A stretch of DNA of 64,000 nucleotides from an uncultured virus (IMG/VR IMGVR_UViG_3300042356_002199). Lineage: Duplodnaviria; Heunggongvirae; Uroviricota; Caudoviricetes. Positions 1-64,000 of the stretch are shown here, piece after piece; position 1 is the first letter of the stretch, and every line of letters starts with the position of its first letter. The DNA lies in IMG/VR virus record IMGVR_UViG_3300042356_002199. One strand, 5' to 3'. The translations under genes were made by a program, and so were the position numbers. Below the pieces are notes generated by a model. It was not told the origin of the DNA, did no database searches, and worked only from the letters and a program-made list of their open reading frames with translations.

Positions 1-60
1 AGCCATAAATCAAAATTTAGAGCCCCTCTTTTTTTGTTTAAATTTATCCAATATCCTGGG

Positions 61-90
61 TTGCAATAGGCCGGCGCCCTGTTGTATCCT
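61..90 (+). promoter_or_regulatory. Putative sigma70-type promoter (TTGCAA-18-TATCCT), leaderless start
   Basis: -35 at 61-66 and -10 at 85-90; ATG at 97 lies 6 nt after the -10. Confidence 0.45.
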
Positions 91-96
91 CGCCTC

Positions 97-354
97 ATGA
101 GCACAATCTATGGTTATGACGAATTCTGCATCTTTGCACGCCAGGAATATGACTATCTGAAGGCCGTCGACCCATCGGTTCTCTTTGGGCAGGTGTATTT
201 CAACTGTTTATGGGAGTTTCGACCCAACATCGCCAACAAGATTCGCGCTACCAAGTATGACCCTTTTCACAAGGAGGAGGTTCATCCTTCCATTCACGTC
301 CATGTCAAGGATTTGTGGGATGAGATGAATATGCAAGTTCTTTCAGGGGACTAG
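97..354 (+). CDS. Hypothetical protein
   Basis: ORF 82..354; ATG at 97 preferred because it follows the putative -10. Confidence 0.6.
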   Translation: MSTIYGYDEFCIFARQEYDYLKAVDPSVLFGQVYFNCLWEFRPNIANKIRATKYDPFHKEEVHPSIHVHVKDLWDEMNMQVLSGD

Positions 355-394
355 TAGTGGTTTTGGGGTCTCGAGACCATATATATTTGTTGAC

Positions 395-634
395 ATGACT
401 ACGATAATTGTTTCATCCGTCATTGTGCTGTTTCTGTGGGTGTTCACCATAGCCACCGAGAGGGTGCTGGATGATAAAAGATGTGCTCGCTGCGGTACAT
501 GGGATAGGGCACGCTCTATGGTCAAATTAGACCCCTCTCCGGGCAAATCCGGCAAGAAGAGTGATGAGAAGTTCTGGCATACAGACTGTTTCCTCCTCAG
601 CCATCCTGGCGTCGACCCCCCTTCCCCAAAATAG
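395..634 (+). CDS. Small membrane-anchored protein with CxxC and HxxC motifs
   Basis: N-terminal hydrophobic helix, CARC, WHTDC. Confidence 0.5.
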   Translation: MTTIIVSSVIVLFLWVFTIATERVLDDKRCARCGTWDRARSMVKLDPSPGKSGKKSDEKFWHTDCFLLSHPGVDPPSPK

Positions 635-974
635 GGGAACAATTCACATCCCAATTGGGTATCCGTCTGGCTATTCCGACTCCCTTCCGTGGAGGAATAA
701 AAGGCCGGCGCTTATTTTTCTGACTCATATTTAGGGGGACCCCTATAAATTTGAGAGGCATTGAGCACTGTCGGATAAATTTATCCAGAATATGTAGGTC
801 CCTAAAAAAAAAACGCGATTTGCTGTCGCTTTTGTGTTTAATGGAGTTATCCCCGGGGGCGGGTTGCCTTCGGCCGGTCCGTGCACTAGGATGTGTAAAT
901 GGTATAATTAACTACCACCAAATAAGAGCCCACTATTAACAGGGCCGTCCGTATTCCCCAAACACAGGAGATAA

Positions 975-1514
975 ATGAAATATCCGCTGAAACTTCTATT
1001 TTCCATACCCGCCATACTTCTAGCTGTTGCAGTTGGAGTGAATGCTCAAGGAAGAGAGGAAGAAAGCGTGAGCCTTACAACGACAATTGTCGCCCCTGCC
1101 GTTACAATAACGACACCGCCGATAACTGTTGTTCCAGTTGTTACAACAACTGTGGTGACGCTTCCTGAAGGCTTCTCTCTGCCGACGCTTCCTCCCGAGG
1201 TTCCGTGTCAAGAATGGGCTCAAACGGCACTCGATGCTGGATGGCCTTGGCACCTACTCCCCGAACTTCTACGTGAAGTCTGGTCCGAGTCTCGTTGTCA
1301 AAATGTGATTGAGGGTCACCCACAATGGAATGGGCATGACCGAGGACCGCTTCAAATCAACCAAGTTTGGCTTGATGACATTGAAGCAAAGTATGGTGAC
1401 TGGCGTGTAGTCAATGACCCTCGTTACAACTTTGCTTGGGCATGGGAAATGTACAGATGGCATGAGGACCACGGCTACTGTGGCTTCAAGCCATGGTCGC
1501 GTCCGTGTAAGTGA
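975..1514 (+). CDS. Secreted lytic transglycosylase-like (SLT/lysozyme-fold) protein
   Basis: SD AGGAG; signal peptide; Thr/Pro-rich linker; ESRC...GPLQIN..W motifs. Confidence 0.75.
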   Translation: MKYPLKLLFSIPAILLAVAVGVNAQGREEESVSLTTTIVAPAVTITTPPITVVPVVTTTVVTLPEGFSLPTLPPEVPCQEWAQTALDAGWPWHLLPELLREVWSESRCQNVIEGHPQWNGHDRGPLQINQVWLDDIEAKYGDWRVVNDPRYNFAWAWEMYRWHEDHGYCGFKPWSRPCK

Positions 1515-1525
1515 GAGGAAACAAA

Positions 1526-2038
1526 ATGAAACTATTAAAAAGATGGTTAATTGGCATCGTTCTCGTATCCCTAGTTGTGACCGTGGCTACCTGCGGTACT
1601 GGCGAGGATAAGGCGAAAGCAGCACAAACGGTCAGTACAACAACCCCTGTTGATTTATCTGGAGTCAATTGGACCGAACTAGCTCGTTTTATGTACGGGC
1701 GGTGCGGTGAATACCACGACTTGGCTATTTCGGTTGGCTGGACTGAGGCGCATTGGAAGAAGTTGAGTTTCGTGATGTACCGTGAATCACGTTGCAACAC
1801 GATGTCATTCAATAAGACCGACCCAAATGGCGGAAGTCGTGGGCTCATTCAAATCAACGGCTACTGGTGCAAAAAGAACAAGTACAACCCAACTGGCTGG
1901 CTTCAGGCAAAGGGAATCCTCAATACTTGTGAAGACCTATTTATTCCTGAAGTCAATCTACGTGCAGGATTGGCCATGTGGAATTACAGCCAAGAACGCA
2001 ACAAGTGTGGCTGGAGGCCTTGGGCAACCAGGTGCTAA
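1526..2038 (+). CDS. Second lytic transglycosylase-like protein (paralog of 975..1514)
   Basis: SD GAGGA before ATG 1526; signal peptide; RESRC...GLIQIN..W; C-terminal CGWRPW resembles CGFKPW of the paralog. Confidence 0.75.
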   Translation: MKLLKRWLIGIVLVSLVVTVATCGTGEDKAKAAQTVSTTTPVDLSGVNWTELARFMYGRCGEYHDLAISVGWTEAHWKKLSFVMYRESRCNTMSFNKTDPNGGSRGLIQINGYWCKKNKYNPTGWLQAKGILNTCEDLFIPEVNLRAGLAMWNYSQERNKCGWRPWATRC

Positions 2039-2220
2039 TTGTACATTTTCTCATGTGGGTGATTTAGTGCCACGACAATAAGTTGCGCATATTGCCTATC
2101 GACGGTGCCTATTTCTTCCCAGACGTCAATTTCATGAGTGGAGCACAATAGCGTGCAAATAGATGGATTATCGGCGTTATAGGAGTAGGCGTAAATACGA
2201 CCTTCATCCAATTTCGTCAT
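2035..2220 (-). CDS. Hypothetical protein
   Basis: Part of ORF 2035..2349; ATG at 2220 overlaps the end of the upstream gene. Confidence 0.4.
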   Translation of the reverse strand: MTKLDEGRIYAYSYNADNPSICTLLCSTHEIDVWEEIGTVDRQYAQLIVVALNHPHEKMYN

Positions 2221-2437
2221 CTCCAAAAATATTTGCGGATTCCTCGTTGAGCATACGGAGGGTCTCTTCTTTGAGTGAAGAGTTCGACATCCGACTTGAT
2301 ACTTCATGGCCTTTTGACGTAGCGCCCCAAAGCCATTCGCCGTCGGCATTCATACCCACGACCTCTATTAGGCCTAGTCTTCTCAAATATTCCATGTCGT
2401 TAATGATTTGATTGTCGGTATATTCTTCGTCCATCAT
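2204..2437 (-). CDS. Hypothetical protein (possible small winged-helix)
   Basis: ORF; TAAAAT 6 nt upstream of ATG; MEYLRRLGLIEV...ATSKG pattern. Confidence 0.55.
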   Translation of the reverse strand: MMDEEYTDNQIINDMEYLRRLGLIEVVGMNADGEWLWGATSKGHEVSSRMSNSSLKEETLRMLNEESANIFGDDEIG

Positions 2438-2508
2438 GTGGGCATTTTACCTAGACCAAATCACGATGTCAACGCGAACTTCTTCTTAAATCCGAGACTT
2501 AATTCTTC

Positions 2509-2826
2509 TTAGGCGTGATTGCAGCATGGGCTCGAGGAACCCGAGTTGCTGTGATGACAATTCTGCCCAATGGTCTGGGCAAGTAAAGGAAATGTCTCGA
2601 GGAACTTCACAACACAATCGTGGCAGAGAATCCATTCCCTGGAACGCATATACCCAGAGAGTACGTCAGTGTTGTCGTCGAATCCCCCGTAGTAGCCGAA
2701 CGTATCAAACGGCAGCACCCAACCCAGGTCAGGGTATGACCGTTGTTGCGTGCATGGCAGCAAAGAAAGACATGCTGAACATTGAGCGGTTTTCGGCCCT
2801 TCGGGGAATAAGGAAGCCTGGGTCAT
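2509..2826 (-). CDS. Cys-rich hypothetical protein
   Basis: CSAC and CHDC motifs; start overlaps the upstream stop. Confidence 0.55.
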   Translation of the reverse strand: MTQASLFPEGPKTAQCSACLSLLPCTQQRSYPDLGWVLPFDTFGYYGGFDDNTDVLSGYMRSREWILCHDCVVKFLETFPLLAQTIGQNCHHSNSGSSSPCCNHA

Positions 2827-3095
2827 CAGACTTCCGAATCTGTGTCGTCTGTACCTTTGCGTGAGTTGGAAATCATCAAGCCGGCGAGAGTTCCCGTAAT
2901 GAAAGTTGCAACGCTTGAAAGAACGCTGAAAAACATCTTGTCGTTCTCGGCTTGAACACCGATGGGCTGGGTGACGAACACGAGCGCATACAGGATTGCA
3001 CCTGTCGTAATAAGAAGAACTCCGCCAAGGACGCAGCCAATAACAAATTTCAGGCGAGCATCCAGCTCATCTGACGAATAGCGTTTCTTTCTCAT
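2826..3095 (-). CDS. Two-TM membrane protein (holin-like candidate)
   Basis: Two hydrophobic helices; ATGA overlap with the upstream lipoprotein gene; downstream of the endolysin. Confidence 0.55.
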   Translation of the reverse strand: MRKKRYSSDELDARLKFVIGCVLGGVLLITTGAILYALVFVTQPIGVQAENDKMFFSVLSSVATFITGTLAGLMISNSRKGTDDTDSEV

Positions 3096-3283
3096 GGTTG
3101 ACTTCCTTTTCCGACAAGCGTGTACCAACAATGTCCATTTACTTCGCAAATAGGTGGGTTGCATTCCATGTTCTCCCAGTTTGCAGGGTCTTGACATGCA
3201 TATCTATATGAACCATCCCCGCAAGAAGCCAGGAATGGGGCAAGAATTAAAGATAAGCCAATTGCTAATCTATGAATTTTCAT
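3092..3283 (-). CDS. Small Cys-rich lipoprotein
   Basis: Signal peptide with lipobox LASC; four further Cys. Confidence 0.6.
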   Translation of the reverse strand: MKIHRLAIGLSLILAPFLASCGDGSYRYACQDPANWENMECNPPICEVNGHCWYTLVGKGSQP

Positions 3284-3304
3284 GGCACCTCTTCTTTCGG
3301 GCCG

Positions 3305-4123
3305 TCAGCCGAACATTTTCTTCCAAGTGACGGGTCCAATGACGCCGTCTGCGGTGAGACCATTAGCCTTTTGCCAGACCTTGACCTGAGCCTCGGTACC
3401 GGCACCAAAGTCGCCATCAACGGGGTTGGCCTTAACCATTGCTTGAACAAGTTTTACTGCGTCTCCCTTGGAGCCCTTTTTGACAGGGGCGCCCGGGTAG
3501 CCAAACGTCAAACCCCCACCGCCACCGGCAGGTGCAGCAGCAGCGGCGGCAGGAGCAGGTGCGGCAGCGGCGGAACCATCGGGAGAAGCGTCACCGAGGG
3601 CGTATTGCCAGTGCCATAGTTCAAATTCTTTAGAGGCAGGATTGTCGCCTTGGAGGTAGAAGCCCCACTTTGGTGCATTTGCGCACATCCAGTCGCCACA
3701 GGCGCCACCCATTGAGGTGAGTTTGCCATTGACATCATACCCAAGGTCAATCGCGAGGCCCCAACCATGATTCGAGCCCTTAAGACCAGTAGGGTCCGGT
3801 GCTGCCGAAGGGGCCTTGCCCTTCTTGAGGTACCAAGTCTTGCCTTCGTACTGACGGGTGACGCCAGTGCCAGTATCGGTGGTCACGTAGCGGTCCATAA
3901 ACATGCTCAGCTGACCTTCGAATGAACGATAGTCGCCAACATTCTTAAGCTTGAAACCAGCAGCGAGGGCAGCGTCGTACATCTTGTTAAATTGTTCCGC
4001 AACCGGGGCGTACATTTGTCCGCCAGTTTTGACTTTTGCCAAAACATTTGCTGGCAACTGGCCATTCTTGAACTGCTTAAGTGGTGTTGGTACTACGAGT
4101 TTAATGAAAGGATACTTGGACAT
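3305..4123 (-). CDS. Endolysin: peptidase M15 (VanY-like) domain plus C-terminal peptidoglycan-binding domain
   Basis: YRSF, SNHGWGLAID, ELWHWQY motifs; Ala-rich linker; DGDFG...QKANGLTADGVIGPVTW; SD AGGAG before ATG 4123. Confidence 0.85.
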   Translation of the reverse strand: MSKYPFIKLVVPTPLKQFKNGQLPANVLAKVKTGGQMYAPVAEQFNKMYDAALAAGFKLKNVGDYRSFEGQLSMFMDRYVTTDTGTGVTRQYEGKTWYLKKGKAPSAAPDPTGLKGSNHGWGLAIDLGYDVNGKLTSMGGACGDWMCANAPKWGFYLQGDNPASKEFELWHWQYALGDASPDGSAAAAPAPAAAAAAPAGGGGGLTFGYPGAPVKKGSKGDAVKLVQAMVKANPVDGDFGAGTEAQVKVWQKANGLTADGVIGPVTWKKMFG

Positions 4124-4208
4124 GCGGGGGTCTCCTGGTTGATTATTCGACAAGTACCATTATACATCCACGGCATCTCTTTGAAAAGAAGGCGCCCCCA
4201 CAGTTAAC

Positions 4209-6125
4209 TTAGTTTAACTTTTCAAATAATCTCATAATCATCTGCACGGTGCTGTTTTCATCGGATACTTCGCCACCTTCTATGGCGGCGTCAACGACAG
4301 CCCGTTTCTTTTCTATTAAATCATAAATGTCTTCATCTATCGTTCCTGCCGCAAGCATATATGTTGAAGTGACGCTTCCTTTCTGACCAATACGATGCAA
4401 GCGACTGTATGTCTGGTCAAGGTCTGCTGGCGTCCATGGCAGTTCGACAAAAAGGCATTCTTCAGCTGCCGTTAATGTGTGTCCGGTTTTTGCTGCCTGT
4501 ATAGAAAGAACTATTACAGGCGCACTGTCAATACTCTCCGTCTGAAAACGACGTTTATTTTCCTCTACTTCTTCTACTGACATACCACCCTGGATTCGAA
4601 TATTTCCGAACTTGCGAGCGAGCTCATCAACGACCTCACGGTGGTGAGCAGCAACTACGACTTTCTTGCCATTCTCAATGCGTCCATTAATCCATTCCGC
4701 CGCAACTTCCATTTTTGCTTTAGCGGCTAGTCTACGAAGAACAGACAACCGCACTAGGTGTTCATTGGCTTCAGCTCTAATCATTGCGGCGATAGCTGCG
4801 CCATAAGACGGCTTCCCTTGCTCTAGGGCAAGTTGTCGAGCCCGTTCTGCGATGTACAACAAAATGTCTTTTTCTGCCTTGATGTATTCTTTCATCGCTG
4901 CAGGGTTACCTTCGACGAGAACCTTACTGTGCACTACCGGTGGTAAATCTGAAAGAACTTGGTCTTTCGTGCGGCGTATGTAACAGGTGCCTCGGAGTCT
5001 TTCATTAAGCTCATCGAGATGGGAGTTCCCACTGATGTTCCATTGTCCAAAATTGTCTTGGAATGCTCCGCAGTAACGGCGATAGAAGCCCCACAGTCCC
5101 CCAAAGTCTTTAAGGCGACCGAGAATGTCTAGCTGTGACGCATATTCGTTAGGTCGATTTGTTACTGGTGTCCCGGTGAGACAAAGAACAATCCCATCTT
5201 TGTGTGCGGACTTTGCTATTTTTACAGCAGCCTTTGTTCTCTGGGCTGTTGGCGTTTTTGCATAGTGGCTCTCGTCAAAAATATAAGAGCGATGGCCGGT
5301 TAGGCGCTTTTCCCAGTGAGCAATGTTGCTGTAACCAATAACGACAACGTCATAAGAACCTTTTTCGGGGAAATCTTTGCGATTTATTACCGGCGCAATC
5401 TTTCGATTAGGTAGCCATCGATTCCATTCAGCAACCCAATTTAAAACAAGGCTTGGTGGACATACAACAACTGCAGGATACGAATCCCATACGTATTCTA
5501 ATGTTGCAATCGATTGTAAAGTTTTTCCCAGTCCCATATCATCGGCGATAAATGTTCGACGTGCATTTGCTGCATACGCAACGCCGGCATGCTGATACGG
5601 AAGTAAATCCCCCTGAAGATTTGGAATTTCTACTTTTGCATCAGTAGAGCGTGAAGCCTCGATGAACTGATTCATACGAGCGGTAACCTCACTCGACATC
5701 GCCGACACATCTGGCTGGACGACGACGTCAAACTTTTCGGCCCATTCCATGACGTTGATTACTGATGAATTTGGAGCCTCCCAATAATGCTTATCTGCAT
5801 TCCATGAAACTGCAGGAATCTGCTTGACGGCCTTAATGATGACGCGCTCATATGGTACGCGAATAGCAATCGCGTCATTCTCTAGGGAGACCCTGGCGCT
5901 TCCTGTGCGTGGCTTCGGTGCACTAAATGTAAGGACGTCGATTGTTACTTCGAAGTCATGATTGATGGCGAAATCGCGTGCTTCAGCAAGAGACGTTATT
6001 GGAACTCGCCATAGCTTGGAGTGCTTGTCCCATCGTGCTCCGCGAATCTGCTTGAGCTCGGACACCTGTTGGGCATCATAGGGAAAATCGAGCACTATCT
6101 CGTTTTTGTCTAAATATAACTTCAT
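4209..6125 (-). CDS. SNF2-family helicase with two N-terminal HARP-like repeats
   Basis: ADDMGLGKT, DESH, LTGTP, QTYSRLHRIGQ motifs; ATG 6125 follows a putative -10 TACTCT. Confidence 0.9.
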   Translation of the reverse strand: MKLYLDKNEIVLDFPYDAQQVSELKQIRGARWDKHSKLWRVPITSLAEARDFAINHDFEVTIDVLTFSAPKPRTGSARVSLENDAIAIRVPYERVIIKAVKQIPAVSWNADKHYWEAPNSSVINVMEWAEKFDVVVQPDVSAMSSEVTARMNQFIEASRSTDAKVEIPNLQGDLLPYQHAGVAYAANARRTFIADDMGLGKTLQSIATLEYVWDSYPAVVVCPPSLVLNWVAEWNRWLPNRKIAPVINRKDFPEKGSYDVVVIGYSNIAHWEKRLTGHRSYIFDESHYAKTPTAQRTKAAVKIAKSAHKDGIVLCLTGTPVTNRPNEYASQLDILGRLKDFGGLWGFYRRYCGAFQDNFGQWNISGNSHLDELNERLRGTCYIRRTKDQVLSDLPPVVHSKVLVEGNPAAMKEYIKAEKDILLYIAERARQLALEQGKPSYGAAIAAMIRAEANEHLVRLSVLRRLAAKAKMEVAAEWINGRIENGKKVVVAAHHREVVDELARKFGNIRIQGGMSVEEVEENKRRFQTESIDSAPVIVLSIQAAKTGHTLTAAEECLFVELPWTPADLDQTYSRLHRIGQKGSVTSTYMLAAGTIDEDIYDLIEKKRAVVDAAIEGGEVSDENSTVQMIMRLFEKLN

Positions 6126-6141
6126 TGAATACAGAGTAGTG

Positions 6142-6206
6142 TAAATCGGCGAGACTCGCACAGGGATATGTCGAAAGGAGAGATTTTGGCGAGCCTCACC
6201 GATTTA
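6142..6206 (-). repeat. 18-bp imperfect inverted repeat (hairpin)
   Basis: 6142-6159 pairs with 6189-6206; both mismatches become G-U pairs on the minus strand. Confidence 0.7.
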
Positions 6207-6312
6207 AAAAAATACTAGTACATGGGATTGCATATTTCTGAATAGTCTAGGTATTATTACTAGACACTTAAAGAAGGGTAAATATGAAAAATTTTGCAAA
6301 GGGCTGGGAATA

Positions 6313-6402
6313 ATGAACTGGACGACGATTCCTGTACTCGCCCTACTGGGTGTGGTTTATGTAATTTTGAAGAAGTCAAAAAGATTTGAGGAAAAAGATT
6401 GA
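6313..6402 (+). CDS. Small single-TM protein (29 aa)
   Basis: Manual translation MNWTTIPVLALLGVVYVILKKSKRFEEKD; stop overlaps the TTG start at 6399. Confidence 0.4.
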   Translation: MNWTTIPVLALLGVVYVILKKSKRFEEKD

Positions 6403-6596
6403 ATCTCCCATCGATGTTTACTTGCAAGGGTTGCGGGCTGTCACTTCGTCCTGGCGACAATACAGTAGAGCGTAAAGCTTCTGTTTGGCTAAAAGGAAAC
6501 GGCAAGACAGTAAATCGCGTAATTGAGGAAATGTACGAGTACAAACATGTGTTTTGCAGTGAGGTTAAAATTCCCGAAAATCATTCACTTTTTTAA
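6399..6596 (+). CDS. Small zinc-finger-like protein
   Basis: CKGC and HVFC motifs. Confidence 0.5.
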   Translation: MNLPSMFTCKGCGLSLRPGDNTVERKASVWLKGNGKTVNRVIEEMYEYKHVFCSEVKIPENHSLF

Positions 6597-6658
6597 CAAT
6601 TTCAGATTTATTGGCCGTAGCTAATCTAAGGTCGTTGAAATTGTGAGAAAATTGATTC

Positions 6659-6790
6659 ATGCTTCGTAAAAAGAAACCAGAAGAAAAACCCTCAGATGAA
6701 AAGAACCCCAACAGGGGCGCTGTTCCCGTATCTGAGATAGAGGGTCGCCACAGTATACGTAAGGGTCCAAGCCGGCGGTGCTGCCCCTAA
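6659..6790 (+). CDS. Small basic hypothetical protein (43 aa)
   Basis: Manual translation MLRKKKPEEK...RRCCP; fills an intergenic gap. Confidence 0.3.
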   Translation: MLRKKKPEEKPSDEKNPNRGAVPVSEIEGRHSIRKGPSRRCCP

Positions 6791-7059
6791 AACGGGGAGT
6801 CGTTTACGATGATTGGGGTCCTTTCCCCTACCCATGCGCCGAGGCAGTTATAACTGATGTATTCGGCAGCTTCGTCGTAGTCCATGTCGTCTCGACGGAC
6901 AAGTACGCCAAGCATTTTTTCATAAGAGTAAACCGCCAGGACTGGTTCGTTCATTCTCTGGCTGTATCCAATAAAAGCTTCTTCAAATCCGTCCATCAGA
7001 AGAACTGATTCATCCATCTCTTCAAAAAGTTTAGAAATCTTCTCTCTTGTTGTCATCAT
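6787..7059 (-). CDS. Conserved phage hypothetical protein
   Basis: DGFEEAFIG...EAAEYISYNCLGAWVGERTP pattern typical of aquatic phage proteins. Confidence 0.7.
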   Translation of the reverse strand: MMTTREKISKLFEEMDESVLLMDGFEEAFIGYSQRMNEPVLAVYSYEKMLGVLVRRDDMDYDEAAEYISYNCLGAWVGERTPIIVNDSPF

Positions 7060-7235
7060 GTTTTCCTTTTCTTGATTTTGGACAATGCAATAGCCATCTT
7101 GTCAATAGGTAGAATTTTCACACGAGTTGCCGGAGTGGCTACCGAGGTAGCGGTTGATTCGCTCTTTATCGGCTTAACGGTAGTACGTGGGAGTTTGGTT
7201 TGTTTCGTAGCTGGTTTATTCTTTTTGTTTGCCAT
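7056..7235 (-). CDS. Small Lys-rich hypothetical protein
   Basis: ATG 7235 used because the longer ORF start lies inside the tRNA. Confidence 0.45.
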   Translation of the reverse strand: MANKKNKPATKQTKLPRTTVKPIKSESTATSVATPATRVKILPIDKMAIALSKIKKRKT

Positions 7236-7270
7236 ATCTGCGCTTTCTTTATGTTTCTTTTGTTTTTCAG

Positions 7271-7344
7271 TGGGCCCGGCAGGACTTGAACCCGCGGCCA
7301 AGGGATTATGAGTCCCCTGCTCTAACCATCTGAGCTACAGGCCC
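7271..7344 (-). tRNA. tRNA with CAU anticodon, probably tRNA-Ile2 (lysidine); Met not excluded
   Basis: Cloverleaf GGGCCTG..TAGCTCAGATGGTTAGAGC..GGGGA CTCATAA TCCCT..GTTCAAGTCC..CGGGCCC A; no encoded CCA. Confidence 0.9.
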
Positions 7345-7357
7345 TAGTTCGGAACTT

Positions 7358-7660
7358 CTATTGATTTGAGTTTGTGTTTACTAACATTCTTTTCGGAGGG
7401 ATTGGAAGCCCGCCGGCATTCATTCGTAGCCATGTTTTTTCGCTAACTATTTCGTATGTCCATGCGTCCTGAGTGTACCCTTGATTTCCGGGATGGGGCC
7501 GTCGGTCCACTAGTGATTGCAATATTGCTCTCTCTTTGGTTTCCTCTACCGTCACAAACCATCTTTTAGAGGGGTCAGATGTATGCCAAATAACATACAC
7601 AACATCAAGGTCCTTGCCCTCAACATGTATGGCTCCTAGTGTCCCCTTGTTGTTCGCCAT
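7358..7660 (-). CDS. Hypothetical protein
   Basis: ORF with SD AAGGA. Confidence 0.6.
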   Translation of the reverse strand: MANNKGTLGAIHVEGKDLDVVYVIWHTSDPSKRWFVTVEETKERAILQSLVDRRPHPGNQGYTQDAWTYEIVSEKTWLRMNAGGLPIPPKRMLVNTNSNQ

Positions 7661-7794
7661 GTATTTTATCCTTTGGGTTTTAATTTGTAAGGAATATTAT
7701 AAAATTTTAAATCAATTATGGTTTTCAATTTACAAATGAATTTGATATAAAGCGGGCACGCCTCGGTCACGATTTTCTACTTTCGCTAGCAGTT

Positions 7795-8217
7795 CTACGG
7801 AGTGAGCGGACGTAGAGCGATTGACTCAGCCTTAGCGAACTGGTCTTTGCACAAGTTCTCTCCACCAGACATAACTATAGAGTAATGAAGTTTTGCCTCA
7901 TCATTATCCGCCGAGCCTTCGTTAATGCGGCCAATCACATCGTCAGCAGTCATGCCCTCGTTCATCAACTGACACCACAACTCGCCTGTCTGTACGATTT
8001 CTTCGTCAGGCATTGTTGGCGTTGAGCCGTAAAAGAAATACACGTCATCCAAGAATGATGTTTGCTCTTGAGTGAATGGACTATCCGTGGACGGGATTGT
8101 GTCGAAGACTGGGACTCCAGTCGTTGGTAAGGGAGCAAGAGTAGTCGTCTCTCCATCGGAGATTCCTGCCGAACAACCGACGAGGAAAAGAAATGTTAGT
8201 GGTAGTAGGCGTTTCAT
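7795..8217 (-). CDS. Lipoprotein with DUF732-like domain
   Basis: Lipobox LVGC; Thr/Pro linker; FLDDV...G..WC..M..G...C pattern. Confidence 0.65.
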   Translation of the reverse strand: MKRLLPLTFLFLVGCSAGISDGETTTLAPLPTTGVPVFDTIPSTDSPFTQEQTSFLDDVYFFYGSTPTMPDEEIVQTGELWCQLMNEGMTADDVIGRINEGSADNDEAKLHYSIVMSGGENLCKDQFAKAESIALRPLTP

Positions 8218-8244
8218 ATCGTTGCTTTCTTTAGATAGGAGTTT

Positions 8245-8364
8245 TCACACAAAAAACATCAGTAACAGAAAAAGGATTATACACATTGCCCAAGAACATA
8301 CAACCAATGACCAGACCAAGATTGCGTCAAATTTATGAAGCAATTTGGTAAAAAAGTTCCTCAT
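8245..8364 (-). CDS. Small membrane protein (39 aa)
   Basis: Manual translation MRNFFTKLLHKFDAILVWSLVVCSWAMCIILFLLLMFFV; abuts the upstream stop. Confidence 0.4.
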   Translation of the reverse strand: MRNFFTKLLHKFDAILVWSLVVCSWAMCIILFLLLMFFV

Positions 8365-8787
8365 TTAGTTGTCAAACTTGTAGGCCTGTTCGGGACAGAA
8401 GTTCACAACCGCGGCTGCTGTAACATTGATAAGCAGTTCTTCTACTGCGGCATCACCTTCAGATGATGAGACAATTGCGTCAAGTGCATCATAGCCAGTC
8501 ATGCCACTGCGTAAACCATCACAAACCGCATATCCTGTGTCAATCAGGTCTTGGTCTTCAAGGTAGATGGGACCAGTGTTTTCGTTGTAGATGTCGTAGA
8601 TGAACTCCTCTTCGTCGCTCCACGCTACAGGTGGCTGAGTGGGTGCTGGGGTCGCAATCGGTGCGTCAGTTGTCTTGGTCACCTTGACTGTTGTGTCGGG
8701 TGCTTCGGTACTAGTGACATACACGGTCTTGCTTCCGCAACCTACGAGTACGAGTGTGCCGATAATGATTGGAATGAGTCGTTTCAT
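8365..8787 (-). CDS. Lipoprotein with DUF732-like domain (paralog of 7795..8217)
   Basis: SD AAGGA before ATG 8787; lipobox LVGC; GYAVCDGLRSG...AAVVNFCP. Confidence 0.7.
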   Translation of the reverse strand: MKRLIPIIIGTLVLVGCGSKTVYVTSTEAPDTTVKVTKTTDAPIATPAPTQPPVAWSDEEEFIYDIYNENTGPIYLEDQDLIDTGYAVCDGLRSGMTGYDALDAIVSSSEGDAAVEELLINVTAAAVVNFCPEQAYKFDN

Positions 8788-8985
8788 TTTGATTCCTTTT
8801 TCTTTGTTGTCGTGGGCATTACTTTTTACTTTCGCTTTCATCTAAATATGTGCGAACTGCTTCTCTAAGCATGGAGCCGATTGACAACTTCTTTTTATCT
8901 GAAGCGACCAAAAGTCTGTTATGCAACTCGCGTGAAATATGAAGAACCACTCGTTCAAAATCTTTATCGTTTGACATATTCACCT

Positions 8986-9324
8986 TCAGGTTGTTGTTTC
9001 GTTTATGGCTTTTCGCATAGCCTCTATCATGCGTTCCTTATTGAAGCCACCGTTCATTACTACTCGTCCATTGGGCAAGCCGTTTTTAATGACGAGGAGA
9101 GCAGGTATCGATAAGATTTCGTACCGTTTGCCAAACTCTGGGAAATCTTCAATGTTGAGTTTTGCAAATGTAATCTCGCTTTGCATCTCTGTTGCGAGTT
9201 CGTCAATAATTGGAGCTATCTGGAGGCAGGGTTTGCACCATGGTGCCCAAAAATCAACAATAACCGGCAGTTCGGCGCTGTTAATAAATTCGTCGTATGT
9301 ATCAGATGTCAGCTCTGTTGTCAT
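8986..9324 (-). CDS. trxA: Thioredoxin
   Basis: VDFWAPWCKPC active site; SIPAL cis-Pro motif. Confidence 0.9.
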   Translation of the reverse strand: MTTELTSDTYDEFINSAELPVIVDFWAPWCKPCLQIAPIIDELATEMQSEITFAKLNIEDFPEFGKRYEILSIPALLVIKNGLPNGRVVMNGGFNKERMIEAMRKAINETTT

Positions 9325-9374
9325 GATGCAGATAGTATCCTAGTAGTTAATGAAAAGTGCAGCGTTTATTAAAT

Positions 9375-9821
9375 TTAGTCGTAGATTTCTTTTGTGAGTA
9401 AATCTTTTACATCTTCAGCCATCAACAGGAAACCCATGGTTGGGTTGCTGCCACCGACGGAAGTCTTTGTGGATTCGTTAAATTTATCCTTATTTAAACG
9501 TAAGTATCTTTTTAGTCTATTGACATCCACAATTACAAATCCTTGTTTTGGTGAAAATACATAAACCCACCACTTCGCTTCAGTGACATTGATGCCGCTT
9601 TTTTTCCAAATTGATTCATCATTTTGGTCGCGCAACCCTTTCGGGTTTTGGTCTGTTTCTACAAACATTCTGCCGTTTCTGTACCTATCCGTCTTGACTT
9701 CAAAAGAACCGTCTGACAGGACATTGAGAAAATCGGATATATCATTTTCGCTTTGTTGTCCAAATTTCAAGTCAGATGCAAAGTCAAAATTCCGTGCTGG
9801 GATGTCGAACTTATAGCTCAT
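9375..9821 (-). CDS. Putative PD-(D/E)xK nuclease-fold phage protein
   Basis: FEVKTD...FVE...SGINVTEAKWW pattern. Confidence 0.55.
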   Translation of the reverse strand: MSYKFDIPARNFDFASDLKFGQQSENDISDFLNVLSDGSFEVKTDRYRNGRMFVETDQNPKGLRDQNDESIWKKSGINVTEAKWWVYVFSPKQGFVIVDVNRLKRYLRLNKDKFNESTKTSVGGSNPTMGFLLMAEDVKDLLTKEIYD

Positions 9822-10050
9822 CCGGCACATCTCTAGTAATTAAAGTCTCAATTTCGCCTTCGGCGTTCGGCCCGTCATTGACTTGCAGACCAAGAATTTC
9901 AAATATATTTTCGGCAGCGTCTTCCGCGTTAAGGAGATTTTCTCGCTCGTCACCTGGACCGATGTCTTCTTTATCTATGAAATGATAAATTGTGTTTGCA
10001 ATTAAATCACTTAGAGAAAGTCTAAGTTCTGCTCCGCTTGAGTGTGTCAT
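9811..10050 (-). CDS. Acidic hypothetical protein
   Basis: ATG 10050 lies 7 nt after a putative -10 TAGTCT. Confidence 0.55.
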   Translation of the reverse strand: MTHSSGAELRLSLSDLIANTIYHFIDKEDIGPGDERENLLNAEDAAENIFEILGLQVNDGPNAEGEIETLITRDVPDEL

Positions 10051-10052
10051 GG

Positions 10053-10081
10053 TTGACAGACTACCATCGAGCCTGTATAGT
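10053..10081 (+). promoter_or_regulatory. Near-consensus sigma70 promoter for ssb
   Basis: TTGACA (10053-10058), 17-nt spacer, TATAGT (10076-10081). Confidence 0.7.
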
Positions 10082-10123
10082 GAGTACGCCTTAGGGCAAC
10101 ACTTAGAGAAAAGAGACAAACCA

Positions 10124-10600
10124 ATGAATTTAGCCCCAATCACAATCATCGGGAATCTGACAGCAGACCCCGAACTTACCTACACAACAACAGGACAAGG
10201 GAAGCTTAGCTTCTCTGTAGCAAACACCCATATCTGGTACGACGCTGCCGGAGAAAAGCAAGAGAAGACTAGTTTCTTCAACATCACTGCATGGCGCTAT
10301 CTTGCCGAGAACTCCGCACGCACCCTTGAAAAAGGTATTGGAGTCATCGTCTATGGCCGTCTTGAGCAACGCACCTACGATGACAAAGAGGGCAATAAGC
10401 GCTCTGTTGTTGAGGTAGTTGCAGAGGAAATTGCAATCTCCACCAAGTCACTAGAGACCATCGAGCGTCGCCTGCGCAGTGAAAACTCCGAAGGCGGAGC
10501 ACCTCGTGGAGGTTCTGCTCAGCCACGTCGAGCTCGCCCAAGCGCGGCAAAAGTCCCAGCAGGCGCAATGTTGATGCCAGAATCAGAAGAACCATTCTGA
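10124..10600 (+). CDS. ssb: Single-stranded DNA-binding protein
   Basis: ITIIGNLTADPEL, GRLEQRTY motifs; acidic C-terminal EEPF tail. Confidence 0.92.
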   Translation: MNLAPITIIGNLTADPELTYTTTGQGKLSFSVANTHIWYDAAGEKQEKTSFFNITAWRYLAENSARTLEKGIGVIVYGRLEQRTYDDKEGNKRSVVEVVAEEIAISTKSLETIERRLRSENSEGGAPRGGSAQPRRARPSAAKVPAGAMLMPESEEPF

Positions 10601-10649
10601 GCATTAAGTAGCCGTTATAGGGGCCTAATAAGCCCCACACGAAGAGCAA

Positions 10650-10690
10650 GAACCCGACCACTAGGGAAGCCTGGTATGGTCGGGTTTTTG
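10650..10690 (+). terminator. Rho-independent terminator after ssb
   Basis: AACCCGACCA / TGGTCGGGTT stem followed by a T tract. Confidence 0.7.
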
Positions 10691-10806
10691 CATTTATGGG
10701 CACATTTGGTGAATTAAAAACTTTTTAAAAAAAAATGTTGCTAAAGCAAAAAGGTCGCCATATCATTTGAATTCCCATCAACCCACTTATTAAAAGGGAG
10801 ATAAAA

Positions 10807-11055
10807 ATGTCAGAATACAGCAAGCTTCTTCAAAAAGGAATTAACCGAGGTAGGCCTCCACATAGCCCAGAGCAGAAGGCCGCATCAACGCTACGAAACT
10901 CGCTTCGTCAGGAAGCACGTCGTCGTGCACACCTGGTACTCAAGACTCGCTACTGGGACGAGTTTGACGAAATCTATGAAGCCGAAATGAAAGAACTTGT
11001 CAAGAAAGCTTCTGCGTTAAATTCCACCAAATCACGCAAGACTCGCAAGCCCTAG
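10807..11055 (+). CDS. Basic protein with AT-hook-like RGRP motif
   Basis: SD GGGAG; RGRPP. Confidence 0.6.
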   Translation: MSEYSKLLQKGINRGRPPHSPEQKAASTLRNSLRQEARRRAHLVLKTRYWDEFDEIYEAEMKELVKKASALNSTKSRKTRKP

Positions 11056-11258
11056 TCCTCGTCCTGGTCTTCTTCTTGGTCGTCTTTTTCTTCTGAAAAA
11101 GCCAGTTCTCCGGTTTTAAATCGCATGTTTTTTCGCAAGTGCTTAAGCGTGGCGACCAAGTCGAGGGCCCGTTCCTGGTCCTGAGTGAGTCTTTTTGAGT
11201 CAATAGCGGCGATGTCTGCGAGAATTTTAATATCGCCATCAAATCCTGGGAATGTCAT
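11052..11258 (-). CDS. Hypothetical protein with acidic tail
   Basis: SD AAGGA before ATG 11258. Confidence 0.5.
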   Translation of the reverse strand: MTFPGFDGDIKILADIAAIDSKRLTQDQERALDLVATLKHLRKNMRFKTGELAFSEEKDDQEEDQDED

Positions 11259-11259
11259 A

Positions 11260-11445
11260 TTAAAAGTCCTTCTCTTTACGGAACCTTGTATTGCGCTTGA
11301 GCGCCTTTCGCCTGGATGAACCATATTCTAGCTCAAGCCAGTCATCAAAGTCCTCGTATGCGCCAGGACTATGCTGCATATATCTTTCGTACTCGGCTAG
11401 GAGCTGTAGATATTCTTCGTCGTCTGGGTCAAAATGCGTTGCCAT
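11260..11445 (-). CDS. Hypothetical protein
   Basis: ATG 11445 follows the upstream stop. Confidence 0.5.
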   Translation of the reverse strand: MATHFDPDDEEYLQLLAEYERYMQHSPGAYEDFDDWLELEYGSSRRKALKRNTRFRKEKDF

Positions 11446-11446
11446 G

Positions 11447-11935
11447 TTATGCTTTTTTTCTCGCTTTGGCCGCGGCTTCAGTATTGGGGACAAACTGTCG
11501 GCCCTTGCGGCTTCCTATTGTTTTCTTTCTATTGGTTGCAGTTCTTTGTGCCGGCGTCAACTTTGACCACGCCTTTGCTGGCAAGTATCTGGTAGTTCCA
11601 CCTTTTCTGATTGCGGGCTTGCCGTCAGAGGTCGTCCATTTTTCACGAGTCCACTTCTTTAGAGAGCGCTGTGCTTTCTTCGGCTTGCCCCTATATCCTC
11701 CGCCAGCTTTTCGGTATTCCATCGCCAGAAGCTGCGCTTTTCTTGCACTCCACTGACCAGGCTTCCCTCCTCGCGAGCCAGCCATTATTCGGTTCTTAAT
11801 CCGTTCGCGAACATTCGGCTTCGTGTAAGACATTTTTGCAGTTTTTTCCAGCACCCCTGGGGCATCTTCTACAAACTTTGCGATTGAGTCTTCGACCCAA
11901 GCAGGCGAGTCCGGTGAATTTTTATTTTCTCTCAT
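11447..11935 (-). CDS. Conserved basic phage protein (probably virion-associated)
   Basis: GGKPGQWSARKAQLL..EY...GGGY and SLKKWT.EKW motifs common in phage head-region proteins. Confidence 0.7.
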   Translation of the reverse strand: MRENKNSPDSPAWVEDSIAKFVEDAPGVLEKTAKMSYTKPNVRERIKNRIMAGSRGGKPGQWSARKAQLLAMEYRKAGGGYRGKPKKAQRSLKKWTREKWTTSDGKPAIRKGGTTRYLPAKAWSKLTPAQRTATNRKKTIGSRKGRQFVPNTEAAAKARKKA

Positions 11936-12174
11936 TTTTTCTTTTTCTCTTTTTGTTCTCTCTTGAGCGGCTTCATATATATAGGTGGCGTTGGAGTGCC
12001 CAAGGACGGTATGTCTAAAACAGAAACCTTACTATTTTTTGTTTCTTCTTTTGCCTTATTTTTTCCCGTCATTTGTCTTTTCGCAACAGGTAGTCCACGT
12101 TTTCCTATTTCGTTTAATTCTAAACTAAAAATATCTTTGTTGTCTTCTTCTTTACCAGGGCCCATAGTGTCCAT
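11932..12174 (-). CDS. Lys-rich hypothetical protein
   Basis: ORF overlapping the ends of its neighbours. Confidence 0.45.
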   Translation of the reverse strand: MDTMGPGKEEDNKDIFSLELNEIGKRGLPVAKRQMTGKNKAKEETKNSKVSVLDIPSLGTPTPPIYMKPLKREQKEKKKK

Positions 12175-12559
12175 TTTCGCTCATGCTCTTTTCTGCTTCT
12201 TCAAGGCTGAATACACTTACGTCCTGCTCTGCAATGTTGCCAATGGCGTAATAAACAGCCTTCGGGATTTCAACTTCATTCCCATTAGAGTAGTCCCTAA
12301 CCCACTCGACGCCGTCTCTCATGAATTCGTTCCATGCGTGCGGGAACCTGAGTCCTTCGGCATCTCCTCCCGTTCCAAGGGGATAGCCATGAGCTATTTT
12401 CATGCTTTCATAAGTTTCGGCCAAATCTCTTGCCTGCTCTATTGCTTCACTAAAGCAATCTCCGTCTCCGTTAGGGACTTTCTGATTATATTTTTTCTCG
12501 AATTCATCGTCATGCAATTGCATACTTCGTAGTAGGCGACCCCCGTTGTCGTCTGTTGC
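12152..12559 (-). other. Module: transglutaminase/papain-like Cys-His-Asp domain
   Basis: GDCFSEA, IAHG, FPHAWNE, VRDYSNG. Confidence 0.55.
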
Positions 12560-15500
12560 ACCACTTGAAAGGTGTTTCTGTGCGGCCTGTTCAAAAAGGG
12601 CGATAGAAGCATCTTCTACTTCTGTCATATTTGGAACGTTGAACTGATTTGGTACCTCAAAACTTGCTATCGGTGTTCTGGCCTCAAAAATCTGATACTC
12701 CTGAGACGGGAACCCTTCTACTACCTCTCGCTCGGGAACTCTTACGAGATATGTTTTACTTGTTGGGAAGGCATTGCGCACGTATCCCCTGCTAGGCCCG
12801 AAGGAAGCATGGTTATAACTAAGATGTTCTTTGCCTGCTTTTGCTAGCGGATAGGCATATTCATATCGCGCCATCACCCTTCGTCCATTATCAATATAGC
12901 CACGAGCAATGTCCCTCAAATATTCAGGATTAATGCGTTCGTCATCTTGGCCCGCTACGTAGGTCTGATATTCCTTGCGGTCCCTATCCCTGCCTGGAAC
13001 TCTTGTGTTTTGGGCCAACTTTGGCCCATCCCAAACTCCAGTTTCATCATATTCTTTCAGCGCGAGTTGATAGGCATTGAAATTGCTTTCCGCCTCCTCG
13101 TAGAGGCTAATTATACTGTTTCGGGTTGTCTCATTGAGCCTCTGGGTATCCATGCCTTGACGCAAGTAGGTTCCGTCTCCGCCCTTGGGTAGCGTAAATG
13201 ATGGGTCGAGGACTCCGCCCTCGAGTATCGGTGCGCCAGTATGAATCAACCACATCGCATCGGGGTCATCTTTGGTTAACGACCACTCCCTGTCCTCCCA
13301 CGAACCACGTGATTCTCTTATTTTTTTGCCACGTTCGGCTAGGGCTGCAAAATTTGGGAGGTCGGCGATTGATACGGCATTTACATGTGCAATATCTCCA
13401 TCATTTTCCATTCTGTCCAAATTGATAAGTCGTTCATTTACGTGGTCTAGTTGTTTTTCAATTTGAGATAGGTAGCCATTAAATGTGGAACTTAAAGTGT
13501 CCTTGTCCCCCATCCCACTTGATTCTTCTGCTGAGATATTTCGGGTTATGCCTGATTTGGGATTTTTCGTTCGTGGTAATGCGACGCCGTTTGTTTCCCC
13601 ATTCCATACGCCCGTTTTTTGCCATTCATCAATAGTTTTTGACAAGGCAGATTGTTCGTCTTGTAATACTTTTTGCAACCGTTCTAAGTCTGCTCGCCCA
13701 AAAGTATTTCGTAATTCCGACCCTGATTTGCCAAATGAATCACTTGCAGTGACGTCCATCCATTGAGAAAGTATTGTTGAACCACTACTAAGAGTGTCGC
13801 CACCAGAAGAGAGGGATTCCTGTTCTGAGTCTTCTATGAACTTTCGTTTAGCATCCTCAAATTCAGAAACCGCTTTCTCAAATTTAATTTGCGTCTTACT
13901 CTCTTTATCACGACGCTTGCCTTTGTCTAGGACGTCAGCTGGCCAATTATTTTCAATAGCACCATCAACAATTGCTTGTAGAACTTTTGCCGTTGCTTCG
14001 GCGTCCGCATCGGCGTTATGATGCTTGTCCCCAAGGTCAACGCCAAGATATTTAGTTATGTCCCCAAGTGAGTTTGAAGGTGACTTGGTCCCATCCTTGT
14101 TCACTCTGAACGGTGCGTCGGGATTCGTCTCTGACCATTTTGGAAGTACCATGTCGGAAATTTCCTTGGTGTCAATAATTCCCTTGGGTCTCCATTCAAT
14201 GCCTGATTCTTTCAACGCGTCTTCTAGGACTTCGTTATCGAAAACAGCATTTTGCATGCCCATCAACTCTGTATCACCCATGAATTCAACCAGTTGCCTA
14301 TGGGCCTCTGCTATTGAAGGCTTGTCTGCTAGGTATGCATCTGTTATTGGGTTGCCATCTCCATCCTTGAGATTGTCTTGCGACCATTTTTCCCATTCCG
14401 ACATTGGCATGCCGGGGTTAACAAAAACGTTGAATCGCGCAATTACTTCACCATTCTTCATTTTTACAGCGCCTATTTGAGTAGGAGAGCCGTTCCCTGC
14501 AGATTCGTTGAACTTGTCAAATTTAAGACCAGTTGTTTCGTAGTCAATGAAAACTATTTCTTTGTCTGCAATGGCGCTCTTGAAATCTTCCCAATTAGTT
14601 ATTCCGTCAAATTCCGAATCCGCAGAGCCAATAAAGGCGCCCATGGTTGGCTTACGAGGATATTGCGGAGGCTTCGCTCCAGATGAAAGCTCTTGTATTT
14701 GCGCCATGAAGCTTCTATTTGTTGCATAATTATGCGCGTGGGTATTTCGTAATTTTTCGCTCGAAATAGTGAAGGTATGTTTCTTTCTGACGTTCGTCTG
14801 TCCTCTGGCGCCTAAATCAACTGTTGATGTTTCATGACTAACTAAAGCATCCCCGAGTTTTTCTTTGAGGGATTCCAGCATGTCCGGCGTTGAGTCGTCT
14901 GTTTCTATGGCAACAAGATTGTATGAATTGTTTCTGTTGCCAGAAGACAGTGCCGCGCTTCGTGCTTGTCCGTCCGTCTTGAGAACTAAGGCACCCTTTT
15001 CTTGAGGGTCAAAAGCGCCAACCTGACGTAGGGTGACTACTTCTTTATATAGTCCTGCTGGGTCCGGCTCAACGCTAATAACTTCAAGCCTTCCTCCAGA
15101 AATATGCTCACGTGGGCTCCTGTTACTGCTTTCATCATATAATGACTCGTGATAATACAGTGCCTCGTAATAGCCTTCGTGGTCTTCTGGAAGGGGCTCT
15201 CCCTCCCATTCGAGATTTATGCTTTCATTTCCTGTTTCTTCAAGAGCTTCTCCCATCTCCGTTTTTAAACGGCGCCTCTCCGATGGGTCTCTAGACTCTC
15301 TATAGTCTTCAACAAGTTTAATAAGTCTGTTAGCAAACTCTGTATCAAACTCGATATTCTCTTCATCAATTTCTCCTCTTTCTACACCAGCCAAGATGCT
15401 TTCCGCAAACTCATTAATATTGTAAAGAGTGTCGCTTTCATCCGTGCTATTGAAAAGTGGTTCAAATGTTCCTTCTGCTTTATAGGCGCCAGGGAAGTCT

Positions 15501-18500
15501 TCGAGAACCAAAAGAGCATCGGTACCAAACTTGGTCAAAAAATGTCCTCCACTAGGGGATGGTCCTTTATCAACAAAAGCAATTAATGGAATATCGACCT
15601 GAGCACCAACTTGCATTGCGTCAAAAAATTGTTTTGCTTCTTCCGGGGAGGAGAATGTCATGGCCCTGTATAGATAGGGCTGTCTGTCGTATTTGCCTTT
15701 ATTTAGCAAAGAATCAACGATGTTGGCCATAATATAGCGAGCCTGCTCGGTTCTTGCTTCTGGAGAGACGGTGGCGTCAAATCGCATTGCATCTCCCCAA
15801 AATCCACGAGTTTCATCAATATTGGGGTCTCTGTCAGAATAATCTTTTATTCCGGCAAGTTCGTAAGAAGCCATTCTTATCTGACGACACGGCATCCATT
15901 CTTCCCAGTCCCTTACCGACTCGCTCATTACTTGTTCTTTTTGTTGCTGGTCGTGGTCGGGTAATGCTCCCACTGCAGCATAATCAATAATGTCTTCGAC
16001 GGATTTCCATTTTGGAGTATGGGGTTTTTTCCCAGAAGATAAAGATTCTTTTCTTGACGGCGTACTAGTCCGACCCTCCCCTGTCCGCACCACGTCAAAT
16101 ATTCTAGACATGACGCTGCGTTCTCCATCCGGAGCAACCCTCGTCTCAGCGTTAGAAGAAAGTTGAATCGTCGGCCTTCCGTCGGTACGAGCTGCCCATG
16201 GCAAATTACTGGGGTCAACACCGGCGAGCGCATACACGTCATCGCGTAGTTTTTTGCTCAGAGCAAGTTTGGGCATGTCTTTGTTTGGATGCATAATTGC
16301 AACAAATGCTTCGGCAATAGCTTCCCGCTTGTTTACATTTCCATATGACGTTGCCGTTAGGGCCTTGTCGCGATTGGCTCCGAACATTTCCTCCGCACTA
16401 CGTTCAGTTAAGTCTATGAACTCAGACCAGATTTTAATAGCCTCATCGTCCGCATCGGGGTTCATGTACTCGTCTGCTACTTCTAATGCAGCGACATAGC
16501 GTGGGTCACCAATATCCCCGGAGCCGTAGAAAGACTTTTCTTTGCGCGATTTACCATTCGCCTCCGAGTCCCATGCGGCCCTGTAATGAAGCCAGTGACC
16601 ATATTCGTGCATTACAACACCGTGGAGCGACCTATCAACGTGTGCATCTCGTGGTTGAGGAATTCTGGCAGGGTCAAGATTAATCGGGTAAACGCCTTTT
16701 TCATTCGTTGTCATCGACTCTCTGTCAATGAGGGCGCGTGGTGCTAGCCCTATTAATCCAAATGCAGGAGAAGATAAACCGCTAATAAATTGCGACTTTT
16801 CCGCTCCGCGTTGCTGACGACTGAGTTCTAAGCGTTCTTTCATTTCGGGAGATACTTCAAAACCCTCCATTGCTTCACGCGTGAAGGAAACAATCATCGG
16901 CGAACCAAAGTTTTCAAACATCCACAACATCTGTGGAGAAGATTTGAGCATTCCCTCCACTAACTCTTGTGTAGCTTTTACGTTCTCTGGTGAGTAATCA
17001 ATATCTAGACTGTTTTTATTAGCCCTCAACTCGTCGTAGTACTTCTGCAGGAACTCGCGCTCTTTGCTGTTTGTTCTCCATGAACCACCAGCCATATCGT
17101 CTGCCCACATTTCAAAATGTTCCGCTTGTGAGCTCGGAATAATAACGCGAGAGATTTCTTCTGGGGTCATTCCAGCAAGCCACTTATTTGAGTTTCTGCG
17201 TACTTCATTCCCGGAAGCATCTGGCTTGCCGTACCCCTTTACTGCACGTCTTCCTGGTTCAATAGTTGGGCGTCTCAGAATGGGTCTTGCAAGTATGCGA
17301 GGACGCTCTCGTCCGGATGCAAGTCTATTGCTCATTCCTAAGGCGTCATACGCAAGAGCAAGCTCAACATCTTCAGGGTCGGCTTCATAGATTGACTTAC
17401 GGCCAGATGAAAGCCCCTTAGTGGTTGATGCTGCATCAAGTTTCTTGATAACGGAACCAAAATCACCTGCATATACGCGTGGTGTTGATGTGCGTGTATC
17501 GCCTACGTCTTGATATGCGACGTCAAGTATGGTTCTTGCTCGATTAATGCGCTGAACGATTCCTGTAGTATCTTTTGCCTCATCATTTCTACCCTCTTTG
17601 ATTCGATTGGCAGAGTAAAGTAAATAGTGAAGGTGTTTTACAGCTAATTTTTCTTTTGGCGTCAAAGGAGAATCGGGGTGGTCAATGATTGACATCATGG
17701 CTAGGTCATTGGCCCACTCCCCGTGACGGTCAAAGCCTCTTCCTGTTCCCAAGTGCCCGAATAGGTCATGAGAATCCTGAAGAGCCTTACCAGTGAGCCC
17801 CATATTAAATTTAGATGGGTCAGTTATCCCGCCGATGTAACCACGAATATAGGTAGAAGAGTTGTGAATTCTTCTAGAGCCTTGAACAAAGAGTCCCTCA
17901 TCCCCCATCAATTTGCCAGCCCGACGCGAAAGCTCCACCATAAATTCTGAATGTTTTTTCCATGCCTCGATATATGGCTTGGGCAATGTGTCTTGCTGTA
18001 AGCGTGGAAGACTGAGCTTGTCACCCGCTATTACGAATCCTAATGGAGCTATCATTTCCAACAATGGGAATCTAGTTCTGGCTTCTTCGCTCTCAAATTC
18101 CAAGGAAGAGCTGCCATCTTTATCTATTTTTCTTGCAACAATATTGCCATCAGTGTCGAGCCAAACATTGTTTTTAAATATAAGAGTGTCTTTAAGTGCT
18201 TCATCAAGTATCGAAAGAACATCATCTCGTTTTGGTAGCTCGACAGTACTCCAGTCTCGTTTGTCTGGAATTTGTTCTGCCAGTTGAGGTATTGGGTCAG
18301 CAGACACGAACGGGATTCCGTCAGAAGCAATATCAATCGCTATCGAGGACAGTAACTGCTCCCCAGTTTCGGAAAATGCGTCGCTGACCTCAACATCTAA
18401 GAGTGTTTTTTCAGCAATTTCGTCCAATAAACCAGGAATAGTATTTTCAATAGTGTTCTTTTGATTTGTTGTTAGCTCTGTGCCGGTTTTTTCTTCTATT

Positions 18501-21500
18501 TTTTTTATTATTCTTTCAGCAACTCTTTTGCTGGTCAACACCTCTCGCGATGAGCCCATTCGAGTGGCCTCTTCTTGAGTTACTTCTCTTGGTTCATCAA
18601 ACGCATCCGCGAGGTTTGCTCCAGATTTTGGCGTACGTCGTTGTACTCTTCCAGAAGAAAACCCACTGTCTTCATAAATTGTTTCAATTCTGGCTGAGGA
18701 GTACTTATCCGAATTGCTATCGTAAATTCTTAATTTTGCATTAGGACTCAATCGGCCGTAGTCATAGGCGGCCATGCGAGAAGAGGCGCTATTTACATAA
18801 AAATTATCAAATTCTGCCAACCTGACACTTGGGTGGTCTGCGTGAGGCGACCCCACGACACCTTCGGCATATTCGGGGTATTCTTTCGGTATATCCTGCA
18901 GTGCGACCACCCCCACCCGGTCGTCGGCATTCGGCGTTTCTGAAAAACTTTCTCCGCCTAAAAGCGTCGGCGTAATATATTCGGGATGCCCATTGTGCAG
19001 TTTGCCTACTTCAAGCAAGGCCTCATGAACGGATTCCTTCAATTCCTTGCCAGAGCCTTCCACGACCTTTCCTTTTTTCATTGGTATGACAAGTCCTTCA
19101 CCTGGCTTTGGTGTGAGGAATGTGTCAACTACGAAAAGGTTGTCCAAGGAGCCGGGGTTAGCGTCAAGTACGTCTCTTAGTGGAACGATGATAACGCTTG
19201 TTGATTCCGTGGGCTCATTTCTCCACATATGACCCTTGACCATGTGATTAAGGGTCATATGTATGGAATCGCGGTCTGGCATGGCGACTGGCTTGCCTGA
19301 TATGGGGTCCAATAATTGCTCGCCAGTATTGGGGTCAATTGGGATAAAATCCCCGGTTGGTTTAAGAATAATATTGCCGTCGTCATCATACTGAGGCTTA
19401 TATGATGTTTGGTGAACAAGAAACATGTCATCGATGCCTAGTGCTCTTGTTGTGCGGACGGTGTCGCCGTATTCATTGGTTCTTGTCGGGCCAAGAACGA
19501 CTTGCATATTTGGCGTGTCGTCCCAATAGGTGCCGTCAACGTCCCACATCTGTTCGTTGTACACCTTCGCAGCCGATACGAAATCTCGTCGGTTGTTTAC
19601 TAAAAGCTCCTCACCAATTTTTGCCAAACGTTCCAGTTCTTCTAGGGCAGGCTTATCTCCCCGCTTCGCAGCATAAGTTAAAGCTGCGACTAGGCCAACT
19701 TTTCTATTGCCAACACGCCCAGCCTCAATGTCGTCAAGAAGAGAAACTGCTTGAATCGCATGAAACATTTTCAACGCCCACTCTTGTCCTTCGGTGGAGG
19801 TTTTGGGCAGTCCGACAATTGCGTAAGGATTTAGAGGGACTATCTCTATATCTTCGGTATTGAACTCAGGCTGGAATCGGCCCAAGTCAGTATTGCCAAA
19901 CGCAAATTTTTTCCCGTCAATTTCGTAAACCGGGAATTCCATATATTGTTTTTGACTAGAGGTGGGGTCGGGCGTACCGCCAGAATCAATTAATTTAGTA
20001 CCTAGTTTCGGAAACTCCGTTGAACGCATCATCTCGACTGGTTCTGTTTTTACGGTTCCGATGCGCCCACTGGAAAGTGCGCCGGCTGGAGTCTTTCTCT
20101 TGGATACTTCACGCACGTAAAGAATCGACAATTCTTTTTCTTTGAATAATTCCGTTGCTCGTTGGAATTTGAGAAGATTTTCTGGGGTTGAGTCAGTTTC
20201 AAATAAGCCCGTATCAGGATTTTTCCGTATTAATGACGATATCCGGGATTTCTCTTCCGGACTAAACCAGTTCTGTTCAGTATCATCGAGGGCTTCTGCG
20301 ATTGTCCCAAGAAAAGTTTGTTTCCCTGGTTCCCCGGCCCACGTGAATCCATTTCTAGGCCAGTGCGTCGCCCCAATGGATTCTTCGGTATTGGACGTCC
20401 CCGCTGCAAATATTTTTAATTGACCGATAGCTTCGTATATTTTTTCATTTCTTGCATTGAATGCGCTTCCTATGCCGTGTCCTTGAGACTCCGAATTCAG
20501 AAAGAAAGTCTCATGCTGCATCGTCGCCGTTGGTTTATCTCCAGGAAAATACGAAAGCATTCTTGCGGAGCGACCAAATTGCACTTCTCCTTGGGTGCCG
20601 GGCCCAACCGACATCATCTCATCCCAAATCATTTCATCTGGCACCCCGGCTGCAGTTAGTCGTTCTGCGGCATCGGCAGTGGGGGTTAGTTTGAATTGAA
20701 ATCTTGCGGCTAGGCCAATGCCGGTTGAATCGGCTGAAAGAAATGGTTCAAAAGTTTGGTCTTGGACTAGTTGTATATCTTCTTCACTTACTTCGTCTAT
20801 CTCCACCTGCCAGCCAAGGGCTTCGAAAGATTCAGCAACATCAACAACAACAGTTTTTCCTAAATTTATTTTTTCGCCATTAGTAGCGGTGACGATGATG
20901 TCTTCCTCTAACTCAATTTCTCCACTAAAAATTTCACGTAATAAATCATGCACTCTTTTTCTTTGTGCTGCACGCTCTGGTGAATCATTTAAAATATCTA
21001 TTCCTGTGCCAAATACATCAGTATCTTCACTATACGAGTCGGCGCTATCAAGTAAATCGCTTTTTAATAATTCATTAAGCTCGTCTATCTGACGCAACTT
21101 TTCTTCGGTTAATTCTGGCTGAGCATCGACAAGCTCTTGATATTTTTTTCCAGACGAAAGACTGGACGGCCTATCTGGGGATTCCATGTTGGACGTAGCC
21201 GGTACTGCTTTTGAAAATGCTCGACCATCCTCGCTCAACGCATCACTGTGCTGAAGGTCCAACTCAGGGAAAGTTTCCCTATGTGTATTGAACATCTCTG
21301 CTGCGAGACCACGTCTTTGGTGTTTGGGTCTTGTGTTGATTTGAAAAACTTCAGTTCGACTGCCGCCACCGGGCGACCATACTTGCATGGCCGACATGGT
21401 TTTTATGGTCTTATCGTTGTCGAGCATGAACCTCAGAACATCCCTGTCGTCGATATCCTCCGGACCCAATGGAGATGGCTTATCGTTGAAGGGGTTCGCT

Positions 21501-22069
21501 CCAAGTTTGTTGAATCTCTCGACTAAAACGTCGCGTGCTTTGTTGAAATCTGATTCAAGATAGATGCCAATATCAAAGTCATTCCTAATGACTAGCCTGT
21601 ATTCGGTGTCTTTGCTTTTGATTTTTTTGGCAGCAACCACTGGACCATAGTCGTAACGCTCTAACGGCGACAGTTGCTCCAATCCACTGGATAGCTTCTT
21701 GGCAACTTCTGTCTCGGTTCTTTTCGCTGTTTGTCTTTGCGCTTGAGGCTTTGGTTTTGATGCGGGCTCCGTATTCCCCATCCCCACCCATACCGGCTTC
21801 TTGGTTCCTTCGTCAGCCCAGCCGTCTCCATCGACGTCCCTTCGCGAGCCCGTTGGGTTTCGTGTGCCTGGCTTGCCGCCGGTAGGTATTTCGACCCCTC
21901 GACCACCGCCCCTGCCTCTTCGCCTCTGGCCGATAGTGGGTCTGTTTGTGGCTCTGGAGCCCAAATAGCGCCCCAGCCGACCGAGGGCGGCCTTTTCTTC
22001 GGTGTTTGAATCTACACCGCGACGCGTTTCCTCAAAGGGGATGTGGAACTCATTGTTATCTACAGACAT
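12152..22069 (-). CDS. Giant polyvalent protein A (3305 aa): 2 GNAT-like, 2 zincin-like, ART-like, DEDDh exonuclease and C-terminal Cys-His-Asp protease-like modules separated by LSSG linkers
   Basis: HQRRGLA and SQGHGIG (GNAT); HDLFGH and HEYGH...REAIAEAF (zincin); DYETTG...NAVFD...HNADAD (DEDDh); GDCF...HAWNE...D; 10 exact LSSG. Confidence 0.85.
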   Translation of the reverse strand: MSVDNNEFHIPFEETRRGVDSNTEEKAALGRLGRYLGSRATNRPTIGQRRRGRGGGRGVEIPTGGKPGTRNPTGSRRDVDGDGWADEGTKKPVWVGMGNTEPASKPKPQAQRQTAKRTETEVAKKLSSGLEQLSPLERYDYGPVVAAKKIKSKDTEYRLVIRNDFDIGIYLESDFNKARDVLVERFNKLGANPFNDKPSPLGPEDIDDRDVLRFMLDNDKTIKTMSAMQVWSPGGGSRTEVFQINTRPKHQRRGLAAEMFNTHRETFPELDLQHSDALSEDGRAFSKAVPATSNMESPDRPSSLSSGKKYQELVDAQPELTEEKLRQIDELNELLKSDLLDSADSYSEDTDVFGTGIDILNDSPERAAQRKRVHDLLREIFSGEIELEEDIIVTATNGEKINLGKTVVVDVAESFEALGWQVEIDEVSEEDIQLVQDQTFEPFLSADSTGIGLAARFQFKLTPTADAAERLTAAGVPDEMIWDEMMSVGPGTQGEVQFGRSARMLSYFPGDKPTATMQHETFFLNSESQGHGIGSAFNARNEKIYEAIGQLKIFAAGTSNTEESIGATHWPRNGFTWAGEPGKQTFLGTIAEALDDTEQNWFSPEEKSRISSLIRKNPDTGLFETDSTPENLLKFQRATELFKEKELSILYVREVSKRKTPAGALSSGRIGTVKTEPVEMMRSTEFPKLGTKLIDSGGTPDPTSSQKQYMEFPVYEIDGKKFAFGNTDLGRFQPEFNTEDIEIVPLNPYAIVGLPKTSTEGQEWALKMFHAIQAVSLLDDIEAGRVGNRKVGLVAALTYAAKRGDKPALEELERLAKIGEELLVNNRRDFVSAAKVYNEQMWDVDGTYWDDTPNMQVVLGPTRTNEYGDTVRTTRALGIDDMFLVHQTSYKPQYDDDGNIILKPTGDFIPIDPNTGEQLLDPISGKPVAMPDRDSIHMTLNHMVKGHMWRNEPTESTSVIIVPLRDVLDANPGSLDNLFVVDTFLTPKPGEGLVIPMKKGKVVEGSGKELKESVHEALLEVGKLHNGHPEYITPTLLGGESFSETPNADDRVGVVALQDIPKEYPEYAEGVVGSPHADHPSVRLAEFDNFYVNSASSRMAAYDYGRLSPNAKLRIYDSNSDKYSSARIETIYEDSGFSSGRVQRRTPKSGANLADAFDEPREVTQEEATRMGSSREVLTSKRVAERIIKKIEEKTGTELTTNQKNTIENTIPGLLDEIAEKTLLDVEVSDAFSETGEQLLSSIAIDIASDGIPFVSADPIPQLAEQIPDKRDWSTVELPKRDDVLSILDEALKDTLIFKNNVWLDTDGNIVARKIDKDGSSSLEFESEEARTRFPLLEMIAPLGFVIAGDKLSLPRLQQDTLPKPYIEAWKKHSEFMVELSRRAGKLMGDEGLFVQGSRRIHNSSTYIRGYIGGITDPSKFNMGLTGKALQDSHDLFGHLGTGRGFDRHGEWANDLAMMSIIDHPDSPLTPKEKLAVKHLHYLLYSANRIKEGRNDEAKDTTGIVQRINRARTILDVAYQDVGDTRTSTPRVYAGDFGSVIKKLDAASTTKGLSSGRKSIYEADPEDVELALAYDALGMSNRLASGRERPRILARPILRRPTIEPGRRAVKGYGKPDASGNEVRRNSNKWLAGMTPEEISRVIIPSSQAEHFEMWADDMAGGSWRTNSKEREFLQKYYDELRANKNSLDIDYSPENVKATQELVEGMLKSSPQMLWMFENFGSPMIVSFTREAMEGFEVSPEMKERLELSRQQRGAEKSQFISGLSSPAFGLIGLAPRALIDRESMTTNEKGVYPINLDPARIPQPRDAHVDRSLHGVVMHEYGHWLHYRAAWDSEANGKSRKEKSFYGSGDIGDPRYVAALEVADEYMNPDADDEAIKIWSEFIDLTERSAEEMFGANRDKALTATSYGNVNKREAIAEAFVAIMHPNKDMPKLALSKKLRDDVYALAGVDPSNLPWAARTDGRPTIQLSSNAETRVAPDGERSVMSRIFDVVRTGEGRTSTPSRKESLSSGKKPHTPKWKSVEDIIDYAAVGALPDHDQQQKEQVMSESVRDWEEWMPCRQIRMASYELAGIKDYSDRDPNIDETRGFWGDAMRFDATVSPEARTEQARYIMANIVDSLLNKGKYDRQPYLYRAMTFSSPEEAKQFFDAMQVGAQVDIPLIAFVDKGPSPSGGHFLTKFGTDALLVLEDFPGAYKAEGTFEPLFNSTDESDTLYNINEFAESILAGVERGEIDEENIEFDTEFANRLIKLVEDYRESRDPSERRRLKTEMGEALEETGNESINLEWEGEPLPEDHEGYYEALYYHESLYDESSNRSPREHISGGRLEVISVEPDPAGLYKEVVTLRQVGAFDPQEKGALVLKTDGQARSAALSSGNRNNSYNLVAIETDDSTPDMLESLKEKLGDALVSHETSTVDLGARGQTNVRKKHTFTISSEKLRNTHAHNYATNRSFMAQIQELSSGAKPPQYPRKPTMGAFIGSADSEFDGITNWEDFKSAIADKEIVFIDYETTGLKFDKFNESAGNGSPTQIGAVKMKNGEVIARFNVFVNPGMPMSEWEKWSQDNLKDGDGNPITDAYLADKPSIAEAHRQLVEFMGDTELMGMQNAVFDNEVLEDALKESGIEWRPKGIIDTKEISDMVLPKWSETNPDAPFRVNKDGTKSPSNSLGDITKYLGVDLGDKHHNADADAEATAKVLQAIVDGAIENNWPADVLDKGKRRDKESKTQIKFEKAVSEFEDAKRKFIEDSEQESLSSGGDTLSSGSTILSQWMDVTASDSFGKSGSELRNTFGRADLERLQKVLQDEQSALSKTIDEWQKTGVWNGETNGVALPRTKNPKSGITRNISAEESSGMGDKDTLSSTFNGYLSQIEKQLDHVNERLINLDRMENDGDIAHVNAVSIADLPNFAALAERGKKIRESRGSWEDREWSLTKDDPDAMWLIHTGAPILEGGVLDPSFTLPKGGDGTYLRQGMDTQRLNETTRNSIISLYEEAESNFNAYQLALKEYDETGVWDGPKLAQNTRVPGRDRDRKEYQTYVAGQDDERINPEYLRDIARGYIDNGRRVMARYEYAYPLAKAGKEHLSYNHASFGPSRGYVRNAFPTSKTYLVRVPEREVVEGFPSQEYQIFEARTPIASFEVPNQFNVPNMTEVEDASIALFEQAAQKHLSSGATDDNGGRLLRSMQLHDDEFEKKYNQKVPNGDGDCFSEAIEQARDLAETYESMKIAHGYPLGTGGDAEGLRFPHAWNEFMRDGVEWVRDYSNGNEVEIPKAVYYAIGNIAEQDVSVFSLEEAEKSMSENGHYGPW
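13814..14677 (-). other. Module: DEDDh (DnaQ/epsilon-like) 3'-5' exonuclease
   Basis: ExoI FIDYETTG (DYETTG at 14528-14545), ExoII NAVFD, ExoIII HHNADAD. Confidence 0.85.
16163..17311 (-). other. Module: zincin metallopeptidase
   Basis: HEYGH at 16595-16609 and downstream SYGNVNKREAIAEAF. Confidence 0.7.
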
Positions 22070-22097
22070 TTAATTAAATAATACCATTGTAAATAAC

Positions 22098-22433
22098 CTA
22101 GGATTTGAGGCGAGCGCCGCATTTGGTGCATATTTTTGCCCACGGGTAGAAGCGCATCATGTTCAGCGGGTGTTCACACTCCAGAAGACGCTTGGCCTCT
22201 GAATTGAGGGTATTCCGTATCCACGCAGAAAGAGTTACCTGTTCGAGCGTTGCGGCCTCTTTCCATCTATTTCGTTCATAATCGTTGGTTCTGATTAAAA
22301 CCTGCTTATCCGCAGGGCCATCAGCAGCATTGATTAACGGGGAGACCGTTGGCGTTATTGTTTCTGCCACTTTGTCCATTGCCGCACGAATATTGTCTTC
22401 TTCTGGGTTACTGTCCTGGGTCATTGTTGTCAA
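22098..22433 (-). CDS. Ribbon-helix-helix-like protein with C-terminal Cys motif
   Basis: VLIR...WKEAA...TLSAWIR; CEH...CTKC. Confidence 0.6.
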   Translation of the reverse strand: MTTMTQDSNPEEDNIRAAMDKVAETITPTVSPLINAADGPADKQVLIRTNDYERNRWKEAATLEQVTLSAWIRNTLNSEAKRLLECEHPLNMMRFYPWAKICTKCGARLKS

Positions 22434-23076
22434 AATCCCTGTAAATCGGCCTGTCTTCTAAATCCGATACTACTTCAGCATCGATAATGCCGTCGTCAGG
22501 TTTTTGATTTTTTGCAAGAATAGATGAAACTGTTTCCGCAGGTAGAACGCCTGCTATACCCATGAGTTCTAGTAGTTTTCTGGCTTCTGATTCAGCGTCA
22601 AAGCCGGAAGCAGGCATGATTACACCAGGCTGTCCGGCAATGGTTGCCCTAATTGTAGAGTTGATATTTGCGTCAACATTTACATTAACATTTGTCTGCT
22701 CCATGCCGAGTAGTTTTGTTCTTCGGTCCATGATTGATAGGACCTGTTGAATTGCCTTGAGGTCTGGCTCGACCTGCACTTCTGTTCCGTCGTCCATTGA
22801 GACACGTCTATGTTGTGTCATTGGCCAAATTGCTTGCTGGAGATTATCTAGCCGTTCGAGCTCCATTCTCAGAATTTCTGGATACGCAAGAATGGCCTCC
22901 TTGTTCATTTTTTCTAATTGACGCTGAACTGAGCGTGCTACCGACTGAGTAGATATGCCGAATCGTCGGGCTATCTCATTAACAGAAGTTCCGGCTTGCC
23001 TCATCTTGAAGATGCGCATATCGCGCTCGTGGAGGAACTCTTTAGTAGTAATTGGTTTTGATTTTTCGTCGCTCAC
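22408..23076 (-). CDS. HTH DNA-binding protein, possible terminase small subunit
   Basis: N-terminal HTH (SVNEIARRFGIS); ELERLD...DLKAIQQVLSIMDRRTKLLG pattern. Confidence 0.6.
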   Translation of the reverse strand: MSDEKSKPITTKEFLHERDMRIFKMRQAGTSVNEIARRFGISTQSVARSVQRQLEKMNKEAILAYPEILRMELERLDNLQQAIWPMTQHRRVSMDDGTEVQVEPDLKAIQQVLSIMDRRTKLLGMEQTNVNVNVDANINSTIRATIAGQPGVIMPASGFDAESEARKLLELMGIAGVLPAETVSSILAKNQKPDDGIIDAEVVSDLEDRPIYRDFDNNDPGQ

Positions 23077-24917
23077 GTTACAGCCTTAGACCAGTCAATG
23101 ACCTCAAACGGGAATTTGACGCCTCTCTTTATTTTAGTCGGCCATTGGCGCTCGTCACGTGCACCACGGAAATGACGGACATCGTAAACATATGCGCCGA
23201 GAGCTGTTGGGTCTGGCTGAAGGGATATGCCAAATTCCGGCCACCTCGACCACACGGCAGAACCAAATGGCCGCAGGTCCCTGCTGGTCATGCTTGTGCC
23301 AAGTGGGGCGTGGTGCTCAATCCATAGCGCACATTTATAAACAGTCCTAATGGTGTCTAGATATTTTGCTACTTCTAGGGCGATTGATTCAGAGGTCCGC
23401 CCGCCTGGGTCAAGGAAAGCCTTATATAGCGGGCCAATGACTAGTAAGTCAGGACGCACCCTGTCTAGGGCCTCTTCAAGTGATGCCCTATCGCTTGCCT
23501 TGAGCAGGTCCATTCCGGACGGCCTGGTCAATAGTTCTGCATTTAGTCTAGTCACTCGGCCAGAAGCCATTGCCTGCATAGCAATTGAGTGACCAGTACG
23601 TCTAATAATTCTGTCTGGGTTTTCTAGGTCGAGGGTGAGCGTCTTTATGGCTGGCATGGGCTGAAAAGAGAACGGGTGGATTCCTGCAGCGCAGAGGAGC
23701 GCCACTTGTCGGGCGAGCATTGTCTTACCAACACCCTCAGCGGCCACGACTATGACACGCTCGCTTCTCTCAAGAAGTCCTGGTATGACCCAATCGTAGG
23801 TGTCTCCATCAGTCTCTTTAAGGAAATCATTCCAGTGAACTAGGCGGCCAGTATCAAGCGAAAAGGAGACGGTGGCTGTGGCCAATATGAGATTGCTTTT
23901 AGCAATTTTTTGCTTAACATTGAGGTCGTCCCTTTCTATTAATTCCTTTAGCTTCTGTAGGGCAAGGTCCTCTGGCGACAAATCCTCATTAATTTTTATT
24001 CCCGTTAGTTCAACTTCCGTAAACCCATTTTCTGAAACTGAATAATCATTGAGCACGGGAGGCGCTTCGTAGGCGACCAAATCATCAATTGACATTCCAG
24101 CAGAAAGGTGGTCGGTTATGTCCTTGTGGGATGGACATATCCAAACCTGAGCGTCACAACCAGCGTCAATTAATTTCTCACAAACATTAAGCGCATGCTT
24201 GATACCAACTTCGTCATTGTCTGCGACTATTTCAACAACGCTCCCACTCAAGGGTTCGGTGTGTATCTCGAGCCATTTACCAGCCCCACCTGGCATCGTC
24301 GTTGCAACGAAACCTGCCTCAATTAGTGTGTCTGCATCCTTCTCCCCCTCGACCACCCATATGGTTGCATCAAATGCTCGCGCTGAGATAACTCCAGGGA
24401 GGTTGTATAGGACTTTCGGGACATCACCTAAGCTGTATTCCCATCCACTCTTGCCGTCGGGCTTGCGCTGACTGAAAGATTTCTTTCCGTCTTCATCTAT
24501 GTAGCGGAGTTTTTGAAAAAGAAGTAGACCATTCTCGTCCGTGTAGTCATAGGTATTGGTCAAGGTGAGTTTCTTGGGTGGTCGGGAAATTTTTTCACTC
24601 AAATCTTTTGTTTCTCTATTCTTTGCGGCTGGAAGTTGTCGCGTCTCCTGTTTAAAAGGCCTGTCATATTCGTCTTTTTTCGGCATCAAGTCAGAAACAC
24701 TAATGCCAACAGACTGGCATATGTCGTCAACGTTGCATGACATGCCACGATGACAGGTGACAAGGACACGACCGTCCGCCCCTTGTCCCACGGATAGGGA
24801 TGGATTTGAATCATCATTTCTACACGGACAGCGCGCAATCCAGCCAGAGCCAGCCTTACGCACGCCATCCAAGAGTCCTAGAAAGTTTTCTGTTTCTGGC
24901 GATGGAATAGTAGGCAT
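23073..24917 (-). CDS. Primase-helicase (Zn-binding, TOPRIM and RecA-like/AAA_25 domains)
   Basis: ARCPC...VTCH..C; VVEGEKD...ADND; Walker A AAEGVGKT; RPFGSAVW. Confidence 0.85.
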   Translation of the reverse strand: MPTIPSPETENFLGLLDGVRKAGSGWIARCPCRNDDSNPSLSVGQGADGRVLVTCHRGMSCNVDDICQSVGISVSDLMPKKDEYDRPFKQETRQLPAAKNRETKDLSEKISRPPKKLTLTNTYDYTDENGLLLFQKLRYIDEDGKKSFSQRKPDGKSGWEYSLGDVPKVLYNLPGVISARAFDATIWVVEGEKDADTLIEAGFVATTMPGGAGKWLEIHTEPLSGSVVEIVADNDEVGIKHALNVCEKLIDAGCDAQVWICPSHKDITDHLSAGMSIDDLVAYEAPPVLNDYSVSENGFTEVELTGIKINEDLSPEDLALQKLKELIERDDLNVKQKIAKSNLILATATVSFSLDTGRLVHWNDFLKETDGDTYDWVIPGLLERSERVIVVAAEGVGKTMLARQVALLCAAGIHPFSFQPMPAIKTLTLDLENPDRIIRRTGHSIAMQAMASGRVTRLNAELLTRPSGMDLLKASDRASLEEALDRVRPDLLVIGPLYKAFLDPGGRTSESIALEVAKYLDTIRTVYKCALWIEHHAPLGTSMTSRDLRPFGSAVWSRWPEFGISLQPDPTALGAYVYDVRHFRGARDERQWPTKIKRGVKFPFEVIDWSKAVT

Positions 24918-24935
24918 TGGCTAATCGCTCTTTTT

Positions 24936-25259
24936 CTAATGAGGTAGGAGTATGTTGAATGGTATCTTAGGTACGGGGACGATGTTCATTTGTCTCCGCA
25001 TTCTATGACGCTCGCGCTCGGATGTCCCTCCCCAAATACCAAACATCTCATGATAGAGAGCATACGAGAGGCATTCAATTTTAATTTCGCACGTTCCGCA
25101 TATTTGTTTAGCAATTTGAGTATCTGCTCTGGCCTGTCTGTAATTTTCAGAAAACTGACCAGGCTGAGATTTGTCAGCCATAGGGAACCATATATTTGGA
25201 TTATGTCCCGTGCATTTTCCGCCTCGCGGCATTACGTCCACCCTACTGACTGATTCCAA
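24936..25259 (-). CDS. whiB: WhiB-family transcription factor
   Basis: C...AKQICGTC...ECLSYAL...GIWGGTSERER signature. Confidence 0.92.
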   Translation of the reverse strand: MESVSRVDVMPRGGKCTGHNPNIWFPMADKSQPGQFSENYRQARADTQIAKQICGTCEIKIECLSYALYHEMFGIWGGTSERERHRMRRQMNIVPVPKIPFNILLPH

Positions 25260-25285
25260 TTGAACCTCCGTTGTATGGGCGAGAG

Positions 25286-25699
25286 CTAAATTCCCCCCGC
25301 AATGCGAACTATGTCGCGTGCAGAAAGATACACGACTGCGCTGCGAATCACAAGCAAACCAGCAACATCTTCTGAAGAAATATCCACTGCCTCCATTGGT
25401 ACGCCAATACGTGCAGCAATTGCAGCTCTGGTTTTTTCAATGCGCGTTTCTTCTGCAGCTAGATTGTCGTCATAAAAAACATTTTGAACTAAAGGCGCAG
25501 ACATTTTTTTAATCTCAACATCTTGTTCTTCCGCCCTAAGGCACCACATGCATGCTATTTCATCAGATGTTGCGGCTCTTTTGCGTACGTCGATATGACC
25601 ACATTCAAGTTTGTGATGATAAACAAGATGACCCCACCTACCGGTCTTCTCGATAGATGTTATTTTTTTACGTGGGGCTCTGCGTCTTTCTGTTGTCAT
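25286..25699 (-). CDS. Hypothetical protein with Zn-ribbon motif
   Basis: LECGH...CMWC. Confidence 0.6.
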   Translation of the reverse strand: MTTERRRAPRKKITSIEKTGRWGHLVYHHKLECGHIDVRKRAATSDEIACMWCLRAEEQDVEIKKMSAPLVQNVFYDDNLAAEETRIEKTRAAIAARIGVPMEAVDISSEDVAGLLVIRSAVVYLSARDIVRIAGGI

Positions 25700-25722
25700 T
25701 ATGAAAGATGCAACTCGCGCAG

Positions 25723-26043
25723 TTATTTAGCGCGACGACTAAAGAACTTACGGAACCAAGTCTGTAAAATTCCAACCTTGCCATTTACTTTTACATTCGG
25801 ATTTGCGGCAATAAAATCGTCGGCCCATTCAATGACCTCATCGCGAAGCTCATCCAAGATATCGAATTGAACTTCGGGCTGCTTCTCCGCGGCCTTCTTC
25901 ACAGGAGCCTTCTTGGCAGCGGCCTTCTTCACCGGGGACTTCTTGGCGGCGGCCTTCTTGGGGGCGGTTTTCTTTGCAGGAGCCTTTTTAACGGCGGCCT
26001 TCTTGGGGGTCTTTGTTTGGTTCTTTTTGATGCTTTCAGTCAT
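25723..26043 (-). CDS. Histone H1-like Lys/Ala/Pro-repeat protein
   Basis: Tandem KKAxx/PAKK repeats. Confidence 0.7.
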   Translation of the reverse strand: MTESIKKNQTKTPKKAAVKKAPAKKTAPKKAAAKKSPVKKAAAKKAPVKKAAEKQPEVQFDILDELRDEVIEWADDFIAANPNVKVNGKVGILQTWFRKFFSRRAK

Positions 26044-26101
26044 GATGCAACCTTAGCGCATGAGTGTGTCGGCCGTTGCAAAAGCGGTTTATTTGTTTAC
26101 C

Positions 26102-26773
26102 ATGGAAATGAAGAATATTTGTCTAAAATGCCTCGTGGACCAATACATGGATGATTTTAGTAAAATGGCTCTTGCCCTGACATCGGCCCAGCTGGCGAAA
26201 GATACGGCAGTCGAGGAACATGGGGTTGGGGAGGATTTGGCCATCCATTTTCTAGCGTGGATGGATGACGGACTGATTTCGATATCTCAAATGAACTCTG
26301 AAACAATGAAATTGGACCCAGAAGTACGCTTTGAAAGATGCAAAGAGGTGTGCAAGGTACTCCGCAAGGATATGTGGGCCACGGCCATCACCATGGTCTC
26401 GGAGGGTTACTGCTCCCTAGACTCCCATAAAACCAAGAATATGGACCTAGCTTTGGCGTTTTCGGACCCCAAATTGCCCATATATGAATGCCTGACGGTT
26501 AGCCATGCGTCAATTGACGAAGAAAATGGCCATATTACGCCTACATCCATGGTTGCCGCCCCATACAAGATTGCGTTAGGGCGCAAGGTGCACTGGAAAG
26601 AGGTGCTGGTTTATCCGGAAAAAGCAGAACACCATACAAAACAAACAAAATACCCCCACATGTTAAATAGAGTTCTTCAAATGGGGCCCAGCGAATCGGT
26701 CGACGACCAGAGCCTTCTCGATGCTGCTGCAAAAATAGCCAGTTTTGGTTTTATTATGCAGAGCATTATTTAG
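26102..26773 (+). CDS. Hypothetical protein (start uncertain)
   Basis: Long ORF 26060..26773; an internal ATG avoids overlap with the divergent promoter. Confidence 0.6.
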   Translation: MEMKNICLKCLVDQYMDDFSKMALALTSAQLAKDTAVEEHGVGEDLAIHFLAWMDDGLISISQMNSETMKLDPEVRFERCKEVCKVLRKDMWATAITMVSEGYCSLDSHKTKNMDLALAFSDPKLPIYECLTVSHASIDEENGHITPTSMVAAPYKIALGRKVHWKEVLVYPEKAEHHTKQTKYPHMLNRVLQMGPSESVDDQSLLDAAAKIASFGFIMQSII

Positions 26774-26787
26774 ATAAACTTATTAAT

Positions 26788-27123
26788 GTGAATGCATTTT
26801 ACGATAGCCCAGGATTTGGCGAAATGTCCATATTTGAAGATAAACATTCTGGGTTTAGTATTCTTCGGGCCGACAGGCTTCCGTGTCCCGTTTGCGGTCA
26901 CCCGACTGGCGATTGTGAGGGCAATTCTGCAAGTTTGTTGCCGGAAGATATTTGGGGCTACAACACGCACTCTTCTCTCGATGACTCCTTGGCGTTTTGT
27001 ATGCAAGAGGATTATTGCGAAGAGCGAGAAATTGCGCCAGGTATTGTTACAAAAATAGTTGTCCATAAAAAAGGCAAAAACATTTCTATCGCCGAAGCCA
27101 GGAGACTTGGCTTTTTAAATTAA
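26788..27123 (+). CDS. Hypothetical protein with CPVCGH motif
   Basis: ORF; CPVCGHPTGDC. Confidence 0.6.
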   Translation: MNAFYDSPGFGEMSIFEDKHSGFSILRADRLPCPVCGHPTGDCEGNSASLLPEDIWGYNTHSSLDDSLAFCMQEDYCEEREIAPGIVTKIVVHKKGKNISIAEARRLGFLN

Positions 27124-27212
27124 TTTTATATTCTCTCGACTTTTTCTTTATTCATCTGTGCGCTACACTCGTTTCCTAGTTACTATTCAATCCACCCACC
27201 TGACAGGAAATC

Positions 27213-29138
27213 ATGAACCACATTGATGACAAATTCGTTGCTTCTTACGCCAATCGTCCCGTTCCATGGGGCTTCAATGGCATGGGAGAAATTGTTTTTC
27301 TCCGTACCTATAGCCGCACAAAAGACAACGGCAACATCGAAACATGGCCCGAAACGATTCAGCGTGTTGTCAATGGTGCAATAGAAATTGGCGTTCCCTA
27401 CACCCGCGAAGAAGCGGAAGAGCTTTTTGACCACATGTATAACCTGCGCTGCTCAATGAGTGGGCGTGCTTTGTGGCAACTAGGAACTGGAATGGTTGCA
27501 CGTTTTGGCGGAGCGTCTTTAAACAACTGCTACTTCACGAATATCGAAAAAGTTGAAGATTTTGAAATGCTGTTTGACTACCTGATGCTTGGCGGTGGCG
27601 TGGGTTTTTCCGTAGAGCGTTCAAAGATTCACGACTTGCCCAGAATCAAGAGTGGAGTAACTATTACACAGGAGCGTAGTAACGACGCTGACATTATTGT
27701 TCCAGACAGTCGTACTGGCTGGCGTCGCCTTTTGCATAGCGTTCTTAAGTCGTACTTTGATACCGGCAAGTCCTTTACCTATTCGACCATTTTGATTCGT
27801 GAGTTTGGTGCACCTCTCAAGACGTTTGGCGGTACTGCTTCCGGACCTGGAGCCCTCATTGATGGTATTAGCGATATTTGCAAGGTTTTAGATAACCGTG
27901 TCGGCAAGAAGCTTAGGTCAATCGATGTTTTGGATATCTGCAATATCATTGGTCGAATTGTTGTTTCCGGTTCATCAAGGCGTTCGGCGCAAATCGCAAT
28001 GGGCGACCCTGACGATGTTCTCTTCCTCCGAGCAAAGAACTGGGGTTCAGGAAACATTCCTGGGTGGCGAGCAAATAGTAACAATTCGCTATATGCCGAC
28101 GGCTGGGAAGAAATACCAGCAGAACTATGGCGTGGATATGACGGCTCGGGAGAGCCATACGGTCTAGTTAATAGGAAGCTCGCACGAACTCACGGTCGCC
28201 TTGGCGAAAAACGCCCAGACGCAACAATCGAGGGCTTTAATCCATGTGCGGAAATTGCACTTGCAGATGGAGAATCGTGCAATCTCGCGACAATTTTTCT
28301 TCCTAATATCGAATCTTTGCCGCAATTCTTGTCACTTTCGCGTCTCCTTTACATGACGCAGAAGCAAATCACCAGACTCCCGTACCCGTACGAGAAGACG
28401 ACATCTATTGTCAGGGCCAATGCACGCCTTGGTCAAAGCATTACTGGAGTTCTTCAGGCAACTGAACAGCAGGTTTCGTGGCTCGATACGGCGTACAAGT
28501 ACTTACGCGACCTTGATAAGGAGTATTCCGCGGAAAAGGGGTTCCCTGAGTCTGTGAGAATGACCACGGTTCAGCCTTCAGGCACTCTCTCGCTGCTTCC
28601 AGGCGTTACTCCGGGCATTCACCCGGCTTTTGCCCCTCACTACATCCGGCGCGTTCGTTTTGGAGCGGCAGACCCACTTGTTGACGCATGTCGCAAGCGT
28701 GGCTACAAGGTCGTATGGGATATCGGCATTGATGGCCGAGAAGACCATACGCGTTATGTTGTGGAATTCCCCTGCATGTCTCCAGAGGGCTCAACTTTGG
28801 CAAGCGAAATGACAGCAGTGCAGCAGCTTGAGTGGGTAAAGAAAGTTCAAACCGAGTGGGCAGACAATGCTGTTTCCGTTACGGTCTATTACCGCAAAGA
28901 AGAGCTAAAAAGCATTCAGGAGTGGTTGACTGAGAACTACGACAAGAGCGTGAAGTCCGTATCATTCCTCTTGCACAGCGACCACAACTTCGTTCTCCCT
29001 CCATATGAAGAGATAACAAAAGAACTATACGAAAAGATGGTCTCTAAAATCGACTTCTCCATTCCATTAGTACAAGAGAAGTTCAACGGAGAGATTGATA
29101 TGGACGATTGCGCAACTGGAGCTTGTCCGGTAAAGTAG
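27213..29138 (+). CDS. nrdJ: Class II (adenosylcobalamin-dependent) ribonucleotide reductase, monomeric type
   Basis: LNNC, NPCAEI, TVQPSGTLSLL, C-terminal CATGACP; no beta-subunit gene nearby. Confidence 0.9.
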   Translation: MNHIDDKFVASYANRPVPWGFNGMGEIVFLRTYSRTKDNGNIETWPETIQRVVNGAIEIGVPYTREEAEELFDHMYNLRCSMSGRALWQLGTGMVARFGGASLNNCYFTNIEKVEDFEMLFDYLMLGGGVGFSVERSKIHDLPRIKSGVTITQERSNDADIIVPDSRTGWRRLLHSVLKSYFDTGKSFTYSTILIREFGAPLKTFGGTASGPGALIDGISDICKVLDNRVGKKLRSIDVLDICNIIGRIVVSGSSRRSAQIAMGDPDDVLFLRAKNWGSGNIPGWRANSNNSLYADGWEEIPAELWRGYDGSGEPYGLVNRKLARTHGRLGEKRPDATIEGFNPCAEIALADGESCNLATIFLPNIESLPQFLSLSRLLYMTQKQITRLPYPYEKTTSIVRANARLGQSITGVLQATEQQVSWLDTAYKYLRDLDKEYSAEKGFPESVRMTTVQPSGTLSLLPGVTPGIHPAFAPHYIRRVRFGAADPLVDACRKRGYKVVWDIGIDGREDHTRYVVEFPCMSPEGSTLASEMTAVQQLEWVKKVQTEWADNAVSVTVYYRKEELKSIQEWLTENYDKSVKSVSFLLHSDHNFVLPPYEEITKELYEKMVSKIDFSIPLVQEKFNGEIDMDDCATGACPVK

Positions 29139-29142
29139 TCAC

Positions 29143-29646
29143 ATGCCTAAAAACATGTCCCTCGAAGAACGTTTTTTCCAAAAGGTAAACAAGACTGATT
29201 CCTGTTGGTTATGGACTGGAGCGCCAAACTCTCGCGGGTATGGTTCTTTCGCGGTAAACCGCAAGACAACCTCGGCCCACCATTATTCTTATATCATCCA
29301 TAAGGGTGAAATCCCTGATGGTTTAATAATCTGTCATACCTGCGATGTTCCGGCATGTGTCAATCCAGAGCACCTGTGGGCCGACACCTATTCTGCCAAC
29401 TCAAGGGACATGTTTAACAAAAACAGACAAGGAACTTCTAATAGGAAGAAAGATGGCTGCAAGAAGGGTCACTCTTTTGAAGAGTTTGAACCTCTTGTCT
29501 ATGTAAAGAAGCAAGGCAGACAAATTGGTAAAGAATACAGAGTTTGTAAAGAATGCAAGCGCGAGTACCGTCTAAAAAACAAAGAGAAGCAAAATGAACG
29601 GCAAAGAAATCTGTATCATGCTAGAAAGAACAAGCAAAACCCCTAG
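29143..29646 (+). CDS. HNH homing endonuclease with C-terminal Cys/His domain
   Basis: CWLWTG...GYG, CHTCDVPACVNPEHL, N..D; CKKGH...CKEC. Confidence 0.85.
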   Translation: MPKNMSLEERFFQKVNKTDSCWLWTGAPNSRGYGSFAVNRKTTSAHHYSYIIHKGEIPDGLIICHTCDVPACVNPEHLWADTYSANSRDMFNKNRQGTSNRKKDGCKKGHSFEEFEPLVYVKKQGRQIGKEYRVCKECKREYRLKNKEKQNERQRNLYHARKNKQNP

Positions 29647-29718
29647 CGTCGGTGGCCCAAGGGATAAGGCAACAGACTTCTAATCTGTCGATTGCAGGTT
29701 CGAATCCTGCCCGGCGCG
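29646..29718 (+). tRNA. tRNA-Arg(UCU)
   Basis: Acceptor GCGTCGG/CCGGCGC; anticodon arm ACAGA CTTCTAA TCTGT; T-arm GCAGG TTCGAAT CCTGC; no encoded CCA. Confidence 0.92.
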
Positions 29719-29741
29719 CAACGTGAGTATAGGATTTAATT

Positions 29742-30125
29742 ATGGACACCAACATAGGCTCAGACCCTGATTTTCAAAACATCCTTGACCGTTTTGCTGA
29801 CGGGATACCGGCAACGATTGACTGCGGGTATGGTTGGGCGAACCTAATAAGGGAATGCGATGATATTTTATTCGCACAAGACCCAAACTACACAATCGCA
29901 CAGGTCAAAGAAAAGATGGGTGGATTGCGGTTTTATTTTAATCTCACAGACATGGATAGCTACATGAAAGTGAATTCATTGATTATTGCTATTGAAGAAA
30001 GTTCTTTTACTATATGTGAAAGATGTGGGGAACAGGGATACGCCCGCAAAGAGGAAGAATCTGGCAGGCGTTACGTTTCGTGCGCCGAGCACACAATTCA
30101 TTCCCACATTTCAGGGTTGGGGTGA
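29742..30125 (+). CDS. Conserved phage hypothetical protein
   Basis: GW..LI...QVKEKMGGLRFY...CERCG...C..H pattern. Confidence 0.7.
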   Translation: MDTNIGSDPDFQNILDRFADGIPATIDCGYGWANLIRECDDILFAQDPNYTIAQVKEKMGGLRFYFNLTDMDSYMKVNSLIIAIEESSFTICERCGEQGYARKEEESGRRYVSCAEHTIHSHISGLG

Positions 30126-30244
30126 CCCGCTGCTTTTTTAATTTTGATAGCCATTCTTGCTACGACAATGGTGGAAACAATCGCTGCCATCCAGTTTATG
30201 ACGTTAGTTATTTTCTTTTTCACTTATTTGTCCTGCATTCTTCT

Positions 30245-30952
30245 TTACCCGTTAAACGCTTTGGTAAATCCCTCAGGACAGGTTTTTGTACATATCAAAT
30301 CTGCAATAACAGGCGCAACCGCTGCTCCGATTGCAATGCCAACACCCGCTGGCGTTGCCCACAGTGCTGCTGAATCTAAACTTTTGGCTAAACAGTTTGA
30401 GATTATGTTTTTCAATAGTGTGTGGTCAATGCTCTCGCTAACGAATGGTATTAGCAGAAATCCTTCCGTTATGATTTCACTCATTGCCGTTACTATTACA
30501 GCCTTAGTTGCCATATCTGCAACATAAAGAAGCGGCTGTGCCATAATTGATAGAGAGGTTGATGTTGCCGCTCCTGCGGGCTGTGCTGGCGTAAAATAGG
30601 CAACAACCCCGGCCGAGATTGCTGCAGTCACCGCTATGTTGCAGGCGTTCTTATCCAACCATTCGTATGCGTCTACTACGCCATCTTTTACTACTTCATA
30701 GCCTGATTGTATTTGATTTCCCAAATCAATGAGTACTGGTAATACTTCGTCTCCCACCTCCAAGGCAACCATGTCTTCAAACGTGTGGTTCTCTTCGGGA
30801 TGAGCGTGAATGTACCTTCTGGCGTTTTCGGTAAGTGCGTGATAACCGCAGTCCGAACCTGGCCATTCACCACCCCAGCCGTAAGACCTCACCTCATAGG
30901 GGTCACAGTCTGAACAATGAAAAACAACTCCAATACCTTTTTGTGCTGCCAT
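30245..30952 (-). CDS. Hypothetical protein with hydrophobic Ala-rich helices
   Basis: SD GAGGA; 235-aa ORF. Confidence 0.6.
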   Translation of the reverse strand: MAAQKGIGVVFHCSDCDPYEVRSYGWGGEWPGSDCGYHALTENARRYIHAHPEENHTFEDMVALEVGDEVLPVLIDLGNQIQSGYEVVKDGVVDAYEWLDKNACNIAVTAAISAGVVAYFTPAQPAGAATSTSLSIMAQPLLYVADMATKAVIVTAMSEIITEGFLLIPFVSESIDHTLLKNIISNCLAKSLDSAALWATPAGVGIAIGAAVAPVIADLICTKTCPEGFTKAFNG

Positions 30953-30987
30953 TTTATTTTCCTCTACTTATATTGTTCATGGTCGAT

Positions 30988-31461
30988 TCAGTCTTGCTTG
31001 ACGCTAGTTATCGGTCCGCCAGCAACCCATGCGCGGCAAGTTCTCTTGGATGCACACTTAAAATCAAACGCTTCGCAGTAGCCTAGTTCGCCGGCTTTGT
31101 CTATTGCTTCCCATTCATCTTTTTTTTCTTCCCCAACGAGCCCGCCCTGTATGCATGACTTCATTTGCGGGGTAACAATAAATACGGAGCAGTTACCACA
31201 TTTTTGCTTTTTGGCCTCTTCAGCACTTACTTCCCACTCATTGGCAAGCTTTGACCAGAACTCTTCATTTTCCTCTCCTGGATTAAGTGGACCATAATCA
31301 GCAACGGCAATTGCCTTTTTACGATTTTGAAGATTTACAGAAATGTCCTTTGTTGCTGTCGGGCATTTGGCGGAATCGTCTGCTTTTTCCTCTATGCGAA
31401 TACCCTTGATTGGCCCATTATAAGAAGCCCACGTATTGTCGCTCACTTGAATTCCTCCCAT
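30988..31461 (-). CDS. Cys-rich head-region protein (HiPIP-like Cys spacing)
   Basis: CPTAT, CGNC, GYCEAFDFKCASKRTCRAW. Confidence 0.65.
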   Translation of the reverse strand: MGGIQVSDNTWASYNGPIKGIRIEEKADDSAKCPTATKDISVNLQNRKKAIAVADYGPLNPGEENEEFWSKLANEWEVSAEEAKKQKCGNCSVFIVTPQMKSCIQGGLVGEEKKDEWEAIDKAGELGYCEAFDFKCASKRTCRAWVAGGPITSVKQD

Positions 31462-31841
31462 GTCTTGTCGCCCACACCAAAATATTCGCGAGCATAACCC
31501 GCAGATACAATGTCAAGGTTGAGACAAGCTGTTTTTTCTGACTTTATGTCCTTGTCTGAATAAATCTGTGCAAGAACTCTGCCGTATTTGTCATCTTTTC
31601 CTGCGATTGTTTTAAGAAAAACTACTTGATGCCTAGTGGTCCAGTCTTGAGTGAAAGATTTGGCTTTTAGTCCCATCTCTTTTTCTCCCAAATCCTTAGT
31701 TCTTGACTCGGGGGTGTTGAGTCCGTAGAGCCGAACTCTTACCTTATGATGAATATTGAAGCCGAGGTCAATGAGAACATCAAGCGTGTCCCCATCAACC
31801 ACCTTAATAACTTTTGCTGCATACCAAAATTGTTCAGCCAT
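31443..31841 (-). CDS. Thermonuclease (SNase-like) family nuclease
   Basis: KVVDGDT, RVRLYGLNTPE, DKYGRVLA. Confidence 0.88.
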   Translation of the reverse strand: MAEQFWYAAKVIKVVDGDTLDVLIDLGFNIHHKVRVRLYGLNTPESRTKDLGEKEMGLKAKSFTQDWTTRHQVVFLKTIAGKDDKYGRVLAQIYSDKDIKSEKTACLNLDIVSAGYAREYFGVGDKTWEEFK

Positions 31842-32649
31842 TTTTTTGCTTTCTCCGCTTTCGCATCATTTTTGAGGCACTAGCAATTCTCTTGGCCTTG
31901 TCTGCGTCTGACGGAATATACGACATAGAGGACTTGAGGGATGGGACCAAGCTCGCTAGTTCACGTCTTGCCGCAATCCTGAGAGACAGTTCGCCGTCTG
32001 CGTCAATGTCAGAATAATCAAAAATCCCACCTGTTGGGCAAACGCCTTTCATTTCTTCTGAATCAAGATTTGAGTAGTAATTTTCAGACGCATTTTTGTT
32101 GAAGATATCGAACTCGGAATATGATTTTGTTTTATCTTTTGTTTTTTGATAACGCTGGAGCATGCGGCGTCCCTTAGCTGCGAGCTTTTTGGCATCATCC
32201 ACGTTTTGTGGCACTGGCTCTCCCCATGCGGCAGCGGACAACGCGAGTCTTGTTGCTCTTCCCTTTTCATCTTTCATGGGTCCAGAGGGGTTCGTAAAAA
32301 ATCTAGTTAGAAAGGAGCCTTTTCTTCTCATTTTCTCTGGGGTATTCGCAGCACCCATTACCCCCGGCTTAAGGTTGGCCCCTTCTTTTCTGCGGAAATA
32401 CGCTCGTCCGGCTGCGGTCAGTCCACCCTTAGGGTCACGATAGACAGGCTTGCTGACGCTCTTTTCAATCATCTTACTGAAGACAGAGGAACCATAGTAC
32501 TCGTCGAACATGGGTTGCATTTCAAGGCGCTTGAGTTCGATTATGGATTGCTCGGTAATTTGCTCAAGGACTATTTCTGATTCAATTTGGTCAGATATTG
32601 CCTGTAGCTCTTCATAAAGCTTCTGGGTTTCGTCAATAGGGTTTGTCAT
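31834..32649 (-). CDS. Conserved phage protein (probably head-associated)
   Basis: DPKGGLTAAGRAYF...NLKPGV...RKGSFLTRF motif; directly downstream of the capsid gene. Confidence 0.65.
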   Translation of the reverse strand: MTNPIDETQKLYEELQAISDQIESEIVLEQITEQSIIELKRLEMQPMFDEYYGSSVFSKMIEKSVSKPVYRDPKGGLTAAGRAYFRRKEGANLKPGVMGAANTPEKMRRKGSFLTRFFTNPSGPMKDEKGRATRLALSAAAWGEPVPQNVDDAKKLAAKGRRMLQRYQKTKDKTKSYSEFDIFNKNASENYYSNLDSEEMKGVCPTGGIFDYSDIDADGELSLRIAARRELASLVPSLKSSMSYIPSDADKAKRIASASKMMRKRRKQKNG

Positions 32650-32682
32650 ATACACAATCTTCCCACATAAATGTGTCGATAT

Positions 32683-32738
32683 AAAGGAAACCCCCCGGTT
32701 TCACCACATTTAAGCGGCTACTTCCGGGGGGAACCCTT
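32683..32738 (-). terminator. Rho-independent terminator after the major capsid gene
   Basis: CCCCCCGG / CCGGGGGG stem followed by TTTCCTTT on the minus strand. Confidence 0.7.
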
Positions 32739-32753
32739 AAGAGCTAGAAGTTA

Positions 32754-34103
32754 TCAGGCTGGCTCGTTGTCGAAGGTAACCTCAACGAACGCTTCGGGAC
32801 GCTTCACTGCGAGAGCTAAACGCTGCTCGGCGAGAATCACGATTGCGTTACGGATGAAGAAGTCCGAGTGCTGCTCAGAGATACGAATGCTCGCCTCTTC
32901 GCGGTCGTACAACTGTGCTCCTGTACCGAATGCTCCGACAAGGGCCTTGCCAGCGGTCATTGCTGGGGTATCAATTACCGGCATTCTCCAGACGCGTGGC
33001 TCGCCACCCATTGCAACCGAAACTGCGATGAGGTACTGGCCATTGGCATCCTTGGTCAATTCGATGTCTTCCCAGTCGTTCGGGTGCAGTACGACGCCAG
33101 ATGGCTCGTAGTAAGCAAGGAACGAGAGAGTTGCGGCGCGACGAAGTGCATCGGCCTTTGTATCTGCGACCGGGGAGTTTTCTCCATCTGACCAGGCGTA
33201 TTGCTGGATGTTGGGGGTATTCAAAACACCAAGCAAGTTCTCGCCGACGCCATCACCATTGAGGATTTGATTATCCTCAAGGAGACGGAGACCGTACATG
33301 AGTTCGTTGTCGATGATTGAACGCAATTGCGGCTCGTCCGACAGAACGTTGCGGTGTGCAGCTTCCCAGTGTGCGAGTGTGCGAATTGGGGCTTGCTCAC
33401 CAACGAAGGCGAACGACGACTGTGGCTTGAGGCCAAAGGCGGTGTTGCCGCTATTTCGCTCAGCAACCGATGAGGCGCTGTTCGTACCATGGCCCGTCTG
33501 TAGGGTCGTGAAACCCAACTGACGGAAGTATTCGATAACAGCAGCATTGGTCTTACGGGCCGGGAACAAGTCGCGAACGCGCTTTGTGCGGGTCGGCGGG
33601 GTCACCATCGGGTCACGCTGAATCGTTCCAAACGAACCAGGGGTGCCGGTCGGGGTTGCCGAGAAGACATCCTTGACGTTGTACATTCCTTGGGTCGTCA
33701 GTGAAGCAGCGACGGTCCATGGGGCAACCATGTTTGCGCCATTGCGACCACCATTGAGTGCCTTGAATTCCGGAGAATCAAGAAATAGCTGACCGATGCT
33801 CTTGATTTCACGTGAAGACAAGTGACTGAGGTCTGCGGCAGCGGCAGCGTACATTGCTGCGGCTGATTCGCCTGCAGGCTGTGAGCCCCACTGGTCGACT
33901 GACTTCATGGTATCAAGGTCACTAAGAAGCGACTTGATTTCCTTGATGTCTCGCATGTTCTTGTCGAACGCGGTCTTCTGTTCCGTAGTGACGACTACTG
34001 TGCCGTCTTCTACCTTGAATGAGTCAGCGATGGTCTTGTTGTCTGCCATCTTCTGACGGAGGGCTGATTGAAGCTCCTCGGTACGGGAATTGTCTTGCGA
34101 CAT
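32754..34103 (-). CDS. HK97-fold major capsid protein
   Basis: SD GAGGAG; N-terminal coiled-coil (delta-like) region; LLEDNQILNGDG, VLHPNDW, FIRNAIVILAEQRLALAVKRPEAF. Confidence 0.93.
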   Translation of the reverse strand: MSQDNSRTEELQSALRQKMADNKTIADSFKVEDGTVVVTTEQKTAFDKNMRDIKEIKSLLSDLDTMKSVDQWGSQPAGESAAAMYAAAAADLSHLSSREIKSIGQLFLDSPEFKALNGGRNGANMVAPWTVAASLTTQGMYNVKDVFSATPTGTPGSFGTIQRDPMVTPPTRTKRVRDLFPARKTNAAVIEYFRQLGFTTLQTGHGTNSASSVAERNSGNTAFGLKPQSSFAFVGEQAPIRTLAHWEAAHRNVLSDEPQLRSIIDNELMYGLRLLEDNQILNGDGVGENLLGVLNTPNIQQYAWSDGENSPVADTKADALRRAATLSFLAYYEPSGVVLHPNDWEDIELTKDANGQYLIAVSVAMGGEPRVWRMPVIDTPAMTAGKALVGAFGTGAQLYDREEASIRISEQHSDFFIRNAIVILAEQRLALAVKRPEAFVEVTFDNEPA

Positions 34104-34267
34104 TTGTTTCTCCTCTGTTGAGATTGAGTGTTGGGTTGTTGTTGTTGTTGTTTATCTAGGCTTAGGTCAGCACCCAGCACTATGTATAATCAAAAATAAC
34201 AGATGATTTACACTCTCCAGTGGAACTAATAATATTTTGCAATTAAAGTACGTAAATAGATGAAGTA

Positions 34268-34930
34268 TTATTTAATACGTAGTTCTTTTGCTAGCGAACT
34301 TTTTCTCGCTACATTTGGCTTAGAAGTCTCTCTTAGAACTGTTCTTACTGCACGTCGCGTCTCTTCTTCGCGACGATTCCGCATGTTTCTGCGCCCTAAA
34401 TCAGTAGAACCAGTCCTGTTTGAATAATCGCTCATATTGGTACATGGCATCCAAACCGTGCGCCCAGACTTGCTTATTCGCCTACTAATACCTATGCATC
34501 CGATTTGACGGGAACGAGCCCTCGCTGAGTCTGCATCCAAGAACACATCGACATCATTGTCGCGTACGAATTCAGGTCCGGCCCCTTTCGTGCCACAGCA
34601 GTTAAGTGATTTTGAATTAAATGAAGAGCCTGAAACGAGCCCCACGCCAGGGAGTGACTCAATGCCACGGATTGGCTTTTCTCTTAGGTTTTCCCAGCCG
34701 TCAGGCCGGCGTTTATTTTTCCCCTTGGTACGTTCCTTTGATGATTTTGAACCAGGAACCACGGTTCGCCATTTTGATGTTTCGGCAGTATTGGATATTC
34801 TTTCTAGTTCCTCTATTGATTCACAAGGTATCCAATTTCCTTTGCGGTCCTTGTGGGCACCAGAACAGCCAATATCTTTAGCTAGACGCAGGGCGTCAGC
34901 CTTTTTTACCAAATCTTTTTTACTTGCCAT
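34268..34930 (-). CDS. Head-region protein with duplicated IGCxG...WxPC motif
   Basis: IGCSGAH...WIPC and IGCIG...WMPC. Confidence 0.65.
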   Translation of the reverse strand: MASKKDLVKKADALRLAKDIGCSGAHKDRKGNWIPCESIEELERISNTAETSKWRTVVPGSKSSKERTKGKNKRRPDGWENLREKPIRGIESLPGVGLVSGSSFNSKSLNCCGTKGAGPEFVRDNDVDVFLDADSARARSRQIGCIGISRRISKSGRTVWMPCTNMSDYSNRTGSTDLGRRNMRNRREEETRRAVRTVLRETSKPNVARKSSLAKELRIK

Positions 34931-35612
34931 TTTTGACCTGCCTGCGGGCTTTTTGTATTCGTTCTGAAATTTGTTGTTTTTCAGGAGAACGTTCTCCGCC
35001 TGCTAGCCCAAGAAGGACCTTTGCCCTGCGTGCGACTCTACGCTTATCGCTACTTTGCATTATTTCTTTATCGGCTGATTTTCTAATGAAACTCTTGCCG
35101 AAAGAAGAATTAAGAACTTCTTTCTCGATACTGCTAAAGGCAAACTTTGGATTTAGTTCAATCCGCCCCATTTTTTCGTTAAAAATTATCTTCCCGCTAT
35201 GTATTCTTCGGATGAAGTTAGACCTGCGCACAGAATTCTTGAATGATTCAGCTTTGAATGCAATAGCATTAATTTTGTTAGTGCTGTTTGTGAACTTATT
35301 CATTTCTAGTCCAATCGCATTAATTTTTCGATGCGATATGTCATTTATTGATTTTCTGGCATATGTAAAATTTTCTTGCTTAACCTGGTTTTCTTTTTCT
35401 GGCACTTGGAGATTATTTTTGTCAGCAAAAAATCCAGTAAAAACGCAACCAACAGGCACGTTTGCACCAATGTTTTTTTCATCAAAATCAAAATCTTCAA
35501 TAATTGATTTACCAAATTCAGTAATCGATTTTACGTGAATAACTTCATTTTCCATCGATGCCATAACGTGCGGCATTCCACTAAATACGTCTTTTATGAA
35601 ACCAATTTTCAT
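34920..35612 (-). CDS. Hypothetical head-region protein
   Basis: ORF overlapping its neighbours in the head operon. Confidence 0.6.
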   Translation of the reverse strand: MKIGFIKDVFSGMPHVMASMENEVIHVKSITEFGKSIIEDFDFDEKNIGANVPVGCVFTGFFADKNNLQVPEKENQVKQENFTYARKSINDISHRKINAIGLEMNKFTNSTNKINAIAFKAESFKNSVRRSNFIRRIHSGKIIFNEKMGRIELNPKFAFSSIEKEVLNSSFGKSFIRKSADKEIMQSSDKRRVARRAKVLLGLAGGERSPEKQQISERIQKARRQVKNGK

Positions 35613-37630
35613 ACATTGCCTCCAGAGAACAGTAGTTTTAGGCTGTTTTTACCACTTTGCAAACCTTCAAGGCGTACTTCGAATAGCTTCCCAATGATAT
35701 TCATATGTATTCTTTCTCCTTCGGAAATACCATATTGATTCATCGAGTCGTTGAAATTTTTAGGATTGAATTTCCTTGCTCTATTTATTAGGATGTTTAG
35801 ATATTTCATAAACAACAATCTTTGTTCGGCTTTTAGTGCTTGGTAATAATCGGAATATGCCGGAGTTGCTTGTGAACTATAAAATTCGCTGAGCGTCATT
35901 TTCATGCGATTCGTAATTTCAATTTTAGACAAGTCTATTAATCCGGATGTGGAGTTTTGCCCCAGTACGAGCCTTCGAGCGTCAGGGGTATCTAGCGTGT
36001 ATATAGACGTCATCGGACGTTCGCGCTGGTCGGTGAGGAAATCTGACACAAACATTGCCGCCACGTCCTGAGGGTCGAGCTCGTTGAATTTCGCATCCGG
36101 ATTGAAAACGGCTCCAGGTATTGCCGCAGTTACCTCTTGACGCAGAAACTGACGTGAATCACCCTGCTTTGATGCAAAGACGACGTCTGGAGATTCCAGC
36201 CCAAGAGACTGCTGCACATCTGATGCAAATCTTTCGGCAATATGTTGAAACTTGGATGGCTTTTCGTAAAGAAAAAGACTTTCTGACGGGGTGGATATAG
36301 CGCTAATGTTGTTGGCTAATCTCTGTCTTTGTACTACTCCAGCTTTTGCGAGTATCTTGGGCATGATTGAAGGGTCAACCGAAGAAAGGCTTCCCCCATC
36401 AACAATAAATTGAATAGCTTCATCCACGCTTTTTATGAGTTTGCGTCGTGGTCCAAATGATTCGGTATTTCTTACGGACGAAGACTCGGTCATCGACGAA
36501 AGTCTCTTGCCCCAGACCTGAGACGCCCAGCTCATTCTCCCCTTTATAACTTCATTGGGGTTTTTGACACCAGTAAAAGATTCGGAATATTTGAGACCGT
36601 CTCCTATCTCTTCGGCAACATTACGTAGTCTTTTGGCCGGGTCGCGCGAATTATCCATGGCCATGGCCTGATTGACAACGCGTCCTAGTTTTCTTCGCTC
36701 TCCAATTTCCAATTTCCTAGCTTTTTCTAATCTCAGATATGAGCCCCCGGGGAGAACATAGACCAAGGACTTGACACCAGTATTTGACAGAAGACCAAGC
36801 TCTTCGCCGCCAATATCCTTTGGTGAAAGCGCTGACATTATAAATAATGCCCCCTCCATGTCTCTGTTGTCTGGGATTGCTCTCAAAACTTTGTTTGGAA
36901 CTACCGGTTCAAGCACGAAGCCGTCACGCCTCACCATGCGGCGCACCTTGATGCCAGAATCCTTATTAAACGCGCCTATGGACTTGATTGAATCATTCAG
37001 TCTTGACGCTGCTGTTTTGGGATTATCGTACGTAACTTTAGGGATTTGTGGAGCCCTGGAGAGGATGATTGAGCTGTCGTACGGTGCCCCAGTTATGTCC
37101 CTTCCTGTTGTTTCTGGGGTTATTCCAGAAGTCAATGCTCGTCGCCCAGCACTTATCGCAGCACCTAAAGCAGAGGGTATTCCAAACAGTTTTGCCCCGC
37201 ATGTAGAAAGGCGGTTGTCAGTGAACCTTCCGCCGTACTGGTAGCCCTCTGGGCATCTATGAGCCCTATTTTGTCCAGGGAGAGAGCCACCACGACCACC
37301 AGGTCGTCCTGGTGTTATGGTCCGATAAAAAGCAGAACGGACGGGAGACCTCAACGGACCCGTGTCTCCAGGGAGGAGGGTACTGCGAATCGTGCTTGCA
37401 ATTTGGCGACCAGTATTGGCCTTGAATTGCATTTCATTTAAATAGGGGTCTCGCTTAGTCCGCCGAGTGTTATTAAACCTCTTTGATAGGGCCTTGTACT
37501 CTGTCGCCCCCTGGGAAGACGTCTTCACACCACGCAGGTAATCTAGGTTTTGTTTTGTAGCAGCATCGAACAGAATAACTCGAGTTACGAGAACCTCACT
37601 GTCTCCACAGCATTCCTGAAAATCAGCCAC
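35609..37630 (-). CDS. Head-region protein (673 aa) with RCPxG..FTD motif and degenerate HipA/PI3K-like kinase C-terminus
   Basis: RCPEGYQYGGRFTD; AERFAS...LGLESP...DFLTDQRER. Confidence 0.65.
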   Translation of the reverse strand: MADFQECCGDSEVLVTRVILFDAATKQNLDYLRGVKTSSQGATEYKALSKRFNNTRRTKRDPYLNEMQFKANTGRQIASTIRSTLLPGDTGPLRSPVRSAFYRTITPGRPGGRGGSLPGQNRAHRCPEGYQYGGRFTDNRLSTCGAKLFGIPSALGAAISAGRRALTSGITPETTGRDITGAPYDSSIILSRAPQIPKVTYDNPKTAASRLNDSIKSIGAFNKDSGIKVRRMVRRDGFVLEPVVPNKVLRAIPDNRDMEGALFIMSALSPKDIGGEELGLLSNTGVKSLVYVLPGGSYLRLEKARKLEIGERRKLGRVVNQAMAMDNSRDPAKRLRNVAEEIGDGLKYSESFTGVKNPNEVIKGRMSWASQVWGKRLSSMTESSSVRNTESFGPRRKLIKSVDEAIQFIVDGGSLSSVDPSIMPKILAKAGVVQRQRLANNISAISTPSESLFLYEKPSKFQHIAERFASDVQQSLGLESPDVVFASKQGDSRQFLRQEVTAAIPGAVFNPDAKFNELDPQDVAAMFVSDFLTDQRERPMTSIYTLDTPDARRLVLGQNSTSGLIDLSKIEITNRMKMTLSEFYSSQATPAYSDYYQALKAEQRLLFMKYLNILINRARKFNPKNFNDSMNQYGISEGERIHMNIIGKLFEVRLEGLQSGKNSLKLLFSGGNV

Positions 37631-38279
37631 AACATTCCTCTTCCAGAGACGTGGTACGAATAACTACAGAGTACGCCTTTTTGCCGTTCTCATCTTCGCC
37701 TTCTATTTGCCAGTTATTTTCATCTTGAAGAAATTTGATAAATTTGGGTTCCATTTCAGAAAATTCACCTAAAACTTTTATTGCATGCATTATGTCAGAC
37801 TCGGTAACTACGAAATTTTGTTCTGTTTTGGACTCAATTTCTGAATGCTCGTAGAAAAAAATATCCGAATTAAGTGATGAGTCCGCGCTCTTCCCAGAAT
37901 TCCGAATTATGTTTTTGGGTTTTTTCCCGTCAAGCGCTGACGCAAATTGAGAGTCTGTCCAATTGGTGAGTTTTCTAAATTTTTTGCGGCAATTTTTCAT
38001 CCCTGGATGATGGCATCCTTCATTCGGCCACAGTCCAGTCGTCTCATGGTGCAGCCATGCGCAGATATTGTTCAACGGATATAGCTCGGGGTGATTGGCG
38101 AGAATGACCCTACATCGTCTGAAGCCACCGGGCTTTTTCATTATCGGACGCCAGTACCTAAGAAGACGCTCGAGGTTGCCTCTCCGAGGGCCGTAGCCAC
38201 GCAGGACATCACCAGTAACAAGCTCTTGCGGCAGCATGCCACCAAGCGGGTCCGCTTTAATTAGCTCGTTATCCGACAT
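37623..38279 (-). CDS. Head-region protein with Cys/His motif
   Basis: GNLERLLRYW...GGFRRC...ICAWLHHETTGLWP. Confidence 0.65.
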   Translation of the reverse strand: MSDNELIKADPLGGMLPQELVTGDVLRGYGPRRGNLERLLRYWRPIMKKPGGFRRCRVILANHPELYPLNNICAWLHHETTGLWPNEGCHHPGMKNCRKKFRKLTNWTDSQFASALDGKKPKNIIRNSGKSADSSLNSDIFFYEHSEIESKTEQNFVVTESDIMHAIKVLGEFSEMEPKFIKFLQDENNWQIEGEDENGKKAYSVVIRTTSLEEECCG

Positions 38280-38784
38280 CTTGCTGCTCCTCTAGTTGGC
38301 GAAGCGTTTTTGTAGCCCGCCATGCGAAATCTCGTTCTTCCGCGGTTTTGAAAATAAAGTTATTTGCATTTAACTTTACCATTTGATTGCAGCATGACTT
38401 CGTAAGCATGCTCTGTTCAATGGTTTCCGAGATAAATGATTTGACTGCGCGTTTTGTTTTGTCAATCTTTTTCTTATTTTTGCCGACAACAGCATGCGAA
38501 GGCATTGACTCAAGCATTGAATCTTTGACTGGTCTTGTTTTGGTTATAAAAGTTTCATACCATGCGCCAGATGTTGGTCTTTTGGGGGCGTCCCACATAA
38601 ATCTCTGAAATGGAGTGGTGCGAAGTTTTGTAAAATTCCGAGCAGTACTCGAGAGGTGAATGATGTCAGCTTTCAATGCAGAGCCGTCAGAACGTTCGAT
38701 TATTGCGTCTTTGTCTCCAGGCTTTGCGTCTAGGTCGTAATAGACACGACTATCGTTTAAGAGACCAACCAGTACTGACTTCAC
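38269..38784 (-). CDS. Hypothetical head-region protein
   Basis: GTG start overlapping the upstream stop; SD GGGAG. Confidence 0.6.
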   Translation of the reverse strand: MKSVLVGLLNDSRVYYDLDAKPGDKDAIIERSDGSALKADIIHLSSTARNFTKLRTTPFQRFMWDAPKRPTSGAWYETFITKTRPVKDSMLESMPSHAVVGKNKKKIDKTKRAVKSFISETIEQSMLTKSCCNQMVKLNANNFIFKTAEERDFAWRATKTLRQLEEQQDVG

Positions 38785-41700
38785 ATCAAGCTCCCTGCTG
38801 TCGTAGTGAGGGTGGGCTTGTTTGTTTTTCTCATGTCATCTAACAATTCTTTTGCCGCTTTTATAATTTCATCGCTTATTGCTCTAATGAGTGTAGCTTC
38901 GGCCGAATCTCCGCCAATAGGGCTTTTCGAGTGAGAGCGCGGGTCTTCAATATTGAATCCGGTTGGGTGGGCAAATTTAACATTGTTAAACCCACGGCCA
39001 GCTAAATCAGTTTTCATCTTTTGTGAAGCTCTGTAATTTCTCAACATGGCCATACTTTCCGTGTTGAGTTGACCTCCACCGATTGAGTAAAAGTACTCAA
39101 TTTCTTCGGGGGAAAATCCGGCAGAACGTAGTCTGTCTGCGATTGTTTTAGTATTCACTACATCGCCGATGTCTTCTTTTGCAGAAGCTGCTTCAAGTCT
39201 TTTAAAAGGTATGTTTATTTGCTCTACGTCAGAAATGTCAAATCCACCAAGTATTTGCGCTTCGAAAGGCTCACGAGAAGAGCCCTCGGGGAGTTTGGAT
39301 TCAAATGAGTTTGGCATTTTGCCGTTTTTGCCGCGTGTGGCATTGACATTTGAGAAATCGTTATTTAACGATGCTGAAATCATATTGATGAACGCATCTT
39401 GTCGGTTGCTGTCAGCGCTGACTCCATCGGAGTTGAGTAATGCGTCCGCCACATCTTCACGATTTCTTGAGTTTAATCTCACAGGCCTATGGGCAGAACT
39501 GATTGAGTTTCCGCGTCCATAAGCGGTTCTTTCTGAGACACCGGGCCGCAAAACTATCTCAATATCGCCAAGGGCAGTCAATCCATCTCCAACGACATCT
39601 TCGTCGCCAATCTCAAAAACAGCATCTGGTCTTAGATTTCCAGAACGACCCTTCGTTACGTCTTGTTTCTTTTTATCCATGTGGGACTTATGCACGAGAT
39701 ATCCGCTTACTGGGAGCAAATCTCCGTCTACGGAATCCGGGATGCCGATGCGTGAATAGTATTCGCGTGCGTAGTTTTCCGAGGACAGTCCAACAGTGCT
39801 TCCAGGTTCAACTTCTGACTCGCGACTGGAAGACACGCCGACACCGCCTGTTGAGGAGCGAAGTCTCGCCCTGTTACCAACGCTTGTTCTGCCACTAGAA
39901 AGAGTGTCGGCTGTATCGGCATCTGGTGAATCTGCAGATTGGCTTGCATTCGCCGTTCGCTTAGCAGGCCTAGACAGCGCATCTTGCTGTCGCATTAGAA
40001 TCTCTTCTGCGTATTGAGGATTGTTCCTCATGCCAACTGAATCTATTTCAATAAAGTCGCCTTCAGCATAAATGTCGGCCGCAAGCGAATCCATACTGTC
40101 ATTGATTTCCTTCAGCACTCTGGCTCTTTCCCCAATTTCAACTTTCTTAATGTCGCCTTCCTCGAAATCGACAGCTCCAGTTAATTTTGCGTCCTTGAGT
40201 CCCAATCCTCTTTGAAGTACTTTTGTTAAAGTAAGACCGCTTACAATGTCTGTCTGAACTTCGTCAACATGTAGGGGGACTTTCTGGTCGTCGTCTACTT
40301 CTCCGTTGTAAACGGTAATAGCACTCCATCTATGATGTCCGTCGAGTAGGTATTTGTCCGAGGTTGCCAAAATAGGGTCCATCATGCCCTGAGCGCCGAA
40401 CTGTCTTCCAGAGGCCTTGGCAGCAGTGTCATCGTCGTCTTTTAGGGCTTGAACTAAGGCATCGGTAAACTCTTTAGTACCCCTCTTGTATTTTCCGCCT
40501 TCCGTAAGCGTTTTGGTATAGTGCTCGACGGCAGCCTTTAGTGATTCGTGCATTCCGTCAGTTTGCACGGCATCTAATTCCTGTTGGGATGGAGTGTATT
40601 CGGACGGGTCGACAGGAATATTTTCTTTTATTGCATCGTCACCCAGTTTTCCTCTTATTATTTCTTTAATCATCCCCGTTCCGTCAATTTCAGTAACGTC
40701 CCAATTCAGATTATCCATGACGAACTGTCTATCTTCGTCCGATATTGCGGAAGCCGATTCCGGGCCTTTTTTGACCCTGGCCATAATTTCTTGAAATCTA
40801 TCTTCGCCTTCCCACTTCTTTATGCCATAAGGGTCCATGTGCTTGTGTGTCACTTTTTTGAGAGGAATCTCTCCAGCGAGACCTAGCTCTGCTCCGCGAG
40901 TATTCGCTCCAACTAAGCGCCCACCAGCCTGTGGCATTTTTGCTCGTGGAATACCAAGATTATTCCCACAGAAGACGTTTTCGTCTCCATCGTAAAAATT
41001 GCAAAGATTTGTTTTGTATTTGTCGGTAAATTTGTTCAGGAAATTCTTTTTTATCACTTCCTGAAGAGCAGCAGGGTCTCCGCCGTTCTTGATAATTGTT
41101 TTCTCTTCTTTTTCTTTAAAATCAAGCCATTCTTTTTCGTTATTTGCAATAACGTCTTCGCCCATTTTTTTAATATCTTTAAAAAATTCTTCTTGAAGTG
41201 TTTTTGCAAAATTCAAAGACTCTTTTTGTTTTTTGGCAATGGCTTCATCGGAAGAGTATTCCAAGCTGACGTGATGACCAAGGGCCATTAACGCTATTGC
41301 CTGTCCGACGTTGTCGACCTTGTAAACGGCCATGTCTTTGGGGTCCGAGCTAGTGAATAAAGGCTTCAGGTCGCTTGGCTTTATCGAGTCACCAAAATCT
41401 TCTTTTAGCTCTTCGGGGGTGTACTCGTGCAGGGGCTTGCCGCGCGCGCGAATCTTTCCAACAACATCGCTGGCTATTTTTCTAGTTTCATCCCGAGCGG
41501 CAGTAGCTTGCCTTTCCTTGGACCTTGCTGCATAATCTGGATTGTTTGTGAGACCCACTGAGCCAAGTTGGATGTAATCCCCTTGTTCGTATTTTGCGTC
41601 GATTAAGCTTGGGGCATTATCTGTCAAGTCCTTGGCGATGTCGGCAAACTCGGCAGCGCTCATATCCTCAATTTCGCCGACTTCCCATGGATTTTCTGCC

Positions 41701-44700
41701 CCTAGGCGAGCTTCCTTGATTCCAAATGCATCTTGGAAAACCTTACCTAGAGTCAATCCTTCGATAATGTCTGTTTGTACTTCGTTTGCTGAGAGTGGCA
41801 GTTGAAGCTCTTCTGATAAAGACCTATTCCCGACGACTATTCCAGCCCATCTGTGGTGTCCGTCAAGAATGTACGAGTCTTTTGTTGTAAGAATTGGTTG
41901 CATAAACCATTCTTTTTTCATTTCTTCTAAATATTTATCTCTGAAATCTTTGTCAGATATCTTGGGATTATCTTTTCTTATTTTTTCTGCTACTTCAATT
42001 GCTTTTTCTTGAATTGTTTGAGCGGTTCCGTCTGCCTTGCTTGCCACTATTTGTTGCTGTGAAGGCGCATACTCGCTTGGGTCAACATCGCGACGTCTAA
42101 CTGCAGGACCATTTTCTGGGTCCGAAACCTTAATTAGCCCATTCAGCCAATCAATGAATGGTGTTTCAAGGTTTACCTCAGTGTCATTCCAGTTAGTATT
42201 TTCATAAAGCCACTCTTTCGCTCTATCTGAAAGTTTAGAAAAAGAATCTTCCCTGTGCTCCGCCGCCGTCTTTCCGCCCATTTCGTTCTTTAATGAGTGC
42301 TTATCGGCGATGATTCCGTACAGGATTCCAGATATTTCTTCATCAGATACCGGGGGCTTGCCTTGTTCTGCGCGTTTAGCATTTTGTTTTTTTACTGCCT
42401 TGTCCAGTTCGTCTGCAAACTCTATTTCAAGTCCCCTGTCTCTGGACACGAGCGAGTTATCGTTGGCGTCCTTTAGTGGTTCCCATTTGCCTGCCGCAAC
42501 GCCATTCTTTAGTGCGCGGATTGCCTTGGTCTTGTGGCCAGATGAGCGCCCATTGGTCTGAGGCATTTTTTCTCTGTCAATACCAATATGCCCTGAACAC
42601 ATGAGGTTGTTGGCAGGGTTGTATAGGGAGCATAGGTCGGCCTGATAATTCCCGACATACTCCCCCTCCATGGATTTACGTGTCTCGGGGTCATCTAGGT
42701 CTGCGTCTGGATTTCTCTTTGCGTAGTCTTCTTGGAATGAGCGCCATTTTGGATGATTGTCTTTTATGTGATTTTTTGCAACTTTTTTAACTTCTTTTTC
42801 AAAGACCTTCTGTGCTTGTTCAGTTAGACGTATGTCCTGTTCTTTAACTTCCACATGGTGTCCAAGCATCATCATTGCTACGGCTGTATGGACATCATCA
42901 ACTTCGTAGAGATTTGAGTCCTTCTCGCTAATCGAACTTCTAGCAGAACGCTTTACTACTCCGCCAAACTTCTTGGATATCTCATCATCAGACATGTCGT
43001 TGATATTTGTGCCGCTATCGATGACATCGTTGAAAACGTCCAAAGCCTTTTTTGCGATGTCCCCTTCTTGACGCCTGCGTTCGGCCAGGTTCCCGCTTGT
43101 ATCTATCGTTCTGCCTGAAGAAAGTCTTTCGGAACGTTCTTCTGGTCCCATTTGTGCAAGTCTCTGCGCTCTTCTTGTTGGACGAGAACTATCCGCTGAT
43201 GACCCAGAAAATGGGGAACGCACACCAGCGCCTGATGCGAGTTTGTCTATGTCTGAATCTGTTGCTCTAACACGCACTCTTCTATCGAAACCCTCATGCA
43301 TCCTGTAGGCGGTTTCAGCTGCCTTGGCTATGATTTCTTCTTCTGGCGTGTCGGCTATAAATTTCGCCACCTCTGGATGGATGTCTCCACGAGAGATGGT
43401 TCCATCTTTCCCGCCACCGCCTAGTACGTCTTTTATGTTTCTGATAATCGAGGAGCTTGCTGCTGTACGCGACTCTGTTCTTTGCTGACGCGTAGATGGC
43501 TTCCCTAGTACTCCATCGGGCCTGGTGGCTCCAGAGGAGAGGCTTGGCCCGGCGGGAGCATCATCGTAGTCGGCAAATGAGCCACCGGCATCAGTGACCT
43601 TATCTAAAGTTGCCTTACTCTTGGTGCTGGCAGACTCGTCAGAATCACTTCGTGGTCCAGGGCCCGCCTTTCCAGACGAGCGTCGCTTGGTAACATACTT
43701 GTCCGCCATGGCTTGGATTTTTTTGCCGTGACTTCTAGCCCAAATTGCGTCTGTCGTGTTCTTGGAGAGATTTTCTGCCAATGAGTCGACGACTTCTACG
43801 GTATCTTTTTGATATGAAATTTCTGCACGGATAGTTCCGTCGTTGTCTATATTGGTAATTCTTATCCTGCCTGGCGGAGCAACGAATTTCTGCTCCGAAT
43901 CCCCTCCCGTAGTCGGGAATAGTCCGCGGTCTTTTTCGCGCACGGAAAGGATAACGCGACGCTTGGTTGTTCCGGACTTGGGGTCACGCTTTCCGCGTGC
44001 CGGCATTTCCGTCTTTTTGGTTCTGCTTGTTATGACCCTTCCGGAGATAAACTGGTCCAGGCTGACTTCTTTGCCCTGACTTCTTTGGTAGCCAACATCA
44101 CCTGGTTTGAAGTCAATTATTGCTTCCATCTCAAATGGTTCGCCTACCGACGTCCCATCGATTGCCTCCATCGTCGGTATGAGTAGATTTTCTACCTGCT
44201 GAACGACATCTCCTTCTTCAGAAGATGTTTTATCTACCTTTAGGCCGAGCTTTTTGAGGCGTGCGTTGCGCTTATTTATTGCTCGGCCGGCTCTTGTTTG
44301 CGAAACCGGGTCAAGAAGCATCCCTACATCTGATTCCGCCACATCTCCGAGCTCCTTCATGGCCTTTTTCTGTTCGGGCGTTGCCTTTACTCGAGCGCGC
44401 TCTTTAGCGCCGTGCTTGCGAGCTTCGTCAGCGCTCTTGAATTTCTTTTTAGGCTTTGATGGTGGATTTATGGTGTCATTAACTTTTTTATCAAGGTCTT
44501 TTTTGATTTGCGCTTTAGTCCGCGTATCTCCTGCGGCCTTCATGTTCTCTACGTACTGTTCTCTAATGACTTCAATCTCATCGGCCAATTTCTTGAATTC
44601 TTCAGATGAGGGGTCGAGCTTTGAGAGCTTTACCTTGTCGTCAACCAAGAGGCTGATAGTTTTCTTTTCGGGCATTGACTTAACTCTGTCGCGCAAATCA

Positions 44701-47321
44701 TCGAGGTCGGCCCTGCGAGCAATATCTGCCATTTCTTTAGAATCGAGCAGGCCCTCCCGCTTACGGATAGAGTACACCTCATCTTCAAATCTCTTTTTTT
44801 CACCACTAGCGCCTATGCCGAACTTCTTGCGCCAAATTTTTGACGCCTCGTCGTATCGTTTTGTGTGAAAATCAAACTCTCTCTTGGCGTCCTTTACCGC
44901 TTGAGCCTTGAGTAGCTCTCTGGCGTCGCGCTCATCCTCAGGAAGTGACGGGTCTATCTCTATTGCCTCTAGTGATTCGACTTGTCTGGCACTAACGTCA
45001 CGCTGAGAGCCAATGATTGCTGCTTCTTCAAACATTTCATCTTCTGAAAATTTGGAGAATTCCGTTTTGAATCTCTTGATTTCTTCACGAATTGCTGCGG
45101 TGGCTCGCGCATCAATGTCTTCATCTGATACTGAACCTGGGTCAACGGGGTCCGCGGGAATATCAAATACGTCATCTAATTTTCTCTGACCATCTGTGTC
45201 ATCACTTGCCGTTCGGTCTCTTGCCGCCACAGAGAAGGACATGTTGTCCATCCACTCAAGAGCAGCGTCAACATCGTCGCCAAAGATAATTCCGCGTTCG
45301 CGTAGTGCCCAAATCTCGGCAGATGCTTCCAGCGCCCATACTTCCGAACCTACAGCGTATCCATCACGCGGGTATGCCCCAGCCAATGGAGCAATTGCCT
45401 GGATTCTGGTCATTGCGTCATTTAGCGATTCAATATTGATTGAGTCAGCAATGCCAGTCATTATTGACATAAGGTCGGAGCCTGTCAGGCTATTAATGTT
45501 CTTAACTTCACGCTCGCCAACAACAGCTCCTTTTTTATTTCTGACCGCAACGGAAATGAAACCTTTTTCTGTAATTTCTTTCTGTATTTTGTCCAGGAAT
45601 ACTTGAGATTGTTTGTGGTGAGCTATTTCATGGAGCATGATATGACTTGAAAATCCATACACGCCATCAAGGAGGCCGGCCATGCCTCTGGCCGTATGGT
45701 CTGCATTTACCATGAAATCAGCAACCGCAAGTCGTCCTTCTGCTTCGCTTCTAGCACCAATGGCGGATATTGCTAAACGCTCGTCTCCGCCCATGTTTGG
45801 AAGCATGGTTTCTTGATTGGCACTAATCATCCCCATGTTGATGTGTATTGCCGTTTTCATCCCATTTTGCGTTCTATAGAAGGACGTGCCAGCTTCATCA
45901 TCTGTCATGAAGTTGAATTCAATTCGACCAACCCCCCGCATGCTGCCTGGGTCTGTCATGAATTGGTCAAGCAAGGTTTCAAGCATTGCTCTCTGGGTGG
46001 TTTTGTATCGCTCAAAATCAGACTTCAATAGTCTTTCTTGTTCTTTACTAGAGAGTCTGTTCCAGCCAGGTGTAGATGAGAGTCTTGTTTTTACAAATTC
46101 TTTTATTTCTACATCTGTTAATAGCTCGTCCCCTTTTCCGGACACATCAAGAACTTGTACATCCCATCCAGCAGTGCCGCCGGTTTGCGAATGCATTTCT
46201 TTTAGTTTTTTAAGCGCCTTAACTGGAGCATCTGGGTCGTCGGCGTCAATCCCCAATGCGTCGTACATACGAACAACTTCGGCCTTTTGACGGGCGATAT
46301 CATCCTGACCGCGAATGGCTCCGTTTTTAAATAAACGTAGATTCTCTGGGACGGCAATGTTTCGCCATTCCGGTATTTTGACTCCCCAGTAGGCGCACTT
46401 TTCCGCAATGGCAGGGTCTCTCATCGACCTGGGGCCATGTATCCATCTGAAGAAGTCTGCCGCGTTTTGGCGCAATCCCGTATATTCGCCTTGGGCAGTG
46501 AGCTCGGCCGCCTTACGCGCTGCAAAGCGAGAGAATTTTGATGCACTAAATCCAAAACAGTTCGCTCCAGTGGCGTCTGTAAATTGATTTGCTGCAGGCG
46601 TTCCCGGAGGACATCTAAATTTATTGTTTTCGTCACGAAGGATGCCAAACACGGCTGCAGCTCGCGAAAGGAGCGAGCCTCCTGGAACTCTAGATTCAAG
46701 ACTACGGCCCGGTAACCTTTTTTCTTCTAGGGTGTTTTTTTCATTTTTTCGTAAGGCTTGTTGTTTTTCTTCGTAGGTAAGCCCTGCCGCCATCCCAAAT
46801 GGGTCAATTATTTTTTCAGAATCAGGTATGACCTCATCTGTCCTTGGATTTACCTTGTATTTGCTTAACTTTATTTTTGGCTTTTCCCTATAGGCCCGAA
46901 GCATTTCTTCAAATGTTGTCGTTGACTTATCTTCCGGCGGCAACCAGCCGAAGTTGGGCTCTGTGCCCATTCCCTCGCGAGATTGAAAAGGAGGGCTCAA
47001 GACAAGCCTCGAACCGGGTTCCCACTTTCCTCCCGTTTCCCATCTATATCCAAATTCATTGGATTCGACACCAGGTCGACTGTCTCCGGTGAATTCTCGT
47101 TTTTTCCCGTCGGTATCGACATCGGCTTTTACGCGTATGCCAAAACCTTCTGTAATAGTTTTTGTGACAAGCTCGGCCTGAAGTTTTCCAGTTGACAGAG
47201 ACGAGTTAATGGACTGCCTGAAAAGAACTGCCTTTTCATTGAAGTCGCCGCAGCACGAAGACGGCACCATGAGTTGTGCTGAAACTATTACTCTTTCCCG
47301 CATTGCTGGGGTATTCGCCAC
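38781..47321 (-). CDS. Giant polyvalent protein B (2846 aa): zincin, degenerate ART-like, tandem ParB/Srx-like and DUF3626-like modules
   Basis: MLHEIAHH; two PSQ...PIL...LDGHHRW units; PVSGYL...EIVLRP...FEAQILGG; 3 exact LSSG. Confidence 0.8.
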   Translation of the reverse strand: MANTPAMRERVIVSAQLMVPSSCCGDFNEKAVLFRQSINSSLSTGKLQAELVTKTITEGFGIRVKADVDTDGKKREFTGDSRPGVESNEFGYRWETGGKWEPGSRLVLSPPFQSREGMGTEPNFGWLPPEDKSTTTFEEMLRAYREKPKIKLSKYKVNPRTDEVIPDSEKIIDPFGMAAGLTYEEKQQALRKNEKNTLEEKRLPGRSLESRVPGGSLLSRAAAVFGILRDENNKFRCPPGTPAANQFTDATGANCFGFSASKFSRFAARKAAELTAQGEYTGLRQNAADFFRWIHGPRSMRDPAIAEKCAYWGVKIPEWRNIAVPENLRLFKNGAIRGQDDIARQKAEVVRMYDALGIDADDPDAPVKALKKLKEMHSQTGGTAGWDVQVLDVSGKGDELLTDVEIKEFVKTRLSSTPGWNRLSSKEQERLLKSDFERYKTTQRAMLETLLDQFMTDPGSMRGVGRIEFNFMTDDEAGTSFYRTQNGMKTAIHINMGMISANQETMLPNMGGDERLAISAIGARSEAEGRLAVADFMVNADHTARGMAGLLDGVYGFSSHIMLHEIAHHKQSQVFLDKIQKEITEKGFISVAVRNKKGAVVGEREVKNINSLTGSDLMSIMTGIADSINIESLNDAMTRIQAIAPLAGAYPRDGYAVGSEVWALEASAEIWALRERGIIFGDDVDAALEWMDNMSFSVAARDRTASDDTDGQRKLDDVFDIPADPVDPGSVSDEDIDARATAAIREEIKRFKTEFSKFSEDEMFEEAAIIGSQRDVSARQVESLEAIEIDPSLPEDERDARELLKAQAVKDAKREFDFHTKRYDEASKIWRKKFGIGASGEKKRFEDEVYSIRKREGLLDSKEMADIARRADLDDLRDRVKSMPEKKTISLLVDDKVKLSKLDPSSEEFKKLADEIEVIREQYVENMKAAGDTRTKAQIKKDLDKKVNDTINPPSKPKKKFKSADEARKHGAKERARVKATPEQKKAMKELGDVAESDVGMLLDPVSQTRAGRAINKRNARLKKLGLKVDKTSSEEGDVVQQVENLLIPTMEAIDGTSVGEPFEMEAIIDFKPGDVGYQRSQGKEVSLDQFISGRVITSRTKKTEMPARGKRDPKSGTTKRRVILSVREKDRGLFPTTGGDSEQKFVAPPGRIRITNIDNDGTIRAEISYQKDTVEVVDSLAENLSKNTTDAIWARSHGKKIQAMADKYVTKRRSSGKAGPGPRSDSDESASTKSKATLDKVTDAGGSFADYDDAPAGPSLSSGATRPDGVLGKPSTRQQRTESRTAASSSIIRNIKDVLGGGGKDGTISRGDIHPEVAKFIADTPEEEIIAKAAETAYRMHEGFDRRVRVRATDSDIDKLASGAGVRSPFSGSSADSSRPTRRAQRLAQMGPEERSERLSSGRTIDTSGNLAERRRQEGDIAKKALDVFNDVIDSGTNINDMSDDEISKKFGGVVKRSARSSISEKDSNLYEVDDVHTAVAMMMLGHHVEVKEQDIRLTEQAQKVFEKEVKKVAKNHIKDNHPKWRSFQEDYAKRNPDADLDDPETRKSMEGEYVGNYQADLCSLYNPANNLMCSGHIGIDREKMPQTNGRSSGHKTKAIRALKNGVAAGKWEPLKDANDNSLVSRDRGLEIEFADELDKAVKKQNAKRAEQGKPPVSDEEISGILYGIIADKHSLKNEMGGKTAAEHREDSFSKLSDRAKEWLYENTNWNDTEVNLETPFIDWLNGLIKVSDPENGPAVRRRDVDPSEYAPSQQQIVASKADGTAQTIQEKAIEVAEKIRKDNPKISDKDFRDKYLEEMKKEWFMQPILTTKDSYILDGHHRWAGIVVGNRSLSEELQLPLSANEVQTDIIEGLTLGKVFQDAFGIKEARLGAENPWEVGEIEDMSAAEFADIAKDLTDNAPSLIDAKYEQGDYIQLGSVGLTNNPDYAARSKERQATAARDETRKIASDVVGKIRARGKPLHEYTPEELKEDFGDSIKPSDLKPLFTSSDPKDMAVYKVDNVGQAIALMALGHHVSLEYSSDEAIAKKQKESLNFAKTLQEEFFKDIKKMGEDVIANNEKEWLDFKEKEEKTIIKNGGDPAALQEVIKKNFLNKFTDKYKTNLCNFYDGDENVFCGNNLGIPRAKMPQAGGRLVGANTRGAELGLAGEIPLKKVTHKHMDPYGIKKWEGEDRFQEIMARVKKGPESASAISDEDRQFVMDNLNWDVTEIDGTGMIKEIIRGKLGDDAIKENIPVDPSEYTPSQQELDAVQTDGMHESLKAAVEHYTKTLTEGGKYKRGTKEFTDALVQALKDDDDTAAKASGRQFGAQGMMDPILATSDKYLLDGHHRWSAITVYNGEVDDDQKVPLHVDEVQTDIVSGLTLTKVLQRGLGLKDAKLTGAVDFEEGDIKKVEIGERARVLKEINDSMDSLAADIYAEGDFIEIDSVGMRNNPQYAEEILMRQQDALSRPAKRTANASQSADSPDADTADTLSSGRTSVGNRARLRSSTGGVGVSSSRESEVEPGSTVGLSSENYAREYYSRIGIPDSVDGDLLPVSGYLVHKSHMDKKKQDVTKGRSGNLRPDAVFEIGDEDVVGDGLTALGDIEIVLRPGVSERTAYGRGNSISSAHRPVRLNSRNREDVADALLNSDGVSADSNRQDAFINMISASLNNDFSNVNATRGKNGKMPNSFESKLPEGSSREPFEAQILGGFDISDVEQINIPFKRLEAASAKEDIGDVVNTKTIADRLRSAGFSPEEIEYFYSIGGGQLNTESMAMLRNYRASQKMKTDLAGRGFNNVKFAHPTGFNIEDPRSHSKSPIGGDSAEATLIRAISDEIIKAAKELLDDMRKTNKPTLTTTAGSLM

Positions 47322-47334
47322 GTGGCGCCCCCTC

Positions 47335-49050
47335 TTAGTTGTCGTCTACGGAGTCTTCGAGCAGCTGAAACTCGACAAGAGACGCCATGAATTCTGCGTC
47401 ACTCAAATTACTGCTGCTTTTCTCTTCTCCACCGGCTATCCAGTTTGCTGGAATCAAGCTCTCTAACTTGAGGGCGCGAGCACGTTTCATAATGTGCTTC
47501 TTGGTTGCCTCTTTGTCTTTTGCTCGACCAAATGCTTGAATTGCATTACGCAAATCACCTTCAGAGACAATTGGGTAAGACCCGTCTTCCATGGCCATGC
47601 CATCTTTTGCCAAGTCCATGCGCCTCTCTTCCGAGAACGCATTTTTCATCGCAATTTCTGCCGCTTCGGCTTCAATTCCTTCAATCTCATCGGATTCATA
47701 CTTGTCGTAGCCGAGGACTTCTCCATCCAATGCCACGAATACGTCGTACGACTTGCCATCAAAGCCTTCTATTTCAACAGCATACGAATCAAATCCCTCA
47801 AATATATCGGGCTCAATCGCTACTACTGTTCCATCAATTGATTTAACGGCAATTTCAGCAGCTTCTGTAAAGTCAATTAATCTGAAACTACCGATGTCTG
47901 ATTTCTTATCGAATTCTGTCATGTCGAGTTTGTGGAAACCAAGAATTTCCGCAGAGGTACCATCAACAAAAACTTCGTTTACGGAACCATCTTTTACCTG
48001 TACATCCACAACGAACATATCGGCATCTGGTGAATAACCAGAATCAACGACTACGCCATCAAACATTTTCTCAGCGAGACCTTCAACATGAAGAATTCCT
48101 GGCATGCCTTTTTCGGCAACGCAGCCTCCTGGGCAGTCATCGCAAACTGGCGAAGAGCCACCATAGGCCTTGCGCTCAATAGCGCACACATAGCCTGTCG
48201 CACCAATATCGGCGACCTTCAGTCCCATGGACCCAATACGAGCGCGACGAATCTCTTCCCACTCAGTATGAAGCGGGGAGAAAGACTTGGCACCCATTTC
48301 TGCGTACTCTTCATCTTCCTCTTCTTCATCCTCGTCGTCGTCTTCTTCTTCGCCATCCATAGCTGGCATGGCGCCTTCCATGTTCTTTCGGCGACCCTTG
48401 ATGTGTCGACGGCCGTTCATCTTTACTTCTTCGTCCTCTTCGAGCTCTTCTTCGACTTCTTCTTCCTCGAGCTCCTCGTCGTCTTCTTCGCCATCCATGA
48501 CTGGCATAGCGCCTTCCATGTTCTTTCGGCCGGCGCGGCGCATCCGCATCATCTGCTTATATTCTTCGTCTTCGTCGTCTTCTTCCATGACGTCTTCTTC
48601 GTCATCCATTGCTGGGACGGCCATGCCCATGCCTTTTTTCTTCTTAGGCATTGCATACATCATTTTTTCGTCTTCTTCGTCCTCTTCGAGCTCCATGGGC
48701 GCGACCATGCCCTTCTTCTTCGGCATAACGGCGGCCATTTCTTCCTCCGTCATGTCTGGTTCATCGTCTTCATTGGCCATTTCCATAAGTACATGTCCAG
48801 GCTTTTTATTATTGCCTTTTTTCTTGACGGAAGCAGAGGTGGGATTCAGTAACTCTTCCTCATCCATCTCCTCGTCCGCTTCTGGTTCAGCAACAGCGGG
48901 CACCATCTTCATTTCTACGGGCATAGCTCCGCACTTGGCACATAGTTCTGCGCCCTTGACGAAGCCGCAATCTGCGACAGCGCCTTTTGCGCACTTAAGA
49001 ACATTGCCGCCACCGTCAATGCTTAGCGTAACTTTTTCGTCGTATTTCAT
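47335..49050 (-). CDS. Acidic low-complexity protein with two PepSY-like repeats (scaffold or internal head protein candidate)
   Basis: E/D/M-rich tract; EAAEIAVKSIDGTVVAIE...YAVEI...DVFVALDGEVLG; C-terminal DGSYPI...DLRNAIQAFGRA motif. Confidence 0.7.
   Translation of the reverse strand: MKYDEKVTLSIDGGGNVLKCAKGAVADCGFVKGAELCAKCGAMPVEMKMVPAVAEPEADEEMDEEELLNPTSASVKKKGNNKKPGHVLMEMANEDDEPDMTEEEMAAVMPKKKGMVAPMELEEDEEDEKMMYAMPKKKKGMGMAVPAMDDEEDVMEEDDEDEEYKQMMRMRRAGRKNMEGAMPVMDGEEDDEELEEEEVEEELEEDEEVKMNGRRHIKGRRKNMEGAMPAMDGEEEDDDEDEEEEDEEYAEMGAKSFSPLHTEWEEIRRARIGSMGLKVADIGATGYVCAIERKAYGGSSPVCDDCPGGCVAEKGMPGILHVEGLAEKMFDGVVVDSGYSPDADMFVVDVQVKDGSVNEVFVDGTSAEILGFHKLDMTEFDKKSDIGSFRLIDFTEAAEIAVKSIDGTVVAIEPDIFEGFDSYAVEIEGFDGKSYDVFVALDGEVLGYDKYESDEIEGIEAEAAEIAMKNAFSEERRMDLAKDGMAMEDGSYPIVSEGDLRNAIQAFGRAKDKEATKKHIMKRARALKLESLIPANWIAGGEEKSSSNLSDAEFMASLVEFQLLEDSVDDN
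48344..48530. repeat. Direct repeat of about 49 bp (48344-48392 and 48482-48530) encoding RKNMEGAMPxMDGEE
   Basis: Near-identical copies with 3 mismatches. Confidence 0.8.
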
Positions 49051-49180
49051 ACAGCTCCCGTTAGTGCAGGGAAATGACCGGGTAGACCATTAACCAATAA
49101 TGTATTTAAATTATAACCTATCACGCTATACGTGAGTGAATTAGGAACACCCAATACTTCTCTTTGATTTTTTGGCATCT

Positions 49181-52100
49181 CTAACTTACTGTTCTCTTTT
49201 TGCCAGACAAGGTTTCGCCAGACTCAATTCTTTCTGCGGCAGTTCTGAGTTGTTCGGCGCTAAATATGTCATCGATGGTGTGATTGGTGCCGAACACTTC
49301 ATTGAATCTGTCAACTATTGATTGCAATTCTGAGTCAGAGAATCTTGCTTCGTTTCCTTTTTTCGGAGACCATGCTGAGCCTTTTGCCGTCGCAGCATCT
49401 CTTAACGCAACACCCATATCAGTCTTTCCAGTTATCTTGTTTCGACTGGCTTGGCTATTGAGCTTGCTATCAGGAAAACTCTTGTCAATAAATTCGTTCA
49501 ATGCTTCATACACGGCGTATTTTGATTTCTTGAGTTCGTTGTCAAATCGTTCGCCCGTGGACGCGTCTTTCCAAACTGAAGCGGCGTTAGGTATTAGTCC
49601 AGTTCTAATCATGTGAGCGACCGTGGCCGTTGGTATTCCGTCTTTCTTCCATTCGTCCCAGGCTCCGACGGCATCCATTCCGAAAGCCGCAGACATTCGT
49701 TCTTTGAGAGTTGTTTTCCATTCTTTTCTATCTATTCCTAGATATTCCAGAAGTTTCTCTAATTCAAAATCTTCTCTGCTTGTCTTATCTCCACTAATTA
49801 TCTCACCATCTGGTTCCGTGCTAGGCAGAACACCATCAATCAGCTCTCCGTAGAGGTCATATTCTGCCTCTGAGTCGCCCTTGGTCGGGTCCTCTGGGTC
49901 AAAGCGACCAGTTGCGCGGAATTTGGACACTGCGCTAATTTCGCCAAGCTTGCTATATTCGTCTGGCGTTATGGACTCGCCCTCTTCCGGGTCAAACCAA
50001 TGAGGGAACGCGTCCTTGCCGAAGGTCTCGATTATGAACCTGTCACGCATATTTGCACGACCAACATTCTCCATAGCGAGGTCTATCTTTGAGAATCCTT
50101 CAACATCACCACTGGGTGACGGCGGAATAATCTTTGCTACTTCTTCGGCGCTAACTGGGGAAAAGTATCGCCATGCGCTCAGCTCTGGTTGCTTGCCGAG
50201 TTCGGCAATAAGCAGTCTGACAGCATCATGGTTGATGCCGGCGTCCGGCGCTTCCAGGGCTGCCGTATCTGGACCATTCAAGCCAAGAAGTGTTGCAAGC
50301 TCTTTGCGTGTAACTGGGCGAGTCTGAGTCCACTGTAGCGAACTCTTCCCGTCCCTATTGGCGGAAACAAATTCGGTCGGAACTCTTAGAGTTTCAGCAA
50401 GTTTGTCCACGGACAGCATCCATGTCAGTGCCGAGGGAGCATCATTCACGTTATTGTCGCCTACTCTGCCGACACGAACGAGGTTTTGACGCTTTTTCAT
50501 CTCCGCACCAACGGACTTTATTGTTGCAGTATTTTTAGATTTGCGTGCTTCAGTTTCTGATGCATCGTCGTCCACATCTATTGCTATTCCGACGTCACGG
50601 AAACGCTTCCACACGTTCATTGAGAAATTCAACTTGGCTTGCTCTTTTGGCGACTTTAAGTCACCCCTAAAGCGAATGCCAGCAATTTCTTGTGCGCTTC
50701 CGCTGCCATCGTAAATTCTACTTCCACCCGACGACCCTCTTCTGTTGAGTCTGCCGCTGCGACCAGTTGGTGTATTTTTGGGGCCACTACCCGCTCCACT
50801 TGACAAACTCATCGATGGGGGGCCTGTGTCTTCCGGGTCACCTTCGCCCCCGATATCAAGAACGCGCTCTTCGTCTCTCTTGTCAAGGATTGAATCAGCT
50901 TCATCTTCGCTTTCAACTATTTCTACATCTGGCGATTCCGGTATGTCGACCTCGTCTTCATTGAGTCCTTCTACGTCCTCAACTACTTCAATTTCTCCTA
51001 CTGGCTCATTTTCTTTGTCTTTACTTGGCGTAATGCCTCGATTAAGTTTGTCGTACTTGTCTGGGAGGGCTATTTTCCCATCAGCGAATGCGCCCTTACT
51101 TATCTCTTCAGGTATATCCCCACGCTTGACGGCCTCTTCTATTCCTCTTCGCTGGTCGGCCGTGACTCCATCGGCAAGATAACTCTCAAATACAGAAGAA
51201 CCTGGGTCAATCATCTCTTGCGCTCTTGTTAAGGCAACGTAGACGAGGTTTGTTTCTTCCATCCAAGAGACGGCCGTCTCTCCTTGGGGCTTGTCAACCA
51301 TTACCTCGGATGGGTTCATGAAGTCTTCAGCCAAAACCACGAAACGCGATTCACGCCCCTTGGCGAGTTGGGCTGTAGTTATTTCTACGTCACCGCCAAC
51401 TTCCCGTGCAGATTCACGAAGTTCAGAGGCAATCTGTGTAAGTATTTTTGCGTTTTCATCCAAAGAACCAGCATCGATAATAAAACCGTCATGAGAACGC
51501 CTTTGAGCTCCCGCTCTTTGTGTTGCTAATTCATTGCCTAATTTTACTTTTTCTCCTAGTCCGAGGCGCTCAATGATTTTTTCCATATCCCGGCGATAGC
51601 GGCCATTACCCCTGCGACCCTCAATTGGTTTTTCAACGCCATTTGGAAGAATTGTTGGCCTACCCGTATCAACACCATCCCCGGTTATGAATATGCGACC
51701 AGTCGCCTTTCCTGGCTTGGTTGGTCCACCGCCTTCTATTTCGAGCTGACCATAAACGCCATGAACCATTTTTGAGTTGAGAGATGGGAGTATTTCAATT
51801 TTTTCAAGTTGATTATCTTGCCCTGTTTCACCTTGTCTAACATTTGTTTTTACAGTTTTGTGAGATGCTATTTTTTTAATTTGTTCTGGGCTGACAGCAA
51901 ATGCCGGCAGTTCAAGGGTCTCTCGTTCGGGAATCATTACCGGAGGGATGTTCACAAGGGTCTTCTTCCCCTTGTCATCTGTTACATATCTACTGGTTCC
52001 ATTTAGTAGCCTTAGCAATCCTTTTGCACCCAGCGGTAATCCAGATGGGTCATTGGGGTCGGGCTGCTGGGTGAGCCTAAAAAGAGTTGTCAGCTGAGAA

Positions 52101-55100
52101 TATTGAGATTGATTAACTTTTCTTTTTAGCTGACCGATATTCCATACGGGTCCTATGATTGAAGACTCCGGTGGTCTGCCGTTACGCTTCTTGTCGTATT
52201 CTTTTTTCGAGGCTTCTGGCAACATTATGTACAACAGGTGCTCGGCAAATGCGGCCATCTGCGTATGTTTTTTCGCGGGTATGACAATTTCTGGCATTAT
52301 CGAATTGCCGTTTTTGTCTTTTCCTTTTGGTGATAACAGGAACTGCATAAGAAATCCCTGAGCCTCATTGATAATTTGTCTATTAGACCTAGTGAGAATC
52401 ATAGATGGCAGGTTGCCTTTTTTGATTTCCTCAGCAGCATCAACTATTACGCCAGCCTTGGGCAGAACTAACTCATCACGTAGAGCGAGCAATGCCTTGT
52501 CCTGCTCTTTACGCGGCAAATCAGCTATATCAATTTTTCTATCTGGAGTAGAGTAAGTGTTCTCAATAAAAAGAATTTTTTCTCTTCTCTCAGCTTCCGA
52601 TAGTTCCGGCAAATCTTTGAGAACCCTATTTTTTTCTGGAAGGAGGTCGTCAAAGTTTTTATAAACAACGCCTTGTGCTTCGCCCTTGACGTGTTTCCAC
52701 GGCGGTTGTTTGACCCCCTGCTTTGTCAGGTATAGGTTTTGTAGAGCCAAAACAAGGTTTCCGAGGTGAGCCACATTGCTTCCATAGCGGAAAGACTGTG
52801 TTATCTCCAGTTCGTAGTCTGGCTCGAGTGAGGAAAGAATATTTTTTGCATCATTGAATGCAAATACTCCCTGACGGTCATCTCCGACAACAATTATTGG
52901 AAGGTTTTTTCTATTATCAAGAAGAACTTTTTCAATAATTGGGTTTGAGTCTTGAGCTTCGTCAACAAAGAATGCAGCTAAAGGTTTATCTTTTGTGGCA
53001 AATTTTTTAGAAAGTTTTGCCATTTGCGTGTTGCCTTTGTTGGGCTTCACGCTTGTCACAATCCACTCTTCACCATCAATTTCGTAAGTTCCGCCAACTT
53101 CATAAGATTTAGGAATTGTTTTGTTTTTAATTGACGATGTTCCAGCATGCCCAACCAAGCCAGGGTCCGTACGGAGGTCGGGGTCGGTTAACATCCATAC
53201 CTTTGGCCCGGCGTCACGATGAAGAAGAAGATTTGAATCTCCATCGAGCATTTTGTCGACGGCCCCCTGAAGCATGCCTATCCACTCGTCGGGAATTTCT
53301 TGTTCCGCGAAAGTGGCATCAACGGGACTAATTTCTCCGCGAGCTATCTTCTTTTGCCCTTTCGCGCTCTCAAGGCCTTCTTTTTCGAGTTCTGACATCA
53401 AGAACATTTTCTTTGATGTTTTTTCGTCTACAGAAAGCGTCCACCTGCGCATTGCTTTGTTGAAAAGGTCACCAAATTCCTCGACCGTAACTTCTGCGCC
53501 ATTTGGAAGCTTGAAACCCTCGAGTTCAACGTCCCCTCTTGTGAACGTTATTTTGTCTGACCGTTCTTTGAGTTTTAGGAAATCGACCCAATCTGCCCCA
53601 TCGTCGAGACGTTGCCAGCCAAGTTCCTTGAACCCAGGCCTCTTTCCAGATACGGTCACCGTATCTCCATCAAAAGTCACGCCACTAAAGTCGTACGGAA
53701 TCATTGGCGGCTCATCTGGCGTTTTCTCCGCGCTTATGAACTTTGGATTCTTCTTTTTCCCAAACCTTTTTTCACCATCTCTCTCTAAGATGCCAGCTTG
53801 GATTTTTCTCCTTAAATTTTTTCCAAATTTCTTATCACCCTGACCAAGAGTGAGGGAGTAGTACCAAATCTTTGAGGTTGTTGCAATTCCTGTATTTCCC
53901 GGGAACTGCACCTCTGCCTCGAGCTGATTCTTGACACCAAATACAGCATAATACATGTCACCCATTTTGTATTTTTCTGCGAGTTCTTTCACAGCATCGT
54001 TGATTGCTGCGTCATTCATTCCGTCAAAAGAGACGCCATATCTATCGGTAAGATACTTTAGATGCTCAACCCTTTCCTCGCCCTTGGAAGGCACGTTGAA
54101 TTCTCTCTCTAAAACCCATGAAACATTTTTTAAGGAAGTTGTTTTCCCGGTTCCTGCACCAGCAAGAACGCTCAACACTTTCGGGTCTTTGTTTCTGACC
54201 AGATTAATCACTAAGTCAAGAATGTCTCTCTGTTCAGCAGTTGGCTCAACCTTGAGCTTAAACACTCTTCTGTAAGAAATAGACCTGTCGCTGCGCTTGA
54301 CCTCGGGAACGCCATCTTTTGCGCCCTTGATTGGTCCAGTTACCTTGCCGCTTGAAAGTCCGTCAGCACCTATAACAGAGCCATCGCGACTCTTCTTTCC
54401 GACGTCACCGATAAACTCAGAAGCACGAATTATTTTTTCGTCGCGAGAGAGTTCCCCGTCTGGATTCGGAATCATTAACCGAGCCATCTGGGCATCTGGA
54501 TTTTCATCAAATTGGTCCAAATCAAGCATGTCTTCGATGAAACCAGAAATGGGCCTACTCGGCGGGATAAGTGGGCTGTCTTCGTATCCCGCAATATTTG
54601 GAACTTCCAGCCAGGTATCTATCTTGCCCTTGCGTTCATCGTCTGGAATTCCAGCCAAACGGCGCATTGTTGCCGAGCGATTGAGCAGGTAATCATTTGC
54701 CTGTTGAGCCTGAAGAATCGCCCTATGAATCGCAGTTGGGTCTGACTGTAGCTTCTTCATCCATGCGTTCAGATACAAAATATGGTCTTCGCGAATTACG
54801 GGCTCGAGACCCATTGAGCCCATTGCGAATGCTGAGCCGATTTCTGCAATCAGCTCTTCAAAGGCGTAGCCTTCATCACCAAACGTTTTCCCTAATTTTC
54901 TATCGAGTCGGCTCGGATGTGATGTCCAGTGGACTGTTTCATGCATGGCAGTTCCGTAAAAAGCCAAAGCGTCTTTAAATTGTTCAAATGCAGGCATATG
55001 AATTTTGTCGGTGCCTGGCCGATAGAACGCCTGCGAGCCCTTCGATTCAACGAATGCTGGCCCTATCTCCTGAATGACTGTTTCTAGGTCCTGAAGTCTC

Positions 55101-57922
55101 TGTTCTTTATTTATCTCTACATCTTCAAGAGCATAAAACTTCTCTGGGAGCCCCTTGACTTCAGCGACGTTGAAGACTTCCATAACTTTGTATGTTTTTG
55201 GACCAGAAACAATATTTCCATTTAGGTCAACAGATTCTCTGCCTCGTTGCGGTACTAGAACTTTTACGCCCTTGGTAGATAGGTCTTTCGCACTAATCTT
55301 CCCGCCACGTTTTTTCCATTGCCCAGCCCCAGCCCACCTGGAAGTCTGGTACCCGCGAGCACTGGCAGTTAGCTGTAGGAGCATTTGGTTTGTGCCCTGA
55401 TAAATTCTACCGCTTGTTGGATTTCTTGCATAAGCTTCGGGGTTCCGCCATGGAAACTGCCACGTTTTTGAATCAGGATTGAGCGAAAGCCCCAGAAGCG
55501 CATCAAGAATTTGCTTCGTCATCTCATCGTACATTTCCTGCACGAGTGGGGAATCTTCGGGGATTTCGTCCCCAACATTTAGTGTGCCAGACGAAAGCAC
55601 TCCATCATATTTGGCCTTCTCATCGCCTGTCCGCTTCGCCTCGGGCTTATTTAGGTACTTGCCGTAGCCGCTTGAAAGACCTTGGCTGGTCTTTTCTACC
55701 TGCTTTTTTACGGGCTTTTTCTTTGGCTTTTCAGTATCGGCCATTTCGCCTTCGGCCATCTTCTCGACACGTTCCATGTATTTGTCGATTTCGGCAATGG
55801 CCTTCTTTAACTTCTTTATTTGGTCAGAATCTGATGCTCCATCCAAAACGCCTTGAAGCTCGTCACGCTGCGACTCTGCTGCGCCATATTTTTCTGCCGA
55901 ATCAACATCCGGGTCGTCTATTCGCGGAAGATTTACAAGCTCGCTTCCAGAGGAAAGTTTCTGGCGCTCTTTAGGTTTTGTTATTTTCTCTACTTGAATT
56001 TCCGCTCGAGAAATTGCTGCAGCATTCGGCTTCGCAACCTGCCTGGGGGATGGCTTGGGGTTACGGATAGAGCCAGGGCCATCTGGCGTCGGGTCAGTTA
56101 CGGCAAGCGGAACCCCACGCAGGAATAGTCCCTCTCCAACAATGCCGTTAAGGTTCGCGTCGCGTGCGGTAAATGGGTCAAAGTCTTCCGCACCGATTGA
56201 CGTGAAGAAACGTCCTGCAGAACGACCTCCGCCTATGTTTGGGCGGTCAGTTAAACGGCCACTAATAGCTCTGCCGAGGCGATACCCGGCTGCTTTCCAC
56301 TCTAGGTTGTTTTCACTTAAGGATTTTTTTTTTAAGTTTGCGACTGCATTGTCGACTGCCTCAATCAATTCGTAGGTAACGCCAGAGGTCATGAAGATGC
56401 CGTTTGTGTCGACGAAAGAATCAACGCCGTGATAGTCGAAGATTGGGTCAAGAATCTGCTTCACTTGAAACGCAAACTGAGGAACAACGGGAAGCAAATA
56501 TGGCTTATCGTCGAAATCTTCGTTTTTGGAACCGAATTCACTTAAGAACTTAAAGCTCCGGCGCTTTTTTCTGCGCTTGCCGACTACCTTGCGAAGTCCT
56601 GCAATTGCCAATTCTCCGGGGTATTTTACCTCGAGGTCAGCAACGTAATCTTCTTCGGCAAATTCCTCGTCGAGTTCGTATGCCTTTGAGCCAGCTCCCT
56701 TGACAACACCCTTTGGGATGACAGCAAAACGGCACTTGCCTTCAGGCTCTACTTCCATGTCGATTATCTTGCAGGCGCTTCCACCCTGATAGAAGACGCA
56801 GTTTGAACACTTGACGCCGATTCCGGCAACTTCATTTTGTGCAGCAGGAGTATATGCCGCCCACACTCCCTCGGAATCTTCGTTGAACTTTCCGTGACGC
56901 TTTACGATTTTTAAAAGAGCATCCCTGAGGTCTACTTCTTCTTGGTCGAGATTGTTGGGGTCAAATCGACTCCCGTTATCGTTTTCGTATTGCACTGGTG
57001 GCAAAGGAACTATCTGGTTGCCGTTTTCGCCTGGCTTAATAGCAACTGGGATTGATGGCATTTGAGAAGGCCGAACAATTCTTTGTGGCTCATTTGGGGG
57101 CATACCTGGCATCGCCATTGGCATTGCGCTTACAGGAGCAATGGGCTTACGCGCGGGCATTACAACAATGGGGCGCGGCGCACCGAACATATAATGTCCG
57201 CGATTATTGCTGAATCCACACTTGTAGCGGCCAACTTCTCCGTTGTCCATTCTTCGCGCAAACGTAATCTCTTCGTCGTTAACTTCCATTAAAGATACTT
57301 TTGCGCCCAAAATTGCAGCAAGCTGCTTTTCTATCTCTGCCTTGTCAATTGGGTCTTCTTCGTTCATCATGGACATCAAGATTCCACCGGACAACTCTTC
57401 GGACTTAACGGAAATAGTCCCAGTTAGCTGGTTTGCGCCATGCAGAACCGGAGATACCTCATATAACTCAAGTTCATAAATGATATTTGCTTGGGATTTC
57501 TGGTCAAACTGAGCTCGAAGTGTCTTGTAACCAATCGACCATTCCTGCTCCTCGCCAAAGAAAGCAACCATAGCGAAGGCCTCTCGGCCTTTTTCCGAAT
57601 TGAGATTAAACTGAACGCGAGCAAATAGGCCACCAATTCCGGCCATCTTCATCTTCATGGGAAGGCGGTTGTCTGTGTTCGGAACTTCGTAAATCTCCAG
57701 GACCTTACCGATGGGGTCGTTCCAACTATGTCCCCAGACAACGCGCGGCTTACGGCGTTGGAGGCTCTTCGTGAATGCTCCAGTGGCAACGATGTCGCCC
57801 ACAGAGTCCTTGTTGCCGATGCCAGCCACGAAGCATTCGACAATTCCCTGCGCTTCATCCAAATTGATGGAGTCGGAGTGCCCGAGCGTAGACGACTTAT
57901 ATTCAAACAATTCTGATGGCAT
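49181..57922 (-). CDS. Giant polyvalent protein C (2913 aa): HK97-type prohead protease fused to a Cys motif, ArdC-like and UvrD-like SF1 helicase modules
   Basis: WGHSWNDPIG, EWSIGY, LYEVSPVLHGAN (protease); NPTSGRIYQGTN, HETVHWT, EELIAEIGS (ArdC); AGAGTGKT, DEAQD, VGDDRQ, SFRYG, AKGRE, YVALTRA (SF1); 5 exact LSSG. Confidence 0.88.
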   Translation of the reverse strand: MPSELFEYKSSTLGHSDSINLDEAQGIVECFVAGIGNKDSVGDIVATGAFTKSLQRRKPRVVWGHSWNDPIGKVLEIYEVPNTDNRLPMKMKMAGIGGLFARVQFNLNSEKGREAFAMVAFFGEEQEWSIGYKTLRAQFDQKSQANIIYELELYEVSPVLHGANQLTGTISVKSEELSGGILMSMMNEEDPIDKAEIEKQLAAILGAKVSLMEVNDEEITFARRMDNGEVGRYKCGFSNNRGHYMFGAPRPIVVMPARKPIAPVSAMPMAMPGMPPNEPQRIVRPSQMPSIPVAIKPGENGNQIVPLPPVQYENDNGSRFDPNNLDQEEVDLRDALLKIVKRHGKFNEDSEGVWAAYTPAAQNEVAGIGVKCSNCVFYQGGSACKIIDMEVEPEGKCRFAVIPKGVVKGAGSKAYELDEEFAEEDYVADLEVKYPGELAIAGLRKVVGKRRKKRRSFKFLSEFGSKNEDFDDKPYLLPVVPQFAFQVKQILDPIFDYHGVDSFVDTNGIFMTSGVTYELIEAVDNAVANLKKKSLSENNLEWKAAGYRLGRAISGRLTDRPNIGGGRSAGRFFTSIGAEDFDPFTARDANLNGIVGEGLFLRGVPLAVTDPTPDGPGSIRNPKPSPRQVAKPNAAAISRAEIQVEKITKPKERQKLSSGSELVNLPRIDDPDVDSAEKYGAAESQRDELQGVLDGASDSDQIKKLKKAIAEIDKYMERVEKMAEGEMADTEKPKKKPVKKQVEKTSQGLSSGYGKYLNKPEAKRTGDEKAKYDGVLSSGTLNVGDEIPEDSPLVQEMYDEMTKQILDALLGLSLNPDSKTWQFPWRNPEAYARNPTSGRIYQGTNQMLLQLTASARGYQTSRWAGAGQWKKRGGKISAKDLSTKGVKVLVPQRGRESVDLNGNIVSGPKTYKVMEVFNVAEVKGLPEKFYALEDVEINKEQRLQDLETVIQEIGPAFVESKGSQAFYRPGTDKIHMPAFEQFKDALAFYGTAMHETVHWTSHPSRLDRKLGKTFGDEGYAFEELIAEIGSAFAMGSMGLEPVIREDHILYLNAWMKKLQSDPTAIHRAILQAQQANDYLLNRSATMRRLAGIPDDERKGKIDTWLEVPNIAGYEDSPLIPPSRPISGFIEDMLDLDQFDENPDAQMARLMIPNPDGELSRDEKIIRASEFIGDVGKKSRDGSVIGADGLSSGKVTGPIKGAKDGVPEVKRSDRSISYRRVFKLKVEPTAEQRDILDLVINLVRNKDPKVLSVLAGAGTGKTTSLKNVSWVLEREFNVPSKGEERVEHLKYLTDRYGVSFDGMNDAAINDAVKELAEKYKMGDMYYAVFGVKNQLEAEVQFPGNTGIATTSKIWYYSLTLGQGDKKFGKNLRRKIQAGILERDGEKRFGKKKNPKFISAEKTPDEPPMIPYDFSGVTFDGDTVTVSGKRPGFKELGWQRLDDGADWVDFLKLKERSDKITFTRGDVELEGFKLPNGAEVTVEEFGDLFNKAMRRWTLSVDEKTSKKMFLMSELEKEGLESAKGQKKIARGEISPVDATFAEQEIPDEWIGMLQGAVDKMLDGDSNLLLHRDAGPKVWMLTDPDLRTDPGLVGHAGTSSIKNKTIPKSYEVGGTYEIDGEEWIVTSVKPNKGNTQMAKLSKKFATKDKPLAAFFVDEAQDSNPIIEKVLLDNRKNLPIIVVGDDRQGVFAFNDAKNILSSLEPDYELEITQSFRYGSNVAHLGNLVLALQNLYLTKQGVKQPPWKHVKGEAQGVVYKNFDDLLPEKNRVLKDLPELSEAERREKILFIENTYSTPDRKIDIADLPRKEQDKALLALRDELVLPKAGVIVDAAEEIKKGNLPSMILTRSNRQIINEAQGFLMQFLLSPKGKDKNGNSIMPEIVIPAKKHTQMAAFAEHLLYIMLPEASKKEYDKKRNGRPPESSIIGPVWNIGQLKRKVNQSQYSQLTTLFRLTQQPDPNDPSGLPLGAKGLLRLLNGTSRYVTDDKGKKTLVNIPPVMIPERETLELPAFAVSPEQIKKIASHKTVKTNVRQGETGQDNQLEKIEILPSLNSKMVHGVYGQLEIEGGGPTKPGKATGRIFITGDGVDTGRPTILPNGVEKPIEGRRGNGRYRRDMEKIIERLGLGEKVKLGNELATQRAGAQRRSHDGFIIDAGSLDENAKILTQIASELRESAREVGGDVEITTAQLAKGRESRFVVLAEDFMNPSEVMVDKPQGETAVSWMEETNLVYVALTRAQEMIDPGSSVFESYLADGVTADQRRGIEEAVKRGDIPEEISKGAFADGKIALPDKYDKLNRGITPSKDKENEPVGEIEVVEDVEGLNEDEVDIPESPDVEIVESEDEADSILDKRDEERVLDIGGEGDPEDTGPPSMSLSSGAGSGPKNTPTGRSGRLNRRGSSGGSRIYDGSGSAQEIAGIRFRGDLKSPKEQAKLNFSMNVWKRFRDVGIAIDVDDDASETEARKSKNTATIKSVGAEMKKRQNLVRVGRVGDNNVNDAPSALTWMLSVDKLAETLRVPTEFVSANRDGKSSLQWTQTRPVTRKELATLLGLNGPDTAALEAPDAGINHDAVRLLIAELGKQPELSAWRYFSPVSAEEVAKIIPPSPSGDVEGFSKIDLAMENVGRANMRDRFIIETFGKDAFPHWFDPEEGESITPDEYSKLGEISAVSKFRATGRFDPEDPTKGDSEAEYDLYGELIDGVLPSTEPDGEIISGDKTSREDFELEKLLEYLGIDRKEWKTTLKERMSAAFGMDAVGAWDEWKKDGIPTATVAHMIRTGLIPNAASVWKDASTGERFDNELKKSKYAVYEALNEFIDKSFPDSKLNSQASRNKITGKTDMGVALRDAATAKGSAWSPKKGNEARFSDSELQSIVDRFNEVFGTNHTIDDIFSAEQLRTAAERIESGETLSGKKRTVS
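50807..54346 (-). other. Module: UvrD/Rep-like SF1 helicase bounded by LSSG sites
   Basis: Helicase motifs I-VI in order between LSSG at 54347 and at 50795. Confidence 0.8.
54359..55585 (-). other. Module: ArdC-like antirestriction protein (ssDNA-binding N-domain plus zincin) bounded by LSSG sites
   Basis: W..PW, YQGTN, VFNV, AFY.P..D.I.MP, HETVHWT, YAFEELIAE. Confidence 0.85.
57400..57922 (-). other. Module: HK97-family prohead (maturation) protease
   Basis: DSVGD..GAF, H in WGH, S in WSIGY, EVSPV. Confidence 0.85.
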
Positions 57923-58048
57923 TCGATAGACCCTTCACGTCGTGTCTATTGAAAATAATAAGCGATTTAGAAGTCTGTCCGGTGCAACTATCACCAAAGT
58001 TATTTGTTTAAAGAAAATATTATTTATTTTACTGAAATAGTAATTTCT

Positions 58049-60160
58049 TTAAACTGTCTGGCCGAAACTCCATGCCGACCTTGTCTCGCGCTCTGCTAGC
58101 AATTCTTGCTGGTGCGCAAAAAAATCCGTAAACATTTCTACGAGGCCATCACGAAAGAAGCTAAACCGTTTTTCTTCGTCTGCATATACGAAAGATTTAA
58201 GCATTAAGGAGTTAATTTCATTGAAATGAACCTCATTAATTTTCTTCATTCTGGATGTATGTGCATCAACCATTGCTCGGACATCTTTTGCTGGCAGTGC
58301 TTTGATTTTTAGACCTTTCGTAGACGCATCATCGACTCGCGACTCAAAGGAATCGTTAATTATCGAGGACACAACGGGGCGAATATCTTCATCAAACTGT
58401 CTGTTCCATGTTTCTATTGACAACACGGATTCAATATCAAGCGTGCCGTGCATTAAGGCCTTCCTTGATTTTGCCCCACTTGCCTTTTCGAGAACTACCC
58501 GTTGCTGGCGCTCGATAACTCTCTCCATGCCACGAGCTAGGATATTGGTCCACCGCTCTATTGCCTGTTCGCTGCGGTCGATTGGGTCTTTGGTCTCTTG
58601 TTTTTCTTCCGTGGACTTTACCTGTATTTCGTTATCCGGCGACGATGCCACGGACATAGGTCCTGGGGGCATTGGGGCCTGCACGCCACCACCAAAGGCT
58701 TCTGGCGGGGTCGTAGTTTGGGCAAGCTGACCACTGGCTGCGGACTCTGCAAGTGCCCCAGCCATCGTATTGACGTCCAGCGGTACAGGTTCGCCGCCCG
58801 GCGGAACTGGTCCTGGGGGCATTCCTGGCACACCCGGCGGCATTCCCGGTATTCCCGGCGGCATTCCAGGCATACCTGGTGGCATTCCCGGCATACCTGG
58901 AACTTCGGTCTGGCCTTCTTCCATTTTCTTTTTGGTATTAGCAATTGGAATAAGATTGGGGTTCTGTAGCAAAGAGTCCGCGAGGTCTGCCTCAACTTCC
59001 TTGCGAGAAGAACCGATTCTGTACTCATTCGCGCTGATTAACCCGCCCTGGAACTCCTGTAACAGGTACCTGTCTCTTTCCTGCTTGTAGAGCATAAGAA
59101 TTGGGACTTCTGACGTGTCAAAATCTAGATAATACTTGTCATCGAGTTCATCAAGAGCTCTGGCGATTGGCTCAAGATGGGGGAGCATTGTTTCCATCCA
59201 AAAAACACGGATTTCTTCTCCGGCATTACTGAATGTTCTTCCAGAAGCGTTTCCTATGACGGATTCAGGAACACCAAATGCTGACAGAATTTCTTCTTTT
59301 GTTATTTGACGCATCTGAACATATGCCGCATCGCGCGGATTGGCCGAAGTATCGACGAAATCAACACCGTCATCGGCAGCAATAACTGTTGTATGGCCAG
59401 CCCTTGCCAGATTGCCGCGGAACCTATTTCTAAGCTCCTCCTTATCGTCTTCTTCCATCTCTCCACGAACAACCAAAATGCCGCCAGGACGACCATCATT
59501 AAGCAGGTAGTTGCGGTTGTAGATTTTGGCTAGGTTTTCTATCTCAATGGCAACCCCAGCCGCTTCCAGTGGCGTAAGGGACAGATAAGGGTCGAGAGGG
59601 TGCGGTCTTCTTATCCAGCAAACATCTTCTGGCTTTAAGAACTGCTTTTCTCCGTAGGGCATTTGTACTTCGTACCCTGATACGAACTTTTTGGGGTCCG
59701 GTATTGGTGCCGTTGATTGAGGTGGAAGAAGGTTGAGGGCAATAATCCCCCCATCCCGTCCTCTAATTTTCTCTACGAATGCCCCTCGAGTACCGAGCAT
59801 CAGCTGAGCCGACAATCTGTATCGGAAAATAAAAGAGTTTTCTCCTACATTCGCCTTATTATTCAAGAGCTCTAAGAGGGTAGACCTGTTGGCCTCGCGG
59901 CCACGAACTATTTCCCCCTGATTAGAGTTGTCTTTCCTAAGAATAATTGGAAGGCGAGCCTGATTTCCAGCAATCGCATCAATACATCTATTGACCCAAG
60001 TAATCTTGGACATTCCCTCGCGATAGGCGCGTTCAATGTCCCATCCATCCTTATACGCTTTCCCTGCTAGAGACGGGTTTATGGATACCGGAGCTCCATA
60101 GCCCAGGTCCTTGCGGGACGGGGGGATTATATTTTTATTTTGAGACGGGTTCCAACGCAT
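58049..60160 (-). CDS. HK97-family portal protein with Pro/Gly/Met-rich linker and C-terminal extension
   Basis: WVNRCIDAIA, LSLTPLEAA, EEILSAFGVPESVIG, ISANEYR; PGMP repeats. Confidence 0.9.
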   Translation of the reverse strand: MRWNPSQNKNIIPPSRKDLGYGAPVSINPSLAGKAYKDGWDIERAYREGMSKITWVNRCIDAIAGNQARLPIILRKDNSNQGEIVRGREANRSTLLELLNNKANVGENSFIFRYRLSAQLMLGTRGAFVEKIRGRDGGIIALNLLPPQSTAPIPDPKKFVSGYEVQMPYGEKQFLKPEDVCWIRRPHPLDPYLSLTPLEAAGVAIEIENLAKIYNRNYLLNDGRPGGILVVRGEMEEDDKEELRNRFRGNLARAGHTTVIAADDGVDFVDTSANPRDAAYVQMRQITKEEILSAFGVPESVIGNASGRTFSNAGEEIRVFWMETMLPHLEPIARALDELDDKYYLDFDTSEVPILMLYKQERDRYLLQEFQGGLISANEYRIGSSRKEVEADLADSLLQNPNLIPIANTKKKMEEGQTEVPGMPGMPPGMPGMPPGIPGMPPGVPGMPPGPVPPGGEPVPLDVNTMAGALAESAASGQLAQTTTPPEAFGGGVQAPMPPGPMSVASSPDNEIQVKSTEEKQETKDPIDRSEQAIERWTNILARGMERVIERQQRVVLEKASGAKSRKALMHGTLDIESVLSIETWNRQFDEDIRPVVSSIINDSFESRVDDASTKGLKIKALPAKDVRAMVDAHTSRMKKINEVHFNEINSLMLKSFVYADEEKRFSFFRDGLVEMFTDFFAHQQELLAERETRSAWSFGQTV

Positions 60161-60167
60161 GCGCTAC

Positions 60168-60434
60168 CTACCCGAGGCCCAATAACAAAGCGAAAAGTCC
60201 GCAACAAACACCAGCAACCACCCAACCGGCAGGCATGAATATCATACCTGTACCAATACTACAGAACATTATAAAGCAAACCATTAACAAATTTGCGAAA
60301 GTTCCTCTGTTCGCCTTGGCTGCTAGTGAAGATTTTGTTTTTTTGAGGAATAAAACTGGAGATAATAATACCACCCTAAGTCTTCCGGGTGATTTTTTGC
60401 GTTGTTTTTTTATGTTCTCTGATGCTGGTGGCAT
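60168..60434 (-). CDS. Small membrane protein upstream of the portal
   Basis: Two C-terminal hydrophobic segments; -10 TACTGT 7 nt before ATG. Confidence 0.6.
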   Translation of the reverse strand: MPPASENIKKQRKKSPGRLRVVLLSPVLFLKKTKSSLAAKANRGTFANLLMVCFIMFCSIGTGMIFMPAGWVVAGVCCGLFALLLGLG

Positions 60435-60503
60435 GTAAGATACAGTAGCGCAGAAGTTGGCCCTCGGGCACCATGGGCGCTATTTGATTGGTTACGTTAA
60501 CTT

Positions 60504-61817
60504 ATGGCATCAAAATCTAACTGGGAAGAAGTTCTAGAGTATCTGAGCCCCAAGCTGCCTCCTTTTTGCCCAGAAGAGCCATCTTTGAATCAAAAAGTTT
60601 TTTTGAGGACAAACTGTCTTGAAGGCCTCTTCGGTGGGGCGGCCGGTGGAGGCAAGTCCTCAGCCCTTTTGATGGCCGCCCTACAGTATGTGGATGTCCC
60701 TGGCTATTCGGCAATCCTCTTCCGTAGAACATTTGCCGACCTCTCTCTGCCAGGTGCCTTGATGGACCGCTTTAAATCGTGGATGAGCAATTACGACGAT
60801 GTTCACTGGAACAACAATAGTTTCGTGGCCACCTTCCCGTCTGGGGCTCGCATTTCATTCGGTTACCTAAATAACGTTAACGACTATCTGAGATACAAAG
60901 GTTCTGAGTTTCAGTTCATAGGGATGGATGAAGTTACAGAAATCCGAGAATCCGACTACAGGTACCTTTTCTCTCGTCTGCGTCGTCCCGCAAGTGGTCC
61001 TTTGGCGCAGATTCCGCTTCGAATGAGGGCAGCGTCCAACCCTGCTCCGAATTGGGTTCGTCAGCGGTTCATCGTAGAGGGCAGAGAGACTGGACGGGTC
61101 TTTGTTCCATCCACGCTTAAAGACAACCCAGGAATTGATGCAGATTCATATAGGCAGGCCCTGTCTGCCCTAGACCCCGTTGAACGGCGACGTCTAGAAG
61201 AAGGCGACTGGTGGTCGACGACCCTCGGTAGCCTTTTTGACCGCGAATCTTTCATAATTATCGACCCTAGCGAAATACCTGTCATAACCAATTCTGCCAG
61301 AGTTGTTAGATTCTGGGACCTTGCGGCATCCGAACCATCCGCGTCATACCCCGACCCCGACTGGACGGTTGGAACCCTAATGATGTTTGATGGCGGCATT
61401 TCGTATATTCTCGATATCAAGAAAGCACGAGTAAGAGGCGAGAAAGTAGAACAGCTAATTGCCCAGACAGCAGCAGAGGACGGGTACGGAGTGGCTGTCA
61501 GGATGGAGCAGGAACCAGGCTCGTCTGGCAAGGCACTAGTCGACCAGTACGCTAGATACGTGGTCCCTGGTTACGATTTTGGCGCTATGAGGCCGACCGG
61601 AGACAAAGTAACAAGAGCACGTCCATTTGCCGCGTCTGCAGCGAACGGAAACGTTCGCCTGGTTAGGGCTCCATGGCTCACGGATTTTCTTGATGAATTT
61701 TCATCCTTCCCCGAGTCCGCTAATCACGACGACCAGGTAGACTCCGCTGTTGGAGCTTTTACTTTTCTTACTGGCTTGGGGTTGCCTAGACGTAGAAAAG
61801 CTTCTATACTCCTTTGA
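60504..61817 (+). CDS. terL: Terminase large subunit
   Basis: Walker A GGAAGGGKS, Walker B IGMDE, ASNP, nuclease WDLA...D and HDDQVDS. Confidence 0.92.
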   Translation: MASKSNWEEVLEYLSPKLPPFCPEEPSLNQKVFLRTNCLEGLFGGAAGGGKSSALLMAALQYVDVPGYSAILFRRTFADLSLPGALMDRFKSWMSNYDDVHWNNNSFVATFPSGARISFGYLNNVNDYLRYKGSEFQFIGMDEVTEIRESDYRYLFSRLRRPASGPLAQIPLRMRAASNPAPNWVRQRFIVEGRETGRVFVPSTLKDNPGIDADSYRQALSALDPVERRRLEEGDWWSTTLGSLFDRESFIIIDPSEIPVITNSARVVRFWDLAASEPSASYPDPDWTVGTLMMFDGGISYILDIKKARVRGEKVEQLIAQTAAEDGYGVAVRMEQEPGSSGKALVDQYARYVVPGYDFGAMRPTGDKVTRARPFAASAANGNVRLVRAPWLTDFLDEFSSFPESANHDDQVDSAVGAFTFLTGLGLPRRRKASILL

Positions 61818-61854
61818 ACTACCAATAAATTAGACACATACTAAAGGGACCAAT

Positions 61855-62349
61855 ATGAGCTTAGAAAAAATCCAGGAACTCCGTTCGGCTATTTTAGAGC
61901 TTGACGGACATGTTTCGTCATTCCTTGCAGAAAACCCAACAGCAGAAAAAGCTGGAGAAGTTCTTGCAGAGTTGAACTTTCTCAAACGCGACATGTCTGT
62001 TATCTACGAACAATTCGCGAATCTTTTTGCCGAAATTATGGGCCTCTCCGACACAATTTCTCTTCCAGATGGTACGACCATTGAAAAGAAATCTTCCTAC
62101 GACAGAAAAGGCTGGAAGCATCTAGACCTAGGCTCGGCTGTCGCGGAACGTCTCGTAAACATGTCTGTCGATATGGATACTGGCGAAGTTACAAAATCTC
62201 CAAAACAAATAGCAGAAGAAATGCTTACATACTGTGCCCCTTCGTATTGGCGAATTAAAGAACTGAACAAAATTGGGATTAACGCCGATAGCTTTAGCGA
62301 AGTTGGCGAGCTCAAAACCAGCATTATTGTCCGTAAACCGAAAAACTGA
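61855..62349 (+). CDS. Hypothetical protein
   Basis: SD AGGGA; 164-aa ORF in the recombination cluster. Confidence 0.65.
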   Translation: MSLEKIQELRSAILELDGHVSSFLAENPTAEKAGEVLAELNFLKRDMSVIYEQFANLFAEIMGLSDTISLPDGTTIEKKSSYDRKGWKHLDLGSAVAERLVNMSVDMDTGEVTKSPKQIAEEMLTYCAPSYWRIKELNKIGINADSFSEVGELKTSIIVRKPKN

Positions 62350-62360
62350 ATAGAGGAAAA

Positions 62361-63059
62361 ATGACACAGAACAGCAACGATATCGCCCGTCTCTTGGCGG
62401 AGCCGTTTCCAGAAGAAATGGAACGAACACTCATAAAAAGTGGTGTTGAGTTAATTTATCTGCCAATTAGTGAAGTTATAAATCGCCTAAATAAGGTGCT
62501 GGGAATGAGCAACTGGTCATTCGAAATCATTTCTGTTGCTCGTGATTTAATCGATACTGACGAAATAATTGCGCACGTTTCCCTTACGGCAACGATTGAT
62601 GGATGCACGATAACTAAGCACGGCTTCGGTGGACAGTCAGTAAAGCGTCAGAGAAAAGACAATAAGCCTGTTGACCTTGGCAACGATTTCAAGGGAGCAG
62701 TCTCGGATGCCCTTAAAAAAGCAGCACAGCTACTTGGTGTCGGACTTTATCTAGCACGCTCTTCCGATGCCATGGATGCTGAAGACGCAATTGGCGCATC
62801 CATGCCTCACGTTGAGCCGAGCCCCAATATTGAACCATCTTCTGAATTGGACGAAGAATGGAACAACTTTGTAGGCGTCACAAAGACTCTTGACAAAGAG
62901 CAAAAAGAGTCCCTAAATGACTTTTGGGCGAAATACTCTTCTGGAAAGCCAAAGCCGACCCGCACTACAGTGACAGAAGAAGAAATTAAGGCTCTCATAG
63001 TAGAAGCAATGCGTTTATCTTTCGGAGCGACAATTATTGAGTCACCAAATGACAAGTGA
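62361..63059 (+). CDS. Rad52/Rad22-family single-strand annealing protein
   Basis: YLPISEVINRLNKVLG..NWSF; KGAVSDALKKAAQLLGVGLYL. Confidence 0.85.
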   Translation: MTQNSNDIARLLAEPFPEEMERTLIKSGVELIYLPISEVINRLNKVLGMSNWSFEIISVARDLIDTDEIIAHVSLTATIDGCTITKHGFGGQSVKRQRKDNKPVDLGNDFKGAVSDALKKAAQLLGVGLYLARSSDAMDAEDAIGASMPHVEPSPNIEPSSELDEEWNNFVGVTKTLDKEQKESLNDFWAKYSSGKPKPTRTTVTEEEIKALIVEAMRLSFGATIIESPNDK

Positions 63060-63828
63060 ACAGTCGGTTGTCATGAAAGCCCCAAACATGCTTTCACCGT
63101 CTTCAATTGGAACATTCCGTCAGTGTCCATTAAAGTTTAAGTTCACTAAAATTGATGGCTTGCAAGATTCTCCCACTGAATCCACAATGCTTGGAAATTT
63201 CGTGCATGAGATTCTCGAAACAATGTACGCCCTTCCTCCTGAGCAAAGAACTCAAGACACTGCGAGATTGATTGCTCGCGACCTGTGGGAGTCAAAATGG
63301 GAAGAAATGGTAAAAACCATTATTCGTTCAGAAAAAGAAATCAAACTTTTTAGGTGGACCGCTTGGTGGTGTGTTGAAAATGTTTGGGCCCTAGAGCAAC
63401 CTATGGAGGTTCAGCCATGGGCGATTGAAGAGCATGTAGAGGGGGAAATCTCTGGAGTGAAGCTCCACGGATACATAGACCGCCTTCATGTAGATGGAGA
63501 TACGGCCAAGGTTTGTGATTACAAAACCGGGAAAACTCCCAAAAAACAGTATGTTGATGATAAGTATTTCCAATTAATAATTTACACTCAACTTCTAGGA
63601 AGTGCCGGAATAGAGGCAAAAAACTTTGAGATTGAATTGCTTTATCTAAAAGACGGCGTCAGATTTGAAAAACGAGTAACCGAAGAAGACATTGCAAATG
63701 TTGCTTCTGTCATTGCTGAGGTTAAAGCCGGCATCGACCTGAGAATTGCTCAGGGTCATTTTGAGCCAAACAAGTCAATTCTTTGCAATTGGTGCGGCTT
63801 CAAGTCAATTTGCCCAGCCTGGAAATAA
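63049..63828 (+). CDS. RecB-family PD-(D/E)xK exonuclease with 4-Cys (Fe-S-type) motif
   Basis: LSPSS...CP; GYIDRL...DYKTGK...QL..Y; CNWC....CP. Confidence 0.85.
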   Translation: MTSEQSVVMKAPNMLSPSSIGTFRQCPLKFKFTKIDGLQDSPTESTMLGNFVHEILETMYALPPEQRTQDTARLIARDLWESKWEEMVKTIIRSEKEIKLFRWTAWWCVENVWALEQPMEVQPWAIEEHVEGEISGVKLHGYIDRLHVDGDTAKVCDYKTGKTPKKQYVDDKYFQLIIYTQLLGSAGIEAKNFEIELLYLKDGVRFEKRVTEEDIANVASVIAEVKAGIDLRIAQGHFEPNKSILCNWCGFKSICPAWK

Positions 63829-63841
63829 GTTGCAGGCCCTA

Positions 63842-64000
63842 ATGGAGACATCACAGATTAATAAAACAATGAATACAAAATGGAACGACGACGCCTTTGC
63901 AAGAATGGTTGCCGAAGAAGTAAAAAACAAAACTTCACTTCAAGAACGCGAAGAACTTCAAAATCCAGAACATTGGGATAGATGGAAGCGTGCTCTTATA
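63842..64000 (+). CDS. Partial hypothetical protein (runs off the window; start may be 63869)
   Basis: Open frame METSQINKTMNTKWNDDAFARMVAEEVKNK... Confidence 0.5.
   Translation, partial: METSQINKTMNTKWNDDAFARMVAEEVKNKTSLQEREELQNPEHWDRWKRALI

Follow-up and report, generated by a model that had tools for sequence, protein, structure and literature searches.

A conserved LSSG signal between the modules of three giant proteins in an uncultured lake-water myovirus

Three giant proteins of an uncultured phage, here called ORF A, ORF B, and ORF C (Table 1), carry the tetrapeptide LSSG at the borders of self-contained modules, and we have very little doubt that the motif is a selected junction signal. 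The giants are best explained as polyproteins, strings of modules that fold on their own and can be exchanged in evolution, with the signal placed in the disordered linkers between them. Judged from the sequences, LSSG is probably a protease cleavage site, and a prohead protease fused to the N terminus of ORF C is the leading candidate for the enzyme. The window, as we call the whole stretch of 64,000 nucleotides analyzed, is part of an uncultured lake-water myovirus of about 155–170 kb; complete relatives measure 156–172 kb and have terminal repeats, and the stretch was found in 19 lake or freshwater DNA runs, among which its source run may be.

On the minus strand of the window, the portal gene is followed by ORF C, a 571-aa unknown, ORF B, five unknowns, and the capsid protein gene. 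ORF A lies outside this head module and adjoins replication genes. The other genes of the window include those for a terminase, a primase-helicase, an SSB, a class II ribonucleotide reductase, a Rad52-like annealase, an exonuclease, and an endolysin, and many of the phage proteins are without a family match. A Pfam and PHROG search of ORF B found no family. Sub-threshold leads for ORF B in a protein atlas were a cluster automatically named lethal-factor/ADP-ribosyltransferase (0.82) and viral hypotheticals (0.81).

Table 1. Positions in the window of the giant ORFs, their modules, the LSSG sites, and related features
Feature	Position	Strand	Remarks
Portal gene	58049..60160	-	Directly upstream of ORF C
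ORF C, 2913 aa	49181..57922	-	S78 prohead protease, scaffold-like region, leader, LSSG-separated cargo modules
HK97-type prohead serine protease domain, ORF C aa 19-216	57275..57868	-	Pfam PF04586, phrog_80, HK97 gp4 alignment
A10 run (coding strand), ORF C aa 530-533, LKKK	56324..56333	-	Candidate slippage site before leader
Leader module, ORF C aa 534-655	55958..56323	-	Ends at first LSSG; aa 537-571 resemble ORF A aa 19-57
LSSG, ORF C aa 656	55946..55957	-	In segment with pLDDT <50
LSSG, ORF C aa 749	55667..55678	-	Edge of low-pLDDT segment
LSSG, ORF C aa 776	55586..55597	-	Exact match to a four-residue segment with pLDDT <50
ArdC-N + MPTase-PolyVal zincin module, ORF C aa 795-1087	54662..55540	-	Between LSSG 776 and LSSG 1189; HExxH invariant
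LSSG, ORF C aa 1189	54347..54358	-	LASG in G001; low-pLDDT linker
UvrD-like SF1 helicase module, ORF C aa ~1229-2237	51212..54238	-	Between LSSG 1189 and LSSG 2373
LSSG, ORF C aa 2373	50795..50806	-	
C-terminal module, ORF C aa 2376-2913	49184..50797	-	After last LSSG
ORF B, 2846 aa	38781..47321	-	Without family match; three LSSG, one LASG
LSSG, ORF B aa 1261	43530..43541	-	
LASG variant, ORF B aa 1361	43230..43241	-	
LSSG, ORF B aa 1400	43113..43124	-	[RK][LF]SSG in 6/6 genomes, flanks diverged
LSSG, ORF B aa 2474	39891..39902	-	
HK97-fold major capsid protein	32754..34103	-	Scaffold-like N-terminal part of ~150 aa
Capsid protein aa 95-99, LSSRE	33807..33821	-	L-[ST]-S in 43/56 distinct relatives (by reading of alignment)
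Capsid protein aa 146-150, VFSAT	33654..33668	-	At most ~4 residues from position aligned with HK97 K103/S104 cut
ORF A, 3305 aa	12152..22069	-	Leader and about 11 modules; ten LSSG, one FSSG, one LASG
Leader module, ORF A aa 1-125	21695..22069	-	Ends at first LSSG
LSSG, ORF A aa 126	21683..21694	-	
LSSG, ORF A aa 304	21149..21160	-	
LSSG, ORF A aa 665	20066..20077	-	
FSSG variant, ORF A aa 1137	18650..18661	-	
LSSG, ORF A aa 1553	17402..17413	-	
LASG variant, ORF A aa 1583	17312..17323	-	
LSSG, ORF A aa 2010	16031..16042	-	
LSSG, ORF A aa 2374	14939..14950	-	
LSSG, ORF A aa 2461	14678..14689	-	Invariant in 4 genomes; N-terminal edge of DEDDh module
DEDDh (RNase_T) exonuclease module, ORF A aa 2502-2727	13889..14566	-	Bracketed by LSSG 2461 and LSSG 2753
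LSSG, ORF A aa 2753	13802..13813	-	[LF]SSG in 4 genomes; C-terminal edge of DEDDh module
LSSG, ORF A aa 2760	13781..13792	-	
LSSG, ORF A aa 3167	12560..12571	-	

Frequency and conservation of the motif

A preliminary description of the window had reported 18 exact copies of LSSG in the three giants, set against about 0.3 expected by chance, and none in the other called proteins. All 18 were found in place, ten in ORF A, three in ORF B, and five in ORF C, as were the FSSG and both LASG variants and an LSSN at ORF A residue 1970, and the own composition of the three proteins predicts 0.11, 0.08, and 0.09 copies, or 0.28 together. LSSG is the top 4-mer of the giants, the runner-up having 6 copies, and it occurs in 0 of the 28 other window ORFs of at least 150 aa (8,836 aa). 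Six-frame translation gave five copies outside the three giant frames, all on the plus strand and none in called genes. Each of the 11 alternative arrangements of L, S, S, and G has only 0–5 copies in the three giants, and the number of LSSG copies is thus not explained by composition. By our reading of the site list, 17 distinct 12-nt sequences encode the 18 sites, and serine is written with TCN as well as AGY codons; this bears out the codon variation noticed earlier and indicates that selection acts on the peptide.

The same excess is seen on a larger scale: 54 giants together contain 351 copies of LSSG vs. 0–44 of each other ordering of the same four residues. G, S, D, E, K, R, and P abound in the linkers, and an origin of the motif by chance or as a compositional artifact of Ser/Gly-rich linkers is refuted by the counts of the other orderings and the 4-mer rank in homologues, and is opposed as well by the sites kept at aligned positions with diverging flanks.

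To assess conservation, we scanned IMG/VR with residues 1–655 of ORF C and obtained 69 loci with 47–100% identity. LSSG was the top or tied 4-mer in 33 of the 38 distinct ORF C homologues of at least 1500 aa, counts that do not represent independent events as only identical sequences were removed and many of the loci are closely related. The highest load was 16 copies in 3125 aa, and the 5 exceptional homologues had FSSG or LASG instead, or few sites. The closest relative record compared (G001) has an identical ORF A, an ORF B with 95% identity, and an ORF C with 70% identity, and within the diverged part of the last, four of the five sites are LSSG and the remaining one is LASG. The ORF B sites other than the one at residue 1400 shift position within linkers among six genomes.

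Across 231 distinct site contexts, the residue before the motif is R or K in 58% of cases, the first position is L (81%), F (12%), or M (5%), and the second is S (91%) or A (9%), followed by S and G; R or K comes directly after the motif in 59% and at the next residue in 37%. The extended motif can be written as [KR]-[L/F/M]-[S/A]-S-G-[KR]. Counted over six related genomes, 87 LSSG (1.50 per 1000 aa) are in the 57,849 aa of the giants and the tape measure protein, compared with 10 (0.047 per 1000 aa) in the 212,370 aa of all other called proteins.

Modules between the sites

Seven sites lie close to Pfam or PHROG domains, and all seven are outside the domain envelopes. In ORF C, these searches place ArdC-N at residues 796–887 and the MPTase-PolyVal zincin at 946–1068, and the RNase_T match in ORF A covers residues 2506–2697. 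The sites had been described as bracketing ArdC, UvrD, DEDDh, and each GNAT and zincin domain. This holds for the DEDDh exonuclease, the UvrD-like helicase, and the unit formed by ArdC and the zincin, but the last two are not bracketed separately, and the GNAT and the second zincin, the latter in ORF A, are represented only by sub-threshold hints (E 0.059 and 0.092, respectively) in a Pfam run on 16 of the 20 inter-site segments. The extent of the 776–1189 module is matched by stand-alone ArdC genes of ~300–400 aa in four of four other phage records examined. With S78, ArdC-N, MPTase-PolyVal, and UvrD in ORF C and RNase_T plus further modules in ORF A, the proteins have the multi-domain composition characteristic of polyvalent proteins.

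Structure predictions agree with this arrangement. In an AlphaFold model of ORF C residues 620–1230 (21-sequence alignment, mean pLDDT 62), folded units lie between the sites, of which 656, 776, and 1189 are in segments with pLDDT below 50 and 749 abuts one. A model of ORF A residues 2360–2790 (4 sequences, mean pLDDT 69) contains a confident DEDDh fold at 106–392 with LSSG at 102–105 and 394–397 (model numbering); before residue 105, the model has low pLDDT throughout, and site 2374 is therefore uninformative. The flanks of 309 distinct sites are poor in hydrophobic residues (0.18 vs. 0.28 at random) and rich in disorder-promoting ones (0.74 vs. 0.63).

The modules have also moved. The DEDDh module is found in four genomes with [LF]SSG invariant on both sides and nothing alignable beyond, and its position differs among the four giants (residues 2461, ~870, ~747, and ~1441). 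The order of the ORF A modules differs in relatives. Among the 36 ends of 18 BLAST matches of ORF A, 56% were at most 15 aa from a site, compared with 11% for randomly placed sites, and 0 of 2000 random trials reached the observed value. In ORFs B and C, which are mostly collinear, the association of homology breakpoints with sites was not significant (p 0.09 and 0.13, respectively). The proposal of a junction signal between self-contained modules is in this way supported by conservation, sequence logo, breakpoints, structure models, and the DEDDh alignment.

The first module of ORF A and the one that follows the scaffold-like part of ORF C are related leaders. Residues 19–57 of ORF A resemble, in addition to ORF C itself, the ORF C homologues of three related genomes (G002, G003, and G006; E 1.9e-18 to 5e-4), and ORF B has no leader of this kind. 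In T4, a capsid-targeting sequence is followed by a gp21 site, and the leaders of ORF A and ORF C recall that arrangement. Directly before the ORF C leader, the A10 run is placed such that frameshifting either way leads to a stop within 1–3 codons. Of 34 distinct homologues, 28 have an A10–11 run at the corresponding place and one more has it further on, and in all 29 of them, stops follow within 0–5 codons after a shift. AAA makes up only 52% of the Lys codons, and the A10 stretch is unchanged in three DNA runs, possibly its source. The one RNA run compared reaches scattered parts of a relative with 95–97% identity, outside the A-run. The pattern suggests that the A-run may yield two products, a short one with the protease and a long one with the cargo.

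Candidate proteases and fate of the giants

The protease domain of ORF C belongs to a family whose ancestral job is the cutting of head proteins. PF04586 (Peptidase_S78) matches ORF C residues 27–170 with E 9.8e-12 (45.8 bits vs. a cut-off of 21) and phrog_80, head maturation protease, matches with E 7e-26; no PDB sequence matched the domain with an E value of 1 or less. In HK97 gp4, the catalytic His and Ser are H65 and S114. The ORF C Ser aligns with S114 in seven of seven sequences, and the His, found in VVWGH, is offset from the HK97 gp4 His by an alignment gap; His65, Ser129, and His161 of ORF C do not vary among 27 homologues. The start of ORF C is 127 nt downstream of the portal gene, and the capsid gene lies further on, on the same strand. 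Whereas S78 proteases are usually free-standing proteins of ~200–500 aa, ~2,700 residues are fused to the domain both here and in every full-length homologue.

We found no recognizable second head protease in the window or among 150 proteins of the complete relative G005 (150 of 155 called ORFs of 90–1700 aa, with four ORFs crossing locus borders and one further ORF left out). The peptidases seen in G005 were cell-wall peptidases and a 210-aa protein with a weak Proteasome-family match (E 5e-7). Papain-like or adenain-like cysteine proteases were absent from the giants, the window ORFs, and the 150 G005 proteins, and the analogy drawn earlier to the Gly-ending sites of PLpro, adenain, and ASFV pS273R is thus left without a counterpart. 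The S78 protease is favored as the enzyme, being fused in cis to one of the carriers and the sole head protease found, and cleavage as LSS↓G would fit the hydrophobic P3 and small P1/P1' pattern of assemblin-like proteases. Our confidence that S78 cuts LSSG is evenly balanced between yes and no.

We infer the cleavage, its enzyme and exact scissile bond, and the packaging and ejection of the products to proceed as follows. ORF C would enter the procapsid by means of its protease and scaffold-like part, and ORF A by means of the leader homologous to ORF C residues 534–655. Cutting of the LSSG junctions by S78 would turn ArdC, the UvrD-like helicase, the DEDDh exonuclease, and the other modules into separate head-internal proteins, which would exit with the DNA at infection; the A10 run before the ORF C leader would probably set the ratio of short protease to long cargo form. 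We lean slightly toward this complete reading.

Several observations weigh against it: exact LSSG is missing from both the capsid protein and the scaffold-like part of ORF C (residues 217–533), the tape measure protein carries sites, ORF A lies where it does, and the zincin is always present. The proposal that the giants are loaded into the head finds support in the location of ORFs B and C between the portal and capsid genes, but not in that of ORF A or in the tape measure protein. The latter, encoded outside the window, has [LF]SSG at residue 36 in five of five genomes of relatives and a second copy in the region of residues 576–581 in four of five. The motif is accordingly not confined to capsid cargo, and a purely in-capsid model fails to explain these sites; tails assemble apart from proheads, and a prohead-confined protease could not reach them.

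The capsid protein itself contains motif-like positions (Table 1), one of them in a block, K-D-[VI]-[YF]-[ST]-[AGS]-[LM]-P, that is almost invariant and reads VFSSG in Gordonia phage ChisanaKitsune and two of its relatives. The maturation cut of HK97 is given as K103/S104 (PMC10275583), and the capsid region aligned with it has the sequence K-D-V-[FY]-[ST]-[AGS]-[LMT]. One pairwise alignment places TFNK↓S of HK97 on VFSA↓T of the window, and other alignments shift the position by up to 4 residues; with an uncertainty of ~4 residues, the link to S78 specificity is weak.

The main rival to S78 is the MPTase-PolyVal zincin of the ORF C ArdC module, which could cut LSSG in the cytoplasm, in the head, or after ejection. 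We prefer S78 with some uncertainty and regard cleavage by the zincin as doubtful, if still a serious contender. A zincin could cut before L, F, or M, and a hydrophobic residue after a basic one would suit it. The enzyme has an intact HExxH in every ORF C homologue examined (six of six genomes, and invariant in the alignment), it lies between sites of the motif, an arrangement also seen for proteases embedded in viral polyproteins, and ORF A contains the sub-threshold hint of a second MPTase (E 0.09). If not confined to the prohead, it would explain both the tape measure sites and the location of ORF A outside the head module. Iyer et al. (2017) proposed the zincin in general as the processing enzyme of polyvalent proteins, yet the same study reports that ArdC of pSa and TraC1 are transferred uncleaved (PMC5512222). 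Against the zincin also stands the occurrence of ArdC-N plus MPTase as stand-alone proteins (~300–400 aa) in all four of the other phage records, without a polyprotein to process, which indicates a role of its own. S78 and the zincin are always present together, and co-occurrence can thus not separate the two enzymes.

Either enzyme could act later than the favored reading assumes. The giants might be delivered uncut, threading the tail like beads on a string, and be diced after ejection by the co-traveling S78 or zincin; the tape measure sites would then follow from the tape measure protein taking the same route. We consider this unlikely. If true, LSSG would be the post-entry activation code of a virion-delivered, self-dicing antidefense polyprotein.

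The motif may also never be cut and serve as a linker element, for example, as a signal for docking to or threading through the tail or as a site of serine modification. All carriers, giants and tape measure protein alike, are long and plausibly leave through the tail, and the basic flanks of LSSG resemble kinase-type sites. On the other hand, the 150 G005 proteins include no kinase or obvious modifying enzyme, the sites lie exactly at the borders of modules shuffled between genomes, and a protease is fused to one carrier, a pattern familiar from head proteins that a protease processes in T4-like and giant phages (PMC10052503). This makes an uncut motif improbable. Cutting by a host protease or an unrecognized phage protease, for which there is room among the many proteins without a family match and the 210-aa Proteasome-like protein of G005, is more improbable still, given that the motif is kept across phages probably infecting different hosts and that two intact proteases are already encoded in a carrier.

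Relation to known systems, and the probable host

The favored reading, S78 cutting of packaged polyproteins, has partial precedents. T4 gp21 processes internal proteins and Alt. In giant phages, the prohead protease gp245 of SPN3US is described as processing head proteins (PMC10052503). As in these systems, we find a head-maturation protease, a short shared motif, and an N-terminal leader ending at a site. Unlike in T4 and SPN3US, the putative substrates are enzyme chains of 2,800–3,300 aa with up to 12 sites, the protease is fused in cis, the motif is neither L/I-x-E nor S/A/G-x-E, and a tail protein carries it. HK97 shares with our phage the Pfam S78 family, the conserved His and Ser, the portal-protease-capsid module, and an N-terminal scaffold domain on the capsid protein; HK97 gp4, in contrast, is a free-standing protein of 225 aa, whereas ORF C carries ~2,700 aa of cargo after the protease.

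Two eukaryotic virus systems offer further parallels. The assemblin-scaffold precursor of herpesviruses has an N-terminal protease and is cut between A and S at (V/L/I)-x-A-S sites. ORF C resembles it in the fold class of the protease and in its position N-terminal to a scaffold-containing precursor with internal sites, but the herpesvirus cargo is only scaffold, whereas that of ORF C is an enzyme chain. With retroviral Gag and Gag-Pol, the giants possibly share a short structural and a long enzyme form produced via a slippery site, followed by cutting with the encoded protease; here, unlike in Gag-Pol, the long form is read without a shift, and the predicted slippage would truncate it.

The cargo is closest to that of polyvalent proteins, in which ArdC-N, MPTase, helicase, and nuclease modules are likewise linked to virion genes (PMC5512222). 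Iyer et al. (2017) already predicted processing of these proteins; the accessible text of their study favors the zincin as the enzyme, names no cleavage motif, and places the peptidases always at the C terminus, unlike the N-terminal protease of ORF C (PMC5512222). A full-text literature search (without supplements) combining LSSG, phage, and cleavage found no paper. What appears new here, as read from the sequences, is the four-residue punctuation, the N-terminal fusion of the protease, the shuffled cassettes bounded by the motif, and the sites in a tail protein. From four residues, kept across a large family of phages abundant in lakes, the exact pieces can be predicted, and a cis-fused protease, as a prime enzyme candidate, makes the cut-site rule directly testable. 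The rule would let the cargo sets of uncultured phages be read from sequence, and LSSG-bounded cassettes offer a way to swap in new antidefense modules.

The host of the phage is probably an actinobacterium. The complete relative G005 encodes WhiB, an Rpf-like transglycosylase, and, after the tape measure gene, a baseplate J protein. The window itself has a DUF732 protein and a capsid protein with 47% identity to its counterparts in Gordonia and Brevibacterium myoviruses, and together these observations make an actinobacterial host likely.

Leader element and A10 run of the giant proteins

Two of the window's giant proteins, ORFs A and C, share a leader element of the form ..K-A-A-x-x-R-L-G-R..R-x-x-[DN]-R-P-x-I-G.., and in both the first LSSG, the short peptide proposed as a protease cleavage site, closes the leader module. 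The element may serve as a capsid-targeting part of the two proteins. ORF C, which carries an N-terminal S78 prohead protease and LSSG-separated cargo modules, also contains an A10 run from which both shifted frames reach a stop within 1–3 codons. Of 34 distinct homologues, 28 have A10–11 at the corresponding position, even though AAA makes up only 52% of the Lys codons. The run is a candidate site of slippage, which would yield a short protease form beside the long form with the cargo.

Coordinates of the sequence features and the tape measure gene
Feature	Position	Residues	Sequence or homologues
Leader element, ORF A copy	window 21899-22015	ORF A aa 19-57	
Leader element, ORF C copy	window 56210-56314	ORF C aa 537-571	
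A10 run	window 56324-56333	ORF C aa 530-533	codes for LKKK
Capsid protein block 1	window 33807-33821	aa 95-99	Q-L-[ST]-S-[RH]-E
Capsid protein block 2	window 33654-33668	aa 146-150	K-D-[VI]-[YF]-[ST]-[AGS]-[LM]-P
Tail tape measure protein	G001:C1:34958-39817 (L217; nearest related record)		homologues L201, L205, L208, L212

Motifs in capsid and tape measure proteins

Both short conserved blocks of the capsid protein lie within its scaffold-like N-terminal part, the second of them near the residues that correspond to the HK97 maturation cut. The tape measure proteins of the relatives are 1405–1629 aa long, with an HxH-type peptidase-like C-terminus, and have [LF]SSG at aa 36 in all five genomes and a second copy near aa 576–581 in four of the five. 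The model of LSSG cleavage inside the prohead by the S78 protease of ORF C leaves this conserved [LF]SSG unexplained.

ORF B, auxiliary genes and occurrence

For aa 1–1263 of ORF B, the third giant protein (window 43533-47321), a language-model look-alike search reached no more than a sub-threshold score of 0.82, to a cluster with ATLF and ADP-ribosyltransferase families. In a cultured relative, the portal–capsid interval, where ORF B lies in the window, contains an ADP-ribosyltransferase gene. We regard a relationship of this part of ORF B to the cluster as a lead only.

Elsewhere in the window (27213-29646), an HNH endonuclease gene directly follows that of a class II (B12-type) ribonucleotide reductase. 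The complete relative G005 encodes a 210-aa protein (L171:11048-11680) that weakly and partially matches the Proteasome subunit family (E 5e-7) and is perhaps a phage-encoded Ntn-type hydrolase. Several auxiliary genes of G005 (L170, L171, L173) cover tryptophan halogenase, a full dTDP-rhamnose pathway (RmlA-D-like), collagen-repeat fibre proteins, WhiB, thioredoxin, ThyX and pyrimidine-dimer glycosylase.

Positions 55400-57900 of the window are present at full length in 19 DNA runs on lakes or freshwater, which belong to 17 studies and may include the source of the stretch; the phage type is therefore recurrent in lakes.
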